A stretch of DNA of 64,000 nucleotides from a virus: IMG/VR virus record IMGVR_UViG_3300028283_000002, positions 70,438-134,437 of that record; one strand, given 5' to 3'. Within the stretch, counting starts at the first letter, position 1. The number at the start of each line of letters is the position of its first letter. Below, one piece after another: positions 1 to 64,000 of this stretch. Position numbers and translations under genes: made by a program. Under the pieces are notes generated by a model that was given only the letters and a program-made list of their open reading frames with translations, searched no databases and had not been told where the DNA came from.

Positions 1-892
1 ATACACGAAATGTTATGGTTCTTAGGAGCTTACGATATGGAAAAATATGGACCTTTTGGAAACACCAATATTAGATATTTATTAGATAACGGTGTAACTT
101 TTTGGAGCGAATGGCCTTATTATTCATATCTTAGAGCAAGAGAGTTTCGTCCAGAATTACCAGATATGAATATAAAAGAATTTGAATCTAAAATTATTAT
201 AGATGACGAATTTGCCAAAGAATTTGGATCAATAGGACCAGGTTACGGTAAACAATGGACAAACTATGGTGGTAAGTTGGAACTTAAAAGAGAAGAAAAT
301 AAAAATAATTTCATCATAACTCAAGGATTTAATCAAATAGATAACGTGATCGAATTATTAAAGAAAGATCCAGACTCACGTCGTATGATAGTAGACGCTT
401 GGAAAGTGGACGAGATAGAAGAAATGTTACTTCCACCTTGTCATTATACATTCCAACTATATACAAAAAAAATGAAACCTGAACAGATTTCATGCTTATT
501 CAAGCTGGATAAGTAAAAATAAACTACAATTCGGTAAACCCATGGAAGAATATAATTTCCCAGAAAGAAAATTATCTATGATGTTAACCATTAGAAGCAA
601 CGATTGCGGATTAGGAAACCCTTTTAACGTTGCAGAGTATGCTCTTTTACTTCATATGATTTCACAAGTTGTTAATATGGTTCCTAATAAATTGATAATA
701 AATATAGGAGATGCTCACATATATAATAATCATATAGAACAAATGAAAAAATTATTAGATCGTTCCAGTTATGACCTTCCGACTTTAATATTGAATCAAA
801 ATATAAAAAATATTTATGATTTTAGATATGAAGATATAATGATAGAAAATTATAAATCCCACTCTAATATAAAAATGGACGTTGCAGTTTAA
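1..892 (+). CDS. thyA: Thymidylate synthase, 5'-truncated by window edge and split by a frameshift at about 476-514 (ORFs 10-516 and 542-892)
   Basis: Motifs HEMLWFL, GPGYGKQW, DPDSRRMIV, catalytic LPPCH, RSNDxxLGxPFN, GDAHIYxNH and C-terminal VAV. The second frame is open from 476 and joins the first. Confidence 0.93.
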
Positions 893-928
893 TATTGTAA
901 GGGTACTCTAAATACGACTTTATATTTT

Positions 929-937
929 TAATATATA
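929..937 (+). promoter_or_regulatory. Putative phage late-promoter box TAATATATA (one example of a recurring motif)
   Basis: Same box lies shortly upstream of many starts (9991, 27892, 31036, 34035, 43873, 52860, 55131, 60676, 61060, 62829; minus strand 25909). It resembles the T4 late promoter TATAAATA. Confidence 0.55.
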
Positions 938-955
938 AGAATAAAAAGTCATCTT

Positions 956-1777
956 ATGGAATCTGGAATTTATAAAATAGTTAATATTACAAATAATAAG
1001 TTTTACATAGGTTCTTCTAAAAATTTGAAAAAGAGATGGTGTCAACATAAATCTGATTTAAATAGAAATGCTCATCATAGTTTAATTTTACAAAGAGCTT
1101 GGAGTAAATATGGCGAGAATTCTTTCGAATTCAATATCATCGAGATATGTGAAGAATCGAAATTATTTGAAAAGGAGCAAAAATATATAGACACTTTAAA
1201 GCCAAAATATAACGTGGGGTTACAAGCTTGTGGAGGAGATAACTTAACAAATAATCCCAATAGAGAAGAAATCATTAAAAGAATAGTAATTGGTCTTTAC
1301 TTTAGAAATCAAAATATGACCGATGGTGAAAAAGAGAAAAGGTCTAATAATTTAAAAGGCGATAAAAATCCCAATTTCGGTAATAAATGGACAGAAGAAA
1401 TGAGGAAAAGCATGAGTGATAGGGTTATTGAACACTTTAAAACACACGATCATTATAAAACTGGGAAAAAACATAAAGAAATTTTTGGTGAAGAAAAAGC
1501 AAAAGAGATAAGTGATAAAATATCTAATTTCGCTTCAACCAGAGTTGGTGAGAAAAACGCTTTTTATGGTAAACATCATAGTGAAGAAACAAAAAAGATA
1601 GCACATGATAGAATGATAGGAAAATATTTTGGCGAACAAAATATTAGATTCTCTATAAATGGTAAAGAATATGATAGTTTGGGCATAGCATCAAAAGAAT
1701 TAGATATTCCTATTACCACGATAAGATGGAGAATTAAATCCAACAATGTAAAATTTACAGAATATAAGTATATATAG
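956..1777 (+). CDS. GIY-YIG homing endonuclease with NUMOD3-type repeats
   Basis: SGIYKI...FYIGSS...RW..H..L, E..YI, NPNFG/NAFYGKHHSEETK repeats; free-standing next to thyA. Confidence 0.9.
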   Translation: MESGIYKIVNITNNKFYIGSSKNLKKRWCQHKSDLNRNAHHSLILQRAWSKYGENSFEFNIIEICEESKLFEKEQKYIDTLKPKYNVGLQACGGDNLTNNPNREEIIKRIVIGLYFRNQNMTDGEKEKRSNNLKGDKNPNFGNKWTEEMRKSMSDRVIEHFKTHDHYKTGKKHKEIFGEEKAKEISDKISNFASTRVGEKNAFYGKHHSEETKKIAHDRMIGKYFGEQNIRFSINGKEYDSLGIASKELDIPITTIRWRIKSNNVKFTEYKYI

Positions 1778-1800
1778 ACGTTCAGCTTTATTTGTCCATT

Positions 1801-1828
1801 AAACCACTCTCATGAGAGTGGTTTTTTA
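1801..1828 (+). terminator. Rho-independent terminator
   Basis: AACCACTCTC-AT-GAGAGTGGTT hairpin followed by a T tract. Confidence 0.85.
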
Positions 1829-1853
1829 TTTTTAAATTTTTATATATAGCCAC

Positions 1854-2384
1854 ATGATAAAAGAATTTTCATCTTTCTTAAATGAAACTAGAATCTATGG
1901 TGAACTTGTTCCTGTTAAACATGATGGGTCTAATGTTAAAGTGGGCGATGAAGTTAGACATCAAGACTATGGTGAAGGAGTAGTTAAAAATATTCGTGAA
2001 CAATTTGGTGTTAAAGTAATAAAAGTTCATTTTCTTTATGTTGTACCTGGTGGAGAAACAAGGGAGATAAGAGCTGACACCGAAAGGGATTTTGAAGTGG
2101 TAGAAACTCCAGATTTTATTGAGGTTGAAGGTGATGTTAGAGATTATATTAAACCAGGTGACATTGTACAACACATCACTTATGGTAATTGTATAGTGTT
2201 AAGTGTGCGTCTAACTAGACCTTTAGTGGATCTTAAAGTTATTAGTACAAACGTATCAAGGGAGATAAGAACAGATTTAGGAGTCTTGAAAATAAGGAAT
2301 AGTTCAATGGAAAAACCTAAACAACCAAGAAGAAGAATAAGATGGTATGATCACGGTAAATTGGATAATGAATGGATTACATAA
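1854..2384 (+). CDS. Putative virion internal protein with two tandem Tudor/KOW-like domains and an RWYxxGKL motif
   Basis: N-terminal MIKEFSSFLNE; repeats VKVGDEVRHQDYGEGVV..REIRAD and IKPGDIVQHITYGNCIV..REIRTD. Confidence 0.6.
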   Translation: MIKEFSSFLNETRIYGELVPVKHDGSNVKVGDEVRHQDYGEGVVKNIREQFGVKVIKVHFLYVVPGGETREIRADTERDFEVVETPDFIEVEGDVRDYIKPGDIVQHITYGNCIVLSVRLTRPLVDLKVISTNVSREIRTDLGVLKIRNSSMEKPKQPRRRIRWYDHGKLDNEWIT

Positions 2385-2400
2385 AAAATATATAAATAAC

Positions 2401-2607
2401 ATGGAAAACCTAATTAATTTCAATAAATTCGTAAATGAGGAATATATGTACAGACAATCTGCCGATACTAAGCCCGAAAGACACGGAAAATCGAAACAAT
2501 ATTTTATTTCAGCTTTAGTTAAAAGAGGACATGATAAAAAGAAATTAGATAAAATGTCTATCGCTGAACTTGGCAAATTACACGCCAGCGCAAAAAAAGA
2601 AAAATAA
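2401..2607 (+). CDS. Small basic protein with CTS-like N-terminus (start revised to 2401)
   Basis: MENLINFNKFVNEE follows an AATATATA box. Confidence 0.6.
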   Translation: MENLINFNKFVNEEYMYRQSADTKPERHGKSKQYFISALVKRGHDKKKLDKMSIAELGKLHASAKKEK

Positions 2608-3189
2608 ATGGATAAAATATCCCTCTTACTTGAGAAATCTGATGTGCCAGTCAAGATATTAAATTATCCTGAAGTTCGCCAATCTACCAAAGATAGATGT
2701 GGTATAGACGCCGTTCAAACTGTTCTTCAATATTACGGTGAAGATTATAGAGAAGACGAACTTTTGAGCAGCCTTAGAAATAAAAACACTTATCTATCTG
2801 ATAATATGGAAAGCGCTAGAGTTAATAATGTAGTAAATCTTTTCAAAGAAAAAGAATATAAGATTGATTTTAAACGAATGAACATCAATGATATAATAGG
2901 ATATTTAAATAGAGATATTCCTGTTATTTTATTAATACAGGCTTGGGGTGAAGTAGATGATTACGAAGAAGAATGGAAGAGTGGGCATTACGTTGTGGCT
3001 GTAGGATATACAAAGAATAAAATATTATTTGAGGACCCAGCTACATTTCAAATGACTTATTTAACTTTTGATGAATTAATGGTAAGGTGGCACGACGAGG
3101 ACGAGGACAGAAGATATATTAATTTTGGTATAGCTGTATATGGTAAGCAACCAAAGTTTGATAAAAATAAATGGTTAAAGATTGGTTAA
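2608..3189 (+). CDS. C39-like cysteine peptidase
   Basis: QSTKDRCG (Q..C), GHYVVAVGY and FEDP give a Cys-His-Asp triad. Confidence 0.85.
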   Translation: MDKISLLLEKSDVPVKILNYPEVRQSTKDRCGIDAVQTVLQYYGEDYREDELLSSLRNKNTYLSDNMESARVNNVVNLFKEKEYKIDFKRMNINDIIGYLNRDIPVILLIQAWGEVDDYEEEWKSGHYVVAVGYTKNKILFEDPATFQMTYLTFDELMVRWHDEDEDRRYINFGIAVYGKQPKFDKNKWLKIG

Positions 3190-3739
3190 GAATTACTCGA
3201 CATATATGAATGAAGCAAAGGGTGATCAACTTTTCAAAGAAGGTGAAGTGGCTTATTTTAATGGTGATGATTGGTCTTCAAATATGGGACAGTGTGAAAT
3301 TATTGTGTCTGGATTTAACACTAAAAAGAAGACATGGGAATATAGGATAAAAGTAGGAACTATGACTTTTTGGACAGAAGAGACACACATAAAGCATTTG
3401 GAAAAAGAAGAGCCAGTTAAAACGAAGGCAGCTGTAAGATGGTACAAGGGTGGTAAACTCAGCGCACCAATACCATCAGAAGATGTTCCAGAATATGTTG
3501 ATTTTATAACTAATGATAAATTTAGACAATTCTTGATAGATAATAATGATTATACAAATTATATTGAAAATGTGAAGAGATATTGCGGTAGATTGCCTCA
3601 ATTTATAGAAAGATTTAGTGATAATGATCAAAGAGAACTTATAAATCACGCTTTCACTTGGGACAGAACACCAGAAGATTATAATTATTGGAGCGATTTA
3701 AATCAAAAATGGAAAGAAATATATCAAACATATAGATAA
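3182..3739 (+). CDS. Hypothetical internal protein (CTS-like N-terminus, SH3-like domain, RWYxxGKL motif)
   Basis: MVKNYSTYMNE; FKEGEVAY; VRWYKGGKL; TTG start overlapping the previous gene. Confidence 0.6.
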   Translation: MVKNYSTYMNEAKGDQLFKEGEVAYFNGDDWSSNMGQCEIIVSGFNTKKKTWEYRIKVGTMTFWTEETHIKHLEKEEPVKTKAAVRWYKGGKLSAPIPSEDVPEYVDFITNDKFRQFLIDNNDYTNYIENVKRYCGRLPQFIERFSDNDQRELINHAFTWDRTPEDYNYWSDLNQKWKEIYQTYR

Positions 3740-4804
3740 ATGATAAAAAAATATAACACATATATAAACGAAGGAGTTAAGGATAAACCTAAATTCTTTA
3801 ATATCAAGGACGTTTTTGATAAATTTCCAGGTAGTATTTCGATTGCTGAGAAGGAACTTCAAAATCTTGTAATCGGGGAATTATGTGTTTGGTATGTAGT
3901 TGGTTCCAGTTCGTTGAAAAAACAAGTGGTAAGTGAAGTAGAAATTAGAAAGTTTCATCAAGTATATTTTAACGGTTTTCACGTCAACGCTGATTATAGT
4001 ATAGAAATAGAACAAAAAAGCAAAGAAGACAATTCTTTGAGAACTACAATAGATGATGAAATACAATCATATATAGATAAACTTAAAAATGGTCGACCAA
4101 AGAAACATGAGATAGTTGGTTTTCCAACTGGTGAGGTATTGTATGTTACAAGAGACGAGATGCAAAAATTATTAGATAATGGGCTTGTGAGATATGAGAA
4201 GTGGATGAAATGGAGAGATACAGATTATAAAGACATATATTTTTTTAGAGATCAAGTCTATCATCAAATTAGAAAAGTTTTAGACGATACATATAAAAAA
4301 CCAATAAAATCTAATGTTGAAGAGAAAGACGAATACGATATTGGTGACGTTGTTGTTTGTACTGGTTCTTCTGGTAGATTAGTACTTGAAGATAGAATAG
4401 GTAAAATTGTTGATAAAGTCAAAAAACCAAAAGAACAAGATTATTCTTATCTGGTATCATTTTTAATGAAATTTAGTTTCTATCTTTTAGATGGAAATAA
4501 ATGGTGGATGAAAGAAAATAATATAAAAGGATTATATACTGGTGATATTCAAACTCAAATACAACTAGCCAAACTACAAGATAAAAGACAACCACCACCC
4601 GAAGTTGAAAAATTTATGAGCGATTTTCTAGAAGAACACGAAATAGATGACGATTATCATTTAAAACAACTATTTAAATCTGGCGCAAATAAAGTAGTTA
4701 TAGATCAAGGGAATGATAATATAAAAACAATAGAACCAAAACCTATGTCTATACAATCAGATGATTACGAAGATGAAGAAGAAATGGATCAACAAAATGA
4801 TTAA
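3740..4804 (+). CDS. Hypothetical internal protein (CTS-like N-terminus, KOW/SH3-like domain)
   Basis: MIKKYNTYINE; YDIGDVVVC...IGKIV. Confidence 0.6.
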   Translation: MIKKYNTYINEGVKDKPKFFNIKDVFDKFPGSISIAEKELQNLVIGELCVWYVVGSSSLKKQVVSEVEIRKFHQVYFNGFHVNADYSIEIEQKSKEDNSLRTTIDDEIQSYIDKLKNGRPKKHEIVGFPTGEVLYVTRDEMQKLLDNGLVRYEKWMKWRDTDYKDIYFFRDQVYHQIRKVLDDTYKKPIKSNVEEKDEYDIGDVVVCTGSSGRLVLEDRIGKIVDKVKKPKEQDYSYLVSFLMKFSFYLLDGNKWWMKENNIKGLYTGDIQTQIQLAKLQDKRQPPPEVEKFMSDFLEEHEIDDDYHLKQLFKSGANKVVIDQGNDNIKTIEPKPMSIQSDDYEDEEEMDQQND

Positions 4805-6572
4805 GAAATTTAAAACATATAACGAAGAGTTTTCTTTCGATAAAATCGAGAGCGAGGAGATTGTTATTGATATTAATGACTATGCCGAAGAATACGATAA
4901 TATCTTTAAAGATAAATTCAGATGCGTTAAAGCTGTTGGACCTATTCATCAAGAAGGTGAAATCTTTAATGTGAAAGATTTGTTTAAAGGTACATTTGGA
5001 ATGTGGATAACAAGTAAATCAAGATACGATGTGACTGAAAAATTTAAAATTATAAAAGGTTTCGATTGTGATATAGAATTCCTACAATTGAAAAAAGGTA
5101 ATTATATTATGATTTGGCCGGGTAAACAACAAAGAATAAATGACGCTGATCCAAATTACGAACCTTATCCAGGAGCACCAAAGAGAAAAGCGAGAATGAA
5201 AGGATCAAAAGAAAATTCTTTAAAAAGATTATCTAGAATATTTAGTGAACATAATAAAATTTTTATTCCAGCCAATAGAGTTGTAATGTACAATTTAGTG
5301 GAATATTTAAGAGACGCCCAAGAGAAACTTATAGGCGGTTATTTTTGGGAAACATCATCAGGCACTGTTGTAAGAGGAACTACCGATAAAAGATATACAG
5401 GTAAACAAGAAGAAATAGTTATCACAAGACCTAGATACATATACACAAACGGTGATCATTTAATATTAAAAAGCCAAAAAGTAGGAGGAACAGTTTGGGA
5501 CAGAGAAAAAGAAACTTATTTAGATATAAATAAACCCATCTACGGTAAAATGGTACATTGGATTGATCCAGAACTAGATCCATACGGTGAGGAGGAATGG
5601 GACGATGAAGTTAGAGAAATCACTGAAATCCGAAGTTTTGATAAATTTATACCAACAGGTAAATCTATTTCCAGTAATGAGATAGAAGATATGATAGAAA
5701 AAAGAGACGTAAGAGTTCTTAATGAAGATTATATAGGACGGGTAATGGTTTCAGATTTACCAAATTATTACATACATATAACTAATTGGATAATTAATAA
5801 TGATGGAAGACAGCGGTATAAAGGATTAAGATTTTATTACGATAATTACTACGATCCAAATGGAAAACATTATCAATTTACAACTGAAAGGGTTTACTAT
5901 TTCAAATCTAACATTACAATTACCACTTATAAAGAAATTGATCCTATGATAATTATAGATGAAAGAGATCCATATGGAGAAGAAGATTGGCGTGAATACG
6001 TGATAAGTGAACAATTTAATGAAGAATACACTCCTCCTAAACCAAAACTTGTTTTAGATAGAACACTTAATTTTAGTGATTTTCTTAGATTTGATCTTCT
6101 CGGACTTAAAAAGTTAAATCTTGTTAGAGATTTTATGTTAGAACAAATTGTTATTATTAAACAGGGGCATAATAACGCTAGAACAAAAGGTAGGGTATAT
6201 CACATTAAACCAATTAAAATAGATGGCGATCAATATTACGAGATTAAAATGACTACAAAACAAGGGGATAAATCAATTATTATTGGTGACGCTGATAAAT
6301 TTAAAGTTAAACCTCCTAAACAAATTAAATATAAAATAGATCCATGCGGTGAAGAAGATTGGGAATTATTGGGGGATGACGTTCCGGATGTTAAATCAAA
6401 AGTCATTAAGGGTAAAGGAAAAATCAAGAATAATGGGTATTTCAGCCACACCTTTCCGGTCAAAAAAGATTTTTATAAAATTTTAAAAGATATTCGACAT
6501 CAAGCGATTCAAAAAGAAGATTTTGAAAAGTTTTTAAAAGAAAAACGAAAAAAGGAAAACGAAGAAGATTAG
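4797..6572 (+). CDS. Modular protein with CTS-like N-terminus and three DP(Y/C)GEExW tags (start revised to 4797)
   Basis: MIKKFKTYNEE; tags at 5577, 5967 and 6339. Confidence 0.7.
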   Translation: MIKKFKTYNEEFSFDKIESEEIVIDINDYAEEYDNIFKDKFRCVKAVGPIHQEGEIFNVKDLFKGTFGMWITSKSRYDVTEKFKIIKGFDCDIEFLQLKKGNYIMIWPGKQQRINDADPNYEPYPGAPKRKARMKGSKENSLKRLSRIFSEHNKIFIPANRVVMYNLVEYLRDAQEKLIGGYFWETSSGTVVRGTTDKRYTGKQEEIVITRPRYIYTNGDHLILKSQKVGGTVWDREKETYLDINKPIYGKMVHWIDPELDPYGEEEWDDEVREITEIRSFDKFIPTGKSISSNEIEDMIEKRDVRVLNEDYIGRVMVSDLPNYYIHITNWIINNDGRQRYKGLRFYYDNYYDPNGKHYQFTTERVYYFKSNITITTYKEIDPMIIIDERDPYGEEDWREYVISEQFNEEYTPPKPKLVLDRTLNFSDFLRFDLLGLKKLNLVRDFMLEQIVIIKQGHNNARTKGRVYHIKPIKIDGDQYYEIKMTTKQGDKSIIIGDADKFKVKPPKQIKYKIDPCGEEDWELLGDDVPDVKSKVIKGKGKIKNNGYFSHTFPVKKDFYKILKDIRHQAIQKEDFEKFLKEKRKKENEED

Positions 6573-6622
6573 ATATTGGATAAAAACCAGAAAAGAATCG
6601 AATTATAATAAATATAATCCAA

Positions 6623-7444
6623 ATGAACTCAATTATTAAAATAAACGGTAGAGAACTAAAACCCTATATTTGGAATCTATACAATGGTCATAAAACCAAC
6701 GATATAGATTACTATTATAGTAGAATGATGGAAGCTGAACTTAAAACAGAAGAATTAGGTAAAATTGGCGAACTTCCTATATTTCTTGTTCAAAACGATC
6801 ACGTTATAGGTCAACCTAATATTCTTATTATGGGCGGAGTCCACGGCGAGGAATCTGCCGGTTCTTGGGGCATATTGAATACGATGATGAAATTGAAGTT
6901 GATGAAAATTCACGCTAATGTTTCTTTCATTCCTATTATGAACCCTTACGGATTTAGTAAAGGCATAAGATTTAACGAACAACTAAAATCTGTTAATAGT
7001 GGTTATTTTAGGACAAAATCTGGCAAACCAGAACTAACAGAAGAAGGTAAGATTTTAAATAAAAATTTTGTTAGATTAACAGAATTAGCAAGAAACGGAT
7101 TCCTGTCTTGCCACGAAGATACAGATGAAAATCATTTCTTTATCTACGAAATTATACACGACGCTAAACCAGATTTCTTTTGCACTGAACTTCAGAACAT
7201 TGGAATTAGATATTTCGGTAAACGTCCAGACGGTCCTTCTTATCAAGGAACAACAAAAGACGGCGTTGTGATGAACGAAAAAGACGGCACAATAGATGAT
7301 TATTTATTTACAATAGGTGGTATTCATAGAGCTATTACTACTGAAACACCAGGACACGAAGATATAAACAAAAGAGTATTTGTTTACGAACAATTAATAA
7401 CTAAATTTATAGAATTAAATAACGCTGGAAATTTTTGGAGATAA
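6623..7444 (+). CDS. M14-family zinc carboxypeptidase / AstE-AspA-like amidohydrolase
   Basis: GGVHGEE (HxxE), NPYG..R.N, LSCHED, TETP. Confidence 0.85.
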   Translation: MNSIIKINGRELKPYIWNLYNGHKTNDIDYYYSRMMEAELKTEELGKIGELPIFLVQNDHVIGQPNILIMGGVHGEESAGSWGILNTMMKLKLMKIHANVSFIPIMNPYGFSKGIRFNEQLKSVNSGYFRTKSGKPELTEEGKILNKNFVRLTELARNGFLSCHEDTDENHFFIYEIIHDAKPDFFCTELQNIGIRYFGKRPDGPSYQGTTKDGVVMNEKDGTIDDYLFTIGGIHRAITTETPGHEDINKRVFVYEQLITKFIELNNAGNFWR

Positions 7445-7786
7445 TTAATTAAGACTCCTTCTATATCTTCTTTCTTGATTCATTATACCAACATTCACTA
7501 AATCAACTATTTCCTCACCCCTTTTCTTTTTATTTTTAATCTCCTCTTTATATTCATCTGGATCGAGTCTATCTTTAACAAGGGTCATGTATTCGAAATC
7601 AGAAATTTTACTTATATCGTTTGTGTGGCAAAACTTACAGTTTGTGGCTTCGTCATTAAATGTTTTAAACAAAGCGTTACATTTATTGCATTTGTAATAA
7701 GCTGTGAGATCTTCTTTTGATGTTACTAATGGAGCAGCTCCAATTTGCTCTGCTTCAAAAGTTTTAAAATCCATTATGTTTCTCAT
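7445..7786 (-). CDS. Zinc-ribbon protein with CTS-like N-terminus
   Basis: CNKC...CKFC; MRNIMDFKTFE. Confidence 0.65.
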   Translation of the reverse strand: MRNIMDFKTFEAEQIGAAPLVTSKEDLTAYYKCNKCNALFKTFNDEATNCKFCHTNDISKISDFEYMTLVKDRLDPDEYKEEIKNKKKRGEEIVDLVNVGIMNQERRYRRSLN

Positions 7787-7829
7787 CGACGATATATTTT
7801 TTAACTATATATCGTTTTAGAAAAATGAA

Positions 7830-7973
7830 TTATTTAGATTCGAGTATTATTTTAAGATCGTTAACAGCTTCTTCCCATTTTTGATTTTGTACTGCTTTCC
7901 ATTTCAAATTCCTGGATTCATTCATTAAGAACCTTGCGTTCTCAAGTTGTTTAATCAATTCTAAATCTTCCAT
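7830..7973 (-). CDS. Small 47-aa protein, UVR-like helical hairpin (not in the ORF track)
   Basis: MEDLELIKQLENARFLMNESRNLKWKAVQNQKWEEAVNDLKIILESK; K.AV..Q.WEEA pattern. Confidence 0.45.
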   Translation of the reverse strand: MEDLELIKQLENARFLMNESRNLKWKAVQNQKWEEAVNDLKIILESK

Positions 7974-7987
7974 ATATTCTTTTATTT

Positions 7988-8407
7988 TTATATATTATTA
8001 AAGACGTCGTCTGATAGAGGGAAACTAACAAAACCTTTGGTTAATTTAGGATCAATGGGTTTGCCTTCTTCGAATTGTTTATTAACAGTTTCGTGTCTAT
8101 TAATCATTTCTTGTACTGTTTCTTCGTCAAAAAGTGGAAGAAATCTTTTAATTTCTTCTTCAACTTCATCTAATTCTTCTTGTGTCCAATTGTGGGGTTG
8201 AACCCATTCTATATTTAAATCGTAAACAGAATGTTCGTCACCAAGATTAACGTGGAAACATTGACCAAGATTTAAATGATCTTTATCAATCATATCCAGT
8301 GGAAGATCCATTGTATAATTTAAACCGTAATCTTCTTTCTTTAATCTAACAGTTACTAGATCAAGTTTTTCTTCTATACTTTCAATAAAACCAAAATATC
8401 TATTCAT
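7988..8407 (-). CDS. Hypothetical protein
   Basis: 139-aa ORF overlapping the upstream phosphoesterase gene. Confidence 0.65.
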   Translation of the reverse strand: MNRYFGFIESIEEKLDLVTVRLKKEDYGLNYTMDLPLDMIDKDHLNLGQCFHVNLGDEHSVYDLNIEWVQPHNWTQEELDEVEEEIKRFLPLFDEETVQEMINRHETVNKQFEEGKPIDPKLTKGFVSFPLSDDVFNNI

Positions 8408-8945
8408 TTCTTTGCCTTTCTATATATTCAATTATTTGTACTATTGATAATGGTACGTAACCAACGTTGTCTACTCCAACGTCAATAACACCTGGTGCGT
8501 GAAAGTATTCACCGTGATGTTCGTAGATTCCGTGAACGTGTCCGTGAAGACAAATTATATCAGAACCTTTTGCTGGGTAATGTGGATAATGACTCATGGA
8601 AAAATTATAAGTTTTACCGTTGTGTTGGTAAGACATTTCGTGTGAGTAATCCCACCATTGAATTAAACCTGAGTTTTTGTAGTTGTTAAGCATGTATGTT
8701 CTATCATGATTACCTTTAATCATGTATTTAATGCCGTTTAGTTTACATAAAAGATTCCTAGCGAATCTCTTAGACATAGTAAGACTAAAATCACCAAGAT
8801 AGTAAACCTCGTCTTCGGGTTTAATAACTTTGTTCCAAGATTCTGTCATGTGTTTGTTCATCGAATGAACATCACCAAATTGTCTGTTACAGAATCCAAT
8901 AATATTGCGATGCCCAAAATGGTGATCTGATGATACATATATCAT
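8400..8945 (-). CDS. Calcineurin-like metallophosphoesterase
   Basis: SDHHFGH, LGDF, GNHD, SHYP, HGHVH, DVGVD. Confidence 0.92.
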   Translation of the reverse strand: MIYVSSDHHFGHRNIIGFCNRQFGDVHSMNKHMTESWNKVIKPEDEVYYLGDFSLTMSKRFARNLLCKLNGIKYMIKGNHDRTYMLNNYKNSGLIQWWDYSHEMSYQHNGKTYNFSMSHYPHYPAKGSDIICLHGHVHGIYEHHGEYFHAPGVIDVGVDNVGYVPLSIVQIIEYIERQRNE

Positions 8946-8993
8946 ATTTTGTATATCTGTTGTAAAAATATCATATTTTTATTTTAATATATA

Positions 8994-9001
8994 CAAATAT
9001 A
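8994..9001 (-). promoter_or_regulatory. Bacteroidota-type -7 promoter element TATATTTG
   Basis: Matches TAnnTTTG; the 15-bp context ATACAAATATAATAA is repeated at 20429-20443. Confidence 0.5.
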
Positions 9002-9037
9002 ATAAATAATATTTAAATAAAAAAAAATAAAATAAAT

Positions 9038-9979
9038 ATGGCTGGTATAAAATGGACCGAGGATGAAGATAATTTTTTAAAGGAAAATTATGAAAAATTG
9101 AATAAAGACGATTTATTAACTAAATTGATTAACAGAACTTGGGATGCTATCAAATTAAGAGCTGAAAAGTTCAAGATTAAAAGATATAATAATGAAAGAA
9201 GATTCATTGATCTTGACGTTTTATTAAAAGATACAAATGAGTCATATTACTGGATTGGTTTTATTATGGCTGATGGTCATATACACAATAATAAAAGATT
9301 GAAGATTTGTCTATCCATTAAAGACGAAGAACATTTGATAAAATTTAAAAATTTTATCAAATATGAAGGTGAATTAGCTTATGGGAACAACAACAATCGT
9401 GATAATACCACTATTAGTGTAATGGATACTAAATACATAAAAAAATTATGCCAAAAATTCGATATAAAACACAATAAAACGTATAATCAATGTAATATTC
9501 ATAAAATTAAAAAAAATAATTTATTATTAAGTCTAATAGTTGGATTCATAGACGGTGATGGTTCTATTAGAAATTCGAAAAATAGAAAAGATTTTTTTCT
9601 AACTATTAAATGTCATAAAAGTTGGTCAAATAATTTAGATTATATATTAAAATCGATAATTAGAATAACTGGTAAAAATTGTAATACATCAGTAAAATTA
9701 ACAAATTGTAAAAGATATTCATATATTCATATGGGGAATTCTGTTGTCCTTAAAAAATTGAAACATGAAATGTTGAAGTTAAATGTTCCATATATGAAAA
9801 GAAAATGGGATATTATAAATATGGATTTTGAAAGTAAATATGAAACTAAGAGAAAACATTTAGAACAATATATTGGTATTATTAATAACGATCCACACAT
9901 GAAAATAAAGAACATCGCAAAATTGATAGGTTTATCAGAAGGAGCCATTTATAAATATAAGAGAGAATTAAAAAAGTAG
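9038..9979 (+). CDS. LAGLIDADG homing endonuclease with Myb-like N-terminus and C-terminal HTH
   Basis: YWIGFIMADG and IVGFIDGDG; WTEDEDNFLKENY; IAKLIGLSEGAIYKY. Confidence 0.88.
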   Translation: MAGIKWTEDEDNFLKENYEKLNKDDLLTKLINRTWDAIKLRAEKFKIKRYNNERRFIDLDVLLKDTNESYYWIGFIMADGHIHNNKRLKICLSIKDEEHLIKFKNFIKYEGELAYGNNNNRDNTTISVMDTKYIKKLCQKFDIKHNKTYNQCNIHKIKKNNLLLSLIVGFIDGDGSIRNSKNRKDFFLTIKCHKSWSNNLDYILKSIIRITGKNCNTSVKLTNCKRYSYIHMGNSVVLKKLKHEMLKLNVPYMKRKWDIINMDFESKYETKRKHLEQYIGIINNDPHMKIKNIAKLIGLSEGAIYKYKRELKK

Positions 9980-10019
9980 TTCATTTAATTTAATATATAG
10001 TAAAAAAGAATCAGTCAAT

Positions 10020-10340
10020 ATGGCACACGTTAAAAGATTTAAAGAAGTAAACGAAAGTTTTTATTTTAGTGACTGGGTTGATATGGATCTATTACAATCA
10101 GTTATAGACCACATGAAACCAGGTAAAGAATCATCTGGTGACGAATTCAAACAATCCCTCAGAGGATTCAATAACGAATACGAAGTCACCGTTCAAAAAA
10201 GATTACCAGCAACATTTGGTAAACAAGTAGCTGTTTGGATTGACCTATATCTAGTTCAAGATGTGATAGATAGAATGAACCCAGTTTTATGTAAACAATC
10301 AGATGAATATAAAGCGGAATTAAAAAACTTCTTAAAATAA
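10020..10340 (+). CDS. Hypothetical protein, CTS-like N-terminus, internal two-fold repeat
   Basis: MAHVKRFKEVNE; WVDMDLLQSVIDHMKP / WIDLYLVQDVIDRMNP. Confidence 0.7.
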   Translation: MAHVKRFKEVNESFYFSDWVDMDLLQSVIDHMKPGKESSGDEFKQSLRGFNNEYEVTVQKRLPATFGKQVAVWIDLYLVQDVIDRMNPVLCKQSDEYKAELKNFLK

Positions 10341-10753
10341 TGCACGTTAAAAGATTTAAAGAAATATTTGAAGCTGTGGCTGTACATAAAAGTGTGAAGC
10401 CCGAAAAACTTCCTCATTGTGCCGAAATGGAAGCTAAGGGATATAGAATAGCGTCGATAGGAGACGATAAATACGCTTTTCACAAGAATTACGAAGCAGA
10501 TGATGATATTTATTGGTTAGGTAAAAATACACCAGATTACCAGTACGGTAAAACTTATATCGCTACACCTGATATTGTTGCTGATAAGAAACATAATCCT
10601 TTCTATTCAATTTTCTGTAAATGTGATCCAGGTCCAACCGATGAGCAGAAGAAGATCATAGCAGAAAGAGAAAAAGAAAATCAGAAAAGGTATGAGTTAA
10701 TACAGAAACAGATTAGAGGTGAAGCTGAAAAGAAAAAGAAGAAAAAGAAATAA
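10340..10753 (+). CDS. Hypothetical protein, CTS-like N-terminus
   Basis: MHVKRFKEIFE; TAATG overlap with the previous gene. Confidence 0.7.
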   Translation: MHVKRFKEIFEAVAVHKSVKPEKLPHCAEMEAKGYRIASIGDDKYAFHKNYEADDDIYWLGKNTPDYQYGKTYIATPDIVADKKHNPFYSIFCKCDPGPTDEQKKIIAEREKENQKRYELIQKQIRGEAEKKKKKKK

Positions 10754-10763
10754 TCATCAAATA

Positions 10764-11087
10764 TTAAACCCATGAATTTCTATCAGTCCAACGATTTTTA
10801 TATGGGTCTGATTTAGTTTCATATTTTTTACTTGGTAAATCATCGTCCCAATTTTCTTCACCGTAAGGATCAAGCTCTTTCATTCTGTCCTTTTTAATGT
10901 TCATTTTCTTGAGTTCTTTTCTAGCTCTATATGTAACAGAGTAGTCTGATAATTCTCTTAATTTTTCAAGTATATAAACTCTATCTTTATCTGGAAGATT
11001 ATGCCAATCATCTTTGGATAATCTCATGGATTTAATTTTCCTTAATTCGTATAAATATTCTCGGTCGGTCATACGTTGTCCTCCCAT
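10764..11087 (-). CDS. DPYGEExW-tagged hypothetical protein
   Basis: ELDPYGEENW at 10848-10871; probable start MTDREY at about 11072. Confidence 0.7.
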   Translation of the reverse strand: MGGQRMTDREYLYELRKIKSMRLSKDDWHNLPDKDRVYILEKLRELSDYSVTYRARKELKKMNIKKDRMKELDPYGEENWDDDLPSKKYETKSDPYKNRWTDRNSWV

Positions 11088-11584
11088 AATTCTTCCCCGT
11101 AAGGGTCTGCTTCACTAAAAATTTGTTTACCTTTATTAATGGGTTGTATTGATTCATTGAATGCTCCCCACTGTGGAAAATGATCATCCAACAGAGATAC
11201 TCTTAATAATTCCATATTATCATCTAAATGATGATAAACATTATTTTCACTCGTTAGAATTGATAGACCATCGTTTCTCATTATATCTATCAGTGGTCTA
11301 TTATCGTGTAATAAACACGTATCATCAAAATGAAAAAATGGATCACCGTCTATTCTTGAAAATCCTAAAAATTTTATCCAATTTTTTAAATTATCATCTG
11401 GGAAATCGTGTTTATTAATTATTGCGCCAGCATCAGTTTCTTTACCTATATAAATCCAACAAGGACCAGATACACCGCCTACTTTTTCACGTATTCCAAA
11501 ATATCTCATTTGTTCTCTTAAACACGCGTTTAAAGCAGCTTCTAATTGAACAGATCTTGTTCTTATCTTAAATACTAATGGCAT
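11069..11584 (-). CDS. DPYGEExW-tagged hypothetical protein
   Basis: C-terminal FSEADPYGEELWEDNV. Confidence 0.75.
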   Translation of the reverse strand: MPLVFKIRTRSVQLEAALNACLREQMRYFGIREKVGGVSGPCWIYIGKETDAGAIINKHDFPDDNLKNWIKFLGFSRIDGDPFFHFDDTCLLHDNRPLIDIMRNDGLSILTSENNVYHHLDDNMELLRVSLLDDHFPQWGAFNESIQPINKGKQIFSEADPYGEELWEDNV

Positions 11585-11587
11585 AAT

Positions 11588-12157
11588 TTATTCCTCCCAA
11601 TTTTCTTCACCGTAAGGATCAACAGCACAAAACTTTTGTCCCTTTGGTTCTTTTTTTCTTGATATTTCTTTTTCTAAAAATATTAAATCTTCATTAACTC
11701 TATTTCTCAAACCAATTAAAGCCACTCTATAATCCCTATGCGTCTTGTATCTACCTTTAGTGATGAAAAAATAAGAATTTAATTCTCCTCTTGATTTATC
11801 CACATCCGCTTCTAATGTCCATATTCTTGTCCTACAATCTGTGAATCTATTAGCTGTGTAATTATCCATATTTGGTGCCCATTGACCATTATAATGTCTA
11901 GCCACATGATCCAATCTATGAACCATAGGAGTGATATTATTATGTATGGTTCTATATGTGGATTTAATATCTTCTATTTCAGCCACTATACCAACACCAA
12001 GAATCCCTTTTGTGAGATATATAGGGAATACCTTTTCTTTTATTAAATTCCACAATTCAGTGCATGTTTTTACAATTATGGCAATAATAACACGCCAACC
12101 TTCTAATGTGAATAAAAGTTTGAATATATTACTCAACGTATGGAATACCGCTTTCAT
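11588..12157 (-). CDS. DPYGEExW-tagged hypothetical protein
   Basis: C-terminal PKGQKFCAVDPYGEENWEE. Confidence 0.75.
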   Translation of the reverse strand: MKAVFHTLSNIFKLLFTLEGWRVIIAIIVKTCTELWNLIKEKVFPIYLTKGILGVGIVAEIEDIKSTYRTIHNNITPMVHRLDHVARHYNGQWAPNMDNYTANRFTDCRTRIWTLEADVDKSRGELNSYFFITKGRYKTHRDYRVALIGLRNRVNEDLIFLEKEISRKKEPKGQKFCAVDPYGEENWEE

Positions 12158-12458
12158 TTAATGAATCTAAATAATTGTTATGACCTAATTGAATTTTATC
12201 GTAAATTTCGTCTCTGAATTTCACCTTAACTTCCCTATCTGGGTAGTACTCTGCAATTTCTCTTAATTTTGAACCACTTGGTATAGCTATTAAATCATCA
12301 TCCATAACGTAAGAACCTTCACCATCAAACCAGGGAAAATCCATAAGTAATTCGTGTTGAGCTAATAACATTGGATAATATATGTTATTTTCGAACATTC
12401 CTGGTCCCTCTAGACAAACCCACCATCTGTTTTGTATTTTGGATATTGTGTATCTCAT
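12129..12458 (-). CDS. Hypothetical protein
   Basis: ORF in a tightly packed minus-strand operon. Confidence 0.65.
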   Translation of the reverse strand: MRYTISKIQNRWWVCLEGPGMFENNIYYPMLLAQHELLMDFPWFDGEGSYVMDDDLIAIPSGSKLREIAEYYPDREVKVKFRDEIYDKIQLGHNNYLDSLNESGIPYVE

Positions 12459-12461
12459 AAT

Positions 12462-12881
12462 CTACTCCTTCCAATTTTCTTCACCGTAAGGATCTAATTC
12501 ACTAAAAACTTGTCCTTGCGGATCGTTGTTTTCATACCTTATTTGAGCAGCAACCATCTCAATTCTTAAAGTGTTTATAACATCTTTATGCCTATCATAC
12601 ATAACATCTATAACAATCCCATGATTATCAATTAGTTCTGGGGGATTATTGGTTGCGTCACATATTATTTTATAGTTATAAAGGAAGTGATTAACTTGTA
12701 GTTCTTTAAATATGGGATCTAATCTTGTTATAATTTCAGTGCGTGTGTCTGGCGTATTGAAACGCATCCACATGTTTTCTAACGCTTCTTCAATTCTTTT
12801 TCTAATTAAGATGAAGGCTCTGCGTACATTTAAATCATCGAGTGTTATCGAATCTTCATTTATTATCCAAGGACTATTCAT
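12462..12881 (-). CDS. Stand-alone tail-sheath C-terminal-domain homologue with DPYGEExW tag
   Basis: LNVRR...RFNTPDTRTEI...KEL...LYNYKIICDATNN aligns by eye with RFNTPEIRAEI...KEL...LYDFKNVCDKTNN of the sheath at 55207. Confidence 0.8.
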   Translation of the reverse strand: MNSPWIINEDSITLDDLNVRRAFILIRKRIEEALENMWMRFNTPDTRTEIITRLDPIFKELQVNHFLYNYKIICDATNNPPELIDNHGIVIDVMYDRHKDVINTLRIEMVAAQIRYENNDPQGQVFSELDPYGEENWKE

Positions 12882-13269
12882 TGTCCCACCTTTCTTCCCC
12901 GTAGGGATCTAATTCACTAAATACCTGTTGATAACTACCTTTAGGATCATGTCCATGTAATCCTCTAAAATCGCCTTCACAATCAAACCAACCAACATCG
13001 GGACGATAACTCCATAATTCACTAGCCATGGATTTTCCTTGTAATTTAGTTTTAACTCCTTTGTGTTCAATCCACATGGCGTTGCCTTGTGAATCTGACT
13101 GTAAAACTTTATGGTTATCTGTTGCATTAATAGTATTACTTAGTTGAAAACTACTTGGATTTGGTACTCCGTAAAAACTATTAGTCACTATTTTTTTCCA
13201 TAGTTTATTTGTATTCATTGGTTTTCCTCCTCTCCATTTAGGATTGTTGCTCATAAATCTTCTAGACAT
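12874..13269 (-). CDS. DPYGEExW-tagged hypothetical protein containing a PolB-like KxxxNSxYG segment
   Basis: KKIVTNSFYG; C-terminal QVFSELDPYGEERW. Confidence 0.7.
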   Translation of the reverse strand: MSRRFMSNNPKWRGGKPMNTNKLWKKIVTNSFYGVPNPSSFQLSNTINATDNHKVLQSDSQGNAMWIEHKGVKTKLQGKSMASELWSYRPDVGWFDCEGDFRGLHGHDPKGSYQQVFSELDPYGEERWDNE

Positions 13270-13667
13270 TACCAGTTCTCCTCTCCGTAAGGGTCTAATT
13301 CATTAAATCTTTGTTCACCTTTTGGTTGTTGGGTTTGTTCATTTTGTTTCCACAACATTCCTGTACTACCAAAACCTGTATTATTTTTAAAAAAGTCTGG
13401 AAGTTTTTCCATTGCTTCTTTCATATATTTTTGACCTGCTCCTGTAACTCCTCTTGCTTGGTCGTAATAATTAGTTGACCAATGATCTATTAATCCTAAT
13501 TTATTCCATTTCTCAACGGCGTCTCTACGTATTTTCCTAAGAGTTTCTTTATCAATAGAATTTTCATATTCTTTTACAAGTTCTAGTTCTCTTTTAGCAA
13601 TACTATCAAAGCTCTCCATTTTCATGAGATCTTCGTTTAAACTCCTATATTCTTCTTTAGTCATCAT
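13269..13667 (-). CDS. DPYGEExW-tagged hypothetical protein (start revised to ATG 13667)
   Basis: Ends FNELDPYGEENW*; TAATG coupling to the upstream micro-ORF. Confidence 0.7.
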   Translation of the reverse strand: MMTKEEYRSLNEDLMKMESFDSIAKRELELVKEYENSIDKETLRKIRRDAVEKWNKLGLIDHWSTNYYDQARGVTGAGQKYMKEAMEKLPDFFKNNTGFGSTGMLWKQNEQTQQPKGEQRFNELDPYGEENW

Positions 13668-13820
13668 TAGTTTCTCCAATCTTCCTCACCGTAAGGATCT
13701 AAATCACTAACTACTCTATTAATTTCAGAGTTTCTCATACCTCTTCCTATTGACTGTTTTTCATGTAAACTACCGAAGCTTCCTATTTTCCAAATCTTTT
13801 ATTTTATCTTCTATTTTCAT
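13667..13820 (-). CDS. Small DPYGEExW-tagged ORF missed by the ORF track (about 50 aa with one frameshift, or 23 aa from ATG 13738)
   Basis: Frame reads ...GMRNSEINRVVSDLDPYGEEDWRN*; upstream ATG 13820 is out of frame by one base. Confidence 0.65.
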
Positions 13821-13837
13821 AACTTTTATTTTATTTT

Positions 13838-14101
13838 TTATTCATCTGTTAAAGCCGCTTTAATGGATTCTGTAACATCAGGTATGACTTGTACTTTCTC
13901 AAGTATTTTAACCTCAATATCAATAATTCTATTACCCGGAATATATCTTTTATCGTATCCAACATCTACCAAAAAACCTTGAGTACAAATTCTATAAAGA
14001 TGTTCTTTAAGAGAACTATCTTCACAATCAATATGAAGATGATGTAATCTTGGTTCTGTGTATCTTTGATCTATATGTATTTCTAATTCGTATGTGTTCA
14101 T
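13838..14101 (-). CDS. Hypothetical protein
   Basis: Operonic ORF. Confidence 0.6.
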   Translation of the reverse strand: MNTYELEIHIDQRYTEPRLHHLHIDCEDSSLKEHLYRICTQGFLVDVGYDKRYIPGNRIIDIEVKILEKVQVIPDVTESIKAALTDE

Positions 14102-14105
14102 AACT

Positions 14106-14315
14106 CTAATTATTTTTTTCTTCTTCTACTTTTTCTAATTCTCCAAGTAAAACAACTTTTAAGTGATTTGTTGAAAAGTGACGTGCTTGTACGATAAAAC
14201 TTTTATCGTCATCAAGTAAAACAGTATCATTAACGGCTGGAACAATATATGTGTAATATTCCTGAAGTATCTCACCGTCGTAGTCCATAATTATAATTTT
14301 GTAATCTTTGATCAT
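14106..14315 (-). CDS. Hypothetical protein
   Basis: Operonic ORF. Confidence 0.55.
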   Translation of the reverse strand: MIKDYKIIIMDYDGEILQEYYTYIVPAVNDTVLLDDDKSFIVQARHFSTNHLKVVLLGELEKVEEEKNN

Positions 14316-14317
14316 TG

Positions 14318-14560
14318 TTAAGGCTTCGTTTTCTTTTTTATAGTCTTTTTTTCGTCAGTTGTTTCGGTTTTTTCAACCTTTTCTCTCTTTTTTCTTGGTT
14401 TTAAATATGGAGTATATTCAGTTATACCTTTTTTTTCTAAACAGTTAAAGCAATGCAATACCTGATAAGAGTTGTTCTTTGTAACCCAATACACTTCTTT
14501 ATCTGTAAAGTCACCAAGACAGTTCATACAGATATTACTATTAGAAATTTTCTTCGCCAT
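14318..14560 (-). CDS. Small zinc-finger protein
   Basis: CMNC...CFNC plus basic tail. Confidence 0.6.
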   Translation of the reverse strand: MAKKISNSNICMNCLGDFTDKEVYWVTKNNSYQVLHCFNCLEKKGITEYTPYLKPRKKREKVEKTETTDEKKTIKKKTKP

Positions 14561-14831
14561 CGTCTTTTATATTATCCAAGTTATATCTTTGTTTCTTTTT
14601 ATCCCAATCTCTACCTAAAAATTTCATAATAGGCCACCAATTCTTGAAATTATCACTCTTGAGGATTAATACAGTCTCCACAATTATTCCAAAAATATTT
14701 AAAACAGGAGTGAACCAAACATGTGGTGAAACATTCTTATCTATTCCCCTTATATAAGCATGATAGTTCAACCATCTACATAGAAATACACTCTCGATGT
14801 ATATACCTAATATCCAATATAATACCGTCAT
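14541..14831 (-). CDS. Small membrane protein with degenerate tag (DDGEENF)
   Basis: Two hydrophobic segments; C-terminal KDDGEENF. Confidence 0.55.
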   Translation of the reverse strand: MTVLYWILGIYIESVFLCRWLNYHAYIRGIDKNVSPHVWFTPVLNIFGIIVETVLILKSDNFKNWWPIMKFLGRDWDKKKQRYNLDNIKDDGEENF

Positions 14832-15232
14832 AATCCTAAAATTTTATCAATTAAATTCATATCTTCTGTGTCTGTGTCGTCAACGATGAATATAGTTTCA
14901 TGGATTTCAGCAACGAGATCTAACATGTCTCCTCTATTCTTCATCCATAACATATAATCACCAGAATCAAACTTCACACTTTCGTCTAAAGCCTTGTTAT
15001 ATAAGGAAATTTGAACTACGTCACCAGTAGTTACACCCATTCCAAACTGATTATAATAATAAAGAATTTCCCATGTTTCATCTTCGTAAACAAATGATAA
15101 ATTAGGGTGATCTGAAGAAATGACGTTTACTTTATCTACGTTCTTCAACGCTGTATTTCTTACGATTTCGAATACTTTCGTTCTTTGTTCTAATGATAGT
15201 TTCATGATTTTTAAATTAAGGATATAATACAA
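14828..15232 (-). CDS. Hypothetical protein
   Basis: Operonic ORF. Confidence 0.6.
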   Translation of the reverse strand: MYYILNLKIMKLSLEQRTKVFEIVRNTALKNVDKVNVISSDHPNLSFVYEDETWEILYYYNQFGMGVTTGDVVQISLYNKALDESVKFDSGDYMLWMKNRGDMLDLVAEIHETIFIVDDTDTEDMNLIDKILGL

Positions 15233-15488
15233 TACATCTTTTACTTGGGTCGTTCTTCATCAATTCCCACTCGTCGTCTTCAAAATCGTTTTCCCACGCT
15301 TCTCTTTTCGTGTCGTAAACTTCATATCCACCTCTTCTACCACCTTCTTCTGTGAAGACACAATCTGGATCAAATCCGCGAGCCGATTCATAACCATTAC
15401 CTTCTGAGTCCCTTTGCAACATTATTTTGCAATCGTCCAATTCAATAGACATTGAATTGACTTGTTCTCTTAGTTCTTTAAGTTTCAT
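15216..15488 (-). CDS. Hypothetical phage protein
   Basis: MKLKELREQ...LQRDSEGNGY pattern typical of small phage proteins. Confidence 0.6.
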   Translation of the reverse strand: MKLKELREQVNSMSIELDDCKIMLQRDSEGNGYESARGFDPDCVFTEEGGRRGGYEVYDTKREAWENDFEDDEWELMKNDPSKRCIVLYP

Positions 15489-15489
15489 A

Positions 15490-15738
15490 TTAGTTTTGTT
15501 TTTTAATCATTTCAGTCTGAACGTAAGTAGCTTTATCGAATTCCACTTTTCTGATGGAATCAATTTTAGGTCCAGCACAATATACACAAGAGCTATAAAC
15601 GTCAGGTGAACTGAAAGACGTTGTGATAGAATAATTATTGTTTACGTTATCGTAAGCAATTTTCTGTTCAATTTTTACACTTTGATTACCGCAAGCCATT
15701 AAAAATAACATTGAGGCAAATACTATTAACTTTTTCAT
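15490..15738 (-). CDS. Putative lipoprotein
   Basis: MKKLIVFASMLFLMA-C lipobox signal. Confidence 0.65.
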   Translation of the reverse strand: MKKLIVFASMLFLMACGNQSVKIEQKIAYDNVNNNYSITTSFSSPDVYSSCVYCAGPKIDSIRKVEFDKATYVQTEMIKKQN

Positions 15739-15756
15739 TTTTCTTTTTTTTAATTT

Positions 15757-15942
15757 TTAGAAAGGTCCGTAATAACAATCATCTTTTACACGTGGTTTAC
15801 CAGATAACATATTAGATATTAAGAATTTTAAATCTAATATAAAAGCGACTATCAACCACAAAATAATCCCCGGTATTATTAATGTCGGTAAAGTTATTAA
15901 TAATAATAACACGTACCCTATAATTTGAAAAAACTTTTTCAT
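15757..15942 (-). CDS. Small membrane protein
   Basis: Long hydrophobic stretch. Confidence 0.5.
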   Translation of the reverse strand: MKKFFQIIGYVLLLLITLPTLIIPGIILWLIVAFILDLKFLISNMLSGKPRVKDDCYYGPF

Positions 15943-16092
15943 TTTTTATATCCTTTTTTATTATCAAACGATTTACCAAACAATCTAAGTGTGAATTCAA
16001 AAAATAAAGCAATAAGAGCTAGTCCTATTACTAATACATCTGGAAACATAACTATAACAAATATAATAACAATCGCGATTACAAGTCCCATA

Positions 16093-16431
16093 TCAATTTT
16101 CATTTTTAGGTTTATTGAAAATATCGTAAGGAAAATATTTCCTTTCTATTATTAACAAATAAAATGCCATAAACATTACAAGAAAGAAAGACATCATTAT
16201 ATACGATCTACTACCGACAGCTAGGGTCATCCACGCTGATATAATCAAAGCATCTAACCCCACAATAATTCTAAGCAGATATTTAATAAAAATTTTTAAT
16301 ATCATATTTTTATGTCTTTTAAATATTGTGAGAACATTACTAAATATGGATAAAAAAGATATACAAAATAACATAACCCAATTATAACCATATACATCAT
16401 GAATATGAAGGGCCAGTTGATAGATAACCAT
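16093..16431 (-). CDS. Membrane protein
   Basis: About three hydrophobic helices. Confidence 0.5.
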   Translation of the reverse strand: MVIYQLALHIHDVYGYNWVMLFCISFLSIFSNVLTIFKRHKNMILKIFIKYLLRIIVGLDALIISAWMTLAVGSRSYIMMSFFLVMFMAFYLLIIERKYFPYDIFNKPKNEN

Positions 16432-16547
16432 CTTGGATATTTATCTTCCTTATCATTTGCCGCTATTATACCAGCAATTATAGACATTATAATTAATACA
16501 ACACCTATTAAACCAACGATTAAATGTACCATATTTTTATTTTTTAT

Positions 16548-16883
16548 TTACCAATTAACTATCATTGTCCAAGAAGAACCTTTTCCTGCGTATTTTTGTT
16601 CTATGACTTCAAACCCTTCTGCCCTTAGATCATCTTGAAGATCAAATATATATTCACATAATTTCACATTAACGTCCTCCTGAACTTGTAAATTATACGA
16701 TCCCATTTCAGACATTTTTTTAATTTCTTCGTGAATTAATTTAAGTCCGACTTTTTTCCTTTCCTCTTTAAATTCGTTAAGTCTTATATCTGACTCGGCT
16801 CTAAGTCTCTTATCAGACTCTTCTGCCAATTTTTTCATTTCTTCTGCTAATCCCATATTATTTAGTGTTTTTATTCGTTCCAA
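16548..16883 (-). CDS. Hypothetical protein
   Basis: Operonic ORF ending L..EGFEV...W. Confidence 0.6.
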   Translation of the reverse strand: MERIKTLNNMGLAEEMKKLAEESDKRLRAESDIRLNEFKEERKKVGLKLIHEEIKKMSEMGSYNLQVQEDVNVKLCEYIFDLQDDLRAEGFEVIEQKYAGKGSSWTMIVNW

Positions 16884-17113
16884 TTTTCTTCTCCGTATGG
16901 ATCTATATCATTAAAAATTCTATTTGTTTTACGTTCTTCCATTATAGGTACATTTTCGTAATATTTCGCAAGATGTTGATAATCATACGTGTACCGGTTA
17001 AACTTCAATTTCTCTCTTGATATCTCTTCGGCTAAGATAGCTTCTAGTTGTGCAACAACGTCAAAACCATGATAAGCTTTAAGATCTTCTATATTTTCAG
17101 CATTCCATTTCAC
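16871..17113 (-). CDS. Major-capsid-protein fragment homologue with DPYGEExW tag
   Basis: WNAENIEDLKAYHGFDVVAQLEAILAEEISRE resembles T4 gp23 ELAQDLRAVHGMDADAELSGILATEI (recalled, not searched); ends DIDPYGEENWNE. Confidence 0.7.
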   Translation of the reverse strand: MKWNAENIEDLKAYHGFDVVAQLEAILAEEISREKLKFNRYTYDYQHLAKYYENVPIMEERKTNRIFNDIDPYGEENWNE

Positions 17114-17409
17114 GAAGTCCAGTCCTCCTCACCGTAAGGATCATCATATTTATGTTTCTTCATGAGAATTTTATTTCTTCTTTTCTTCCATATTTTAACA
17201 AAAAATTTCCAAATGCTTTCTAAACCAAATTCCCAAAAAGCTGCGAAAATTAATACTAACGATGCTAAAATGTTTAATGGTGTGAAAAATATAGCAAATT
17301 CAAATCCCCCTTTATCGCTATCCTCCCACATCGCGAAATAAAAAAATATAAGCAATACAAACCAAGCGATTAAAAAACCTATAAGCCACCACATATCTAG
17401 TTCTCCCAA
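17110..17409 (-). CDS. Two-TM membrane protein with DPYGEExW tag
   Basis: Two hydrophobic helices, basic stretch, then DDPYGEEDWTS. Confidence 0.7.
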   Translation of the reverse strand: MGELDMWWLIGFLIAWFVLLIFFYFAMWEDSDKGGFEFAIFFTPLNILASLVLIFAAFWEFGLESIWKFFVKIWKKRRNKILMKKHKYDDPYGEEDWTS

Positions 17410-18851
17410 TTTTCTTCCCCATAAGGATCTAAAGACTTACGCCTGTGATACTCTTCGGGATTAGTTTCAAGTAATTTTAATTTATCTATCAATATACTAT
17501 TTTCTTTCATTGCTTTATCTGAAAGTTTCAGATAATGTATAACTTCTTTTTGTACTTCGTTCTTTTCGTTTATAACTCTTCTTAAAGCTTCTTTAGTCTT
17601 CTTTAAATCTTCAACAAGATATTTTTTATTTTCTTCTATTTCTCTGTTTCTTCTATCAAAATAATCTTTATGAAAATTTGCTTCTTTTATCCATTCATCA
17701 GGCTCACCAGGTAAAGGTGAAGACTCATCTTTCCACCATGTAGTATCTGGAATGTTCCACTTTTTAGTTTTTTGCGATGATTCTAACTTATCCCTGTAAT
17801 CAGCGTATTTTTTCTTATTAAGCGTCCACTCTTCTTCTGTTAAAGTTGGTGGGGCGTAAGCACGTGCGTTCTCCCAAGACCTTCCTTCTTCGTATAATTT
17901 ACCACTACCAAACCATCTACCTTCTAACTCACTATCTCTTTGAAAATCTTCGTACCTTTTCTTTTTTTCTTTCCATTCTTGATCACTCAACACTTTTATT
18001 TCACCATCATCACCTTTTTCGATGGGAAGAATAGGGTTAAGTGGAGGATTAAAACCTCTTTTTTTCATTACTTCGTTCCACTCATCTTCTGTATAGCGTT
18101 TATATTTTTCTTCTATTATATTATTATATTTTTCCCTACTGTCACGCAGATGTGGATTTTGATCCAACTTCCATAAAGGAATTTCTTGTTGTTCTGTATC
18201 TACATTTAATTTAATACCTTTTGGATATTTATGTTGTGATACCTGCCAGGAATAAGGTTTATAAGGTTCGTCGTAATCCTTAATTTCATTTCTTCTATCT
18301 GGATTATTTCTATTATATTCTGTTTGTTTTACAAATTCTTTATATCTCTCCCTATTTTCTGTTTCAGTTAAACCATGATCAGGTTTATAAATACCACTTC
18401 TGAAATCTTCTTTTGGTTTTTGTGTCGCCGTTATGAACGGTCTTCCCTGACTGACTATGTTATCAGCCAATTTTCTCACTTCGTCGTGGGTTAATTCTTT
18501 ACCGTCAACATAATACTTATTATCTTTTCTTGTAACTGCTGGATTTTGTAAAGAAAAATGAGATTTACTCGAATATGTTTTCTCACCTTCCGAATTCCAC
18601 ACTTCTGTTATAGGAACAAAAGGTTCTAATCTAGAAACTTCCTTTTCATATTCTTTTGCTACATCTTTTATGGACACAAAAGGTTTTTTTTCTTGGTTTT
18701 CCTTTTCCTTCAATTCCTCGTAATGGAATACATTATTTCGTGCATCAGGTTCGGAAGAAGAAACATCTTTATTTAAATGTAAAGTTTCTTGCCACCATCT
18801 TACACCAGACTCATTTGGATCGTATTCACCATCTTTATTTCTTGCCATCAC
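17397..18851 (-). CDS. Charged Trp-rich protein with coiled coil and DPYGEExW tag
   Basis: 484 aa; repeated (T/S)xxEWxxxKK units; RWFGSGKL; ends SLDPYGEENWEN. Confidence 0.75.
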   Translation of the reverse strand: MMARNKDGEYDPNESGVRWWQETLHLNKDVSSSEPDARNNVFHYEELKEKENQEKKPFVSIKDVAKEYEKEVSRLEPFVPITEVWNSEGEKTYSSKSHFSLQNPAVTRKDNKYYVDGKELTHDEVRKLADNIVSQGRPFITATQKPKEDFRSGIYKPDHGLTETENRERYKEFVKQTEYNRNNPDRRNEIKDYDEPYKPYSWQVSQHKYPKGIKLNVDTEQQEIPLWKLDQNPHLRDSREKYNNIIEEKYKRYTEDEWNEVMKKRGFNPPLNPILPIEKGDDGEIKVLSDQEWKEKKKRYEDFQRDSELEGRWFGSGKLYEEGRSWENARAYAPPTLTEEEWTLNKKKYADYRDKLESSQKTKKWNIPDTTWWKDESSPLPGEPDEWIKEANFHKDYFDRRNREIEENKKYLVEDLKKTKEALRRVINEKNEVQKEVIHYLKLSDKAMKENSILIDKLKLLETNPEEYHRRKSLDPYGEENWEN

Positions 18852-19356
18852 TCATATCTTTAATCTTTTTAACAATCTCTTTTTGTATAGTTTTAGTCAA
18901 TTCATCTACCATCATCTGCTCAAATTCTTTCATATGCTCTTCATACGTTTTCTTTTTTGTAGACTCAGGTGAATCTGGAAAAGTCTTAGGTAATTCTATA
19001 TCAACGTCGTAATAATCACCTAACATTTTTAATTTATTCCAATCATTTTTGTGAATAGAATTTCTGTACCATTTAACGTAAAAAACACATAAAGAATTAA
19101 CAATTAATCCATTCTGTAACAGATAATCGTGACTATCAGAATCTTCCCCACAATCTGTTTCGTGCCATCCTCGCCACCCGTCATCGTTGAATTTTTCTGG
19201 TTTGTCTATATCTGAATAATTTGCTGATCCTCTTTTAGCAAAGCTAAAAGCAGTCTCTATTAGAAGAGTCAATTCATCGTTGATAGGATCTTTTAACTTT
19301 TCTTCTTTCTTAGGTTCCATATATAGAAGAAACCTAGATGTATCATTCCTGTGCAT
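18835..19356 (-). CDS. Hypothetical protein
   Basis: 173-aa operonic ORF. Confidence 0.65.
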   Translation of the reverse strand: MHRNDTSRFLLYMEPKKEEKLKDPINDELTLLIETAFSFAKRGSANYSDIDKPEKFNDDGWRGWHETDCGEDSDSHDYLLQNGLIVNSLCVFYVKWYRNSIHKNDWNKLKMLGDYYDVDIELPKTFPDSPESTKKKTYEEHMKEFEQMMVDELTKTIQKEIVKKIKDMSDGKK

Positions 19357-19525
19357 TTTTATCTTTTTTAAACCATCCTTTAAATTCTTTCCACGATATA
19401 GAATCTGGATTATCTTTCATATCAAACATTCCAAAACGAATAGCCAATACAAAAGCTGCACCCATCATCACAAACACCATACAAAATATTAAAAAACAAT
19501 ATAATAAAATCGCTAATCCCATCAT
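19343..19525 (-). CDS. Small membrane protein
   Basis: Single TM helix. Confidence 0.5.
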   Translation of the reverse strand: MMGLAILLYCFLIFCMVFVMMGAAFVLAIRFGMFDMKDNPDSISWKEFKGWFKKDKNAQE

Positions 19526-19795
19526 AACTTTATAGTTAATAAAAATTTACTACTTTCTTTTAATTCATCTAATTTAGTAAATCCGTCTTTTCTAGCCATA
19601 TCAATCAAAACATTTACAGCTACATCTTCCTATTAATTTTATTAAAACTCTTTCTAATCTTTTAGCTGATTCAACTGTTATATTTTCGTATAATTTAAAT
19701 CTTATTGGTTCTTCTTTATCATTTAGAATTTCAGCAACTACTCTATCAACGTCTTTAATGTTTTTTTTATAATTCACTTTTATAAACGTAATATT

Positions 19796-20101
19796 TCATT
19801 TAGTTTTTAATTCTCTTTTTCTGTTAATAATGATTTCCTCAGCCCTGTAAGCGTCCTGAATATTCATTTTCTTAACGACTATATCTTCACCACCGAAACT
19901 TGATATAATCAGTGTAGTCCCCCAGAGAGAAGTATCTACTTTCACTGCAGCTACATTAAGTATATCCATACTCATACTATCTTTATTCAAAAGACTTTTG
20001 TTCCTTTTACTAAATCTAATAATGTCGTTATCTATCTCTAACACGTAAGGTGTAAAGATAGGACCAAGACGAGTAATATCAGATGTGAATTTATTGTACA
20101 T
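19796..20101 (-). CDS. Bacterial PH-domain-like protein
   Basis: Beta-rich I.F.KRN..L...S.....VAAV.VD..LWG..L.I followed by a C-terminal helix. Confidence 0.55.
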   Translation of the reverse strand: MYNKFTSDITRLGPIFTPYVLEIDNDIIRFSKRNKSLLNKDSMSMDILNVAAVKVDTSLWGTTLIISSFGGEDIVVKKMNIQDAYRAEEIIINRKRELKTK

Positions 20102-20430
20102 TAGGTAAAAATTATAAGATTGTTTTTTGTAGAAATAGCAGATAATTTATTCAAAAGATTTCTGAATTTTACGTGATAATTTCCAGATTGTGTCCAATCA
20201 TCAATAAAAAAATCAATCCTATCAAAGATAACCACAGTGTTTTTAGCCCTATCTAAGACTTCAAACAATTTATCGTTAGATTTATCTTTGAAAGAAATGA
20301 GAGTAGTTTTATCAGACAACGGGTACATAACAGCCATTGTTTCAATCACTATGACGTCTTCGTCTTTAAAATGTTCGAGGAACTTATTTATTTTTTCGTA
20401 ATACATAATTAGTGATTTTATTTTTAACAT
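20101..20430 (-). CDS. Hypothetical protein, possible RecA/DnaB-fold fragment
   Basis: VVIFDRID...L..L..IS.KNNLIIFT; no Walker A motif. Confidence 0.5.
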   Translation of the reverse strand: MLKIKSLIMYYEKINKFLEHFKDEDVIVIETMAVMYPLSDKTTLISFKDKSNDKLFEVLDRAKNTVVIFDRIDFFIDDWTQSGNYHVKFRNLLNKLSAISTKNNLIIFT

Positions 20431-20431
20431 A

Positions 20432-20439
20432 CAAATATA
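20432..20439 (-). promoter_or_regulatory. Bacteroidota-type -7 promoter heading the 10.7-20.4 kb minus-strand operon
   Basis: TATATTTG matches TAnnTTTG. Confidence 0.5.
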
Positions 20440-20519
20440 ATAATAAATTTTGGAATAAAAAATATATTGAAAAATAAACTTCTATCTAATTTTCATTTAT
20501 ATAAAAGAAAAGCTATACT

Positions 20520-21149
20520 ATGAAGATTTCCGTAATAATGGCGAGTTTCCTCAACATGCCTGGAAGAACACAGTTAGACGCTAAATTCAAAAGAGCAGTC
20601 ACATCCTTCCTTAAACAATCACACGAAGATAAAGAACTTATCATCGTCGCAGACGGCTGCGAGAAAACAATGCAAATATACAACGATAATTTTATAAATT
20701 ACGATAATATTAAATTAATTCCTATTCCTAAACAACCACTATACTCCGGTGTTATGAGAAATATAGCATACGAAGTGGCTGAAGGTGATATAGTTACATA
20801 TCTTGACGCTGATGATGTTATAGGCAAAAATCATTTATCTAGTATATTAAATCAATTTGATACAGAAAAATACGATTGGATTTATTACGATGATTATATG
20901 ACTCTTGATAAAGACTTTAAGAAGTTACATGTTAGGGTAGTTGAGCCACGATACGCTTCTATTGGAACTAGTAGTATATCACATAAGAATCCAAAATTAT
21001 TAAAAGACGGACAGTATCTTAAATTTTCTACGGGATATGGACACGATTTTGTTTTCGTGATGAAATTAGCTTCTTTGGGATATAGATTTAAGAAACTGGA
21101 AAAGATGCCTGAATATATTGTGTGTCACTACCAAGGAATGGACGTGTAA
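20520..21149 (+). CDS. GT2-family glycosyltransferase
   Basis: KISVIM, ELIIVADG, RN......GD.V.YLDADD, GHD. Confidence 0.9.
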   Translation: MKISVIMASFLNMPGRTQLDAKFKRAVTSFLKQSHEDKELIIVADGCEKTMQIYNDNFINYDNIKLIPIPKQPLYSGVMRNIAYEVAEGDIVTYLDADDVIGKNHLSSILNQFDTEKYDWIYYDDYMTLDKDFKKLHVRVVEPRYASIGTSSISHKNPKLLKDGQYLKFSTGYGHDFVFVMKLASLGYRFKKLEKMPEYIVCHYQGMDV

Positions 21150-21943
21150 TTTATCAATTTATCAAATTCGTCATAATTCTTATTGATTATAATAATATAT
21201 TTATATTGTTTCTCAACTTCTTCTTTTTGATATTTAATTCTACTGGCAAATTTATCCTTCCAATAAGATGATTTTATCTCGACTATAAGATTAAGTTCAC
21301 TGATATAGAAATCTGAATGATATACTTTATTTATACTATCACATAAGTATTTAATAGATGGTCCTCTTTCAATTTTAATTCTATCATAGTATTTTTCTAA
21401 AAAATCTAATTCGTAAGAACCTTGATAATAAATGTCTGTGTTTCTAAAATTTTTAATTTTATTACCGGTTGAAAATGATTTAATTAAAATATCATGATTT
21501 TGTGTTGGATTATCACATCCATAATTTTTTCTATATGTTTCTATTCTATCTTCTAAACATTTCTGTGTCTGCATATTATGCTCCACTCCATATTTTTCAA
21601 CCATAGTGTGTTTGATTTTATTTATCTTATCACTACTTTGGAAACAGTTTTTAACCCCGTATAATTTCATATTAGTTTCTTCCCTTTTAATGTTAGAGCA
21701 TATACCTTTACATAAATACATTTCAGTTTTGTTTTTTGTAGAATCTATATAAGTTGAATGAAGTATTTCCCTTTCTGTTCCACAAAAATCACATTTAACT
21801 CTTATTTTAGATTTACCTGGCGCTAATTCAATAGGCACATCTATTATGTCACCCAACTTGGTATTATAGAATTGTTCATGTTGTTTATAATGAGGAATAT
21901 TTCCTCTATTCAATCTAATTTTCACTATTTTTGTTAGTATCAT
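21128..21943 (-). CDS. Putative homing endonuclease (zinc ribbon, KYGV repeats, PD-(D/E)XK domain)
   Basis: CDFCG; YGVKN/YGVEH/YGCDN repeats; SYELDF, YHSDFY..., VEIKS. Confidence 0.75.
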   Translation of the reverse strand: MILTKIVKIRLNRGNIPHYKQHEQFYNTKLGDIIDVPIELAPGKSKIRVKCDFCGTEREILHSTYIDSTKNKTEMYLCKGICSNIKREETNMKLYGVKNCFQSSDKINKIKHTMVEKYGVEHNMQTQKCLEDRIETYRKNYGCDNPTQNHDILIKSFSTGNKIKNFRNTDIYYQGSYELDFLEKYYDRIKIERGPSIKYLCDSINKVYHSDFYISELNLIVEIKSSYWKDKFASRIKYQKEEVEKQYKYIIIINKNYDEFDKLINYTSIPW

Positions 21944-22082
21944 CTTTTTTCTTATTTTTATCAATATAATCTTTTATTATCTTATTAACCAATTTGGATT
22001 TAGTTATAAGTCCATCCTCGCAGAAATCATCGAGTTCTTTAATAACTTCTTCATCTAATGTAAAACTAAAAACTTTCTTCAT
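21915..22082 (-). CDS. Ribbon-helix-helix (CopG-like) protein (start revised to 22082)
   Basis: MKKVFSFTLDEEVIKELDDFC....TKSKLVNKII. Confidence 0.75.
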   Translation of the reverse strand: MKKVFSFTLDEEVIKELDDFCEDGLITKSKLVNKIIKDYIDKNKKKDDTNKNSEN

Positions 22083-22126
22083 ATTATATCTTATTATTTT
22101 ATAATATATATTAAAAACTAAAAACG

Positions 22127-22154
22127 AAAAAAGATCCCACTGGGGATCTTTTTT
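22127..22154. terminator. Bidirectional Rho-independent terminator
   Basis: AAAAAAGATCCC-ACTG-GGGATCTTTTTT. Confidence 0.8.
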
Positions 22155-22189
22155 CACAATTTAGCAGGTAAAGTTTTAACCAATGGTGG

Positions 22190-22846
22190 TCATCCAACAT
22201 TTGTAGCTGGCAAAGTTTGTACCACAGGTAAAGCTGCAGGTGTAATAAAAGTCATATCTTCACCGTAGGCGGTTCCAACACTATTAGTAGCCTTTATTCT
22301 AAAATGATATAAAGTGCCAGGAATAAGAACTGAAGTACTATTATACCCACCAGAACTTAATTGTAGTGAGCACATCACTGTTTCATTTCCGTTAACAACT
22401 CCAAATGAAGCTTCGTAATCGTAAGTGGTTCCTGTGCCGTAATCAAAATAAACGTGTGTAGATTCACCCAGTGGGTTACAACTACCATTGAGAGTAGCGA
22501 ATGGTGGTGATACAGCGTTCCAATTAGCACCACCTCTAACTTCTTGTGGTCCTTCCGGTGGAGGTGTACTATCCCATCCAACTAACCCGTAAACCCCAGG
22601 TGGTAAATCTTCTATAATGCAGTTATAATCTTCTGCAGCTAAGATCATTTCCTCGGGTGTATGAGCAGTAATTTGTGGAGCTGGTATGTTCTCAATTGTG
22701 CGATACATATTGTTATTAATTTTCAGATCCACCTTAAACGGGGCGATGCCGTCTTGTATGTGTATTTTTATCATACCATCAGCCAATCCGTAGCCTGATA
22801 CAGGTAATACACAACCCCAAAATTTTAAATTGTAATTTTCTTCCAT
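22190..22846 (-). CDS. Fibronectin-III/Ig-like domain protein (possible virion decoration protein)
   Basis: ATLNGSCNP.G..T.V.FDYG...L.PGT.YHFRIKATNSVGTAYG.D.TF.T. Confidence 0.8.
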   Translation of the reverse strand: MEENYNLKFWGCVLPVSGYGLADGMIKIHIQDGIAPFKVDLKINNNMYRTIENIPAPQITAHTPEEMILAAEDYNCIIEDLPPGVYGLVGWDSTPPPEGPQEVRGGANWNAVSPPFATLNGSCNPLGESTHVYFDYGTGTTYDYEASFGVVNGNETVMCSLQLSSGGYNSTSVLIPGTLYHFRIKATNSVGTAYGEDMTFITPAALPVVQTLPATNVG

Positions 22847-22859
22847 AGTAATAATTACT

Positions 22860-23060
22860 TTTTGTCCCTAATAAGAGATTAAGAAAAATTGTTTCGAGTA
22901 TAATTTAATCTTAACGGGTATCGTATTCTTCCGAAAAGCATCCTATGAGGATAGGCGTAGATAACCTAATTATTAATATGTCCCTATACGGGTGAGGCTT
23001 GTAGCACGTGTAAACACGTATGGTTATTTAACTGACTAGTCAGTATTTGTTATTCGTCCG
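22860..23060 (-). ncRNA. Candidate structured 5' leader / ncRNA
   Basis: About 200-nt non-coding region with higher GC and several hairpins, lying between a TATATATA box and the FN3 gene. Confidence 0.3.
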
Positions 23061-23073
23061 TGATATATATAAT

Positions 23074-23103
23074 AAAAAAAGATCCTCTTTTGGAGGATCT
23101 TAA
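23074..23103. terminator. Rho-independent terminator for the 23177-25888 gene
   Basis: AAGATCCTC-TTTTG-GAGGATCTT with A7 on the left (U tract on the minus strand). Confidence 0.8.
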
Positions 23104-23176
23104 AAAGGTGGACCCAGTGTATTGTATAGTGAAGTGGCACAACTTAACCAAAATCACTGGAAATTACCCACCAAAG

Positions 23177-25888
23177 TTATGAAGGACCTATATAGGTCGT
23201 AGGAGAATATTGAACATTCTGAATCTCCTCGTTTATAAAGTCCTTAGTTACTAAGTACCTGTGATTTATATCACTAGTATCACTGGCGTCTATTCTCACA
23301 ACACTTAGTTTAATTCCTTTATAATAATGAGCCTTTGGAGTACCTCTTAATTTAACCGACCAACCACTTGTGTCCCAGTCTAATATTGCCTGAATACCGA
23401 TTAGTCCCACTATTTTATACAATCCTGACCAGTCTGTATATGTGTTACCACTCAATAGATATAAATCTTCAATATAAATCCAGTCATTAACGTAGAATAA
23501 ATCTTCTTTTAAATCTATTGTTGTTCCTGTTCCCCAAGTTGCACCTGTTGTTAATCTATCAATGAATGTACTTAATTTCATATAATATGAATTGTTAAAT
23601 GTCGAACCTGTTGGGTTTGTTGGAACGTAAGTTGAAATATCCACTGGTAAATCTATCGGGCCTATTAATAATTGTTCAGTTTTAGCATTAGGTGTACCGT
23701 CATTGAACATTACATTAATATTCAATTCATTGGAATATAAAGCTATATCAGGTCTTAATATAAAATCCACTGATTGTTTAAACGCTAGATCTTGATCAAG
23801 AGCCACTTGTAAAACCAAACCTTTATTCTCTACAACCATATCGTTAAATATATTTACCAAGAACTTACCTGTGTTTGGCACAGTAATTAGTTGTGATATT
23901 GTAGTAGTTATACCAGTTTGACCAGAATGTGCTATATTATAATTTGCTATGTCTGTTGAAAACATATTATAAATTTCACTATAATCAACATTAACAGCGT
24001 TAAAACTTAAAGCTGGATAATTTTTAGTATAATCAATTCCAATTTTAACAGTATCAGAATCAACAAATTGATTGGTTTGATATAATTTTAATATATCTTC
24101 CATATTTCTGAGTCTGTTTTTAATTTCACTAACATCTGTTTGTGAATAGATTAGGCTTTTAAGTCTAACTATATCGTCGTTCATTGTTATAAATTCAGTA
24201 ATAATAGTTGAGAACTGTTCGGATAAGAGAACGTAATTGCTCATAACTTTATTGTAGAGATCGAATCCAAATATATTATAAATCGAAGTTGGATCGTACC
24301 TTAATGGTAACATATCGTTATCAACTTTAAAATCCAAATTCAAGTTATAGATATAAGAATATCCGTCTTGATTAGAGTTAGTAACAAGTTTTTTTGTTAA
24401 AGTGATCATTCTGTCGCCAGATGTTCCAAAGTCGTTATCTGGGTTATCAAGAAATTCAATACCGTAAAGATTTGTATAGACTTTATTTGTACCGTGATCG
24501 TGTACTTGGTAGTACCAAAGAATTGCGTTAAAATCAAAATCTTCAGGTGGATTACCGTTTTGTGAAATAGAATTGAATTCGTCAAAATTTAAAACATTTG
24601 AAGCTGCAGTTTGAGCTTTATAATAATGTTTTAAATTGAAATCCATACATACACCGTCAATATTAGCATCGTCGAAATCATTTAAGAATTCAAAAGCGTC
24701 GTCTGCTGCTAATCCAACGTTATTAACTCTAAGTACACCAAAGTAATCTCCACTATATCTAATAGGATCACCAGTACTCATTTTATACGTTTTATCGTAT
24801 GTATCAAAATATCCAAAATAAGAACCTGGATAATCATTAGGATTACTTCTTATAGGAGAACTTAAATTTTCTGAACCTATAATTTCGTCTTGAATCTGGT
24901 CATCGAGAATTGGAATAGATAAACCAGGATAATAATTTGTATTAGTCTGTGTTTCAAATAAAACTGTTGGGGTCATTCCAGCGTGTGCTGGTATCATCGC
25001 TGTAAACTCTGTGAAAGTTTGTTGTGAAGATTGTACTTTACTAGTAGCTTGAATTTCACCGATATACTGTACTAATTTATGATAACTTAAATAACATATT
25101 GTATCTGTAGCGCCGAAAGCAGATGGCGTTAAAGTGTTGAATAAAGTTATAATTGTTTGATTTGTTGGGGGATTTTGTTCTATCAATGTGATTTCACAAG
25201 TTATACCTGTTAATTCAGCGGGTGTAGTTGAGCCAGAAAAAAGAATATTATCACCAACTCTGAATTTAGAGTAACTATTTATTGTAACTACGGCGTAGCC
25301 CAGTGAACCATCAACAGAACAAGCGTAATTTTTAACTTCTCTTTCTTTCCAAAGATATTTTCTAAAATAATCTTGATTAGTAACAGTTGAAGCGTTATTG
25401 TTATCAAAATCAGAAAGATTTTTATCCCAATCTATTTTATGTTCAGCTGGTTCCAAGTCTATAATATTGTGTAATCTACACCATTTCCAGAATATTTCTT
25501 CTGTTGGTGTTTTTCTTTCCATAGGATTATAGAAATCTTTATTAGCAGTAATTCTTGTCTCTCTGAAACAAGCGTCTTGGTTTGCTATGTAGTTTCTAAT
25601 AGATTCAACTAATTGGTCAGAGTATTTTGTTGGATTACCAGCGTTTGGATCAAAATTATATGTATTTATACCGCGTGTAGGATCAACAACGTCTTGTTTT
25701 GAAAAGTTCAAAACTGGACCAGTGGTTGGATCGTTGCTTGATGGTATATTTAACAAAACGAATTTTGTAACTTGAACATCAAATGCCTCTTGAAATGGGT
25801 AAACATTGAAATCATTTGCTGCTGAAGGAAATGCTAAGAACGTCGTGCCACGTGTTCTTAAGCTTTTATAAAGGGGACAACTTGCCAT
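23177..25888 (-). CDS. Large putative virion structural protein
   Basis: 903 aa, N/T/D-rich and beta-rich with a central coiled coil; preceded by the late-type box. Confidence 0.6.
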   Translation of the reverse strand: MASCPLYKSLRTRGTTFLAFPSAANDFNVYPFQEAFDVQVTKFVLLNIPSSNDPTTGPVLNFSKQDVVDPTRGINTYNFDPNAGNPTKYSDQLVESIRNYIANQDACFRETRITANKDFYNPMERKTPTEEIFWKWCRLHNIIDLEPAEHKIDWDKNLSDFDNNNASTVTNQDYFRKYLWKEREVKNYACSVDGSLGYAVVTINSYSKFRVGDNILFSGSTTPAELTGITCEITLIEQNPPTNQTIITLFNTLTPSAFGATDTICYLSYHKLVQYIGEIQATSKVQSSQQTFTEFTAMIPAHAGMTPTVLFETQTNTNYYPGLSIPILDDQIQDEIIGSENLSSPIRSNPNDYPGSYFGYFDTYDKTYKMSTGDPIRYSGDYFGVLRVNNVGLAADDAFEFLNDFDDANIDGVCMDFNLKHYYKAQTAASNVLNFDEFNSISQNGNPPEDFDFNAILWYYQVHDHGTNKVYTNLYGIEFLDNPDNDFGTSGDRMITLTKKLVTNSNQDGYSYIYNLNLDFKVDNDMLPLRYDPTSIYNIFGFDLYNKVMSNYVLLSEQFSTIITEFITMNDDIVRLKSLIYSQTDVSEIKNRLRNMEDILKLYQTNQFVDSDTVKIGIDYTKNYPALSFNAVNVDYSEIYNMFSTDIANYNIAHSGQTGITTTISQLITVPNTGKFLVNIFNDMVVENKGLVLQVALDQDLAFKQSVDFILRPDIALYSNELNINVMFNDGTPNAKTEQLLIGPIDLPVDISTYVPTNPTGSTFNNSYYMKLSTFIDRLTTGATWGTGTTIDLKEDLFYVNDWIYIEDLYLLSGNTYTDWSGLYKIVGLIGIQAILDWDTSGWSVKLRGTPKAHYYKGIKLSVVRIDASDTSDINHRYLVTKDFINEEIQNVQYSPTTYIGPS

Positions 25889-25973
25889 TATCTATATGTT
25901 TTTTCTTTTATATATTAAAAATGGCGTGTTACATTTATTTTTTTATTTAGAAGATTTTGATTAATTTTGTACT

Positions 25974-26165
25974 ATGAAACGGGAAATGCGATATATCGTG
26001 GAAGTGCCATCTGGCGAGATTATATGGGTACCTTATAGTATCTTTAACATTCTTGCTGCCTATAACATGCTTGGTTACGATAAAAGAGGATTTCATTTCT
26101 TTGTTAACTCTAAAAGAAAAGAAGTTAATGAGATTATAAAATACGAAAGTAAAATGGTATCGTAA
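25974..26165 (+). CDS. Small hypothetical protein
   Basis: Preceded by a TAATTTTG box (25962-25969) and followed by a terminator. Confidence 0.55.
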   Translation: MKREMRYIVEVPSGEIIWVPYSIFNILAAYNMLGYDKRGFHFFVNSKRKEVNEIIKYESKMVS

Positions 26166-26200
26166 AAAAAGAAGAGTCACTTGGACTCTTCTTTTTCTTT
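26164..26200. terminator. Bidirectional terminator between convergent genes
   Basis: AAAAAAAGAAGAGTC-ACTTG-GACTCTTCTTTTT. Confidence 0.75.
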
Positions 26201-26407
26201 TTTCTTCATACCTAGTATTTCCTGGTCTTTATCATCAATTTCCATCCATATTCTAAAGCCATCGTCATGATTAAACATAAATAATATATTCACGTCTAAC
26301 CATAACATAATATCTACAAGAATGTCGTAAAACCAATTTCTGCCTTTTATATCTTCGTTACAAGGGTTGTAATAAATGGGTATTCCTCTATAATAGGCTT
26401 TTTTCAT
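26177..26407 (-). CDS. Hypothetical protein
   Basis: Coupled to the upstream acidic gene. Confidence 0.6.
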   Translation of the reverse strand: MKKAYYRGIPIYYNPCNEDIKGRNWFYDILVDIMLWLDVNILFMFNHDDGFRIWMEIDDKDQEILGMKKKEKEESK

Positions 26408-27339
26408 TCGTATTCACCGTTTATTTTTATAGTATCGTCTTTGTCTTTCTTTGGATCGTAATCGTCTGCTCTCATACAAAATGCGTCTTTTTCATCTTCT
26501 TCTGGAAATTCTTCTTTAATAATTTCAACTAAATTTTCTAACTGTTTCTTTGTTGGTTTTTTACCGTCTGTTGTGTGCACAAATAAAGGGAGTTTGTCTA
26601 AGTACGCTGGTCTCTTCTTTTTCTTTTTATCTTCTTCATTAGAATTAATAAAGGCTCCACCATTTTCCTCTTCTATTTCGTCAATTAGTTTTTCCTTTTT
26701 CTTTTTATCAATCCATTCTTTATTCAATCTTGATTCTTCCATGATTTCTTCTTCATCAGTTACTTCAATATAATCAATATCCTGAACATCCTTTTCCATG
26801 TAATCAGCGTATTTAATAGGTGGTTCTGTAACATCACCAAATTCAGAGTAATCTATTTCGTCTTTACCTAGATCTTCGAATTCTATATCAATCTTGAGAA
26901 AATCTTTTAATTTATCACTTAACGTAGAGTCTTCTATTTCATCGTTTGTTTCCATATAATCTAAGATGACGTCGTCTTCTGAAGCGAAGACATCTTCGTC
27001 TTCTACGTATTCTTTATTATACATTCTTTCTTCGTAATCGTCGTCATCGTCGTCTGATTCTTCAAGAGTTTCGTCTTCGTAGTTGAGTATCATTTCCTCT
27101 ATCTCTTCCATATTTTCTTCTTCGGCGTAGATTTTCAGTCTTTCCATAAATGCGTCATAGTGATCATCATCTTCAAAATCAGACTCATCGTCTCTATAAC
27201 TTAGAATATACTCTTTGAGTTCGTCAATATAATCGTCTTTACCCATGATATATCTAATAACATAGATATAAGGTTTTGTTTGATTATAGTGTGGTTTATC
27301 ACCACCTACGAAATCGCTAAAACTCGTTAACTTTGCCAT
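26404..27339 (-). CDS. Highly acidic protein with CTS-like N-terminus
   Basis: MAKLTSFSDF; very D/E-rich. Confidence 0.7.
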   Translation of the reverse strand: MAKLTSFSDFVGGDKPHYNQTKPYIYVIRYIMGKDDYIDELKEYILSYRDDESDFEDDDHYDAFMERLKIYAEEENMEEIEEMILNYEDETLEESDDDDDDYEERMYNKEYVEDEDVFASEDDVILDYMETNDEIEDSTLSDKLKDFLKIDIEFEDLGKDEIDYSEFGDVTEPPIKYADYMEKDVQDIDYIEVTDEEEIMEESRLNKEWIDKKKKEKLIDEIEEENGGAFINSNEEDKKKKKRPAYLDKLPLFVHTTDGKKPTKKQLENLVEIIKEEFPEEDEKDAFCMRADDYDPKKDKDDTIKINGEYE

Positions 27340-27348
27340 TTTGTTTAG

Positions 27349-27603
27349 TTATTTTTTAACAAATGTTTTTGTATATAAATCGTATTTTATATAAAATAAT
27401 AGATTATATATTCCACTTTTTTCACATTTAGTGGCTCCAATTAATTGTGCACCATTTTCTAAATCATCTAATTGTCCAACTTCACCCATAGTCTCATCTA
27501 AATCAACATATGCTTTTTGTTCATTTTTAATATCTTCTATGGCTATTTCCATTCCACGAATAACTTTATTTGTTCTCTCAATAAATTCTTCTTTAGTTAT
27601 CAT
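27349..27603 (-). CDS. Hypothetical protein
   Basis: Operonic ORF. Confidence 0.6.
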   Translation of the reverse strand: MITKEEFIERTNKVIRGMEIAIEDIKNEQKAYVDLDETMGEVGQLDDLENGAQLIGATKCEKSGIYNLLFYIKYDLYTKTFVKK

Positions 27604-27617
27604 AATATTATCTTTTT

Positions 27618-27806
27618 TTATTCGACACTATAATAAGAAGTCATTACCATAACGTTAGGACCAAAACTGTTGGGTTCAATATCAATTGAACTGATCATTT
27701 TTGTTAGATATAATGTATCTCCTTTTTCTAATTCGTTATTTACTTTATTAACTAATTCATTCATTAATACTGATTCACAATGTTGAATAGTTTTATCGGT
27801 GCCCAT
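27618..27806 (-). CDS. Small protein with two major-capsid-like segments
   Basis: ESVLMNELVNKVNNEL and EPNSFGPNVMVMTSY. Confidence 0.5.
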   Translation of the reverse strand: MGTDKTIQHCESVLMNELVNKVNNELEKGDTLYLTKMISSIDIEPNSFGPNVMVMTSYYSVE

Positions 27807-27925
27807 TTTATTTTATATATTATTCTATAATGGTCCTTATATTATATTTTATATTCAAAGTTTAAATTGGAAAAATATGACTTTAACATATTAATATATA
27901 GGCTTAACCAAAATAATTTTAAAAT

Positions 27926-29163
27926 ATGAATAACGTAATAACAACATATGACGACTTCTTAAATGAAGGATTGTTAGATGATACTAAAGCTAAGATTTTG
28001 AAATGGTGGAACAACTTTCAGAATAGAGATAATGTAATAAGAAAGATTCATATGTATCTTAACGCTGGTTCGTGGGGAGTCTTTTCATTTTCATAGCCAC
28101 TCTTATAGCAATGTGGACACCTACTGATATTGGTAGAACTATACAGTCTTTAATTACAAATAACAAGTTAATGTATTGGGCTATTTTTGTCATGTTGAGT
28201 AATGTAAATACTGGCGATAAACAATTAATGAAAAAAAGAAAAGAATTAGTAGAAAAGAAAATGAAAGAACTCAGAGATATGTTCGCTGAGAAAAATTATA
28301 CTAGTCATTATTACGTTGTTTTGGGTGATAAAAAAGATATTAAATCAGTACTGGATAAACTTAAAGCAGATGATCTTATTACTGATGCAAATATTATTGA
28401 CGTTGCTGATGTAACATTGGTTGATTTTTCAAAAACTTATAACATTAAAGATCCAGATAAATCTGTAGATCCTTATGGCGAAGAAGATTGGGCTGATAAA
28501 GATGTTGATGAGAGAGAGGCTTTACAAATATCAAACGCTGCAAAGAATTTAGAAGATAAATATAAAGTCAATTTCAGAAAAGTAGAAGACGTGGTAGATT
28601 ATATGGATAATAAATGGGAAGATTTTTCTGTAGCCAAGAAATTAACAAAATTTGGTAAAACTACATCTAAAATGTGGGACAGAGAATATCAAAGAGGTAT
28701 AGATAGAGTAAAACAAAGAAGAGAAGAAAGAAATAGACCACCAGAACCAGTCTTCTTCGATGATGAAGATGATATTCCAGATGATCCTATGGGTGATTAT
28801 TATTTTAATGAAATGCCAAACGATTTAGAATATAATAAAGTGCCTTTGACTGACGCCGAAGCAAAAAATTATAATGTCGGTGACGTAATACCAATTGGAG
28901 GTGAAGACTATACTATAACTAGAATAGATCCAGAAGAAGATGAAGCCTTCGCATATCCAAACAGATTATTACCAAATAATTGGTTAGAAGAAGAAAGAGC
29001 TAAAGGCAACGTAAAAGATTTACCAGATGGTAATCGTGACGGTCATAATTATCCAAGAGTAGCTGTTAAAATTGAACCACCAAAGAAAAGATTTATGGAT
29101 AGATTCAAGGACTTTGTAGTTCCTGGATTCGATGTAAAACCACCAGAAGTAATGGAAAGATAA
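27926..29163 (+). CDS. Membrane-associated internal protein with CTS-like N-terminus and DPYGEExW tag; frameshifted at about 28070-28090
   Basis: Upstream frame MNNVITTYDDFLNE... stops at 28096; the 28072 ORF carries hydrophobic segments and VDPYGEEDW. Confidence 0.7.
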
Positions 29164-29164
29164 T

Positions 29165-29533
29165 ATGATAAAAGATTTTCAATTATTTATCGAAGCGATT
29201 CGTTGGTACGAAAAAGGAAAACTAGGCGAAAAAGAAGTTAAAGAAGTCACAGAAGAAGTCTTTAGAGTCGGTGATAACGTTGGGCCTATAGATGCATTTA
29301 ATATTCATAAATGGCACGATGGATACGAAGTAAAACACCCAGCTCCAGGTGAAAACGGATTTTGGGAAGAATCTAGGGCTTTTAGCAATGAGCCATTAAA
29401 TCAATATTGGGAAGTTAATGCGGTCTGTGATTTTAACAGAGATGGATACGATGGTCAATTAATTCAATTAACAGATAAATACCCTTGGTACCAAGCAATG
29501 GGTTTTAAAAAAGTAAATAAATATGGCGAATAA
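29165..29533 (+). CDS. Hypothetical internal protein (CTS-like N-terminus plus RWYxxGKL)
   Basis: MIKDFQLFIEAIRWYEKGKL; FRVGDNV. Confidence 0.7.
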   Translation: MIKDFQLFIEAIRWYEKGKLGEKEVKEVTEEVFRVGDNVGPIDAFNIHKWHDGYEVKHPAPGENGFWEESRAFSNEPLNQYWEVNAVCDFNRDGYDGQLIQLTDKYPWYQAMGFKKVNKYGE

Positions 29534-30194
29534 AATATCAATTAGAGACATAGAAGCAGCCATCAAAGAATCAATGAAAGGCAGTGAAATACAATTTTCA
29601 GATTCAGTCTACGAAGAAAAATCTGGCAAACTTCGCCTCATAATCTTCTTCAATAAACTTTTTACTAGCACCAACGTGGTCCTCTATACTAAACTTCTTT
29701 TCGAAGTTGATAAAAATAAAGAATATCTTGTAGAAAATAGCAGTGGGCAAAATTTCTTTAAATATTTATATGATATTAATTGCCAATATAATATGAAAAT
29801 TATTGATGATATAAATGATTTTAAGACACAATGGAAGAAGATTATAGATAGTAATGAATTTGGTCCAAATTTAAAAGTGTTATCTGAGTTTATAAAGCAA
29901 CCTTCATTCATCGTTAATGAGTGGTTTAATAAGAATGATGTGAAGGATATATCTATGACTGGGTTTAAATATGAACCTAAGATGAAGATAATGCCTTGTA
30001 AGATATTATCGTTTCATTTTGTAATGAATGTGAATAATTCGGAAGAAGTGGAATTATTTATAAAGAAAGAGGGTAAGAATGATTTTATGTTAACTTTTAC
30101 TATTAATGGTAAGAAAGTAGATGTAGAGAAACCAGATTTAAGTGCTTTGGTGCAAACTATTGGAGAAACTCTAAAAGATAATATGGGACAATGA
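29523..30194 (+). CDS. Hypothetical protein
   Basis: 223-aa operonic ORF. Confidence 0.7.
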   Translation: MANKISIRDIEAAIKESMKGSEIQFSDSVYEEKSGKLRLIIFFNKLFTSTNVVLYTKLLFEVDKNKEYLVENSSGQNFFKYLYDINCQYNMKIIDDINDFKTQWKKIIDSNEFGPNLKVLSEFIKQPSFIVNEWFNKNDVKDISMTGFKYEPKMKIMPCKILSFHFVMNVNNSEEVELFIKKEGKNDFMLTFTINGKKVDVEKPDLSALVQTIGETLKDNMGQ

Positions 30195-30607
30195 TTAAGT
30201 TATTTGAAGCATATAAAAAGAATTTTTCATTTGGACATGAAATTGAAAATTTCAAAGATTTCTACGTTGTTGAAAACGTTGGTAAATTATTTGATATGTG
30301 CGATAAGAATGGCAACGAAGTTGTAAGATACATGACTCTTCTATGTGATAGTAATAAAGTGAAAATAGAAAAGCAAGACGGTAACATTATAAAATTTAGA
30401 GGGTACACTTCAACTGATAATATGTCTTCTGCTTTTTTAAAAACCTTCTGGGACGTGAATATTGAAAAATGGAGATATATAATTTATTTAGTTGATAGTA
30501 AAGGTGGGGAATATAGAACATCTGTAAACGATAAAATAACCTTTTATAGATCAAAGGGAATAATATCACCTTTAGATCCATATGGAGAGGAGGTTTGGGA
30601 TGATTAA
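30191..30607 (+). CDS. CTS-like and DPYGEExW-tagged protein
   Basis: MIKLFE...; ends PLDPYGEEVWDD. Confidence 0.75.
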   Translation: MIKLFEAYKKNFSFGHEIENFKDFYVVENVGKLFDMCDKNGNEVVRYMTLLCDSNKVKIEKQDGNIIKFRGYTSTDNMSSAFLKTFWDVNIEKWRYIIYLVDSKGGEYRTSVNDKITFYRSKGIISPLDPYGEEVWDD

Positions 30608-31022
30608 AAATTACCTAACATATATAAGAGAAAATGTTGAATTTGATGAACCCCCTATTAATTTAAAGGATTTCACTCCTAAATACGTTTTTGATTATTA
30701 TAAAGAAAAATATTGTGAAAAAGATAAGATGTTCAGGTACTGTGAATGGACTAAAATGTATGTAGATTTCATATTAAAAACATTAGAAATAGATAAATAT
30801 ATTATATTTAATGGTAATTCGCCAGGTGAAAGTAATGAACTACATAGTGGTTATATTAAAAAAGTTTTACAACCAGATAATCAAAAAGCTATAATTCATA
30901 TTATTTTAGATGACGGTATTGAGTACGGTATGTACCCAGGTGAAACGGTTAGAATATTTGATAAAGAACCAGAAAAGATATATAGAGAAGAAGATCCGTA
31001 CGGTGAAGAAGAATGGTATTAA
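30600..31022 (+). CDS. CTS-like and DPYGEExW-tagged protein (start revised to 30600)
   Basis: MIKNYLTYIRE; ends EEDPYGEEEWY. Confidence 0.75.
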   Translation: MIKNYLTYIRENVEFDEPPINLKDFTPKYVFDYYKEKYCEKDKMFRYCEWTKMYVDFILKTLEIDKYIIFNGNSPGESNELHSGYIKKVLQPDNQKAIIHIILDDGIEYGMYPGETVRIFDKEPEKIYREEDPYGEEEWY

Positions 31023-31065
31023 GCAGAGCCAATTTTAATATATAAAAGAAAAAAGACATCCGCAA

Positions 31066-32904
31066 ATGCAAATAATAAATTTCATAGAACTCCAATATGA
31101 TAAACTTAGCGAACAAATAAAAAACTGGTTGCAAGTAACTTATTCTAAATCAGATATAAACTTCAGCGAAGCGTCAACATACGGACAAATACTTAAAGTT
31201 GATAAAGAACTTTTTACTCACAATATTATTTATAATAAGAACTCTGTTAATCAAATTGCTATAGACTACGCTACTGATGATAGAATCATAGGTAATTTAG
31301 CTCGTATAAGTGGACATAATCCAACACGTCCTATATCAGCAACTGGGACAATCAATCTCAAACTTAAAACAGGTATTGATATTGAAAGCCAAATTGGTGG
31401 TTCGAAAATCAAAATAAATAATAGAACTCTCCTTAAAAATAAATCAAATAGCCTTTATTATAACATAGTTCTAGGTACAGATTACGTTCTATACGACGTT
31501 ACAGCAGACATGACTATTCAACTTAACGTTATACAAGGTCAATACGAATCACAACAATTCACAGGACAAGGAGTTAAAAATCAATCATTTAGTGTTAATG
31601 TTGATGGTATAACCAACATTGAGAATTTCAATTTTGCTGTATTTTATAATGGGTTGTTGTTAAGTCCTAAGGTTGGTATGGTTGATATGTTACCTAATGA
31701 ATTTGCTTTCTTTTCAAGAACTGGTTTTCAAGGTGGTTTAGATATTTATTTTGGAACTGGTGATTTTGGATTTGTGCCAGGTATTGGTTCTATAATTGAG
31801 TGTAGATATTTATTATCAGACGGTAAGAATGGTAATATTCTTAATAATAAAGTAAATGATTTCACATTTATTGATTCAGTATATGACGGTAACGGTGATA
31901 TATTATCAATGGAAACTTTGTTTGATATAACAGTAGAAAATGATATAACTTTTGGTGCAGATAAAGAGAACAAAGTTTTCACAAAGAATGTTGTACCTTT
32001 TGTATCTAGAAATTTTGTTCTAGCTACACCTGATCAATTTATTTACACATTAAAAAAATTAAATATGTTTTCGCTTATCAATGCTTATAATACTCTCGAT
32101 GAGAACAACGTAAATAATAACACTTATATTGATCAATTTATCACTGCTACATTTGGACAGAACGTTCCAAACAGGGATAAAATAAGAGAAAGTTTAAAAG
32201 ACTTTTTTCCTAACATTTATGATAACGTTATTTATTTATATTTAATACCAAACGTTAAAAATTATTTTGTTAGTGATTATAATTACTTCACAATACCTTT
32301 TGACGCTTTTTATCTTGATGCTAACGAAAAGAAAAAAGTAATGGATTATCTAAGACAAATGGGAACTTTATCTATTACAACCAATGTTAAGATAGTTGAT
32401 CCTGTTATCTCAAGATATGTTATAAATGTTTACGTAAGAAGATTTAGTGACGACTTTGAAGATAATATTAGAAATAAAATAATTGGTATTGTATCTGATT
32501 ATTTTATCAATGTAAATAGATATGATAGAATAGTTAAAGCTGATTTAATTACAAAAATAAAAGAGCAAGTGTCTGGCGTTGATAGTGTTAACTTAGATTT
32601 TATTTGTAAAAAGAACGAAGATTATCACAGAGATCGTAATATTAATGTAGTTAACGCAAATGTAGCGAACACGAACGATCCGACTTTGTTAGCTCCTCCG
32701 ACCCCAGTGAATCCAGATAGGTATGACCCAAATAAAGTTTTGGGATTAGATCCAGTTCAAGGAGATATAGTAGCTGATAAGACTGAGTTTGCTGTATTAA
32801 GAGGTGGTTGGTACGATAGAAATGGCATTTATTATAACGATGTGCCAATTATAAATGGTTTATCTACAATAAATATTGTTTGGACTGGTGTAAGTGTAAA
32901 ATAA
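31066..32904 (+). CDS. Baseplate wedge protein (T4 gp6 / baseplate-J-like)
   Basis: F.EAS.YG, LAR..G..P.R..SATG, IYFG.G.FG..P, Y..SDG..GN, GADKE, R..LATP. Confidence 0.8.
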   Translation: MQIINFIELQYDKLSEQIKNWLQVTYSKSDINFSEASTYGQILKVDKELFTHNIIYNKNSVNQIAIDYATDDRIIGNLARISGHNPTRPISATGTINLKLKTGIDIESQIGGSKIKINNRTLLKNKSNSLYYNIVLGTDYVLYDVTADMTIQLNVIQGQYESQQFTGQGVKNQSFSVNVDGITNIENFNFAVFYNGLLLSPKVGMVDMLPNEFAFFSRTGFQGGLDIYFGTGDFGFVPGIGSIIECRYLLSDGKNGNILNNKVNDFTFIDSVYDGNGDILSMETLFDITVENDITFGADKENKVFTKNVVPFVSRNFVLATPDQFIYTLKKLNMFSLINAYNTLDENNVNNNTYIDQFITATFGQNVPNRDKIRESLKDFFPNIYDNVIYLYLIPNVKNYFVSDYNYFTIPFDAFYLDANEKKKVMDYLRQMGTLSITTNVKIVDPVISRYVINVYVRRFSDDFEDNIRNKIIGIVSDYFINVNRYDRIVKADLITKIKEQVSGVDSVNLDFICKKNEDYHRDRNINVVNANVANTNDPTLLAPPTPVNPDRYDPNKVLGLDPVQGDIVADKTEFAVLRGGWYDRNGIYYNDVPIINGLSTINIVWTGVSVK

Positions 32905-32933
32905 AATAGAATTAAAATTTTATATATAGCTTT

Positions 32934-33443
32934 ATGTTGAAAATATATCAAGAATTCTTAGCAGTAAATGAAGAGATGGCAGCATTTGATCCGTCAGATA
33001 GATTAAGATGGGCTGTTCATGAAATTATGATGCGTCTTAAAGACGGTGCTATTATAAAATTTGCTGATATGAGTAAAGTTTTAAAATCTGATTTTAAAAT
33101 TGATATCTCAGAAGGAATACTTAAAGATATATTCGACTCGTGGGACAGATACAACGATCCAGATTATAGTTTCTTTAAAAAAGAAGATAAAAACTGGATG
33201 GATGCTTTTTGTTTCCAAGGACACGTTAAACGTAAATGTAGAGATAAACAAAGTTTCGGTAAACATAGAAAGAAAGAAGTAACATATTCAACTGGCAACG
33301 CATATGGTTATTGGCGAGGTAATAAATGGATACCATATAACACTGGTGTAAGTAGAACAGTAAAGGGCACAACTGCTTTTGATGATCTAGAGGATGATAG
33401 ATGGACGAACCCTTACGGTAAGGGTGTTTATTATGGTGATTAA
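32934..33443 (+). CDS. Hypothetical internal protein (CTS-like N-terminus)
   Basis: MLKIYQEFLAVNEE is very close to T4 MKTYQEFIAE; degenerate NPYG near the C-terminus. Confidence 0.7.
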   Translation: MLKIYQEFLAVNEEMAAFDPSDRLRWAVHEIMMRLKDGAIIKFADMSKVLKSDFKIDISEGILKDIFDSWDRYNDPDYSFFKKEDKNWMDAFCFQGHVKRKCRDKQSFGKHRKKEVTYSTGNAYGYWRGNKWIPYNTGVSRTVKGTTAFDDLEDDRWTNPYGKGVYYGD

Positions 33444-33455
33444 AAAATTTATAAA

Positions 33456-34037
33456 ATGGTGAAGAAATATAAGCAATTTCTGTTTGAATGGGGATACGGA
33501 GGTGAAGGTGGTGCAGCTTCTAAAGATCCTATTAAAGTTAGAAGTGCTATGCTTACAGAAATAGATCCATTAGAAGCCAAAGAAGAAGAAGAAGAGGAAG
33601 AAGATAATAGTGATATTCCTATCCTATCAGATACTAACGAATCAGTTGATAATGAAGAATTAGATCCTTACGGGGAAGAAGTTTGGGACGGTGATTTACC
33701 GAGTTATAGTTATAGAGAATGGAATGACGGTATATATAGTTTCTTAAAACAATTAAAAAATACATTCATAGATGAATGTCTTGCTGGTCTAGAAAGAGTA
33801 GAGCAAAAAGACGCGGAAGAATGGTTAGATGATATATTGAATGAAATAGAAGACGGTGATTACGATTTTAGTTCAGATGATATTAGAGCCATACGTGACG
33901 ATATAGACGATTTACTTGAATTATGTGTGGATAATGAAGATGATGATAGAGTCGAAGGTCCTGATCCAGATGAGTACTACGATAGAAAACGTGAAGAAGA
34001 ATACGAAAGATTCGAAAGGGAGTACGAGGATAAATAA
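33456..34037 (+). CDS. Acidic protein with CTS-like N-terminus and DPYGEExW tag
   Basis: MVKKYKQFLFE; ELDPYGEEVW; D/E-rich. Confidence 0.75.
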   Translation: MVKKYKQFLFEWGYGGEGGAASKDPIKVRSAMLTEIDPLEAKEEEEEEEDNSDIPILSDTNESVDNEELDPYGEEVWDGDLPSYSYREWNDGIYSFLKQLKNTFIDECLAGLERVEQKDAEEWLDDILNEIEDGDYDFSSDDIRAIRDDIDDLLELCVDNEDDDRVEGPDPDEYYDRKREEEYERFEREYEDK

Positions 34038-34048
34038 TATATACACGT

Positions 34049-34306
34049 ATGATAGAAAGAGAATCCCAAATAAAAGAGTTGTTCGACCTTAAACATAGAA
34101 AAGATAATGAAATACATCAACATTTCGATTACGAGAACGAGTTGATGAATAAGATGATGCCAGAGTACGCCAGAAGAAATGATACAGTAAATGAATTCGT
34201 TTTAAGAATTCAAAAATTATTTGTTTGGGGAATTGAAGCTCAATTAACAATTCGTAATTTTTATAACTATAGCGTGAATAAGTACTACTCCCGTCATTCA
34301 AATTAA
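34049..34306 (+). CDS. Hypothetical late protein
   Basis: Preceded by TAATATATA. Confidence 0.6.
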   Translation: MIERESQIKELFDLKHRKDNEIHQHFDYENELMNKMMPEYARRNDTVNEFVLRIQKLFVWGIEAQLTIRNFYNYSVNKYYSRHSN

Positions 34307-34368
34307 TTATAGAAATTACTAAACTTCAATATAAAATATTTATATATAGTATAAAAGAAATACTATTT

Positions 34369-35928
34369 ATGATATTATCTGAAGAAGTTAAAATAAGATT
34401 AAATTATAAAAATAAAGAACATTTTAAAAATTTAGGTTATGATATTGATAATAAGTTTATCAATGTCAGGGTTGAACATTTAAATAAAGGTTCTCATGTT
34501 ATAGTCAAAATTAAATGTGATGAATGTGAAATAGAAAAAGAAATACAATATTTTGCTTATATAAAATATTTATCAAGAAGTAAGGATAGTAAATATCGTT
34601 GTGGTAAATGTAATCAAATAGATAGAAAAAGCACCAATATTGAAAGATATGGAGAAGATTCTCCTATAAAAATCAAAGAGTTTAGAGATAATAGAAATAA
34701 AACCATTATTGATAAATATGGAACTGATCACCCTTGCAAAAATAAAGATGTTAAAAATAAGATATTTAATACTAATTTAGAAAGATATGGAGTAAAATAT
34801 GTCCCTTTAAATGAAGAAATTCGAGATAAAATTATAAAAACAAATTATATAAAATATGGGGGAGTTAGTAATTTATCTTCGCGAATAGAAAGAGATAAAA
34901 TAGAAGATATAATGCTAGATAGATACGGGTTCAAATATTCTTTACAAATAAAATCTATAAGAGACGTTATAGTTGAAAGAGGATTAATTACAAGAAAAAA
35001 TAAAATCAAAGATGATTATAAGAATATAATAGACATTATAGGAACAGATTATACTGTCAAATGTGATTGTGGCAATGATCATGATTTTGTTATAAATTCT
35101 TATAATTTTTATCAAAGAATAAAATATGGTACTACTATATGTACAATATGTAATCCGATTGATAAACATATTTCTGGTTTGGAAATAGATTTTGTTAATT
35201 TCATTAAGGATGAGTATAGAGGAGATATATTGATTAATAATAGAGATATAATACCACCACAAGAAATTGATGTTTATTTTCCAGATTTAAAAGTTGGTTT
35301 CGAGTTTAATGGATTATATTGGCATAGTGATGAATATAAGGAAATTGAATATCATAAAAACAAAATAGAAATTGCCAATAAAAAAGGCATTAAACTCTTA
35401 CATGTTTATGATGATGATTGGAGATATAAGAAAGATATAATAAAAAATGATATAAGAAGAATAATAAATCCGAATAAAAGTGACATAGAAGAAATATTTG
35501 AAGTGAATAATAGTATAGCTGAAATATATAACTACAATAATAATTTATACGGGTATTCAACGTCAAGTATAAATATATGTGGAACAAAAGACAATAATGT
35601 TGTTAGTATGATGAACATTAAAAAGAGTAAGAACGATTATGAGATAGTGAGATTGACAGGCGATGATAATTTTGATCAATTATTTAAATATTTTCTAAAT
35701 AAATATAAACCAAAGAGGGTGGTTGGATTTGTAAATAAAGATTGGAGTATTTATAATTTTTATGAAAGAAATGACTTCATGGTGGAAAATGAAACAGAAC
35801 CAGATTTTCACTATATAATAGATAATAAAAGGATGAAAAATATTGAAGGAACATTATTCGAAAATCAAATACAGAAAATATATGATTCTGGTAAAATATT
35901 TTACAAATTGGAAATACGAGACAAATAA
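34369..35928 (+). CDS. Putative homing endonuclease (zinc ribbons, RYG repeats, DUF559/Vsr-like nuclease domain)
   Basis: CDEC, CGKC, CTICNP; EIDVYFPD..FEFNGLYWHS; IYDSG; paralog of 59095-60624. Confidence 0.75.
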   Translation: MILSEEVKIRLNYKNKEHFKNLGYDIDNKFINVRVEHLNKGSHVIVKIKCDECEIEKEIQYFAYIKYLSRSKDSKYRCGKCNQIDRKSTNIERYGEDSPIKIKEFRDNRNKTIIDKYGTDHPCKNKDVKNKIFNTNLERYGVKYVPLNEEIRDKIIKTNYIKYGGVSNLSSRIERDKIEDIMLDRYGFKYSLQIKSIRDVIVERGLITRKNKIKDDYKNIIDIIGTDYTVKCDCGNDHDFVINSYNFYQRIKYGTTICTICNPIDKHISGLEIDFVNFIKDEYRGDILINNRDIIPPQEIDVYFPDLKVGFEFNGLYWHSDEYKEIEYHKNKIEIANKKGIKLLHVYDDDWRYKKDIIKNDIRRIINPNKSDIEEIFEVNNSIAEIYNYNNNLYGYSTSSINICGTKDNNVVSMMNIKKSKNDYEIVRLTGDDNFDQLFKYFLNKYKPKRVVGFVNKDWSIYNFYERNDFMVENETEPDFHYIIDNKRMKNIEGTLFENQIQKIYDSGKIFYKLEIRDK

Positions 35929-35960
35929 TATTCTATATATAAAAACAAAAGTTAAACCTA

Positions 35961-36347
35961 ATGGTTGAAGAAATAAAAGACGATAATATACATTTTTACG
36001 GCAAAGTAGCAAAAATGCCTAAAAATTCTAAAGCTGCCCAATCTTATACCTTCTTGGAGAAAATAAAAATATCCAAACAGAAGTTGTGGTATATCTTGAT
36101 CGAAAAGCAAGATAACGAACTTCAAATGATCAAGTATAATAATAAAAAGGGATTCAATTTGAGGGCTTTCGTCGATGGTTTAAAAAATTATTACGCTACT
36201 AACGAATCTATGAAACAATATATAGATAGATTAGAAATAGATGGAAACGATAAATTCTCTATCATAAAGAATATTCCCAACGTTGAAATAGACGGGAAGA
36301 AATTGATTTCTATCTTAGCGGAAGACCTTATCAAATTACTTAAATAA
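35961..36347 (+). CDS. Hypothetical protein
   Basis: Clean ORF after a TATATATA box. Confidence 0.65.
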   Translation: MVEEIKDDNIHFYGKVAKMPKNSKAAQSYTFLEKIKISKQKLWYILIEKQDNELQMIKYNNKKGFNLRAFVDGLKNYYATNESMKQYIDRLEIDGNDKFSIIKNIPNVEIDGKKLISILAEDLIKLLK

Positions 36348-36349
36348 TG

Positions 36350-37159
36350 TTAGGATTTAATTCTTATAAATTCACAGTTTAGAAGAGACTTTATTTCCAT
36401 CTCTTTTATGATGTCCTTCGATTTTAATTTTCCCATTCCATCGTAGTGATGTTTTTCATCATATTCATACGCGACATTATTTTCAGCATCATAACCGTCT
36501 AACCAATATCCCAATTCATTTATATGAAATTCCCCACCATTTTCAGCATGTTGTATATAACACCCATTTATTTTCATTAAATTGTTAAAATATTGACACG
36601 CTATTGGATTATAGTTTGGTATAATTTGACCAAATTTGGATTCTATCTCTTTAATTCTAGATAACCTCATTTTCATTTTACTTTCGGTTGTATGAAATTG
36701 ACCTGTTTTAGTCGATGATATTTTTTCCTTATGTTCGTTAGTTAAAATTTTTCCTTTATTTCCTTTTGATATTTTCAATTTTGTTTCATCAGACACTTTT
36801 CTCCCTTTTTGAGATTTTGACATTTTCTTTCTTGTTTCTTCTGACGCTTTTTTCCCAAAATTAGGAGACATTTCACCAGTTAATTGTGTTAATTTACCTA
36901 TTAAAGACATCTTTTTCTTATATTCCAAAGATTTTTTCTTTCCAGTTTGAGATTTTGACATTTTTAAAAGTGTTTCATTTGAAAATTTTCTACCTTTCAA
37001 TAATCCACTTATTCTATTTTTAGATTCAATTGATAAAGTTTTACCAATATGAGAGCAGGATAAACATTTTCTATTTTTCAATTCAGCTATCGTATAACTC
37101 GATTTTCTAGAATAACTAATTTTTTTTCCGCACATTGGACATTTTCTTATGAGATTCAT
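36350..37159 (-). CDS. NUMOD3-repeat homing endonuclease (Vsr/EDxHD-like catalytic domain)
   Basis: CPMCG, SEETRKKMSKSQKG repeats, LDGYD....EYDEKHH. Confidence 0.75.
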   Translation of the reverse strand: MNLIRKCPMCGKKISYSRKSSYTIAELKNRKCLSCSHIGKTLSIESKNRISGLLKGRKFSNETLLKMSKSQTGKKKSLEYKKKMSLIGKLTQLTGEMSPNFGKKASEETRKKMSKSQKGRKVSDETKLKISKGNKGKILTNEHKEKISSTKTGQFHTTESKMKMRLSRIKEIESKFGQIIPNYNPIACQYFNNLMKINGCYIQHAENGGEFHINELGYWLDGYDAENNVAYEYDEKHHYDGMGKLKSKDIIKEMEIKSLLNCEFIRIKS

Positions 37160-37183
37160 AATTATATATATTAATAATTAAAT

Positions 37184-39349
37184 CTAAATTTCGTTTAAAA
37201 GTGGTTTTATCTTATTTATAACATCTTCTGGTGTGATAGTTTTACTACACTCGAATTGTCTATCAGTCCCCTTATGTGCTGGACACCAATCCCAATCCCC
37301 TCTATCAAATTCGTATCTCAAATCGTTAAAACAACCGTTACAAACTTTTTCATTTATAACTCTTACACAATTTTCTTGAAATTCGCAGAATGGTTTACTA
37401 AATCCACTGATCATAACAACTTTCTTACCGACAGCCCAAGCTACCCATGCTAGACCACTACCAATAGTTACCATAAACTCAGCGTGTCTTATTTGATTTA
37501 TTCTTCTCTCAATAGATTGATCACCTGTCTCATTTATAATATTTTTTAAAACAGTTCCTTGTTTACTAATAATAACAACTTTAAGTCCTTGTTTATTAAG
37601 ATAATCTACAACAGTTTGCCACCCTTTTGGGTAATGCCAATGTTTAGCGTTGGCTGTAGAATGCTCTGCTATAACCACATATTTATCTTTATAAGGTCTT
37701 TCTTTGTTAGGAATAGCAATTTTAGGTATAATCTCTTTATATGGTAATCCAAGTATATCAGTAATAGTTTGTTGTAAAGGTACAATTCTATAATCATGTG
37801 GTTGTTGATTTCTATCTCCTCCCCAAGGTGGTGAAAACCAACCTATGTTATAAGTGGCGTATAAATTGTCTGGAGTAGTATCTGGCTTTATGAAGATAAT
37901 ATTCCCGTAAACGCTCTCAAATAAATGATTTTGATGAGTAGAGCAATACATTATACATTCATGCTTCTTTCTAAATTCTTCTACAAATGGTATCCAGGCA
38001 ATTGAGTCACCAAGAGAACTACTATGAAAAGCTATTAAAATATTTTTACCTTTTGGTTCAAAATCAAATTGTTGTGTATCGTCGCCGCTCACTTTTATTC
38101 TCCATTTTCTATAATAAGATGTATTAGGTTTTGCCCATCTATTAGAAGTCATATCTAATCCGTAAACTGATTTATCAGACCCTTCTGTCATGTCTATAAA
38201 ATCAACATGGATGTTCTTCTCTGTTAAACATTTCATTTCGAAATGTGCCCCGCTAACTCCATCTCTACCATTAAAATGAACGTTATAAGTCATTTTTGGA
38301 TCGGTATGTGGTTTGGCTATAACTTCACTATTAGAGTATGCTTCTATAACATGTTGACGCATGTCTTCACGTGTGAAATTATTTTTAACAGAAATAACAA
38401 AATTATAAAAATCATTTAGTTCTTTAACTACAACACTCCAATCATATAATTTAGTCGTTTCGTGTACAGCGTCTTTGAAGGCATCGTAATTATTAATTAC
38501 ATTCTTTATTTTACTGGTAACATCAATTGTATTCCTTATACATTTTTCTAATCCAAGTAATGGTCTCTTACCGTCGTAAGTTCCAACAACTGGTAATCCA
38601 CAAGCCATAGCCTCAACCAGTGTTAAATTAGGATGACCAGCCTCTAATTCAGACGGATGCATGAATATAGTATGATCGTTATAAATATCAACTAATTCTG
38701 CTTCACTTGGATCTTTAATAAAATTAATTTTCTTGTATTCTAAAAGATCTGGATTAGCGTTAAAAAAGTTTTTATTGTTGTCTGGACCAACTATTGTTAT
38801 CTCTAAATCTAACTCTTTTGCAGCCTCAATAGCGTAACGAAAACCTTTTCTATCAACTGATGGTTCACTAGCGTAACCATTATTAGCCACACAAAGTAAT
38901 TTATGTTTTTCGTGTTTAATACCTTTATCGTAATATATTGAAGTATCTGCACCGTGTTGTATATAAAACAATTTATCAGTTGTATCGAAATAGTCAACAA
39001 GAAAATCAGCGTAAGTTATTGAAGCTACTGACTTTTTCATAGCCAATAAGTTAGTAGAGTAAAGAGTAGATAGTTTACCGTACCTCACAACGTGATGATC
39101 GTGTAAAGAAAAGACGTAAGGAATATTTCTATCGTTCCACGCCTCAACAGCTTGATTAGCAGCGTGAAAATGTACAATATCGTATTTTAATTTACCGTGT
39201 TCGTCATACAGTTCCCAAGGAAAAACTACGTCAACTGTATGTCCAAGTTTTTCTAGTTGGAGTTTATAATTCCAAATGACTTTTTCTATTGCCCCCCAAC
39301 TCTTGGGTGGTATTTCAATGGCACCGAGATTTATTTGTGCTATTTTCAT
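37184..39349 (-). CDS. GT4 glycosyltransferase fused to a TibC/Aah-family protein O-heptosyltransferase domain
   Basis: N-terminal half: IPP..WG.IE, KG, EAG.P..L.EAMACGLPVV. C-terminal half: SSLGDSIAW.P, PLQ....ILGL, K.W..P.GW..VV.YL, GSGLAW.AWA.GK.VVMISGFS.P..EF, CNGC..WCP.HK.T.RQFEC iron finger. Confidence 0.85.
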   Translation of the reverse strand: MKIAQINLGAIEIPPKSWGAIEKVIWNYKLQLEKLGHTVDVVFPWELYDEHGKLKYDIVHFHAANQAVEAWNDRNIPYVFSLHDHHVVRYGKLSTLYSTNLLAMKKSVASITYADFLVDYFDTTDKLFYIQHGADTSIYYDKGIKHEKHKLLCVANNGYASEPSVDRKGFRYAIEAAKELDLEITIVGPDNNKNFFNANPDLLEYKKINFIKDPSEAELVDIYNDHTIFMHPSELEAGHPNLTLVEAMACGLPVVGTYDGKRPLLGLEKCIRNTIDVTSKIKNVINNYDAFKDAVHETTKLYDWSVVVKELNDFYNFVISVKNNFTREDMRQHVIEAYSNSEVIAKPHTDPKMTYNVHFNGRDGVSGAHFEMKCLTEKNIHVDFIDMTEGSDKSVYGLDMTSNRWAKPNTSYYRKWRIKVSGDDTQQFDFEPKGKNILIAFHSSSLGDSIAWIPFVEEFRKKHECIMYCSTHQNHLFESVYGNIIFIKPDTTPDNLYATYNIGWFSPPWGGDRNQQPHDYRIVPLQQTITDILGLPYKEIIPKIAIPNKERPYKDKYVVIAEHSTANAKHWHYPKGWQTVVDYLNKQGLKVVIISKQGTVLKNIINETGDQSIERRINQIRHAEFMVTIGSGLAWVAWAVGKKVVMISGFSKPFCEFQENCVRVINEKVCNGCFNDLRYEFDRGDWDWCPAHKGTDRQFECSKTITPEDVINKIKPLLNEI

Positions 39350-39540
39350 ATTGTTTCCTCCTTTTTATAATTTTCTAGTGGGCACCAATGTGGTATTACC
39401 ATATCGGCTTCCAATATTTTATTTGCGAATTCACAAGTATATTCGTAAATTGGTAAATCGTCATCTAAAGGTTTGCCTTTTATAGAATGAGGACAATAGA
39501 AACAATCTTTATCTATTAAGTAACCATCTGTTATTTTCAT
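39346..39540 (-). CDS. Small Cys-rich phage protein
   Basis: CFYCP...C...IPHWCPL. Confidence 0.6.
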   Translation of the reverse strand: MKITDGYLIDKDCFYCPHSIKGKPLDDDLPIYEYTCEFANKILEADMVIPHWCPLENYKKEETI

Positions 39541-39577
39541 TTATAACTTTTTCTTTTTTAGATGTTTTTAACATCTT

Positions 39578-42500
39578 TCACTCCACTTCGGTGTCCCTTT
39601 CTGTGAATAATCCATTTTCCACAATATCTTTATAGTTATTCATATTTACATTGAATTTTTGTACATCTAAAACAGTATTTGTTGTAGAATCTAAAAATGT
39701 CGCTGTTATATTATAATTATCTGTATTAGACATAATTACTTTTCTCAAGTAATAACTTCTTTCTTTTACGTAGTGAGTACTAGTTTCAATTTTTCCGTTA
39801 TTTTCAAATAAGAATTCTATTCTTCTATTATCTTTATTATTGGAAGAATTAAACCAAACAATAAAACTATTACCTTGATTTTTAACTGGTAATATTGCTA
39901 AATATTCAACTCCCGAAAATATATTAATATTTGAATTATTGAATAATTTTTCTTCGTTAGTTTCTTCAATTATTAGATTTTTGGAGTGCTTTGATAATTT
40001 CATATAGAAATAATTTTCCAAGAAATTATGTGAACCGTTATTTTCGCATTCTGAATTATAATCCCAAGGAGTTCTTATTACTTTATCAAATACACTAGTG
40101 TAAAATTCAGTATTCACTATGAAAAATACACTCTTATATAATTTCATATCTCCTTCGTTATAAGACATAAAATATCCTTTTTTATTCTCTTTATCCATCC
40201 TATCACATAATTTGTTAATAGTATCTATATTAGATTGATTAAGAATAAAATCGTAACTCACACTTATAACTTTATCGTAACCTGCGGATTTAGCGAATTT
40301 TATAGAATTCTCAATGTTATTAAAAACTGTTAACGATTGATTAAGATCTGAATTCTTTTGTAATCTATCAAGTCTTATTTCCACTTTACCTTGTTGTATA
40401 GTTGACCAATATAAATTATATAAAGAGTGACCAATTAAAGGATTATAAGCGTCATAAATGTAATAATCTACTTTATCTTGTAAATTTTTATTAACTGGAT
40501 AATGAGAAGCCAATATAATTTTATTACCAGTCGATTTTAAACTGTCTATGCATAATTCAGTAGTGTCCTCTTTTATCTTAGTGTCTGGATAAGTGAGTAC
40601 AAGATATATATTTCCTTTTGGTTCAGATACAGGTGATTGAGTCTCAGTAATTATTTCTTTAGATTCTATATCAATTATTTTTGGTTTGGAGTCTTTTGTT
40701 AATCTAAGTTCTTTTACGAATAAGAGTTGATCCTTTATCATATAATCAGCACTAAATCCAATAAAATTTGGATCTGTTTTATAGTAATTTACCCCAGGTG
40801 AAACCCAGTTACAATAACCACCGTTATTGAAAACTAAATTTTCAGCAGTATAAACAATATCACCTGTTTCTATATTCCTAATCAAAACATTCAATTTAAC
40901 GTCTTTGAGAGGTCCGTTATAAGGTAGATATAATCTATTCTCTTCTGGTTTAAAATCTAAATCAAAATCATCTTTAACTGGATATATCGATGTGTCTTTA
41001 TTGTCATCAATGAGTTCATTTATTTCTTTCCTAACTTTATCTGAGTCTGGAACTATATCTAACTTTAAAGTTTTTGTAAATAGAAAAGTTCCGTTATGAC
41101 TCACATCGAAAGAAAATTCTTTATATTTTTGATGTCCATATATCATTACCCAAATTGGATTATAAGGAGATAAAGAAGACTTAGCAGTATAAATATTTTT
41201 AGATTCACCAGCATTAACAACAATTGAGAAATCCGCTATATCCTGTTGGAAAAAATCACTTAAACAAAAATAAAATTTCTGGTCTTCTTTGTTATACTCA
41301 ATTATAATATCATCTGGATTTTTATCCTTTAACAACGTATCAACATTTTTTTTTAAAAAATGTTCAACATTTTCGCCCTGAATAGTTGAAACACCCTCTA
41401 TTTGAGTGGTCAATCTTGGAGCAATTGCTTTAGTTCTCCTTTTAAACATATCATTGAACATCAAATCTGAAACGTCCCATAATATAGTATCGTAAGATCT
41501 TTTTATATAATCAAAAGCAAATTTTGGAAACATAATTGACTGAATACCAATTATTTTATTTGTTATATACATCCAATCATTTATATCACCGTGTTTATCA
41601 GATACCATTTCTCCTGTTCTTAGATTTCTATTATCACCAAAAGACATGTAATATATTCCTCTTTCGTTTATATGATCACACGATTGGAACACTTTATCTA
41701 CAAATTCTTCGATTGGCACAGCCAATTTACAATCAGACTCAAATATCATAAGAAAATCTACGTCATCTGTTGCCTCTGTTAAAACAGCTTTTTTAAATGA
41801 CTGGTAATTTCCGTAATGTGGTCCCTTTAATGAGTAAGCACCAATTCTACCAACGTCATTTGGCCTGGCGCAAAATTCTCTTGGTGGAGTTTCAGTATAT
41901 CTCTGATTAATATGTTGAACGTAATCTATGCCGTAATCTTTTAATTTTTCTAATTGTTTTATAGAATCGCTTTTTCTATTATCTTCTTCCAATAAAAGAT
42001 GTACTGCTCTAATTTTATATTTTCTATCGGTCTTAATATCTCTAGGAAACAAAAAATTCTTAACTAAACCAGCGTCAATATCTTCGTTACCATTAAGATA
42101 ATGTATTGTTTCTTCTGTATCATACTTCCTATTATAAACGTCAAGTGGGAATAAGAACTGATGTATTTGATGCTCTAAAGCTTCTTTAATTACAAGTGGA
42201 TTTAATTCTTTATTCCAACGAAATCCTCTTGACGTAAAAAGAAATAAATCACAAGCGTCTAACCAATCATCAATATCATCTCTTTCACCGAGAATATTAC
42301 AATTTTTTGGTTTTATCTTCATTAAAGGTCTCCAATAATCTTGGAAGTTATCCGCCTGATTACCAATAAAATGGAATTGGATTTTTTCGTTTTTAAGTTT
42401 CCTGGCTATTTCGAAGGAGTAGGCTTGATTTTTTCTTGGTGTGAACAGACCAACGTTAACAACGTGTTTAAGTTTTGGATCTAGACCGAGTTTTTTCATT

Positions 42501-43012
42501 GCCTCAGCTTTTCTTTCGGGTGTTGGTATAGATTTTTCAACGGGATATTCTATTACTTCTGTTGGTATTCCGAATTTATTAAATTTGAAGCAGTTATATT
42601 GTGATACAAATAAAAATTTATCGGGGAACCATATTTTATCGTCAACGTTATAGTCAGATGAATGAGTTGTTTCGAAGATTTTATATTTTCTGTCCAGTTT
42701 ATAAATGTCTTTAGCTAGATTGAAATCTATATTAAATAGTTCTGGTATTTCTTCGAAATGAATGTAATCTGGTTGAACTTTTTCAATTATGTCTAACAAT
42801 TCTCTTTTATTATCGCCTAGGGTCCAGAAATGTTCTGGGGCAAGAAGTTTTTTAAGTCTATTTTTTTGAATAATAAAATCGTTTGAGTAATTATTAAATT
42901 CTACTACGTAAATATCAATATCATCTTTAACTAATTCTACTCTTTTAACAAGCACTTGAGGACCACCTCCCGTGGAAAAATGTGGGGAAATTGATAATAA
43001 TTTTTTCTTCAT
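39578..43012 (-). CDS. Multidomain glycosyltransferase (GT4 plus GT-A-like domains)
   Basis: PHFSTGG.PQ, VGLFTPRKNQ, ELNPLVIKEA; middle FESD domain; C-terminal IILASHYP..DYYIYD..NP domain. Confidence 0.8.
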   Translation of the reverse strand: MKKKLLSISPHFSTGGGPQVLVKRVELVKDDIDIYVVEFNNYSNDFIIQKNRLKKLLAPEHFWTLGDNKRELLDIIEKVQPDYIHFEEIPELFNIDFNLAKDIYKLDRKYKIFETTHSSDYNVDDKIWFPDKFLFVSQYNCFKFNKFGIPTEVIEYPVEKSIPTPERKAEAMKKLGLDPKLKHVVNVGLFTPRKNQAYSFEIARKLKNEKIQFHFIGNQADNFQDYWRPLMKIKPKNCNILGERDDIDDWLDACDLFLFTSRGFRWNKELNPLVIKEALEHQIHQFLFPLDVYNRKYDTEETIHYLNGNEDIDAGLVKNFLFPRDIKTDRKYKIRAVHLLLEEDNRKSDSIKQLEKLKDYGIDYVQHINQRYTETPPREFCARPNDVGRIGAYSLKGPHYGNYQSFKKAVLTEATDDVDFLMIFESDCKLAVPIEEFVDKVFQSCDHINERGIYYMSFGDNRNLRTGEMVSDKHGDINDWMYITNKIIGIQSIMFPKFAFDYIKRSYDTILWDVSDLMFNDMFKRRTKAIAPRLTTQIEGVSTIQGENVEHFLKKNVDTLLKDKNPDDIIIEYNKEDQKFYFCLSDFFQQDIADFSIVVNAGESKNIYTAKSSLSPYNPIWVMIYGHQKYKEFSFDVSHNGTFLFTKTLKLDIVPDSDKVRKEINELIDDNKDTSIYPVKDDFDLDFKPEENRLYLPYNGPLKDVKLNVLIRNIETGDIVYTAENLVFNNGGYCNWVSPGVNYYKTDPNFIGFSADYMIKDQLLFVKELRLTKDSKPKIIDIESKEIITETQSPVSEPKGNIYLVLTYPDTKIKEDTTELCIDSLKSTGNKIILASHYPVNKNLQDKVDYYIYDAYNPLIGHSLYNLYWSTIQQGKVEIRLDRLQKNSDLNQSLTVFNNIENSIKFAKSAGYDKVISVSYDFILNQSNIDTINKLCDRMDKENKKGYFMSYNEGDMKLYKSVFFIVNTEFYTSVFDKVIRTPWDYNSECENNGSHNFLENYFYMKLSKHSKNLIIEETNEEKLFNNSNINIFSGVEYLAILPVKNQGNSFIVWFNSSNNKDNRRIEFLFENNGKIETSTHYVKERSYYLRKVIMSNTDNYNITATFLDSTTNTVLDVQKFNVNMNNYKDIVENGLFTERDTEVE

Positions 43013-43743
43013 CTATTAATTTTTTCTTTTTTGATTAATTTAAATTTTTTACATTCGTATCTAGTGAAAAAAGACATGCTACATCCGATATGTTCGATAA
43101 CTTCTTTTCTACTATTGAATACTAATTCTTCACCATTTGGCGTTTCTATATAATATCTAGTCGCGTCTGGATTAGTTAAACCTGTGTTTTTACCTTTTCT
43201 TATTTCACTCCAATGTTTTTTAGTTTCGTCTGAATGATGTTTTCCAAACATAGGATGCTCTTCACCAACGCATTTTCCTTTTCTGCTTTCTGAAATTTTT
43301 TCTATTGTTTCTTTTGATTTATTTTTACCAGGATTTTCATCACCTAACCATTTTATTCTTAATTGTTCTTTTTGTTCTTCGGTCATTTTTTGAAGTTTCC
43401 TTTTCTCTCTTATTTTCTCTTTTGTTTCTTCTGGTAAATGTTTACCAAACATAGGGTTATTTTCACCCTTCATTGATCTGAAGGTTCTACCCCCTTCACA
43501 AATATTATATCCTATTTTCCAGTTCGTAGAATTGAGTTCTTTAATCCAGTGGATTTCTCTTTCATCCATGTGTTTTTCATCTGAACAAATTTCCAATGTT
43601 TCTTTTTTAAAGTTTTCCTTACCATATTTTTTGATGGCTAATTTTATTGACGTGCCAGATCCAAAGTACTTAGGATTATCTTTAATGTCTTGGCCAACAT
43701 ATATTTTATCGTTGATCAGATTTGTAATTTTATAAATTATCAT
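43009..43743 (-). CDS. GIY-YIG homing endonuclease with NUMOD3 repeats
   Basis: IIYKITNLIN.KIYVGQ, YFGSG, E..WI, GYNI; NPMFGKH repeats. Confidence 0.9.
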   Translation of the reverse strand: MIIYKITNLINDKIYVGQDIKDNPKYFGSGTSIKLAIKKYGKENFKKETLEICSDEKHMDEREIHWIKELNSTNWKIGYNICEGGRTFRSMKGENNPMFGKHLPEETKEKIREKRKLQKMTEEQKEQLRIKWLGDENPGKNKSKETIEKISESRKGKCVGEEHPMFGKHHSDETKKHWSEIRKGKNTGLTNPDATRYYIETPNGEELVFNSRKEVIEHIGCSMSFFTRYECKKFKLIKKEKINR

Positions 43744-43899
43744 TGTTTTTTATTGTTATATATTAAAAATTAACCGCCTGTTCTTAAATAGGGTGATATA
43801 TTTTCTATGATATATAATAATTTATATATCGTGCAATGGTGGGCAGGTTTAAATTTTCGTTGTTTAATTTTTTAATATATAGAATAAAAATCTGCCACC

Positions 43900-46221
43900 G
43901 TGAGTTTCAAAAAATTCCAAATTATTAGTCCAGATACCATAGGTAGTCCTGATCCAGGGCACATTTATCTTGGTAGAGATAATATAGGGCTTTGGGAAAA
44001 ATATCCAGACGGTGAATGGGTTTATATTGTAACTGGCGGTACAACAGGTGCTGGCACTAGTGGTACATCTGGTGAAGCAGGATCATCTGGTAAAGACGGA
44101 TCATTTATAGGATCATCTGGAATAAGTGGAAGCTCAGGCATTTCAAGTAGCTCAGGTATTAGTGGTAGTTCAGGTAAATCTGGAACAGACGGAACATCTG
44201 GCACTAGTGGATATACAGGATCATCAGGCACGACAGGCACATCAGGCAAAACTGGTACATCTGGATCAAGTGGAACTAGTGGTAAAACTGGTTCAAGTGG
44301 ATCATCTGGTAAGGATGGAAATTTTTGGGGATCTAGCGGCACATCAGCTACATCAGGTATAAACGGAGGATACGGGGGATCATCAAGAAAATGGAGATTT
44401 ACTACATCAGCAACCCCAGTAACACCTGGTTATTTTAACGCGACTGGAACAACTTTCAACTTAAATGATATAAACTGTATTAGAATAAATGGTCAAGATT
44501 TTGATAACCAGAGTGTTAATTCGTGGTTAAGTTCCTGGGTTAATGGTGTATTAAAAATAGAGGAGTGGGGTAATGCTCAAAATTTTGGAATATATTCGAT
44601 AATAAGTGGTATTACTACAAATATTTACAATATTATAGGCGATTTTTACGAAATAAGTGGAATAACAACATTTAGCGCAGATGGCACTTTAACCAATGGA
44701 ATAGATTATTTAATATCTTATGTACCTGGTTCTATGGTGTCTAGTAGTGGAAAAAATGGAACTAGTGGTTCTTCAGGTATTGGGGTGGATTATTTAGATA
44801 TAACTATTATAACGGCTTATACATATACAATATTACCAAGTGATAAATTTTTAATAGTCAATACATTTTCACTTATAGATGGTGAAATAATATTACCCCC
44901 TTGTAATGGCAGTGGGAGAGTTATAAAAATAAAAAGCGATAATCATAAACCTATAAATATAGTTCCAAATACATTTCTTTGGTATATTGTAGATACTGGT
45001 TATACTATATCTGATTATATAGATACTGAGTTTTTCGCTCCTTGGGCTGGAAATTCAATAGGAAATCCAAAATATTTATTGAGTCAGGGAGTTATAGATC
45101 TTGTAGATGTTGTATCGCAAGATCAAAGCTTGGGAAATGGTGGATTATGGAACATTTTAAATGAAGAAAATAGAAGTGTGACAATATTAACAGGTTATAC
45201 TGAACTACATGGTAACGATTTAATTCCAAGATATCTAGTGTGCTCTGGTGGAACTTATAATATATTATTACCTGAAGCTAATAGAACTGGTGTAATTTTC
45301 AATTTTAAAAACGCGAGTACAGGTGTGATCACAATTAACGCACAACCAAGTGAATATATAGATGGATTATCCACTTTAGTATTACCTTCTTATGTCTCTT
45401 TAGTTGACTCTGGTTATTACAATTGGAGCATATTCGAAGATATAGATGAAGGTGGAGCTGGATCTAGTGGAACTAGTGGACATAGTGGATCATCTGGATC
45501 TAGTGGATTTGGCAGTCCTGGTGACTCTGGTTCAAGTGGCACTAGTGGATATGGTGGAACATCTGGATCTAGTGGGTTTGGCAGTCCTGGTGACTCTGGA
45601 TCTTCAGGAACAACCGGCACTTCAGGTACGTCTGGAATATCTGGCACAAGTGGATCTTCTGGTACAACAGGTACATCAGGTAGTTCCGGGATAGGTAGTT
45701 CTGGAACAAGCGGTAGTTCAGGTTGGAGTGGTGGGAGTTCAGGTACTAGTGGTTGGAGTGGTGGGAGTTCAGGTACTAGTGGTTGGAGTGGTGGGAGTTC
45801 AGGTACTAGTGGTTGGAGTGGTGGGAGTTCAGGTACTAGTGGTTCATCAGGTTCATCAGGGACAAGTGGATCTTCAGGATCATCTGGTATATATATAATT
45901 GATATAGAAGAATTGAATTTTAATGTGGAAGTTTCAGGTGAAACAAATATTTTTTTGGACGATTATGCTTGGTACCCATATGAAGTCAGTGGATTAACGT
46001 TGAGAACACCAAATGGAACTTGTTATGTTGATATGATGATAAGTGGAACTAGTGTTTTAAGTATAAGCGGAATGACTAATATAACAGGAAGTACAAATTT
46101 AAATATTTATTATTCAACTGAAAATTACACAGTAAATATTGGAAATAAATTCTATATTAAAATTAATAATAATATTAATGCTGTATATCTAATTGGATCA
46201 ACTAAAATTAGAAGAATTTAA
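43900..46221 (+). CDS. Gly-Ser/Thr triplet-repeat (collagen-like) fibre protein
   Basis: Long (GSS/GTS)n blocks flanking I.LP...G..beta domains typical of phage fibres; late-type box upstream. Confidence 0.75.
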   Translation: MSFKKFQIISPDTIGSPDPGHIYLGRDNIGLWEKYPDGEWVYIVTGGTTGAGTSGTSGEAGSSGKDGSFIGSSGISGSSGISSSSGISGSSGKSGTDGTSGTSGYTGSSGTTGTSGKTGTSGSSGTSGKTGSSGSSGKDGNFWGSSGTSATSGINGGYGGSSRKWRFTTSATPVTPGYFNATGTTFNLNDINCIRINGQDFDNQSVNSWLSSWVNGVLKIEEWGNAQNFGIYSIISGITTNIYNIIGDFYEISGITTFSADGTLTNGIDYLISYVPGSMVSSSGKNGTSGSSGIGVDYLDITIITAYTYTILPSDKFLIVNTFSLIDGEIILPPCNGSGRVIKIKSDNHKPINIVPNTFLWYIVDTGYTISDYIDTEFFAPWAGNSIGNPKYLLSQGVIDLVDVVSQDQSLGNGGLWNILNEENRSVTILTGYTELHGNDLIPRYLVCSGGTYNILLPEANRTGVIFNFKNASTGVITINAQPSEYIDGLSTLVLPSYVSLVDSGYYNWSIFEDIDEGGAGSSGTSGHSGSSGSSGFGSPGDSGSSGTSGYGGTSGSSGFGSPGDSGSSGTTGTSGTSGISGTSGSSGTTGTSGSSGIGSSGTSGSSGWSGGSSGTSGWSGGSSGTSGWSGGSSGTSGWSGGSSGTSGSSGSSGTSGSSGSSGIYIIDIEELNFNVEVSGETNIFLDDYAWYPYEVSGLTLRTPNGTCYVDMMISGTSVLSISGMTNITGSTNLNIYYSTENYTVNIGNKFYIKINNNINAVYLIGSTKIRRI
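45721..45840 (+). repeat. Perfect 30-bp tandem repeat x4 encoding GWSGGSSGTS
   Basis: GGTTGGAGTGGTGGGAGTTCAGGTACTAGT repeated four times. Confidence 0.95.
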
Positions 46222-46874
46222 TGAAAAGAAGATTTGTTTATAAGCGTAGCAGATACATACCTTATGATAAATTAGACTACGGATATTTGTATAATTGGTA
46301 TGTTGTATCAGATGTTAGAAATATAACTAACATCGGTTGGCATGTACCGAGCTTGGCTGAATGGGAAACATTAAGATTTGCTGTAGGATCTTACCCAAGT
46401 GGTCTAGGATCAGGGTACCCCCTAATAGAAACTGGTTCAACTTATTGGCAACCACCTATCACAAACGCTACAAACTCAACTGGATTTAATGGGAGACCAA
46501 ATGGTACAAGATTAGTTAATGGATCATTTTCTGGCGGGCACACTTATGGTCACTGGTGGTCAAGTACAGATGTTTTTGGCACTAATGCATATGAAAAATA
46601 TTTATTCGATTCAAATTATCTTAATCAAACAAATCCAGATAAAAAAACAGGATCAAGCTTACGTCTCATAAAAGATGTAACATCAGTAATACCTGGTGGA
46701 TATACTGGAAACAACGGACTGCAGTACACTTCTGTTATAATAGACACCCAAGAATGGTTATCGGAAAATCTTACTGAGACTCAATATAGAAACGGTGATT
46801 CTATCCCAAATGTAACAAATAATACAGATTGGTCCCTTTTATCAACTGGTGCTATTTGTACCTATTTATTTTAA
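46221..46874 (+). CDS. Fib_succ_major (FISUMP) domain protein, circularly permuted
   Basis: YGYLYNW, GWHVPS..EW..L, N.TGF...P.G.R, WWSST, G.SLRLIKD, followed by Y.SV.I..Q.W..ENL....YRNGD.I. Confidence 0.8.
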   Translation: MKRRFVYKRSRYIPYDKLDYGYLYNWYVVSDVRNITNIGWHVPSLAEWETLRFAVGSYPSGLGSGYPLIETGSTYWQPPITNATNSTGFNGRPNGTRLVNGSFSGGHTYGHWWSSTDVFGTNAYEKYLFDSNYLNQTNPDKKTGSSLRLIKDVTSVIPGGYTGNNGLQYTSVIIDTQEWLSENLTETQYRNGDSIPNVTNNTDWSLLSTGAICTYLF

Positions 46875-49096
46875 TCTTGTGAATTATTGTTATTAATACT
46901 AGATTTATTTGTTATAGCAGACTGTACCAGTCTTGTTGTACCTCCGAATGACGTGAAATTAATAGTTTTATCGGTACTCTTAGTCCAACCAAAATCAAGA
47001 GCCAGATCCTTAACATTAACAATATTAGGTATAGCTATAATACTTTGCAATTTAGCTATTTCTACTCTTTCTAAAAGAATAACAGTATTACCAACTGTAG
47101 CTGGTGTCTGGTAAGCGTAATTTATCTGAACACCAAGATTCGTCAAACTGGATACAACAGCGTCTATTTGAGCGTTTGTTATTCCGCCCTTTATCCAAAC
47201 TATAACATTTCTATAAGAATCAAGAGTGCCTCTCGCTCCAGGTTGTAATAAAGGAATACCATCGGCATTAAATTGTGGTGGTATAATATCATTTATTCCA
47301 CCACTTCTTTCCGCTGCCACCTGTGCTGATGCTTTTGCGTCCGCTGAAGTTACACCACCAGTTGCATTCGGTACATCTTTTAAAGCTAGATCAGCACTAG
47401 TATTACCAGATGAAATTGATGGCGTTGTTTTAACATCTAAGAATTTAAGATTTTCAAATATTTTAAATTTACCTGAATAAAGTAATGTTTTTGTTTTATA
47501 ATTACTGGCGTTTAAAATAATATAGAAGTTATCTGACTTTTCTTTAGTCATTTGTTTCAAGATAGGTATATCTTCTTGATTAACTTTAAAGACAACTACA
47601 CCAATATCAAATTTATTTTCATCTGTCTGGAAATAAATTTCTTTTTCTACTGTTTTAGTATCAGATTTAAAAACTAAATTTAATTTAGAATTAAGCAACA
47701 CTTTACTTAAATTATAAGGAGTTATTGGGGAAGTAGGTGTATCTTGTTTTGCCATTTGAAATTTGATAATATTATCAAAGGGGGTTAATATTATATTTAA
47801 TAATCCCATACCTTTGTAATCACTATCTGTTCCAGGATTCCAATTATTCGCTAATATTTTATAATTGTTTATAAGAATAGGGAAAGGAACTTTAACTAGA
47901 TTAATATCAACATTTGTAGTAGTAGTTTTCAAATCATACACCTTATCGTATTTGTAATTATAAATCTTAGGTTTAGATAAATTATCAACAGTTAATCTCG
48001 CTAACGTCTTACCATATTTTAATAAATTATTCGTAAGCCCAATACTAGCAAATCTACTAAATGAACTACTATCCACTAAATCTATAACCTTCATTTCTAC
48101 ATCAATGGCGGCAGTTGTATTAGAATATTTAATAATAGGTCTATATTCAATCTTTTGTGCAAAATTTTCTGTTACTAAAAATGTAATCGGAAACCCACTT
48201 ATTAAATTTTCTTCGTATAAAGTTACGACGTATTCGATATTTATCTTTCTTCCCTGTGATTCAAGATTATTAACGAAGTTATCCATGTTCTCATTTGAGT
48301 TATCGTAAACTCCATATATTTCAAAGAAATCCCCTTGTGTAGATTCTTCAACCATTACACCTAATGTTTGGTACTCTGGTTGTATAGATAAAGAAGTTTT
48401 ATAAGTATCACCTAGATAATAATAAGGAACACTAAAAACTGTCTGTTTAGATGATATAAACGAAAACTCTAAATAAATAGGAGCACTCATATTTAATCCA
48501 ACACTATCTGTTAAATGATCGTTAACACTATCTGGTGTTACAACATTTGTTGTTGGATTTATATTTCTTTGATTAGCAGTGTCTTGTACGCTAGGAACAT
48601 AGAATGTTAAATATTTACCCCATTCTTTTTGGTTGTATGTAAATGGAGTGGCTAGGTCCATTAATTGATCGGCGTATTCAATAACGCCACTAACACTTTG
48701 TGCTTGTGTTTTATCAAAATAGAAATTGGAAAGTGGGTATTGTTTTTTACCTAAATAATCAAGGGCTTGAATTTTTAAATAGAAACCGTAATATACACCA
48801 AAATTATAACTAGACGGAAAGTATAATGTTACTTTATCGTAAAGCATCGGAGCAGTAGAATAATTCTGTAACTTTAAGAAGTTGAATTTAGTAGGATCTA
48901 CTTTTGAATATTTTTTAGTTGTTGCGTCTATTACGAATAAGTTATGATCAATATCATTGATATTAGTTGTAGATAAGAAGTTTCGAGTATTTTTTGTAAG
49001 GTCTGACCATACAATATAATTTTCTGTTACGTTTAAACTACTGTAATCCCATTCTAATAAAACATTTTGGTCTAGATTTAAATATTTTTTAGCCAT
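46871..49096 (-). CDS. Large putative structural protein (start revised to 49096, MAKKYL)
   Basis: About 741 aa beta-rich protein after a TATATA box. Confidence 0.6.
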   Translation of the reverse strand: MAKKYLNLDQNVLLEWDYSSLNVTENYIVWSDLTKNTRNFLSTTNINDIDHNLFVIDATTKKYSKVDPTKFNFLKLQNYSTAPMLYDKVTLYFPSSYNFGVYYGFYLKIQALDYLGKKQYPLSNFYFDKTQAQSVSGVIEYADQLMDLATPFTYNQKEWGKYLTFYVPSVQDTANQRNINPTTNVVTPDSVNDHLTDSVGLNMSAPIYLEFSFISSKQTVFSVPYYYLGDTYKTSLSIQPEYQTLGVMVEESTQGDFFEIYGVYDNSNENMDNFVNNLESQGRKINIEYVVTLYEENLISGFPITFLVTENFAQKIEYRPIIKYSNTTAAIDVEMKVIDLVDSSSFSRFASIGLTNNLLKYGKTLARLTVDNLSKPKIYNYKYDKVYDLKTTTTNVDINLVKVPFPILINNYKILANNWNPGTDSDYKGMGLLNIILTPFDNIIKFQMAKQDTPTSPITPYNLSKVLLNSKLNLVFKSDTKTVEKEIYFQTDENKFDIGVVVFKVNQEDIPILKQMTKEKSDNFYIILNASNYKTKTLLYSGKFKIFENLKFLDVKTTPSISSGNTSADLALKDVPNATGGVTSADAKASAQVAAERSGGINDIIPPQFNADGIPLLQPGARGTLDSYRNVIVWIKGGITNAQIDAVVSSLTNLGVQINYAYQTPATVGNTVILLERVEIAKLQSIIAIPNIVNVKDLALDFGWTKSTDKTINFTSFGGTTRLVQSAITNKSSINNNNSQD

Positions 49097-49147
49097 TGTT
49101 GCACATTTCTTTTTCGTTATATATAAAAAATGGCAACACACAAAAAC

Positions 49148-49183
49148 AAAAAACCCCAACAAAAATTGCTGGGGTTTCTTTTT
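49148..49183 (-). terminator. Rho-independent terminator
   Basis: AAACCCCAGC...GTTGGGGTTTTT on the minus strand. Confidence 0.7.
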
Positions 49184-49398
49184 TACATCCACTTTTTACG
49201 TTTCTCATCAAACTCTTTTTCAAGTTTGGTTAAACTGTAACTCCATGTTTCAGGAAAATCAAGTAACCTGTACTTTTGATTCCTTACTTCTTGGTGAATG
49301 TTTCTAGGTTCTGCTTCAATAAAGTAATATTGAGCACGGTAACCTCTTCGGTTTACCATATCGACTCTCCAAAGTCGAAGTTTATCATTTGTTTTCAT
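49183..49398 (-). CDS. Hypothetical protein
   Basis: 71-aa ORF followed by a terminator. Confidence 0.55.
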   Translation of the reverse strand: MKTNDKLRLWRVDMVNRRGYRAQYYFIEAEPRNIHQEVRNQKYRLLDFPETWSYSLTKLEKEFDEKRKKWM

Positions 49399-49482
49399 AA
49401 CTCAAGATCTACTTGAGTTATGATGAGTTATATTTTTTCATATTACTATATATACAATATTTTTAGTGTAGTTTGGACAATT

Positions 49483-50526
49483 TTAACGTCTTCCACCGCC
49501 ACCACCGCCACCACGCATTCCACCACCTCCGCCACTAGAGCCACCACGCATCCCACTACCACTTGATCCACCACTTCTACCTGCTGGTGAGTAAGAACCA
49601 CCTCCTCTAGATGGAGTTGAATAACTACCACTACTTCTGGTAGGTGAAGAATAATTACCAGTTCCTCTTTGTTGTGAAGGAGAATTATAACCCCTATTAT
49701 AACCAGGATTTTGTCTCTGTGAAGGAGAATTATATCCTCTATTATTAGGAGTTTGTGAAGGAGATCTATATCCAGGATTTACTGTCCTAGTACGAGGACT
49801 CACATATTCTTGGCTAGACCTAGCTTGACGATACTGAGCAGGATAATAACTCTTAGCGTTATTATATCTTTGTTGCTGATTATTTCTTTGTTGTGTACTA
49901 ACACCCCTATTAACAGGTTGCCTACTTTGTAAAGCTCTATTACTTGGTGTTCTAGTATTTATTCCACTCCTTGTATTCACAACAGTTCTTGGGTTCACGC
50001 CAGTTGTTCTGGTATTCCTATACATATCATTTCTTTTACCATTATAGTTGTTACGACCGTAACCAACATCCCTGTGTCTTCCCATATATGTATTATAATG
50101 AGCACCATAGTTACCGTAACCGTAATAACCGTAATACCCACCGTAATATCCCCATCCGTAATAAGGATAACCCCAGTAACCACCGTACCAATAAGGATTG
50201 TACCATCCGAACCCGTAGTAATATGGTGAGTAATAAGGAGCATATCCCCAACTATATCCCATATAGTAATAAGGACTATAAACGGACACGTAGAAAGGAT
50301 CTGGATCAAATATATTAACGTAGAGATTCTTTTCCGCGTTATACACTGTACCAAAACCAAACTTGTTCTCGTCGTAATACTTTGTAGTATCTACCGAAGT
50401 TGAATCTGGAGGTGAAGTATATGATAAATCATCGGTGTAATATGATTGTGGGTTAACTGTAGCGTTACGCGTAGCAGTACAACCGACAAAGATCAATAAA
50501 ATCAGAAATAAGAAAATCTTTTTCAT
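49483..50526 (-). CDS. Lipoprotein with Tyr/Gly-rich and Arg/Ser/Gly-rich disordered regions
   Basis: MKKIFLFLILLIFVG-C lipobox; YYGWGYYGG tracts; C-terminal RGG/SGG tail. Confidence 0.75.
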   Translation of the reverse strand: MKKIFLFLILLIFVGCTATRNATVNPQSYYTDDLSYTSPPDSTSVDTTKYYDENKFGFGTVYNAEKNLYVNIFDPDPFYVSVYSPYYYMGYSWGYAPYYSPYYYGFGWYNPYWYGGYWGYPYYGWGYYGGYYGYYGYGNYGAHYNTYMGRHRDVGYGRNNYNGKRNDMYRNTRTTGVNPRTVVNTRSGINTRTPSNRALQSRQPVNRGVSTQQRNNQQQRYNNAKSYYPAQYRQARSSQEYVSPRTRTVNPGYRSPSQTPNNRGYNSPSQRQNPGYNRGYNSPSQQRGTGNYSSPTRSSGSYSTPSRGGGSYSPAGRSGGSSGSGMRGGSSGGGGGMRGGGGGGGRR

Positions 50527-50559
50527 AATTATTTGATTATTTTATATATTATATAACAA

Positions 50560-51192
50560 TTATTGTGACAAAGGTTTTAATTCGTTCGGAGTTATCTTTT
50601 GGAACATCCAATGATCATCCGTTGTAACATGTCCTTTTCTAACATATTTAGCGATAGATTTTTCAAACTCTTCAAATGAAAAACTAGAAGCCAATCTAAT
50701 AACAAACCCCTCTTGTATTTCAGTATTTATTTTGAAATTCTCAATAAACTCTTTGTTATAAATACCTCTCCATAAAACTGGGACGTGTTCTAATCCAAGA
50801 AATTTACTAAAAGTAACTGTATCATCCCACGATAAACAAGTATCATCTTCGTCCCAAATAGAAAATACCATAAAATAAGAAGGAAGACTTTTATATGATA
50901 ATGAATGTTGAGCGTAAAGATTTTCACCACAAATTTTCCAATCATCTGGAATATTATATTTGATATTCCCCCAAAGTCCTTTAACCCAGTGTCTTGAAGG
51001 ATGATCAGCACTATCTAACGAACGGGCGTGAATACAATCATTCATAAGAGTCGTATTTTCACCATCTAACTTCTCGCTTATTACTATTTCCTTTCCATTA
51101 AAAAAATCAATGTTTTTATGTATTCTATCGTCACTTGTGGCTCCAGGGCTCCAGGGAACGTGCGCCGTGCGCGGGTATTTACGTTTCATCAC
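50560..51192 (-). CDS. ATP-dependent RNA ligase family protein
   Basis: KYPRT.H.PWS.G...DD, EKLDGEN (motif I), GEN, EGFVIR, AKYVR. Confidence 0.88.
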   Translation of the reverse strand: MMKRKYPRTAHVPWSPGATSDDRIHKNIDFFNGKEIVISEKLDGENTTLMNDCIHARSLDSADHPSRHWVKGLWGNIKYNIPDDWKICGENLYAQHSLSYKSLPSYFMVFSIWDEDDTCLSWDDTVTFSKFLGLEHVPVLWRGIYNKEFIENFKINTEIQEGFVIRLASSFSFEEFEKSIAKYVRKGHVTTDDHWMFQKITPNELKPLSQ

Positions 51193-51481
51193 TTTTAATT
51201 TTTTTAATTATAAAATTTATTAAATCATTTTTATATTCTTTTAATTCTTTCTCCCATATATATATTATTTTATATCCTTTACTTTCAGCTAATAATTTTT
51301 TATTTAAATCCTTTTCCCACAATTCTTTAGCTATAGCACTTTTAAACGGGTGTGGTAAAATATCAGTTTCTTTATAAATTAAAGGGTTAGCGTGCCAAAA
51401 ATCTCCATTTATTTCTATTAATAAGTTCGTATTGGTAATTCTAATATCATATGAATTTTTATTTATCCAATATTGTTTTGA
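51179..51481 (-). pseudogene. Start-less remnant of a DUF559/Vsr-like endonuclease
   Basis: Frame reads YDIRI...IEINGDFWHANP..Y...D.L..PFK......W.KDLNKK.LAES.GYK...WE, paralogous to the C-terminus of 54124-55047; TAG immediately upstream. Confidence 0.7.
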
Positions 51482-51821
51482 CTACTTGTAATGATTGTGG
51501 GACACAGTATATAAGACATCTACCATCACTTATATACTGTGTCCCACAATCATTACAAGTAGTCAGAGGTTTCAATGGTGTTGTTTTCTTACCTTTTATA
51601 AAATTACTCCACTGTTTATGATATTTCTTTTTATAATGTTCACAATTTCTTTCAGATTGTGATAAATAACATTCTGAATCACAAGCCATTCCAGCGTCAC
51701 TACCAGGATATAAATAATCTAAAAAACAAGAACCTTCTGGGCATTCACAGATTTCCCAATTCTCTTCACCGTAAGGATCAAGTTCTTTTTTAGAATCAAA
51801 CATTTTAAATTTTTTTATCAT
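51459..51821 (-). CDS. Cys-rich protein with CTS-like N-terminus immediately followed by the DPYGEExW tag
   Basis: MIKKFKMFDSKKELDPYGEENWE followed by many Cys. Confidence 0.65.
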   Translation of the reverse strand: MIKKFKMFDSKKELDPYGEENWEICECPEGSCFLDYLYPGSDAGMACDSECYLSQSERNCEHYKKKYHKQWSNFIKGKKTTPLKPLTTCNDCGTQYISDGRCLIYCVPQSLQVVKTILDK

Positions 51822-51940
51822 TACAAATATACTTATTTTTGTCCACTTAAAAAAATTAATTTAAACTAACATTTATATTGATATATATTAAAAATAACAA
51901 CAATAAAAAAGATATATAAGGAGAAAAATTTAATTCAATT

Positions 51941-52849
51941 ATGAGAAACCAGAAGATAAGGACTTTCTACAAAAAAGAAATGGCTTTAAATGATATAGTC
52001 GCAGAAAACTACTCAATGTCCCCCAACAAACCAAAGTTGTTCATGGATCACGTAGAAAAGAAAGACAAGAAAGACCTCCTTATCGTTGACGAAGACTTTG
52101 ACCCCTTCAGCCGTGAAGATTTCTATATCGCTCATACAAAAGAATACGTTGACGCTTTTTTCGATAATATTCCAAACCTTAACGTTAGTAATAAATTAAA
52201 ATGGACACCAGAATTTGCTGATACTGTAAGATACACAAACTCATCACTTTACGCTGCTATTAAACATAGTATTGATTATCCTGATATAGTTAGTTTATCC
52301 CCGACTGCTGGATTTCACCACGCTATGCCACATAGAGGATTTGATTTCTGTACTTTTTCTGGTCAAGTTATAGCTTCTGCTAAAATATACCAACAATACA
52401 AATTGGCTGGTGCTTACATAGATTTAGATGCCCATTTTGGTAACTCCATTGGAGATAGTATGAACTTTGTTAAAGATTTAGATAAGGCTATTGTGATGAA
52501 CATTAACCCAGAAGATTACCACGATTGGTACATTAAAAATCTAAACAGAGATCTTAAAATTCTAGAAAATAAGATATTAAATAAAGAAGTAGATTATTTA
52601 GTGTTTGCTCACGGTGCTGATAGCACAGAAGATGATGATCTTGGCGACGGTCAATTAACTGATAAGGGTTGGGTTAGAGTTAGTGAAATAGTTTATAATT
52701 TCATTAACGAAATTGATTTAAAATTAGGAAGACCTATCCCATTAACTCTATCTTTATTTGGCGGATACAGAAGACATGACTTCGATAGTGTGTTGGACTT
52801 GCATTTAACGGATATAGAAAAATGCCACAGTATCCTCTGTAAAAATTAA
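51941..52849 (+). CDS. Histone-deacetylase-family (Zn-dependent) deacylase
   Basis: GFHHA....G..FC.F, YIDLDAHFGN, GAD...DD, FGGY. Confidence 0.9.
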   Translation: MRNQKIRTFYKKEMALNDIVAENYSMSPNKPKLFMDHVEKKDKKDLLIVDEDFDPFSREDFYIAHTKEYVDAFFDNIPNLNVSNKLKWTPEFADTVRYTNSSLYAAIKHSIDYPDIVSLSPTAGFHHAMPHRGFDFCTFSGQVIASAKIYQQYKLAGAYIDLDAHFGNSIGDSMNFVKDLDKAIVMNINPEDYHDWYIKNLNRDLKILENKILNKEVDYLVFAHGADSTEDDDLGDGQLTDKGWVRVSEIVYNFINEIDLKLGRPIPLTLSLFGGYRRHDFDSVLDLHLTDIEKCHSILCKN

Positions 52850-52873
52850 TTCTAAAATTTAATATATAGTGGC

Positions 52874-54151
52874 ATGAAATACCTTGGTACTATATTAGAA
52901 GAATTGGGTGTTAAATCATTACCAGTTTCGTCTTATTTAAATTGGAGTGATTTAGAATTCGATAAGATTAGAAAAACTAGGGGCGATAAATATAAAAAAT
53001 ATGGAGGTAAAGAATTAGCAGATGAAAGAAGATCTTTAAAGAAGAAAATTAAAGCTGATATAGATGAAATAAAAAAATTAAAAGATACTGGCATTTTCTT
53101 TATCGAGAAAGAGTCTTTTCTAATGCAATTTTTCACTCTTTACTTCTACAACGTTAGGTACAAAAAACCAATATCTGATATATTTAAAAAATGGGGAATC
53201 GATCCACTCGCAGCTAAAACACATTTCAGTTTAGAAGATAGATTAAACAGAATGCACTTTCTTAAAGGCGTTGATCCTCAGTTGAGGGGGACGGGTCTGG
53301 CGGAATTACTTTACAAAGAATTTATACATTATATAGGATGGGCTACATCAAATGCTGACGCCAAACCAGGTGTTAAAGTTATATGGTCAAAATTAGCTAA
53401 GGACGATGATTTTTATACTGTTGTAACTTATTTTGATGTATTGGCTATAAGTAAGAAAAAAGGATATACAGAAGAAGAAATAAGACAAATTGTAAATAGA
53501 TTTTTAGAATCTAAAGTTGAAGACGTTTATAAATATAAGGGCAAGACAGTCATAGACGACGAACTTCTTGAAATGTTCCCCGAACTAAAAGATAAATATT
53601 ACAGAAAAGGTAAAGTAGTTAAAAGATATGAGAACATTATAAAGAAAGAATTGAAATATCTTCCTTTTATAAACGATTCATTAATTATAGACGTCAAGGG
53701 GAACGAAGAATATTGTTTGATTAGAGATGTATATTTCACACACGGTAAAATATATTACTGGGGTGTGGTTAGATCAGGCGATATAATCATCTCACCTTAT
53801 ATCGAAGACGGGGAAATAGGGTTCAGTAAAGTTCTTTGGAAAGAAGTAGATGGTTACGATAAATATACTATATTACAACAAGACGTTGATGTAGTTGGCA
53901 TCATACCAAACTCTAATGATATAAGATTAACTAGGAGAAATGTTAGTGTGCAAGATATGATAGATGGTGTAAGATTATCATACATACCTAGGAGAGTTGT
54001 ATATAGTGGTGAGGAGTTAGATAGATTAGTCTTTTCGAGAACAAGAGTTAAAAACGCCATTGAAGTAAGAATATCTTATAAAGACGAAAGAAGAAAATTA
54101 CAACTCATTAAGAATCACGAGTATTATAAAAGAATGTTCATCGCTAGATAA
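52874..54151 (+). CDS. Protein with GNAT acetyltransferase-like domain
   Basis: Acetyl-CoA motif A GVDPQLRGTGLAELLY followed by S.....P....IW.KL. Confidence 0.7.
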   Translation: MKYLGTILEELGVKSLPVSSYLNWSDLEFDKIRKTRGDKYKKYGGKELADERRSLKKKIKADIDEIKKLKDTGIFFIEKESFLMQFFTLYFYNVRYKKPISDIFKKWGIDPLAAKTHFSLEDRLNRMHFLKGVDPQLRGTGLAELLYKEFIHYIGWATSNADAKPGVKVIWSKLAKDDDFYTVVTYFDVLAISKKKGYTEEEIRQIVNRFLESKVEDVYKYKGKTVIDDELLEMFPELKDKYYRKGKVVKRYENIIKKELKYLPFINDSLIIDVKGNEEYCLIRDVYFTHGKIYYWGVVRSGDIIISPYIEDGEIGFSKVLWKEVDGYDKYTILQQDVDVVGIIPNSNDIRLTRRNVSVQDMIDGVRLSYIPRRVVYSGEELDRLVFSRTRVKNAIEVRISYKDERRKLQLIKNHEYYKRMFIAR

Positions 54152-55047
54152 TTGATTAGATTATCGTCGTTCAAATCCTTTATATCATTTTCCCAAATAT
54201 AAAACACCTTATAACCAAAGGATTCTGCTAATACCTTTTTATTTAAATCCCTTCTCCATATAGTTTTTACTCTTTCTTTTTTAAATGGGAATTTCAAAAC
54301 GTCGTTCTCGTTATAAAGAACAGGATTAGCGTGCCATAGATCGCTATTAACATCTATCAGAGTATTCTTTATCTTTATATCAAAGAACTTCCTTCCAACC
54401 ATGAATCTCTTAGTGTATGTTATATTCAATTTATCAAGACAGTTTGTAACCTTAGACTCTATTGAAGAATATATTTTATCAAGAAGAAAGTCTTTTTGCT
54501 CATCTGATAAGTTAATCCAATGATTATAACATATTTTATATAAACTCTTTAATTCATTTTGTACTTCTTCGTCTATGGTATCATTTTTCATATCTAACGT
54601 TTTAGATATGAATAGATCACGTAGATTTATGAAATTCTGTATGTTTTTAGAAGCATTTAGATTTTTTAAACGTTTCTTATTTTTAACAGATTGGAGTTTA
54701 GATACGTTATCCACTCCGTATTTGGTCATACAAGTTTTTTTGTATTTCTTGGTTGATATTTGTTTGGAACTTACTTTCATAGTTCTTCTTTTGATATTGT
54801 AATAATCTAGAAGAAATATTATGTTATTGTAACTTATGAGATGATCTTTTCTGATCTCAGGAAGACTTTTAAGTTTGACGACGTATTCATCGAAGAGAGT
54901 ATTTTTAGTACTTATCATGGGGAAGTTATAAGATAGAAATTCAATTTTGATTCCTTCTTTTGTCCATACTTTCATGTTCTTGTTACACCTATAAATATGG
55001 CGACCGTCGTAGCGATTGATTCTATTTTTACAAAAAGGACAGTGCAT
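54124..55047 (-). CDS. Putative DUF559/Vsr-like homing endonuclease
   Basis: CPFC..H..C, KYGVDN, FDIKI..LIDVNSDLWHANP, GYKVFYIWE. Confidence 0.7.
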   Translation of the reverse strand: MHCPFCKNRINRYDGRHIYRCNKNMKVWTKEGIKIEFLSYNFPMISTKNTLFDEYVVKLKSLPEIRKDHLISYNNIIFLLDYYNIKRRTMKVSSKQISTKKYKKTCMTKYGVDNVSKLQSVKNKKRLKNLNASKNIQNFINLRDLFISKTLDMKNDTIDEEVQNELKSLYKICYNHWINLSDEQKDFLLDKIYSSIESKVTNCLDKLNITYTKRFMVGRKFFDIKIKNTLIDVNSDLWHANPVLYNENDVLKFPFKKERVKTIWRRDLNKKVLAESFGYKVFYIWENDIKDLNDDNLINYLAMNILL

Positions 55048-55206
55048 CTTCTCACGTATATATAAATAGTGAGAAGTTGGATAACTTCATATTTTTCAGT
55101 TGGAAAACTATCGAAAAATGAGAAAAATTATAATATATATAGTATTAAACGTATTAAATTGTATGTGAGTCGTGGGACAAACATAGTAAAAAATAATTAA
55201 AAAAAT

Positions 55207-58200
55207 ATGCCAATAAGTAACAAAGATTTAGGAAAGTACAAACGTCCAGGTATTTTCATCGAAGAGATAGATCTATCGATGATTGAACGTCCAATTCAGG
55301 AAGTACTAATCAACTTAGTGCCTGGCTTCTCTAAGAAGGGTCCTTTCAATAAGCCTGTTAGGGTTAATAGCCCACAGGAATTTGAGGACATTTTTGGACC
55401 AGTGGACAAAAACCTTGAAAACAAAGGTTCATACTTCCACAGATTTGTAGAGGATATGTTGACTGTGGGTCCCGTTTGGGCACTCAATTTATTGAAGACT
55501 GATCCTACTAGAGATCAATTGGAATGGGAATCTATCTCAGTTTCAGCTCAGTACGATAACGGTCCTAAGAACTCTTCGCCTTACGAAAGATTTTTCAATA
55601 GACAAGATTTCTGGGAAAGAGATGTAGAATCCTTTATGGATATCGTTGATCTAGAATTTATTGATCACCCTACAACTCAACCAAATCCAGCACATGATTT
55701 GTTCAGTATAACAAACATGGGGGATAAGAAAATTACATTGTTCACGTTCAAATCTTCAATTACTGGATTTGACGTATCAGCCGAAAGTTGGTACGGTGGA
55801 GCTGATAAAGTTCCTTTATTCATGAACGCAAAAGATTACATCTCAGATTATATGATTAGTGTGTTATCAGTTGTTGGTGATTATACAGATTACGCAACTT
55901 TGAGTGTTGACCCATATTGGGGTAAATATTTCAACGCTAATGGTTTAATCAAAGGACAAGTTCAAAACTTTGTTAGTGATAGATTAACAACAGTTAACGC
56001 TTATTATGATGTGTGTTTAATTCCAAATTTTAGAGATACATCTGGAAGAGATATGTATATCAAGAATGTTATTAACGTAGCGACCGAACAAACTGGTTTA
56101 TTCTGTTATTACAACGAAGAATATCTGTTAAATTCAGATTTCTACAAAGGTAACATTGATACAATCGGTGCAACTTTAGTTCTCACAGAAGACGTTATTA
56201 ATAATGTTATTCCAAAGACTTCAATTGATTTTATGTCTTATAAAACCAATTTAAGTGAAAGTGTTGGTTACGCTGAAAGAGGATTAGATTACGTTGGAAA
56301 TCCATTCGGAAACTACAGCGAAGATATGATAACATCATGGGTTAGTGGCAGAACAGGTCAATATACAAACTGGTACACTAACATAGCTCCAACAGCAGTA
56401 ACTAATATGTATTCTACTGTTATAACAGGCGTTGTTTCATCAGCCATTACTTTAACAAGTATAACTGGTGTTGAAGTTGACGATACTATTTATTTCAGTA
56501 AATCATTCGGTATCTTAGAAAAAGATTTACCATATTATGTTTTAACAATTGATGGTGCTAATATTACAATATCTAAAACCAAAGGTGGCCCAATTTTAAC
56601 AGGACTTTCTTCTGGAACAAATGTTTTCGCTTATAGTTTAAAACAAAAATTCTACGACGCTATTGGAAGTTTATCTTATAATATCAACACTGGATATACA
56701 TTATCTGATAGTGTATTATTCTTGGAACCATTTGTTGTAAACAATAGTGCACAAACATATAGTAGATATGATATTGTATATTTAAGTACAGATTATACAA
56801 CTATTCATACAGTAAAAGGAAATCAAGTAACTGGTACATCACCAAGTAAACCAAACTTCCTTTTAAGTAACGCTAATACAATTATCCTAGGATATATGAA
56901 AATTCAATATGATTTAGTTTCCAGTGTAACACCAACTTTCACAAAAACTTGGTACCCTGTTACAGTAGATGAAACTAAATATTTAGTTTTAGTAGATGGT
57001 ACAGACGTTTCAGCAGTATCTGGTGTAACAGTCGCTGGTATCAAATATTTAGATCTATATTTCTTAGGAACATCTGGATCAACAGACTATACCAATTATC
57101 TCAAATTAAGAAAATCAAAAATTTTCACTGAGATTTATACCAATTTATTGACTGGTAGATCTGTTATAATTAATAAATTAGATGGAAGTAAATATTCTGT
57201 AACAGCTACAGTATTTGAAGCTACAACTACATCAGATGCTCACGTCATCATATACTTCGATAGTTTAACAGCTACAAATCCATTTAATTATTACGTAAGT
57301 GGTAGTTTCTTAATCTATTACATAGACTATGAATTAGATTTCTATTTAAGATCAAATAGTCTTTCGAGTATAATTACAACAACTGGAGTAGTAAATGGAT
57401 TAGCCGCAGATACAGGTATAGTTGCTAAATACTCAACATTATATCAAGATTATTACAATGGTATAATAAATAACGGTGATTACATTTATCAAAACAACGA
57501 TAGTGGAACAACAGTAAAAATTTATTTGAAAATGTTCTTAAATTCAGATAAGAACTTAACAATTAAATTTGCTAGTGCACCAGAAGGTGATCCAGATACT
57601 ACATTAACTAACGTTAGTGTAAATTATCGAGACGCTGATGGTAACATAGCTTTAATAATTTATTCAAATAAATCAAGTTACAAACAATCACTTGAAATTG
57701 AAAACACAAGTTATATCACAGACTTTAATAACGTAAACTATGTTTATGTTGATAAGACTAGATATGCAGAAATAACAAAAGGCTGGTACTTAGAAGCATA
57801 TTACGACACTTCGTATTATGATTCTCCAGGTGAAGGTTATATCTTAGGAGCAGTTCCAAGAAAACTTGTTCGTATAACAAAGACAGCTATTGATACTGTA
57901 GATCCAATGTTAAAAATCTTATACGCTGACGGCCCAATTAGAATTTTAAGTAACCCAACAGGTTCTACTTACGATTATTACACCTCAGCCTATATGTCGA
58001 TTGATAACTATGTTGGTGAATACAATGGTTTAACATTAAAACCGTTCACAGTACATCCAGATTCAATGCCAAATAACACAGACGCTAGATTAGATAGCAT
58101 AATGAGTGTGTTAGACAAATCAACAAACTTAGCAAAAGGTTTGGCTAATAAGAACAGAATCACATGGAGATACTTAGTAGACTCCTTCGGATTAGGTCTT

Positions 58201-59064
58201 ACCGCCTTATCAAAACAAGAATTCGTTGATCTCTGCGGTATGAAACTCAACTGTCTTGGTTTCATCAATATGCCAAGTGCAAGACAATTTAAAACATCAA
58301 TCAACCCAAGTTTTATCAATGATGATAGAACAATAAATACTACATATATCAAAGAAGGTGGAAATCCAGATCTTAATCCAAGCTTCGAATATAGTTTTGG
58401 TAACGGTGTTGGTATGAGTTGTGTAGGTTATTTCTTCCCTTATGTTAAGGACGTAAATGATACTACCAAGTTTATACCACCTGCAGCTAAAATCTGTAAA
58501 ACCTACATGAAGAAATTCACTGGTGGTTTAGGAAACGCTTATCCATGGCAAATCATAGCAGGTCCACAGTTCTCATTAATAACAGACATTTCAACAACTG
58601 AAATGAGATTTACTAATGAAGATCTTGAAAACTTCTACGCAATGGGAGCCAATCCAATTGTTTACTCACTCAACAGAGGGTACAATATCAACTCAGAAAG
58701 CTCAGCACAGGTTTATCCACTTAGCTCACTAAGTTATATTCACTCAAGAGAAGTTCTCATAGAACTTGAAAATAGACTCTACGATATGTTACTTAACTAT
58801 CATTGGAGATTTAACACTCCTGAAATTAGAGCTGAAATCAAGTTCAGAGCAGACCAAATCTGTAAAGAACTTCTAGACTCAAATGCACTCTATGACTTCA
58901 AGAACGTTTGTGATAAAACAAACAATACTGACTATATCATAGACCTACAAATGGGTGTGTTAGATACCTACATAGAAATTATCAAAGGAATGGGTATCAT
59001 TGTGAATAACATTACAATTCTCAAAAAGGGAACCATCGAATCTGGTGGTTTCTTACCTCAATAA
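55207..59064 (+). CDS. Contractile tail sheath protein (T4 gp18-like, with large insertion)
   Basis: RPGIFIEEID.S, GFS.KGP...P, F..IFG, N-terminal and C-terminal sheath domains, FNT...R..I, CD.TNN. Confidence 0.93.
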   Translation: MPISNKDLGKYKRPGIFIEEIDLSMIERPIQEVLINLVPGFSKKGPFNKPVRVNSPQEFEDIFGPVDKNLENKGSYFHRFVEDMLTVGPVWALNLLKTDPTRDQLEWESISVSAQYDNGPKNSSPYERFFNRQDFWERDVESFMDIVDLEFIDHPTTQPNPAHDLFSITNMGDKKITLFTFKSSITGFDVSAESWYGGADKVPLFMNAKDYISDYMISVLSVVGDYTDYATLSVDPYWGKYFNANGLIKGQVQNFVSDRLTTVNAYYDVCLIPNFRDTSGRDMYIKNVINVATEQTGLFCYYNEEYLLNSDFYKGNIDTIGATLVLTEDVINNVIPKTSIDFMSYKTNLSESVGYAERGLDYVGNPFGNYSEDMITSWVSGRTGQYTNWYTNIAPTAVTNMYSTVITGVVSSAITLTSITGVEVDDTIYFSKSFGILEKDLPYYVLTIDGANITISKTKGGPILTGLSSGTNVFAYSLKQKFYDAIGSLSYNINTGYTLSDSVLFLEPFVVNNSAQTYSRYDIVYLSTDYTTIHTVKGNQVTGTSPSKPNFLLSNANTIILGYMKIQYDLVSSVTPTFTKTWYPVTVDETKYLVLVDGTDVSAVSGVTVAGIKYLDLYFLGTSGSTDYTNYLKLRKSKIFTEIYTNLLTGRSVIINKLDGSKYSVTATVFEATTTSDAHVIIYFDSLTATNPFNYYVSGSFLIYYIDYELDFYLRSNSLSSIITTTGVVNGLAADTGIVAKYSTLYQDYYNGIINNGDYIYQNNDSGTTVKIYLKMFLNSDKNLTIKFASAPEGDPDTTLTNVSVNYRDADGNIALIIYSNKSSYKQSLEIENTSYITDFNNVNYVYVDKTRYAEITKGWYLEAYYDTSYYDSPGEGYILGAVPRKLVRITKTAIDTVDPMLKILYADGPIRILSNPTGSTYDYYTSAYMSIDNYVGEYNGLTLKPFTVHPDSMPNNTDARLDSIMSVLDKSTNLAKGLANKNRITWRYLVDSFGLGLTALSKQEFVDLCGMKLNCLGFINMPSARQFKTSINPSFINDDRTINTTYIKEGGNPDLNPSFEYSFGNGVGMSCVGYFFPYVKDVNDTTKFIPPAAKICKTYMKKFTGGLGNAYPWQIIAGPQFSLITDISTTEMRFTNEDLENFYAMGANPIVYSLNRGYNINSESSAQVYPLSSLSYIHSREVLIELENRLYDMLLNYHWRFNTPEIRAEIKFRADQICKELLDSNALYDFKNVCDKTNNTDYIIDLQMGVLDTYIEIIKGMGIIVNNITILKKGTIESGGFLPQ

Positions 59065-59077
59065 ATTAAATTGGGAA

Positions 59078-59112
59078 TAAAAAAAGGAGGAAATTTATTC
59101 CTCCTTTTTTTT
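59078..59112. terminator. Bidirectional terminator
   Basis: AAAAAAAGGAGGAA-ATTTA-TTCCTCCTTTTTTTT. Confidence 0.8.
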
Positions 59113-60624
59113 ATAAATATATTTCAGATGTCCTGAATCATATATTCTATATATTTTACGTTCTAACATTATTTCGTGTTCGGTTTTATTTGGATCTGCT
59201 CCATTTTTAATCAGAACATCTTTTCTAAATCCGAATCTATGTTTTCTGAATCCGTCGAATACATAATAATAATTAGGCTTAGTTTTATGAACCAGTTTAA
59301 ATCCTAATTTCTCATATAAATCACCAGATGACCAACTTCTATCGGCATAACTTATAACTTCGTTCGGACTATAATGATCAATAAAATATTTAAATAATCT
59401 ACTAGCTCCTCCTATAACATTAGTGTTCAATTTATTACAAAATCTAATCATTTCATATGACCCCTCTATTGATTTAGTTCCCATAGATTTTCTTTGGAAA
59501 CCGAATGTCATCAGAGAAACTAGTTCTTCTTGATAAAATAGTCCAATTTTAAATTGTGAACCAATAAATCCTTGTAGATGATTTTGATTTAGAAAATCTC
59601 TAATGATTTTATTATCTGTTATTTCTCTGATTTCACATTTTCTAGCGTATATTTTTTTAGATTTTCCAAGTAAATTTAATATTCTGGATTTAATAATATC
59701 TTGTTTAAACATCCAATCATCTTGATACACATGAATTAATTTAATATCATTTTTTTCTGATAGTTCGGTTTTTTCTAAGTGATAATTAGGAGATTTATAT
59801 AGTTCATTATGCCAATATACACCATTGAATTCAAATGATATTTTCAATTCTGGTATATAAATATCTAATTCGGAACCTATAATATTTCTATTATTTAATA
59901 ATATTTCACCATTATAATTATTTTTAATAAAGTTTTGAAGTTGAATTTCTTGACCACTATTACTAAAAGAATTTATAGGATTACATATCGTACATATTTC
60001 AGTGTTAATTTTTTTTCTATTTCTAAAAGAATACATATCTATTTCAAAATCATGACCTTTATTACAATGAAATCTAAAAGATTTTTTATTATAATCCACT
60101 TCAAATAAATTCAAATGTTTATATTTTTCTAAATTTTTTTTTATTTTTGTTTTAATGAAAGATGATGTGGATTTTTTTATAATTTCAAAATTATTTTTAG
60201 GGCTATTCCCGCCATATCTTTCATTGTTTGTTTTGATCATCTTAGCTTTAATATCGATGTTCATTCCCGGTGTTTTGGTTCCAAACTTTTCATAAGATTT
60301 TTTTTCTTTTATATCTTTAATCTTTGGATCACTACTTATACATGGTATGGAGCAATAATCATAATATCCTAAAGTTGAATTACGATATTTAGTTTCATTG
60401 TTACAATTTGGATTTTTACATGATGTTTTTTCTTTTATATCATGCACATAATGATACATCTTTTCTTTAAATAGAATATCATTTAATTTTTCACTACAAT
60501 AATTAATAACATCAACATATATTTCTGGATAATTTTTTTTAACATATCTTTCATTATACATTCTTCCGGAATTTCCATTATGATTTTTTATAAAATCCTT
60601 GATTTCATTGTCATTCATATTCAT
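59095..60624 (-). CDS. Putative homing endonuclease inserted between sheath and tube genes
   Basis: YCSIPC, CTICNP, ELDIYIPE..FEFNGVYWH, YARKC, NHLQG, SYADRSWS, IYDSG. Confidence 0.78.
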   Translation of the reverse strand: MNMNDNEIKDFIKNHNGNSGRMYNERYVKKNYPEIYVDVINYCSEKLNDILFKEKMYHYVHDIKEKTSCKNPNCNNETKYRNSTLGYYDYCSIPCISSDPKIKDIKEKKSYEKFGTKTPGMNIDIKAKMIKTNNERYGGNSPKNNFEIIKKSTSSFIKTKIKKNLEKYKHLNLFEVDYNKKSFRFHCNKGHDFEIDMYSFRNRKKINTEICTICNPINSFSNSGQEIQLQNFIKNNYNGEILLNNRNIIGSELDIYIPELKISFEFNGVYWHNELYKSPNYHLEKTELSEKNDIKLIHVYQDDWMFKQDIIKSRILNLLGKSKKIYARKCEIREITDNKIIRDFLNQNHLQGFIGSQFKIGLFYQEELVSLMTFGFQRKSMGTKSIEGSYEMIRFCNKLNTNVIGGASRLFKYFIDHYSPNEVISYADRSWSSGDLYEKLGFKLVHKTKPNYYYVFDGFRKHRFGFRKDVLIKNGADPNKTEHEIMLERKIYRIYDSGHLKYIYKKKEE

Positions 60625-60689
60625 ATGTTTCTTTTATCCCTTATATATAAAAGAAAAAATATGAAGTTTTAATATTAATATATAGTTAT

Positions 60690-60993
60690 ATGAAACTTTC
60701 AATAGAAGAATATGATGTACTTTATAAGAAACTAGAATATAAATTTAAGGAATCTGGTGATGAACTAGTTGATAAAATTAAAGATCAGAAAGATCTATCA
60801 CTGGATGATATTATAATATACTTTTAGAAAAAGCGATAATGATATAATAAAAAAGTTGGCTGATATGGCTGGACTTAAGGATTATGCTCCTGTTAAATAT
60901 GGTAATATTAAAGCCAAAAAACAAAGAGATTTAAGAGAATTAAAAGAAGAATATGTAGTCAAATTTGATAATTTTATGAAAAATTTAATTTAA
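60690..60993 (+). pseudogene. Frameshifted small late gene
   Basis: MKLSIEEYDVLYKKLEYKF... stops at about 60827; another frame continues to ...EEYVVKFDNFMKNLI*. Confidence 0.45.
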
Positions 60994-61101
60994 TATATAT
61001 TGATATATAAAAAAATAACAAAATAATATCAATATATATCTGAGGAACAATAGCAATATTAATATATACTAGAAAAGATATAAAAAAATAATAATAAAAA
61101 C

Positions 61102-61695
61102 ATGGGATTAGGACATTTTACCAACGTAGCAACAGCAACAAATATGTGGGAACCAGTATTTAAGAGTTTGTTTGAAATTCAAATTGACTTACCCCCACTT
61201 ATCAATTTAGGGCCTGATATCAAATCAATTTTAATAGAGAACGCCACAAGCGTACCTTTACCATCATACCCAAAAATTGAAGTAAAACCACAAAGGTTTA
61301 AATACTCAACTCGTATCTACCCAACACTACCAGGTCAAACTCACTTAACAGAACAACAAATTAAATTCAATTTGAACGAATCTGTAAACGTGAGACAAAA
61401 CGTAAGTGGTGTAGTAGCAGGTAGAGTTCCAGTATTTAGAGCAATAAAAGACTGGTACGACCTCATTTGGAACAACGAAACAGGACAACTAAATTATAAA
61501 GGAAACTTAGTAGGCACTGTTACAATCGACCAACACGATAAGGAAGGACTAGTCGTAAGACGTGTTATATGGCATAACGCTTTTATAACAGGATTCTCAG
61601 GTTGGGACGAAGGTCTCTCATGGGAATCAGTAACAGAAATCCACGATCTAACTGCTTCATTTGCAGTGGACTATTTTGAGGACTTCTATTATTAA
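61102..61695 (+). CDS. Tail tube protein (T4 gp19-like)
   Basis: Follows the sheath; EPV...LFEI, W.DLI.N..TG...K, I.Q.D..G...R.....AF, F.VDY. Confidence 0.85.
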   Translation: MGLGHFTNVATATNMWEPVFKSLFEIQIDLPPLINLGPDIKSILIENATSVPLPSYPKIEVKPQRFKYSTRIYPTLPGQTHLTEQQIKFNLNESVNVRQNVSGVVAGRVPVFRAIKDWYDLIWNNETGQLNYKGNLVGTVTIDQHDKEGLVVRRVIWHNAFITGFSGWDEGLSWESVTEIHDLTASFAVDYFEDFYY

Positions 61696-61720
61696 GATTT
61701 AATCTAAATAAATATAAGAT

Positions 61721-61752
61721 AAAAATATAAGGCTTTAAGTCTTATATTTTTG
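61721..61752 (+). terminator. Probable terminator after the tube gene
   Basis: AAAATATAAG-GCTTTAAGT-CTTATATTTT. Confidence 0.55.
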
Positions 61753-61796
61753 CCAAAAAATAGCTCTGATTACTGAGAAGAAAAAATAAAAAGAAT

Positions 61797-62621
61797 ATGG
61801 AAAAGTTGTGTAGAGTTTGTGGAAAATTGAAAGAGATTAACAATTTTGTTAAAAACGATAAAATGGCTGATGGTTATCGAAATGAGTGTAAAGAGTGTTT
61901 GAATGGATTATACAAAGATAAAGATAAAATAAGAGAACGTAATTTAGAAAAGGAAATCAAACTTGATGGAAATAAAGTCTGTCGAATTTGTAAAATTGAA
62001 AAATCTTTGAATGAATTTCATATAAAAAGAGGCACACCAGATGGACATCGTCATGAATGTAAAGAATGTGTTAAAAGTATTCAAAAGAAATATAAAGAAA
62101 TTCCTAATTATAAAGAAAAAGAAAAAGAATACGATAAAAAAAGATACGATAAAATAAAAGATAAAATCCTTGAAAGAAAAAAAGAACATTATCAAGAAAA
62201 TAAAGCTAAATTATTAGCTTATAAAGAAGAATATAGAAATACCCCAGAATATAAAATTCAATATAAAAACTGGAGATCCGAAAACAAAGAACTCTTAGCT
62301 AGACTCCAAGCAAATTATCGTAAAAAATATCCTCACATTATAGCATGGCGATCAGTCCTTTATTCAACTCTTAAACGTCTCGATACTCCAAAAGAAGGAC
62401 ACACAATAGATATGTTAGGTTATTCAGCGTTAGAATTAAAAGAACATATTGAAAAACAATTTCTTGATGGTATGACTTGGGATAATCACTGTGAATGGCA
62501 TATTGATCATATAAAGGCTGTTGTTAATTTTGATAATAACGCTGATATAAGAGAAGTCTGTGCTTTAGAAAATTTACAACCTTTGTGGGCTTTTGATAAT
62601 TTAAGTAAAAACAGGTATTAA
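61797..62621 (+). CDS. HNH homing endonuclease with zinc-finger repeats
   Basis: CRVC..K....F...DG.R.ECKEC twice; WHIDHI...NLQPLWA.DNLSK. Confidence 0.85.
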   Translation: MEKLCRVCGKLKEINNFVKNDKMADGYRNECKECLNGLYKDKDKIRERNLEKEIKLDGNKVCRICKIEKSLNEFHIKRGTPDGHRHECKECVKSIQKKYKEIPNYKEKEKEYDKKRYDKIKDKILERKKEHYQENKAKLLAYKEEYRNTPEYKIQYKNWRSENKELLARLQANYRKKYPHIIAWRSVLYSTLKRLDTPKEGHTIDMLGYSALELKEHIEKQFLDGMTWDNHCEWHIDHIKAVVNFDNNADIREVCALENLQPLWAFDNLSKNRY

Positions 62622-62652
62622 ACTTTTTTAATCTTTTACTATATAAATGTTT

Positions 62653-62793
62653 ATGAGAAAAATCATATACTTCTTTATATTCATTTTCCTTTTATCCTTA
62701 TTGGTTTCATGTATGCCGAAATATAATTGTTCTGCTTACGGTGAGAAACAGAGGTACCAAAGGCCGCCTGCTTATTGGAATCAAAAAAGATGA
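62653..62793 (+). CDS. Small 46-aa lipoprotein (not in the ORF track)
   Basis: MRKIIYFFIFIFLLSLLVS-CMPKYNCSAY... Confidence 0.55.
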   Translation: MRKIIYFFIFIFLLSLLVSCMPKYNCSAYGEKQRYQRPPAYWNQKR

Positions 62794-62878
62794 TTTCTAA
62801 ATAAACTTTAGACAGGCCGCCGCTCCTTTAATATATAATATTGAAAGGAACAACCTATAAAAAAAAAGTAAACAAAAA

Positions 62879-63808
62879 ATGGAAGAAAAAAAGGACGCAT
62901 TAGAGAAATTTATTTCCGAATCAACAAAACCAACACAAACACAAATTATTCAAGAAGAGCCCCTAGTTGGAGGCGGTAATACACTAAATTATATTACAGT
63001 AGATTTGAGTGTACTCCCAGCGGGAGCATTTTACAAACCAGGTACAGTAGTTATGATTAGAGCCGCTTCAGTATCAGAAGTACAAGCTTATTCCGCTGTA
63101 GATGATCAAAATTTTCTTGATGTTACAGACAAGATGAATGAAATGCTTGGAAGATGTGTTAGAATTAAACATCCAGGTGGACTAGTAGGAACATATAAAG
63201 ATCTGAAAGATAATGATAGATTATTCTTAATCTTTATGATTAGAGAATTAACATTCCAAAAGAATAGTAATTTAGCTAAAGACGTTACTTGTGGAAACTG
63301 TAAACACGAATTTAAAATTCAGTTTAGATCAACACCAGGACCAGATAGTCCAAAAACATTTTCAAATTACGAAATGGACCCAGAACTCGAGCCATATTTC
63401 AACAAACAAGATAGAACATTTGATTTTGCTTTAGGTGAAAAATTATGGAAATTGGCTCCACCATGTATCAGTCTTCAAGAAATTTTCTTTAAGAATATTA
63501 AAGAGAAGGTAACTGCTGATAAGACACCAAATGTATCATTCTTGAAAATTATACCATTTACTCTCTGGGATAGAAAATCTATTACAGAAGACGGTATTAA
63601 AGCCAAGGAAGAAGAATTTAAGAACTTAGATATGGACACCTTCTTATTTTTAGATGAAGTAGTAAGTAAGATGTTATTTGGTATCAAGGAATTGAAAATG
63701 AGTTGTCCAGTGTGTGGTGAGGAGGTCCACACGGACATGACGTTTCCCAAGGGGGCCTCAAGTATTTTCAAACCAGGTATTAAGTTACTCGATAGATTCA
63801 AGAAGTAA
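62879..63808 (+). CDS. Baseplate hub / tail assembly protein (T4 gp26-like)
   Basis: LP..G.FY, IR....E, D...L...IR, CGNC and CPVC; position after the tube gene. Confidence 0.7.
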   Translation: MEEKKDALEKFISESTKPTQTQIIQEEPLVGGGNTLNYITVDLSVLPAGAFYKPGTVVMIRAASVSEVQAYSAVDDQNFLDVTDKMNEMLGRCVRIKHPGGLVGTYKDLKDNDRLFLIFMIRELTFQKNSNLAKDVTCGNCKHEFKIQFRSTPGPDSPKTFSNYEMDPELEPYFNKQDRTFDFALGEKLWKLAPPCISLQEIFFKNIKEKVTADKTPNVSFLKIIPFTLWDRKSITEDGIKAKEEEFKNLDMDTFLFLDEVVSKMLFGIKELKMSCPVCGEEVHTDMTFPKGASSIFKPGIKLLDRFKK

Positions 63809-64000
63809 AATAGAAGATTTCGAAAAATCTGTATTCTCAGTCTTTACAGTTTCTTGGGAAAATTTAACAGGTAATAAATTCGAATTCATGAACCAACTTC
63901 AAATGCCTACAATTGTTGTAGATGGTTGGCCTTATTACGAATTTGAAAGATATATTAAGTTGTTAAATGAAAAGAACGAAAACGAAAAGAAACGACACGA
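63741..64000 (+). CDS. Baseplate hub assembly protein (gp51-like), partial; frame open from 63741, first ATG at 63888
   Basis: F.VS..NL...KF.FM..L.MP....D.WPYYEFE.YI.LLN. Confidence 0.55.

Follow-up and report, generated by a model that had tools for sequence, protein, structure and literature searches.

Why would a phage place the same short peptide, DPYGEExW, on many proteins that otherwise appear to have nothing in common? To address this question we examined a window of 64,000 nucleotides (positions 70,438 to 134,437 of IMG/VR record IMGVR_UViG_3300028283_000002), part of a 153-kb contig from a lake-water relative of the largest known phage (735 kb), in which about one protein in eleven carries the peptide. 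In the literature we searched, no paper mentions this peptide for phages. Six-frame translation of the window with the pattern DP[YC]GEE.W recovered all 18 copies listed in the original prediction, seven on the + strand and eleven on the - strand, each in frame with an open reading frame, and the observation is therefore confirmed. Eleven copies lie 0–4 residues before the stop, as had been claimed. Two points required correction. First, one of the 16 proposed carriers, with its tag at 13676–13699, is a remnant of 37 codons without a start codon (13667..13780, -) whose orthologue in the 735-kb relative LR756501 is 118 aa, leaving 15 intact carriers plus one remnant. Second, the extended consensus that had been assigned to the 10.7–13.7 kb cluster is general, reads [KR]-R-[VI]-[FY]-[ST]-x-[LE]-DPYGEE-x-W-[DE]-[DE], and makes the motif about 16 residues long.

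We next asked whether so many copies could arise by chance. The whole contig holds 35 exact matches to the DNA pattern, against 0 for the reversed pattern, and LR756501 holds 103 copies, where composition predicts 1.3e-4 and 200 proteome shuffles gave 0; only 10 one-mismatch variants were found there. A search of 596 Gb of prokaryote genomes returned just 72 single, chance-level hits, and four related megaphages gave 0, whereas 488 clusters at 50% identity carry the tag among 1.84 billion representatives. The tag is exact in 65 of 81 homologues in IMG/VR relatives, with a median flank identity of 35%. In addition, contigs from two lake-water metatranscriptomes cover 10.0–17.5 kb of the window at 99% identity or more, placing the tagged operon in RNA libraries, although DNA carry-over is not excluded.

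Such conservation might reflect shared ancestry or a nucleic-acid function, the carriers being one fast-diverging paralogue family or the tag a mobile or translational DNA/RNA signal. Consistent with this possibility, codon choice inside the tag is biased towards CCT, TAC and GGT relative to genome usage, one 18-mer accounts for 24 of the 103 copies in LR756501, some modules are true paralogues, and in one capsid-fragment gene the tag aligns with the capsid protein's own IYVDPYMRWDD element, which hints at an origin by descent. However, in the 18 copies of the window all four Pro and all four Gly codons occur and there are 16 distinct 18-mers; LR756501 has 46 synonymous haplotypes, the tag is always in frame, no DNA is conserved beyond the stop, and the flanks carry no information beyond +/-30 nt. 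N-terminal and internal copies rule out a stop-linked RNA signal. With the tag masked, 87 carriers fall into 86 BLAST clusters, and they include clearly different folds: enzymes (dCMP deaminase, CCA-adding enzyme, GNAT), membrane proteins and structural fragments. This explanation is thus largely refuted and we consider it very unlikely. Selection acts mainly on the peptide, but the synonymous sites are not fully free, and the codon bias is not explained by peptide selection alone.

Where on the carriers does the tag reside? The 603-aa protein at 4761..6572 (+) is built of ~125-aa modules, each ending in a tag (5577–5600, 5967–5990 and 6339–6362, the third reading DPCGEEDW). An AlphaFold2 model of 5538–6020 gives a module core with pLDDT above 90 and places both tags in low-confidence flanks, the tag blocks scoring 51–65. 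The module family recurs in multi-tag proteins of relatives, whose beads-on-a-string proteins have up to ten tags spaced about 100–130 aa apart. Further internal tags lie in a 363-aa carrier at 28072..29163 (+; tag at 28468–28491) and in a 193-aa carrier at 33456..34037 (+; tag at 33663–33686) that begins with a leader, MVKKYKQFLFE, resembling the capsid targeting sequence (CTS) of phage T4. A 120-aa carrier at 51459..51821 (-) is of the N-terminal kind, with the leader MIKKFKMFDSKKEL followed at once by the tag (51756–51779); LR756501 has 18 such N-terminal carriers. Placement in a predicted flexible segment, independence of position, and conservation while the flanks diverge are the properties expected of a short linear motif in a disordered region, and the tag shows all three.

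All but one of the remaining carriers bear the tag at or near the C-terminus, and several proved to be fragments of virion proteins, a feature absent from the original prediction, as was the fusion of up to ten tagged modules into one protein in relatives. The 171-aa carrier at 11069..11584 (-; tag at 11084–11107, 4 residues before the stop) has an N-terminal part that is a fragment of the major capsid protein, as residues 2–85 of its LR756501 orthologue are 38% identical to capsid protein residues 140–219. The 80-aa carrier at 16871..17113 (-; tag at 16880–16903) is likewise a major-capsid-protein fragment plus a C-terminal tag (phrog_138 major head protein, E 9e-5; Pfam Gp23, E 6.6e-5). The 139-aa carrier at 12462..12881 (-; tag at 12471–12494) is a paralogue of the C-terminal domain of the tail sheath plus a C-terminal tag (phrog_23 tail sheath, E 7e-15; 40% identical over 80 aa to sheath residues 1174–1253), and the LR756501 orthologue of the remnant at 13667..13780 resembles sheath residues 28–67. 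The genuine tail sheath, the parent family of these fragments, is encoded at 55207..59064 (+; 1285 aa) and is untagged. Other carriers on the - strand are a 107-aa protein at 10764..11087 (tag at 10848–10871, 27 residues before the stop), a 189-aa protein with a hydrophobic N-terminus at 11588..12157 (tag at 11597–11620, 2 residues before the stop), a 131-aa protein at 12874..13269 (tag at 12886–12909, 3 residues before the stop), a 136-aa protein at 13269..13679 (tag at 13272–13295, followed directly by the stop), a 99-aa protein with an N-terminal hydrophobic, membrane-type segment at 17110..17409 (tag at 17119–17142), and a 484-aa protein at 17397..18851 (tag at 17406–17429, 2 residues before the stop). 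On the + strand, a 138-aa carrier at 30191..30607 with a CTS-like leader (MIKLFEAYKK) and a C-terminal tag (30575–30598) lies just upstream of the baseplate wedge gene, and a 146-aa carrier at 30582..31022 has its tag at 30993–31016, 1 residue before the stop.

To determine whether the tag is associated with head assembly more broadly, we compared tagged and untagged genes. The T4-like leader occurs in 25/86 tagged against 47/930 untagged genes (OR 7.7, p 3.5e-11), and 7/13 genes for fragments of morphogenesis proteins (capsid, portal, prohead protease and sheath) are tagged against 79/1003 others (OR 13.6, p 2.8e-5); a tagged paralogue of the S77 prohead-protease domain is among the carriers. 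The tag nevertheless differs from a CTS. The CTS of T4 internal proteins (Mullaney and Black 1996, as cited in PMC10052503) is likewise a short peptide shared by unrelated proteins of one phage that directs them to one place, but it is N-terminal only, about 10 residues, loosely conserved, and removed by the prohead protease. This tag is acidic-aromatic and invariant, works at N-termini, in linkers and at C-termini, and often coexists with the leader; only 18 of 103 tags are N-terminal, and those follow a separate leader, which (KLFE, KIFE) fits the L/I-x-E rule for the end of a CTS whereas the tag does not.

The regular spacing of tags at module boundaries raises the possibility that the tag is instead a processing site, a polyprotein-style delimiter at which a phage protease, for example the T4-type S77 prohead protease that cuts after Glu, would release modules of about 100–130 aa and remove N-terminal leaders. 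The phage has an S77-type protease. In this phage the same kind of modules are separate genes that end in tag plus stop, with a recurring stop-ATT-ATG junction; independent enzymes are joined only through tag linkers; N-terminal tags follow a CTS-like leader; and the G-E-E that is invariant in all copies fits the A/S/G-X-E rule of giant-phage prohead proteases such as those of phiKZ and SPN3US (PMC10052503), although this shows sequence compatibility only. Against this view, 41 of 103 tags lie 0–4 residues from the stop, where cleavage would remove almost nothing and where the tag is just as invariant as elsewhere, while internal tags at module borders would fit. Moreover, known sites are only 3–4 residues long, nearly all release N-terminal propeptides and they are not found two residues before a stop codon, and membrane proteins and cytoplasmic enzymes are unlikely prohead substrates. 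We regard cleavage as doubtful.

Strict invariance is also typical of enzyme sites, and the tag could be the recognition tail of a modifying enzyme: either the lineage's RimK/LysX-family ATP-grasp ligase, which would add an amino acid to the acidic W-x-x-COOH end, or one of the lineage-specific glycosyltransferases, which would act on the invariant Tyr. Of the 41 C-terminal copies, 28 have exactly two residues after W, the same geometry as the EDWGE tail of LysW that LysX reads; the acidic tail of ribosomal protein S6 extended by RimK is a related case (PMC10433800). LR756501 encodes a RimK-family ligase (PF08443, E 1.7e-20; TIGR00768 below its cut-off) beside a class II aaRS-like gene, both conserved at 60–73% identity in tag-bearing relatives, and PF08443 finds no match in the four tag-less megaphages. 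However, homologues of the ligase occur in other AT-rich large-phage contigs with no tag within 16–21 kb, about 60% of tags are not C-terminal, and the last residue is not conserved (E, D, N, K, Y and V all occur), whereas LysW is one dedicated carrier protein with a terminal Glu and here hundreds of proteins carry the tag. The usual RimK substrate, S6, is a simpler target, and we think this explanation unlikely. Equally unlikely, in our view, is that the tag is a degron or unfoldase-docking tag that times the removal or unfolding of many phage proteins. The tag is short, exposed, terminal and works in any position; LR756501 has a Clp-type AAA+ ATPase (a 752-aa frame) next to a tagged gene; and phage-encoded ClpP is missing from LR756501 but present in 2–3 copies in each of the four tag-less relatives, so proteolysis is organised differently in this lineage. 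Yet multi-tag scaffolds and tags that join enzymes make little sense for degradation, and the tag is not known to resemble any bacterial degron.

The explanation we favor, tentatively, is that DPYGEExW with its weaker flanks is a portable short linear docking motif, on flexible tails and inter-domain linkers of about 9% of the proteins of one lineage of Mahaphage megaphages. In this view a common, lineage-specific reader would bind the acidic-aromatic peptide and bring many unrelated proteins to one place, most likely the assembling head and the set of packaged proteins, with proteins carrying 2–10 tags acting as multivalent scaffolds. Our analysis establishes that the tag exists, is invariant and under peptide-level selection, is placed in flexible regions, is linked to the T4-like leader and to paralogous fragments of capsid, portal, prohead protease-scaffold and sheath proteins, and is present in RNA libraries as part of the tagged operon; that it is read by binding, that there is a single reader, and that the destination is the prohead are inferences. 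Several findings sit uneasily with this model. No reader was found. N-terminal membrane-type segments are as common among tagged as among untagged proteins (7/86 against 66/930) and cytoplasmic enzymes also carry tags, neither of which fits a purely capsid-internal cargo set. Head proteins are 45–60% identical between tagged and untagged lineages, so that a conserved head protein acting as reader would need a complete change of specificity, and seven invariant residues is stricter than most binding motifs and looks more like an enzyme recognition site. The original prediction's interpretation is thus supported in part: a portable motif under peptide-level selection on mutually unrelated carriers, and a link to the CTS-like leader, are borne out, but no partner was identified, the proposed early operon with a host-type promoter remains conjecture (the sigma-70 scan is not meaningful for Bacteroidota phages), and the suggested analogy to the SSB tail and the idea of Tyr modification likewise remain conjectural.

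Other docking systems offer only partial parallels. Encapsulin cargo-loading peptides, and the scaffold or protease C-terminal tails that bind HK97-fold shells, are short C-terminal peptides on varied cargo read by one shell protein, but they share no sequence likeness with this tag, which is also internal, N-terminal and multi-copy. Large viral gene families such as the poxvirus ankyrin/PRANC proteins similarly combine many variable modules with one small constant element that plugs into a hub, but they use a folded F-box-like domain and a host ubiquitin ligase, whereas this is an 8–16 residue linear peptide in a phage, with no known hub. The sister megaphage LR756502 lacks this tag but has a different C-terminal tag, R[DNE]xK[LI]xx[LI]G[I], on about 100 small proteins. 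A more speculative reading, which we consider unlikely but cannot exclude, is that the tag is the constant half of a phage-encoded, multivalent recruitment code, in which about 90 variable modules per genome, including diverged fragments of capsid, portal, protease and sheath proteins that could bind assembly intermediates, host sensors or rival phages' proteins, are all plugged by one peptide into a single hub. That hub would either build a phage-specific compartment or head-core matrix or hand the bound targets to one effector, and each megaphage lineage would use its own code, for example R[DN]xK[LI]xxLGI in LR756502.

If one peptide routes about a tenth of a megaphage proteome, it gives a handle on roughly 90 proteins of unknown function at once, in the largest known phages, which cannot be cultured. 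It would be a viral sorting or docking code with no described counterpart, and a ready-made tag for engineering. The link to fragments of virion proteins points to an unexplored use of gene fragments, and the different tag in a sister lineage suggests that such codes are a general trait of megaphages that evolves by lineage.

We used six-frame translation to verify the original prediction that a shared peptide tag recurs on many unrelated proteins of this phage, and found DP[YC]GEE.W at all 18 of the predicted positions, in frame with ORFs on both strands, with eleven copies lying 0-4 residues before a stop. The observation therefore holds. The window is part of a 152,665-bp IMG/VR contig that contains 35 exact copies of the tag, as compared to 0 for the reversed pattern. 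The sheath protein of this contig is about 95% identical in amino acids to that encoded by LR756501, the 735-kb genome of the Mahaphage clade, which is predicted to infect Bacteroidetes (PMC7162821). In LR756501 we identified 103 exact copies and only 10 one-mismatch variants, whereas composition predicts 1.3e-4 copies and 200 shuffles of the proteome gave none, indicating that the abundance of the tag is far beyond chance. In contrast, four related megaphages (LR756504, LR756502, LR756500 and Lak-A1) have none, and a scan of 596 Gb of prokaryote genomes gave 72 single hits, about what chance predicts, with no contig stretch holding more than one. Variant tags include DPFGEE, DPYNEE and DPYGED. 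In the literature searched, DPYGEE appears only in unrelated eukaryotic and yeast papers, and we found no mention of the motif in phages.

The motif is longer than eight residues and conforms to [KR]-R-[VI]-[FY]-[ST]-x-[LE]-DPYGEE-x-W-[DE]-[DE], as in the tag peptide KRVFSELDPYGEENWEE. Of the 103 copies in LR756501, 41 end 0-4 residues before the stop, and 28 of these have exactly two residues after W, which is where the full motif ends. A further 18 copies follow an MIKKFKLFE-type leader at the N-terminus, and the rest are internal. All three stop codons are used in normal proportions, so there is no sign of recoding. Although codons within the tag are biased to CCT, TAC and GGT (G = 61, 61 and 28), there are 46 distinct 18-mers, and no DNA is conserved beyond the stop. 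Selection therefore acts mainly on the peptide, though there may also be a founder effect or a preference for accurately read codons. We consider it very unlikely that the conservation instead reflects shared ancestry or a nucleic-acid signal. An additional candidate tag, RT[KE]LID, turned up among raw ORFs of LR756501 but is absent from the gene set and was rejected.

The proteins that carry the tag are heterogeneous. With the tag masked, 87 carriers form 86 BLAST clusters, which include small membrane proteins, leader-bearing proteins, enzymes and structural fragments; searches against PHROGs found nothing for most carriers. In IMG/VR relatives at 67-92% nucleotide identity, the tag is exact in 65 of 81 homologues whose flanks have a median identity of only 35%. 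A lack of conservation in related phages, which had been set beforehand as grounds for rejecting the prediction, was thus not observed. Using a profile of 100 tails, we found 488 clusters at 50% identity among 1.84 billion representatives. One copy in the window sits in a 37-codon remnant without a start codon (13667-13780, minus strand), whose orthologue in LR756501 is an intact 118-aa gene.

Two features link the tag to head assembly and packaged proteins. First, a leader resembling the T4 CTS occurs in 25/86 tagged genes as compared to 47/930 untagged genes (OR 7.7, p 3.5e-11). Second, many carriers are diverged fragments of the major capsid protein, the putative portal, the S77 protease-scaffold fusion and the sheath, and 7/13 such fragment genes are tagged against 79/1003 others (OR 13.6, p 2.8e-5). 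Within the window these fragments are found at 11069-11584 and 16871-17113 (capsid) and at 12462-12881 (sheath). The protease-scaffold protein of LR756501 lies at 73913-76336. A similar array of small tagged genes, including protease-, capsid- and sheath-like fragments, is present in L144, a distant relative. We also asked whether the tag might have originated from the capsid protein. At LR756501 145582-146130 a capsid-protein C-terminal fragment is split into two tagged ORFs, and the first tag aligns with the capsid protein's own conserved IYVDPYMRWDDN element; moreover, the capsid protein is the only untagged gene in the genome that matches a DPY..W[DE]-like pattern. However, the alignment of the tag with IYVDPYMRWDD holds in one gene of LR756501, and the upstream ORF in L144 is not capsid-like, so this clue rests on one gene.

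The protein at window 4761-6572 carries three tags, and relatives encode proteins with up to ten tags spaced about 100-130 aa apart. The tags in these proteins of relatives lie in acidic linkers, some of them between independent enzymes such as a dCMP deaminase and a CCA-adding enzyme. An AlphaFold2 model of window 5538-6020, which spans a tag, a module and a second tag, gave a module core with pLDDT above 90 and placed both tags in blocks of 51-65. The predicted module is a small barrel with only weak Sm/SH3-like matches (best Z 5.9) and no Foldseek match at E 0.001 or better, and its fold provides no functional lead. An alternative reading, that the tag is a processing site, is possible but less well supported than docking.

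Contigs from two lake-water metatranscriptomes cover 10.0-17.5 kb of the window at 99% identity or more, consistent with transcription of this region, though DNA carry-over is possible. The RNA contigs do not cover 17.7-19 kb, from which we draw no conclusion. Public contigs, DNA and RNA alike, break or mis-join exactly at tag copies (window 10868/17404, 11617, 12469-12501 and 17430), presumably because several tags share identical 24-mers, which represents an assembly hazard for these genomes. With regard to the proposal that some carriers lie in an early operon with a host-type promoter, a sigma-70 scan found fewer sites than the shuffles and does not suit this host group. The window also contains at least six homing-endonuclease-like genes (GIY-YIG, HNH and LAGLIDADG-type PHROG matches) in 64 kb, interleaved with tail genes (956-1777, 9038-9979, 21128-21964, 34369-35928, 54124-55047 and 59095-60624), and two very large multi-domain glycosyltransferase proteins next to a collagen-repeat fibre protein (37184-46221).

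We reasoned that a reader of the tag might be amongst the genes specific to the tag-bearing lineage. Only 207 of 1,016 LR756501 genes have a homologue in LR756502, and some of the lineage-specific genes are well conserved in tag-bearing relatives. These include a RimK/LysX-family ATP-grasp ligase next to a class II aaRS-like gene, two glycosyltransferases (LR756501 540610 and 563944), a SET-domain protein, a NUDIX protein and a 252-aa protein just upstream of the portal gene. Lineage-specific conserved genes for a translation initiation factor IF-3, the SET-domain protein and the NUDIX hydrolase lie at LR756501 50199-50714, 692186-692581 and 699270-699791. The ligase (520 aa, with a ~200-aa N-terminal extension) and the 291-aa class II aaRS-like core form a conserved gene pair (LR756501 86975-89503, minus strand). 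This ligase is an attractive candidate because LysX reads the acidic EDWGE tail of LysW (PMC10433800), which has the same W-x-x-COOH geometry as C-terminal copies of the tag, and because PF08443 matches LR756501 but none of the four tag-less megaphages. Against this, homologues of the ligase occur in other phage contigs without nearby tags, and most tags are not terminal. In addition, the DPLPYGG stretch in the N-terminal extension of the ligase is not conserved in homologues, and its loop Trp (GEGVW) also occurs in distant homologues. A complex prediction with the ligase (alignment of 64), ATP and a 46-aa tagged tail (alignment of 100) gave no answer (score 0.00) and constitutes no evidence either way. 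We regard the possibility that the tag is the recognition tail of an enzyme as unlikely. We regard as equally unlikely the possibility that the tag is a degron. In its favour, ClpP (PF00574) is absent from LR756501 but present in 2-3 copies in each of the four tag-less relatives. A Clp-type AAA_2 ATPase passes the family cut-off in four of the five phages and matches weakly in the fifth, LR756500.

Taken together, our findings partly support the interpretation of the original prediction, namely that a short linear motif recruits many cargoes to one partner. That the tag is real, far more abundant than expected by chance, and under selection acting mainly on the peptide is established by our analysis, whereas its recognition by a partner, the existence of a single such partner, and the destination of the tagged proteins are inferred. 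The best-supported reading, which we put forward tentatively, is that the tag is a lineage-specific, portable docking motif read by one as yet unidentified partner and is probably connected with head assembly and packaged proteins. The sister megaphage LR756502 lacks this tag but has its own (whole genome, loci L235-L267): about 100 small proteins end in R[DNE]xK[LI]xx[LI]G[I], in 52 of which exactly 5 residues follow K[LI], and about 75 proteins have an MKHLKKYKIFES-type leader. Tag codes therefore differ by lineage.

Follow-up and report, generated by a model that had tools for sequence, protein, structure and literature searches.

A stand-alone, tagged homologue of tail-sheath domain IV encoded outside the tail module of a phage

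Introduction

The closest described relative of the protein reported here is domain IV of the T4-type tail sheath (gp18, residues ~548-645; PDB 3J2M, 9MKB). T4 also encodes internal proteins (IPI*, IPII, IPIII, and Alt) in which a short, invariant capsid targeting sequence (CTS), located at the N-terminus and removed by the prohead protease, is carried by diverse, fast-evolving cargo. IPI* is a counter-defence protein that is delivered with the DNA. Small proteins that act by occupying an interface include the eukaryotic microProteins, which are single-domain paralogues acting as dominant negatives, and DSAD1 of phage SPbeta, which blocks the tail-tube sensor DSR2.

Small handshake-domain proteins are also found among the sheath initiators. 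T4 gp25, TssE, and gp115 of phage 812 accept the termini of the sheath outside its lattice (PMC13433997). The handshake domain of the phage 812 initiator is two-stranded and accepts both the N- and C-termini of the sheath, and handshake domains are present in the baseplates of most contractile systems (PMC13433997).

The gene described here encodes a 139-residue protein, referred to below as the mini-sheath. It matches domain IV of the T4-type sheath in fold, motifs, and homology. Unlike that domain, it stands alone, lacks the PF04984 body and the N-terminal arm, carries a disordered linker and a DPYGEExW tag where the C-terminal arm would be expected, and evolves much faster. It is a small handshake-domain protein like the gp25-type initiators but differs from them in having no PF04965 match, in lying apart from any baseplate gene set, in being sheath-derived, and in being undetected in the sister huge phages LR756502 and LR745206. 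The tag may be likened to the T4 CTS, each appearing as an invariant address peptide on fast-evolving cargo. However, DPYGEExW sits at the C-terminus or internally, differs in sequence from the CTS, and is not known to be cleaved. The likeness to microProteins and DSAD1 is one of concept (a small protein occupies an interface) and is an analogy only, as neither has a sequence or structure relation to the mini-sheath.

Results

The Viral Record and the Resident Sheath

The window is the whole stretch of DNA that was analysed, 64,000 nucleotides in length, and is part of a 152.7-kb viral record. Its sequence is contained in DNA and RNA libraries from lake water. The full-length sheath encoded in the window, referred to as the resident sheath, has the following positions:

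55207..59064, plus strand: resident tail sheath, 1285 aa, 95% identical to the LR756501/LR756503 sheath.
~58726-58965, plus strand: C-terminal domain of the resident sheath (residues 1174-1253) that is homologous to the mini-sheath by BLASTP.

LR756501 is a 735-kb genome labeled "uncultured phage"; 735 kb is the size of the largest phage genome reported by Al-Shayeb et al. 2020 (PMC7162821). More distant homologues of the resident sheath are present in LR756504, LR756502, LR745206, LR756500, and the Lak phages, with further homologues in Flavobacterium and Tenacibaculum jumbo phages. The sheaths of MaF61 and PTm1 are among the homologous ones. The N-terminus of the resident sheath retains the PG..E.D arm motif. 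A 302-aa protein of the histone-deacetylase family (PF00850, E=1.7e-15) is encoded near the sheath region at 51941-52849 on the plus strand.

The Mini-Sheath Gene and Its Homology

The mini-sheath gene can be divided into the following parts:

12462..12881, minus strand: mini-sheath CDS, 139 aa (P0001), from the ORF list; the exact protein is found in public collections.
12858..12881, minus strand: disordered N-terminus, residues 1-8 (pLDDT <50).
12546..12842, minus strand: PF17482 "handshake" core, residues 14-112, from profile and BLASTP matches, AF2, and Foldseek.
12465..12527, minus strand: disordered linker and extended tag, residues 119-139 (NDPQGQVFSELDPYGEENWKE), with pLDDT ~58-60 and no secondary structure.
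12471-12494, minus strand: core tag DPYGEENW, residues 130-137, ending 2 residues from the C-terminus.

The initial annotation had placed a sheath C-terminal domain in this reading frame, and both the frame (minus strand, 139 aa, with the strings quoted for it) and the homology are borne out. The mini-sheath matches Pfam PF17482 (Phage_sheath_1C) with an E-value of 6.6e-7 and 29.8 bits, above the cut-off of 26.9. It matches PHROG 23 ("tail sheath") with an E-value of 7e-15, and residues 548-645 of the 659 residues of T4 gp18 with an E-value of 5e-7. In BLASTP, residues 13-92 align with residues 1174-1253 of the resident sheath at 40% identity over 80 aa (E=3e-14). Genome searches give the mini-sheath 28.9-31.9 bits against PF17482, while the resident sheath reaches 15.5-17.6 and falls below the cut-off. 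No family other than sheath matches the mini-sheath in Pfam or PHROG, and no homology to a known anti-defence family was found.

The AF2 model of the mini-sheath, built on 46 sequences, has a pLDDT of 80.5, with ~87-97 in the core. The core is composed of two helices, a strand, a CDATNNPP loop, and a beta-hairpin. The predicted elements are helices at residues 9-37, 44-63, and 81-85, and strands at 69-73, 89-96, and 102-109. Residues 110-139, tag included, are disordered in the model. In Foldseek, the sheaths of T4 (gp18) and KP1 come out first, followed by T4 gp25 (5iv5 and 5iw9, TM ~0.45) and then by the Afp, PVC, and pyocin sheaths.

The motifs FNTP..R and Y..CD.TNN.P..ID, which are the most conserved in sheaths, are kept by the mini-sheath. 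The invariant sheath residues retained are N42, R47, C74, N78, N79, and D85, corresponding to FN..R and CD.TNN...ID. The N-terminus of the mini-sheath contains a P-W motif that is common to several family members in the alignments. The stand-alone mini-sheath is confirmed as a true homologue of tail-sheath domain IV.

Most of the remainder of the sheath is missing. The Pfam scan gives no PF04984 body match, and the sequence begins just before domain IV. The mini-sheath also lacks the N-terminal arm motif S-P-G-V...E.D, which the resident sheath and 27 other full-length sheaths carry. Without an N-terminal arm and outer domains, and apparently without a C-terminal arm, the mini-sheath cannot extend the sheath lattice. 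It can be described as an acceptor without donors, predicted to dock arms but unable to extend a lattice.

No match to PF04965 (GPW_gp25) was obtained for the mini-sheath at E<=1. A PF04965 search of the 152.7-kb record, LR756501, and LR756500 gave no match either, which is a weak negative because these phages are very divergent.

The NVRR string of the mini-sheath had been singled out as a signature that the resident sheath lacks. The absence is real, as the resident sheaths of the huge phages read SYIH(S/V)REVL at this position. NVRR belongs to the canonical sheath string (INVRRLF in T4, consensus DRINVRRLF), into which the mini-sheath fits, but it is lost in most other tagged members. It is therefore a leftover of the ancestral motif and does not mark the family. 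The higher PF17482 score of the mini-sheath relative to the resident sheath is consistent with replacement of NVRR in the residents.

The Linker and the DPYGEExW Tag

The mini-sheath ends in a disordered segment with an exact copy of D-P-Y-G-E-E-x-W, a motif found 19 times in the window. The tag pattern has 103 copies in LR756501 and no copies in LR756500, LR756504, LR756502, and LR745206. Third codon positions vary among the tag copies, which together with the lineage-limited occurrence indicates that the tag acts at the protein level and is specific to the 735-kb lineage. Q124, F126, and DPYGEE.W do not vary across 10 members of the mini-sheath family. Relative to LR756501, the final 27 codons, which encode the linker and tag, have five synonymous and zero non-synonymous changes.

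The linker-tag module of ~19 residues that follows the hairpin recurs in unrelated neighbours, as in ..PKGQKFCAVDPYGEENWEE and ..QQVFSELDPYGEERWDNE. In BLAST and phmmer, some alignments extend to mini-sheath residues ~124-133 against sheath C-termini, yet ..KGxQ[IV]F[SC]E[LI]DPYGEE.W also occurs in unrelated tagged neighbours and the untagged form in LR756500 ends earlier. This untagged homologue, in a genome that has no tag, shows that the tag was added later to a pre-existing mini-sheath.

Public assemblies break or are mis-joined at the tag DNA (10868-10871, 11090-11119, 12469-12501, and 17404). These breaks and mis-joins show up as contig ends and as short-sided "joints" that link the tags of different genes. 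The tag-coding stretch, at least 24 nucleotides long, behaves as a dispersed repeat. This repeat could be a recombination substrate that moves tags among genes. A 603-aa protein (4761-6572, plus strand) contains two internal tags, at residues 273 and 403, in a polyprotein-like arrangement.

The Gene Block and the Promoter-like Motif

The mini-sheath gene is located in a block of small genes, of which the following are closest to it:

10764..20430, minus strand: block of ~25 small, tightly packed genes that holds the mini-sheath gene, ~9.7 kb, without a T[TA]AATATATA-type motif.
13269..13679, minus strand: tagged gene of the same block, 136 aa.
12874..13269, minus strand: upstream tagged gene, 131 aa, whose end overlaps the mini-sheath ATG; no family match.
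12129..12458, minus strand: untagged gene directly downstream, 109 aa, 96% to LR756501 and 78% to L026; no Pfam or PHROG family.
11588..12157, minus strand: tagged gene of the same block, 189 aa.

The downstream 109-aa gene begins 3 nucleotides past the mini-sheath stop. The overlap at the start and the 3-nucleotide gap suggest translational coupling. The 109-aa gene also directly follows the mini-sheath gene in L026, a 10-kb relative, but not in L027. Its product is a possible partner of the mini-sheath.

The region 10764-14560 of the block is syntenic in L026. Between the two sequences, the tagged proteins are 35-47% identical (mini-sheath 41%) and the untagged neighbours are 67-78% identical. 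This gap indicates that the cargo changes quickly around a tag that does not vary, and that within the block fast evolution goes with the tag.

A promoter-like motif, T[TA]AATATATA / TTTATATATA / TTAATATAT[AG], has 62 copies in the 152.7-kb record and 24 sites in the window (928-62828). It is similar in style to TATAAATA, the late promoter of T4. Of the 62 copies, 48 are located 10-120 nucleotides (mostly 15-40) upstream of a gene start on the same strand. The motif precedes large structural-looking genes of 903, 741, 687, 612, 519, and 509 aa, and a looser variant, TATAATATATATAG, is found 75 nucleotides upstream of the sheath gene. In the block at 10764-20430, no copies are seen where ~4 are expected (P ~0.02). 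This lends indirect support to a different transcription class for the mini-sheath block, with the timing class of the motif assumed from the genes that it precedes.

A sigma-70 and terminator scan of the block was uninformative, as promoter-like sites were fewer than in shuffles. A TAnnTTTG-like box is present right before the first gene of the block and is too near the ATG to interpret. The initial annotation had described the gene as 43 kb away from the sheath in an apparent early operon. The distance stands: the mini-sheath gene is 42-46 kb from the sheath gene and outside the tail module. On the putative early timing, the absence of the motif points, and only indirectly, to a non-late promoter class.

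Contigs from the RNA libraries of two lake-water studies span the mini-sheath gene, which is a weak sign of its transcription. The uncovered parts of these contigs, and the gap in depth between the block and the 903-aa gene, cannot be used to rank expression.

A capsid-like tagged ORF in the block (16871-17113, minus strand) scores 21.6 bits against PF07068 (T4 gp23), below the cut-off of 24.4. A 149-aa protein with two tags in L027 (2686-3135), encoded two genes after the L027 mini-sheath, scores 25.5 bits and is above the cut-off. Precomputed PF07068 labels are present on four further tagged proteins (P0181, P0190, P0202, and P0206). The block as a whole was considered as a "library of structural fragments". 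This was rejected because the products of 12874-13269, 13269-13679, and 16871-17113 have no larger paralogue in LR756501 (E<=0.01). Within the 152-kb record, only the mini-sheath has a larger paralogue.

Selection, Family, and Phylogeny

A codon alignment was used to compute dN/dS. Between the mini-sheath gene and its LR756501 orthologue, dN/dS is 0.087 with 90.6% amino acid identity, and dN is ~7 times that of the resident domain. The mini-sheath is under purifying selection and is a functional gene.

A word-indexed homologue search with the single protein returned only the mini-sheath itself. HMMER, run exhaustively against 1.8 billion representatives, gave 1327 matches. Apart from the query, six of the nine next-best matches are short stand-alone proteins. 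Among the top 150 of the 1327 matches are nine tagged stand-alone mini-sheaths, 130-158 aa in length and 35-41% identical, all of which end in ..Q[IV]F[SC][ED][LI]DPYGEE.W. A profile search added P0153-P0156 and others, bringing the tagged mini-sheaths to at least 13.

The distribution of the mini-sheath among the huge phages is patchy. LR756500 (462 kb) encodes an untagged homologue of 101 aa that ends right after the common ..RYEN.. string. With the family profile, LR756502 and LR745206 yield the resident sheath and no mini-sheath. LR756504 contains the following, with the second sheath-like ORF being in addition to its 1252-aa sheath:

LR756504 (W02, 636 kb), 366445-366771 and 516836-517057: second sheath-like ORF (open frame of 1221 aa, matching the mini-sheath profile with an E-value of 1.5e-5) and a weak candidate mini-sheath of 163 aa (E=0.012).

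A maximum likelihood tree of the domain was constructed with the tag columns dropped and ten tagged mini-sheaths included. The ten tagged mini-sheaths group together (SH-aLRT 92) and adjoin the resident sheaths of the huge phages (82). The LR756500 mini-sheath is the next branch out (83). Mini-sheath branches are 1.0-2.4 in length, compared to a median of 0.24. The comparison with the resident sheath proposed at the outset thus places the tagged mini-sheaths as one group beside the huge-phage resident sheaths, with moderate support. This sister position may be influenced by long-branch effects. The tree suggests an old duplication of the sheath within this phage group, followed by fast evolution.

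Untagged Relatives

Untagged stand-alone mini-sheaths are encoded by other uncultured phages. They are ~95-145 aa in length and are always located away from tail genes. Five of these (P0176, P0178, P0109, P0158, and P0194) contain the same isolated domain as the tagged gene without DPYGEExW.

A Tad1 homologue (P0209, matching PDB 8kbb_A with an E-value of 1.8e-14) immediately precedes P0176, whose N-terminus is zinc-ribbon-like. Of two precomputed labels on neighbours, "Acb2_Tad1_hairpin" and "Acb5", the Pfam scan recovered neither; the first is borne out by the PDB match, and the second is putative. The gene for P0178, which carries a Tat-like signal, comes directly after NAMPT, NMNAT-Nudix, NADAR, and Macro genes, all of which were confirmed. 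In L042 (1597-5685), NMNAT-Nudix, NADAR, Macro, and NAMPT occur in a row, with the mini-sheath gene at once after them. This row looks like an NAD-salvage and ADP-ribose counter-defence island. P0109 likewise bears a Tat-like signal, and its gene precedes one for a DNA methylase, and P0158 and P0194 are located among replication genes.

The twin-arginine-like signal peptides (MDRR..., MQINRR...) occur on P0109, P0160, and P0178 (L037/L038, L042). They predict that a folded sheath domain is exported to the periplasm.

Anti-defence genes are generally abundant in the early regions of T4-like phages. The anti-defence neighbourhood seen here belongs to the distant untagged mini-sheaths only and has limited bearing on the tagged gene.

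When the untagged mini-sheaths are included, the tree has very long branches and does not separate one origin from several. The ESM Atlas contains many clusters of short proteins labeled "sheath C-terminal domain (Fragment)", which are indistinguishable from truncated gene calls.

Discussion

The mini-sheath most likely mimics the assembly surface of the sheath. Its gene would give rise to a soluble, non-polymerising copy of domain IV. Domain IV is the inner "handshake" domain of the sheath, and its hairpin takes up the N- and C-terminal donor strands of neighbouring protomers. The mini-sheath retains the acceptor core, with a floppy linker and DPYGEExW apparently replacing the C-terminal arm. 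Such an interface mimic, akin to a "microprotein", would bind any partner that normally docks on that surface. The donor arms of sheath protomers are its likeliest predicted ligand, and the outcome would be a dead-end or mis-nucleated complex in place of a lattice. The tag would route the mini-sheath to the same reader as ~100 other fast-evolving tagged proteins. Trapping of sheath donor arms, in the service of conflict or of timing control, is the specific role that we tentatively favour.

We infer both the binding to sheath arms and a use in conflict (against rival myophages, tailocins, or host sensing) over one in building the phage's own tail. The conserved residues may merely hold the fold and are not proof of a retained binding surface. 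Complex prediction of the mini-sheath with residues 1-70 and 1107-1285 of the resident sheath gave a score of 0.00 and, being without controls, counts neither way. A module that only accepts strands would bind the phage's own arms as well, so that self-poisoning would have to be avoided through timing or compartment. The Tat-like relatives would reside in the periplasm, which contains no sheath arms, and at least those forms would have a different ligand.

The initial annotation had proposed either a decoy for a host sensor or a dominant-negative subunit. Part of this is supported: the gene encodes an isolated, tagged domain that is kept by selection and is no lattice-former, and an accessory or conflict role fits it better than a core structural one. 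The fit follows from the position outside structural modules, the block without the promoter-like motif, the patchy distribution, the fast evolution, and the relatives beside counter-defence genes. The emphasis on NVRR was over-read, and the proposed delivery of a bound partner by the tag is conjectural.

A decoy or shield in counter-defence would have the mini-sheath block a host receptor or cover the phage's own tail surface, with the tag loading it into the virion. Bacterial Avs/STAND receptors recognise most virion proteins through their conserved core folds and interfaces of assembly, and the tail sheath has been named as a possible future receptor target (PMC13581612). The untagged mini-sheaths beside the Tad1 homologue and the NAD-salvage/NADAR/Macro genes agree with such a role, as do the fast evolution of the mini-sheath around an invariant tag and the weak capsid-like tagged fragments nearby and in L027. 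However, no sheath sensor is known, so the receptor is hypothetical, and minimal core fragments sufficed to activate Avs receptors (PMC13581612). A faithful fragment would thus be expected to trigger such a receptor and not to block it. The word "sheath" is also nowhere in the text of the EVADES preprint on 268 anti-defence proteins. This role is possible, although we are inclined to doubt it. An own-tail part or assembly factor (a gp25/TssE-like initiator or adaptor, an end cap, or a chaperone of the 1285-aa sheath) would account for the fold and size shared with T4 gp25 and for the lack of a PF04965 match in the complete 735-kb and 462-kb genomes. The giant sheath is encoded in the same genome, and tagged proteins also occur inside structural-looking modules. 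We nevertheless consider this role unlikely. The searches of LR756502 and LR745206, whose sheaths are of the same type, gave no mini-sheath. The gene is also remote from that of the sheath, among small accessory genes whose block contains no copy of the promoter-like motif. Its non-synonymous rate relative to the resident domain, and the placement of untagged relatives among replication and counter-defence genes instead of tail genes, also speak against it.

The fold could also have been re-used for another ligand, such as the surface of the tail tube in incoming phages or a component of the host envelope. In contractile tails, domain IV is the part of the sheath nearest the tube as well, and relatives bear Tat-like signals (P0109, P0160, and P0178), a zinc-ribbon-like N-terminus (P0176), or the tag. 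The retained motifs are, however, exactly those of working sheaths, and no result points to another ligand, which makes re-use improbable. A decaying, functionless partial duplicate of the sheath gene would be a fragment of a larger gene family with long tree branches, as is seen here. It is largely refuted by the dN/dS value, by the intact frame in at least 13 tagged homologues and one untagged homologue, and by the invariant tag. The gene overlap and 3-nucleotide spacing and the RNA-library contigs that span the gene also stand against decay, leaving it the least probable explanation. Set against these alternatives, mimicry of the sheath assembly surface remains the preferred explanation for the mini-sheath.

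More broadly, the mini-sheath may belong to a class of "virion-protein microproteins" in huge and T4-like phages. Members would mimic interfaces of the sheath, and perhaps of the capsid or portal, against host receptors (including a hypothetical sheath sensor) or rival tails, and would be addressed to the virion by DPYGEExW in the manner of T4 IPI*. We regard so general a class as speculative and rather unlikely.

Conclusions

The architecture of the mini-sheath is new for a known domain: it is stand-alone, tagged, fast-evolving, and located outside structural modules. No paper on stand-alone PF17482 proteins was found in the literature, and the tagged gene is one of a wider class of mini-sheaths that was not found described there. 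Because its fold and natural partners are known, the mini-sheath is a cargo with which the DPYGEExW tag system can more readily be probed, by following where a sheath-binding protein is taken. Few parts of contractile injection machines of any kind are as conserved as the sheath handshake domain. Should a free copy of this domain bind sheath arms or a host receptor, it would offer a natural and portable means of inhibiting or probing the assembly of sheaths. In that case it would also be a lead to the "sheath sensor" predicted by recent work on bacterial pattern-recognition receptors.
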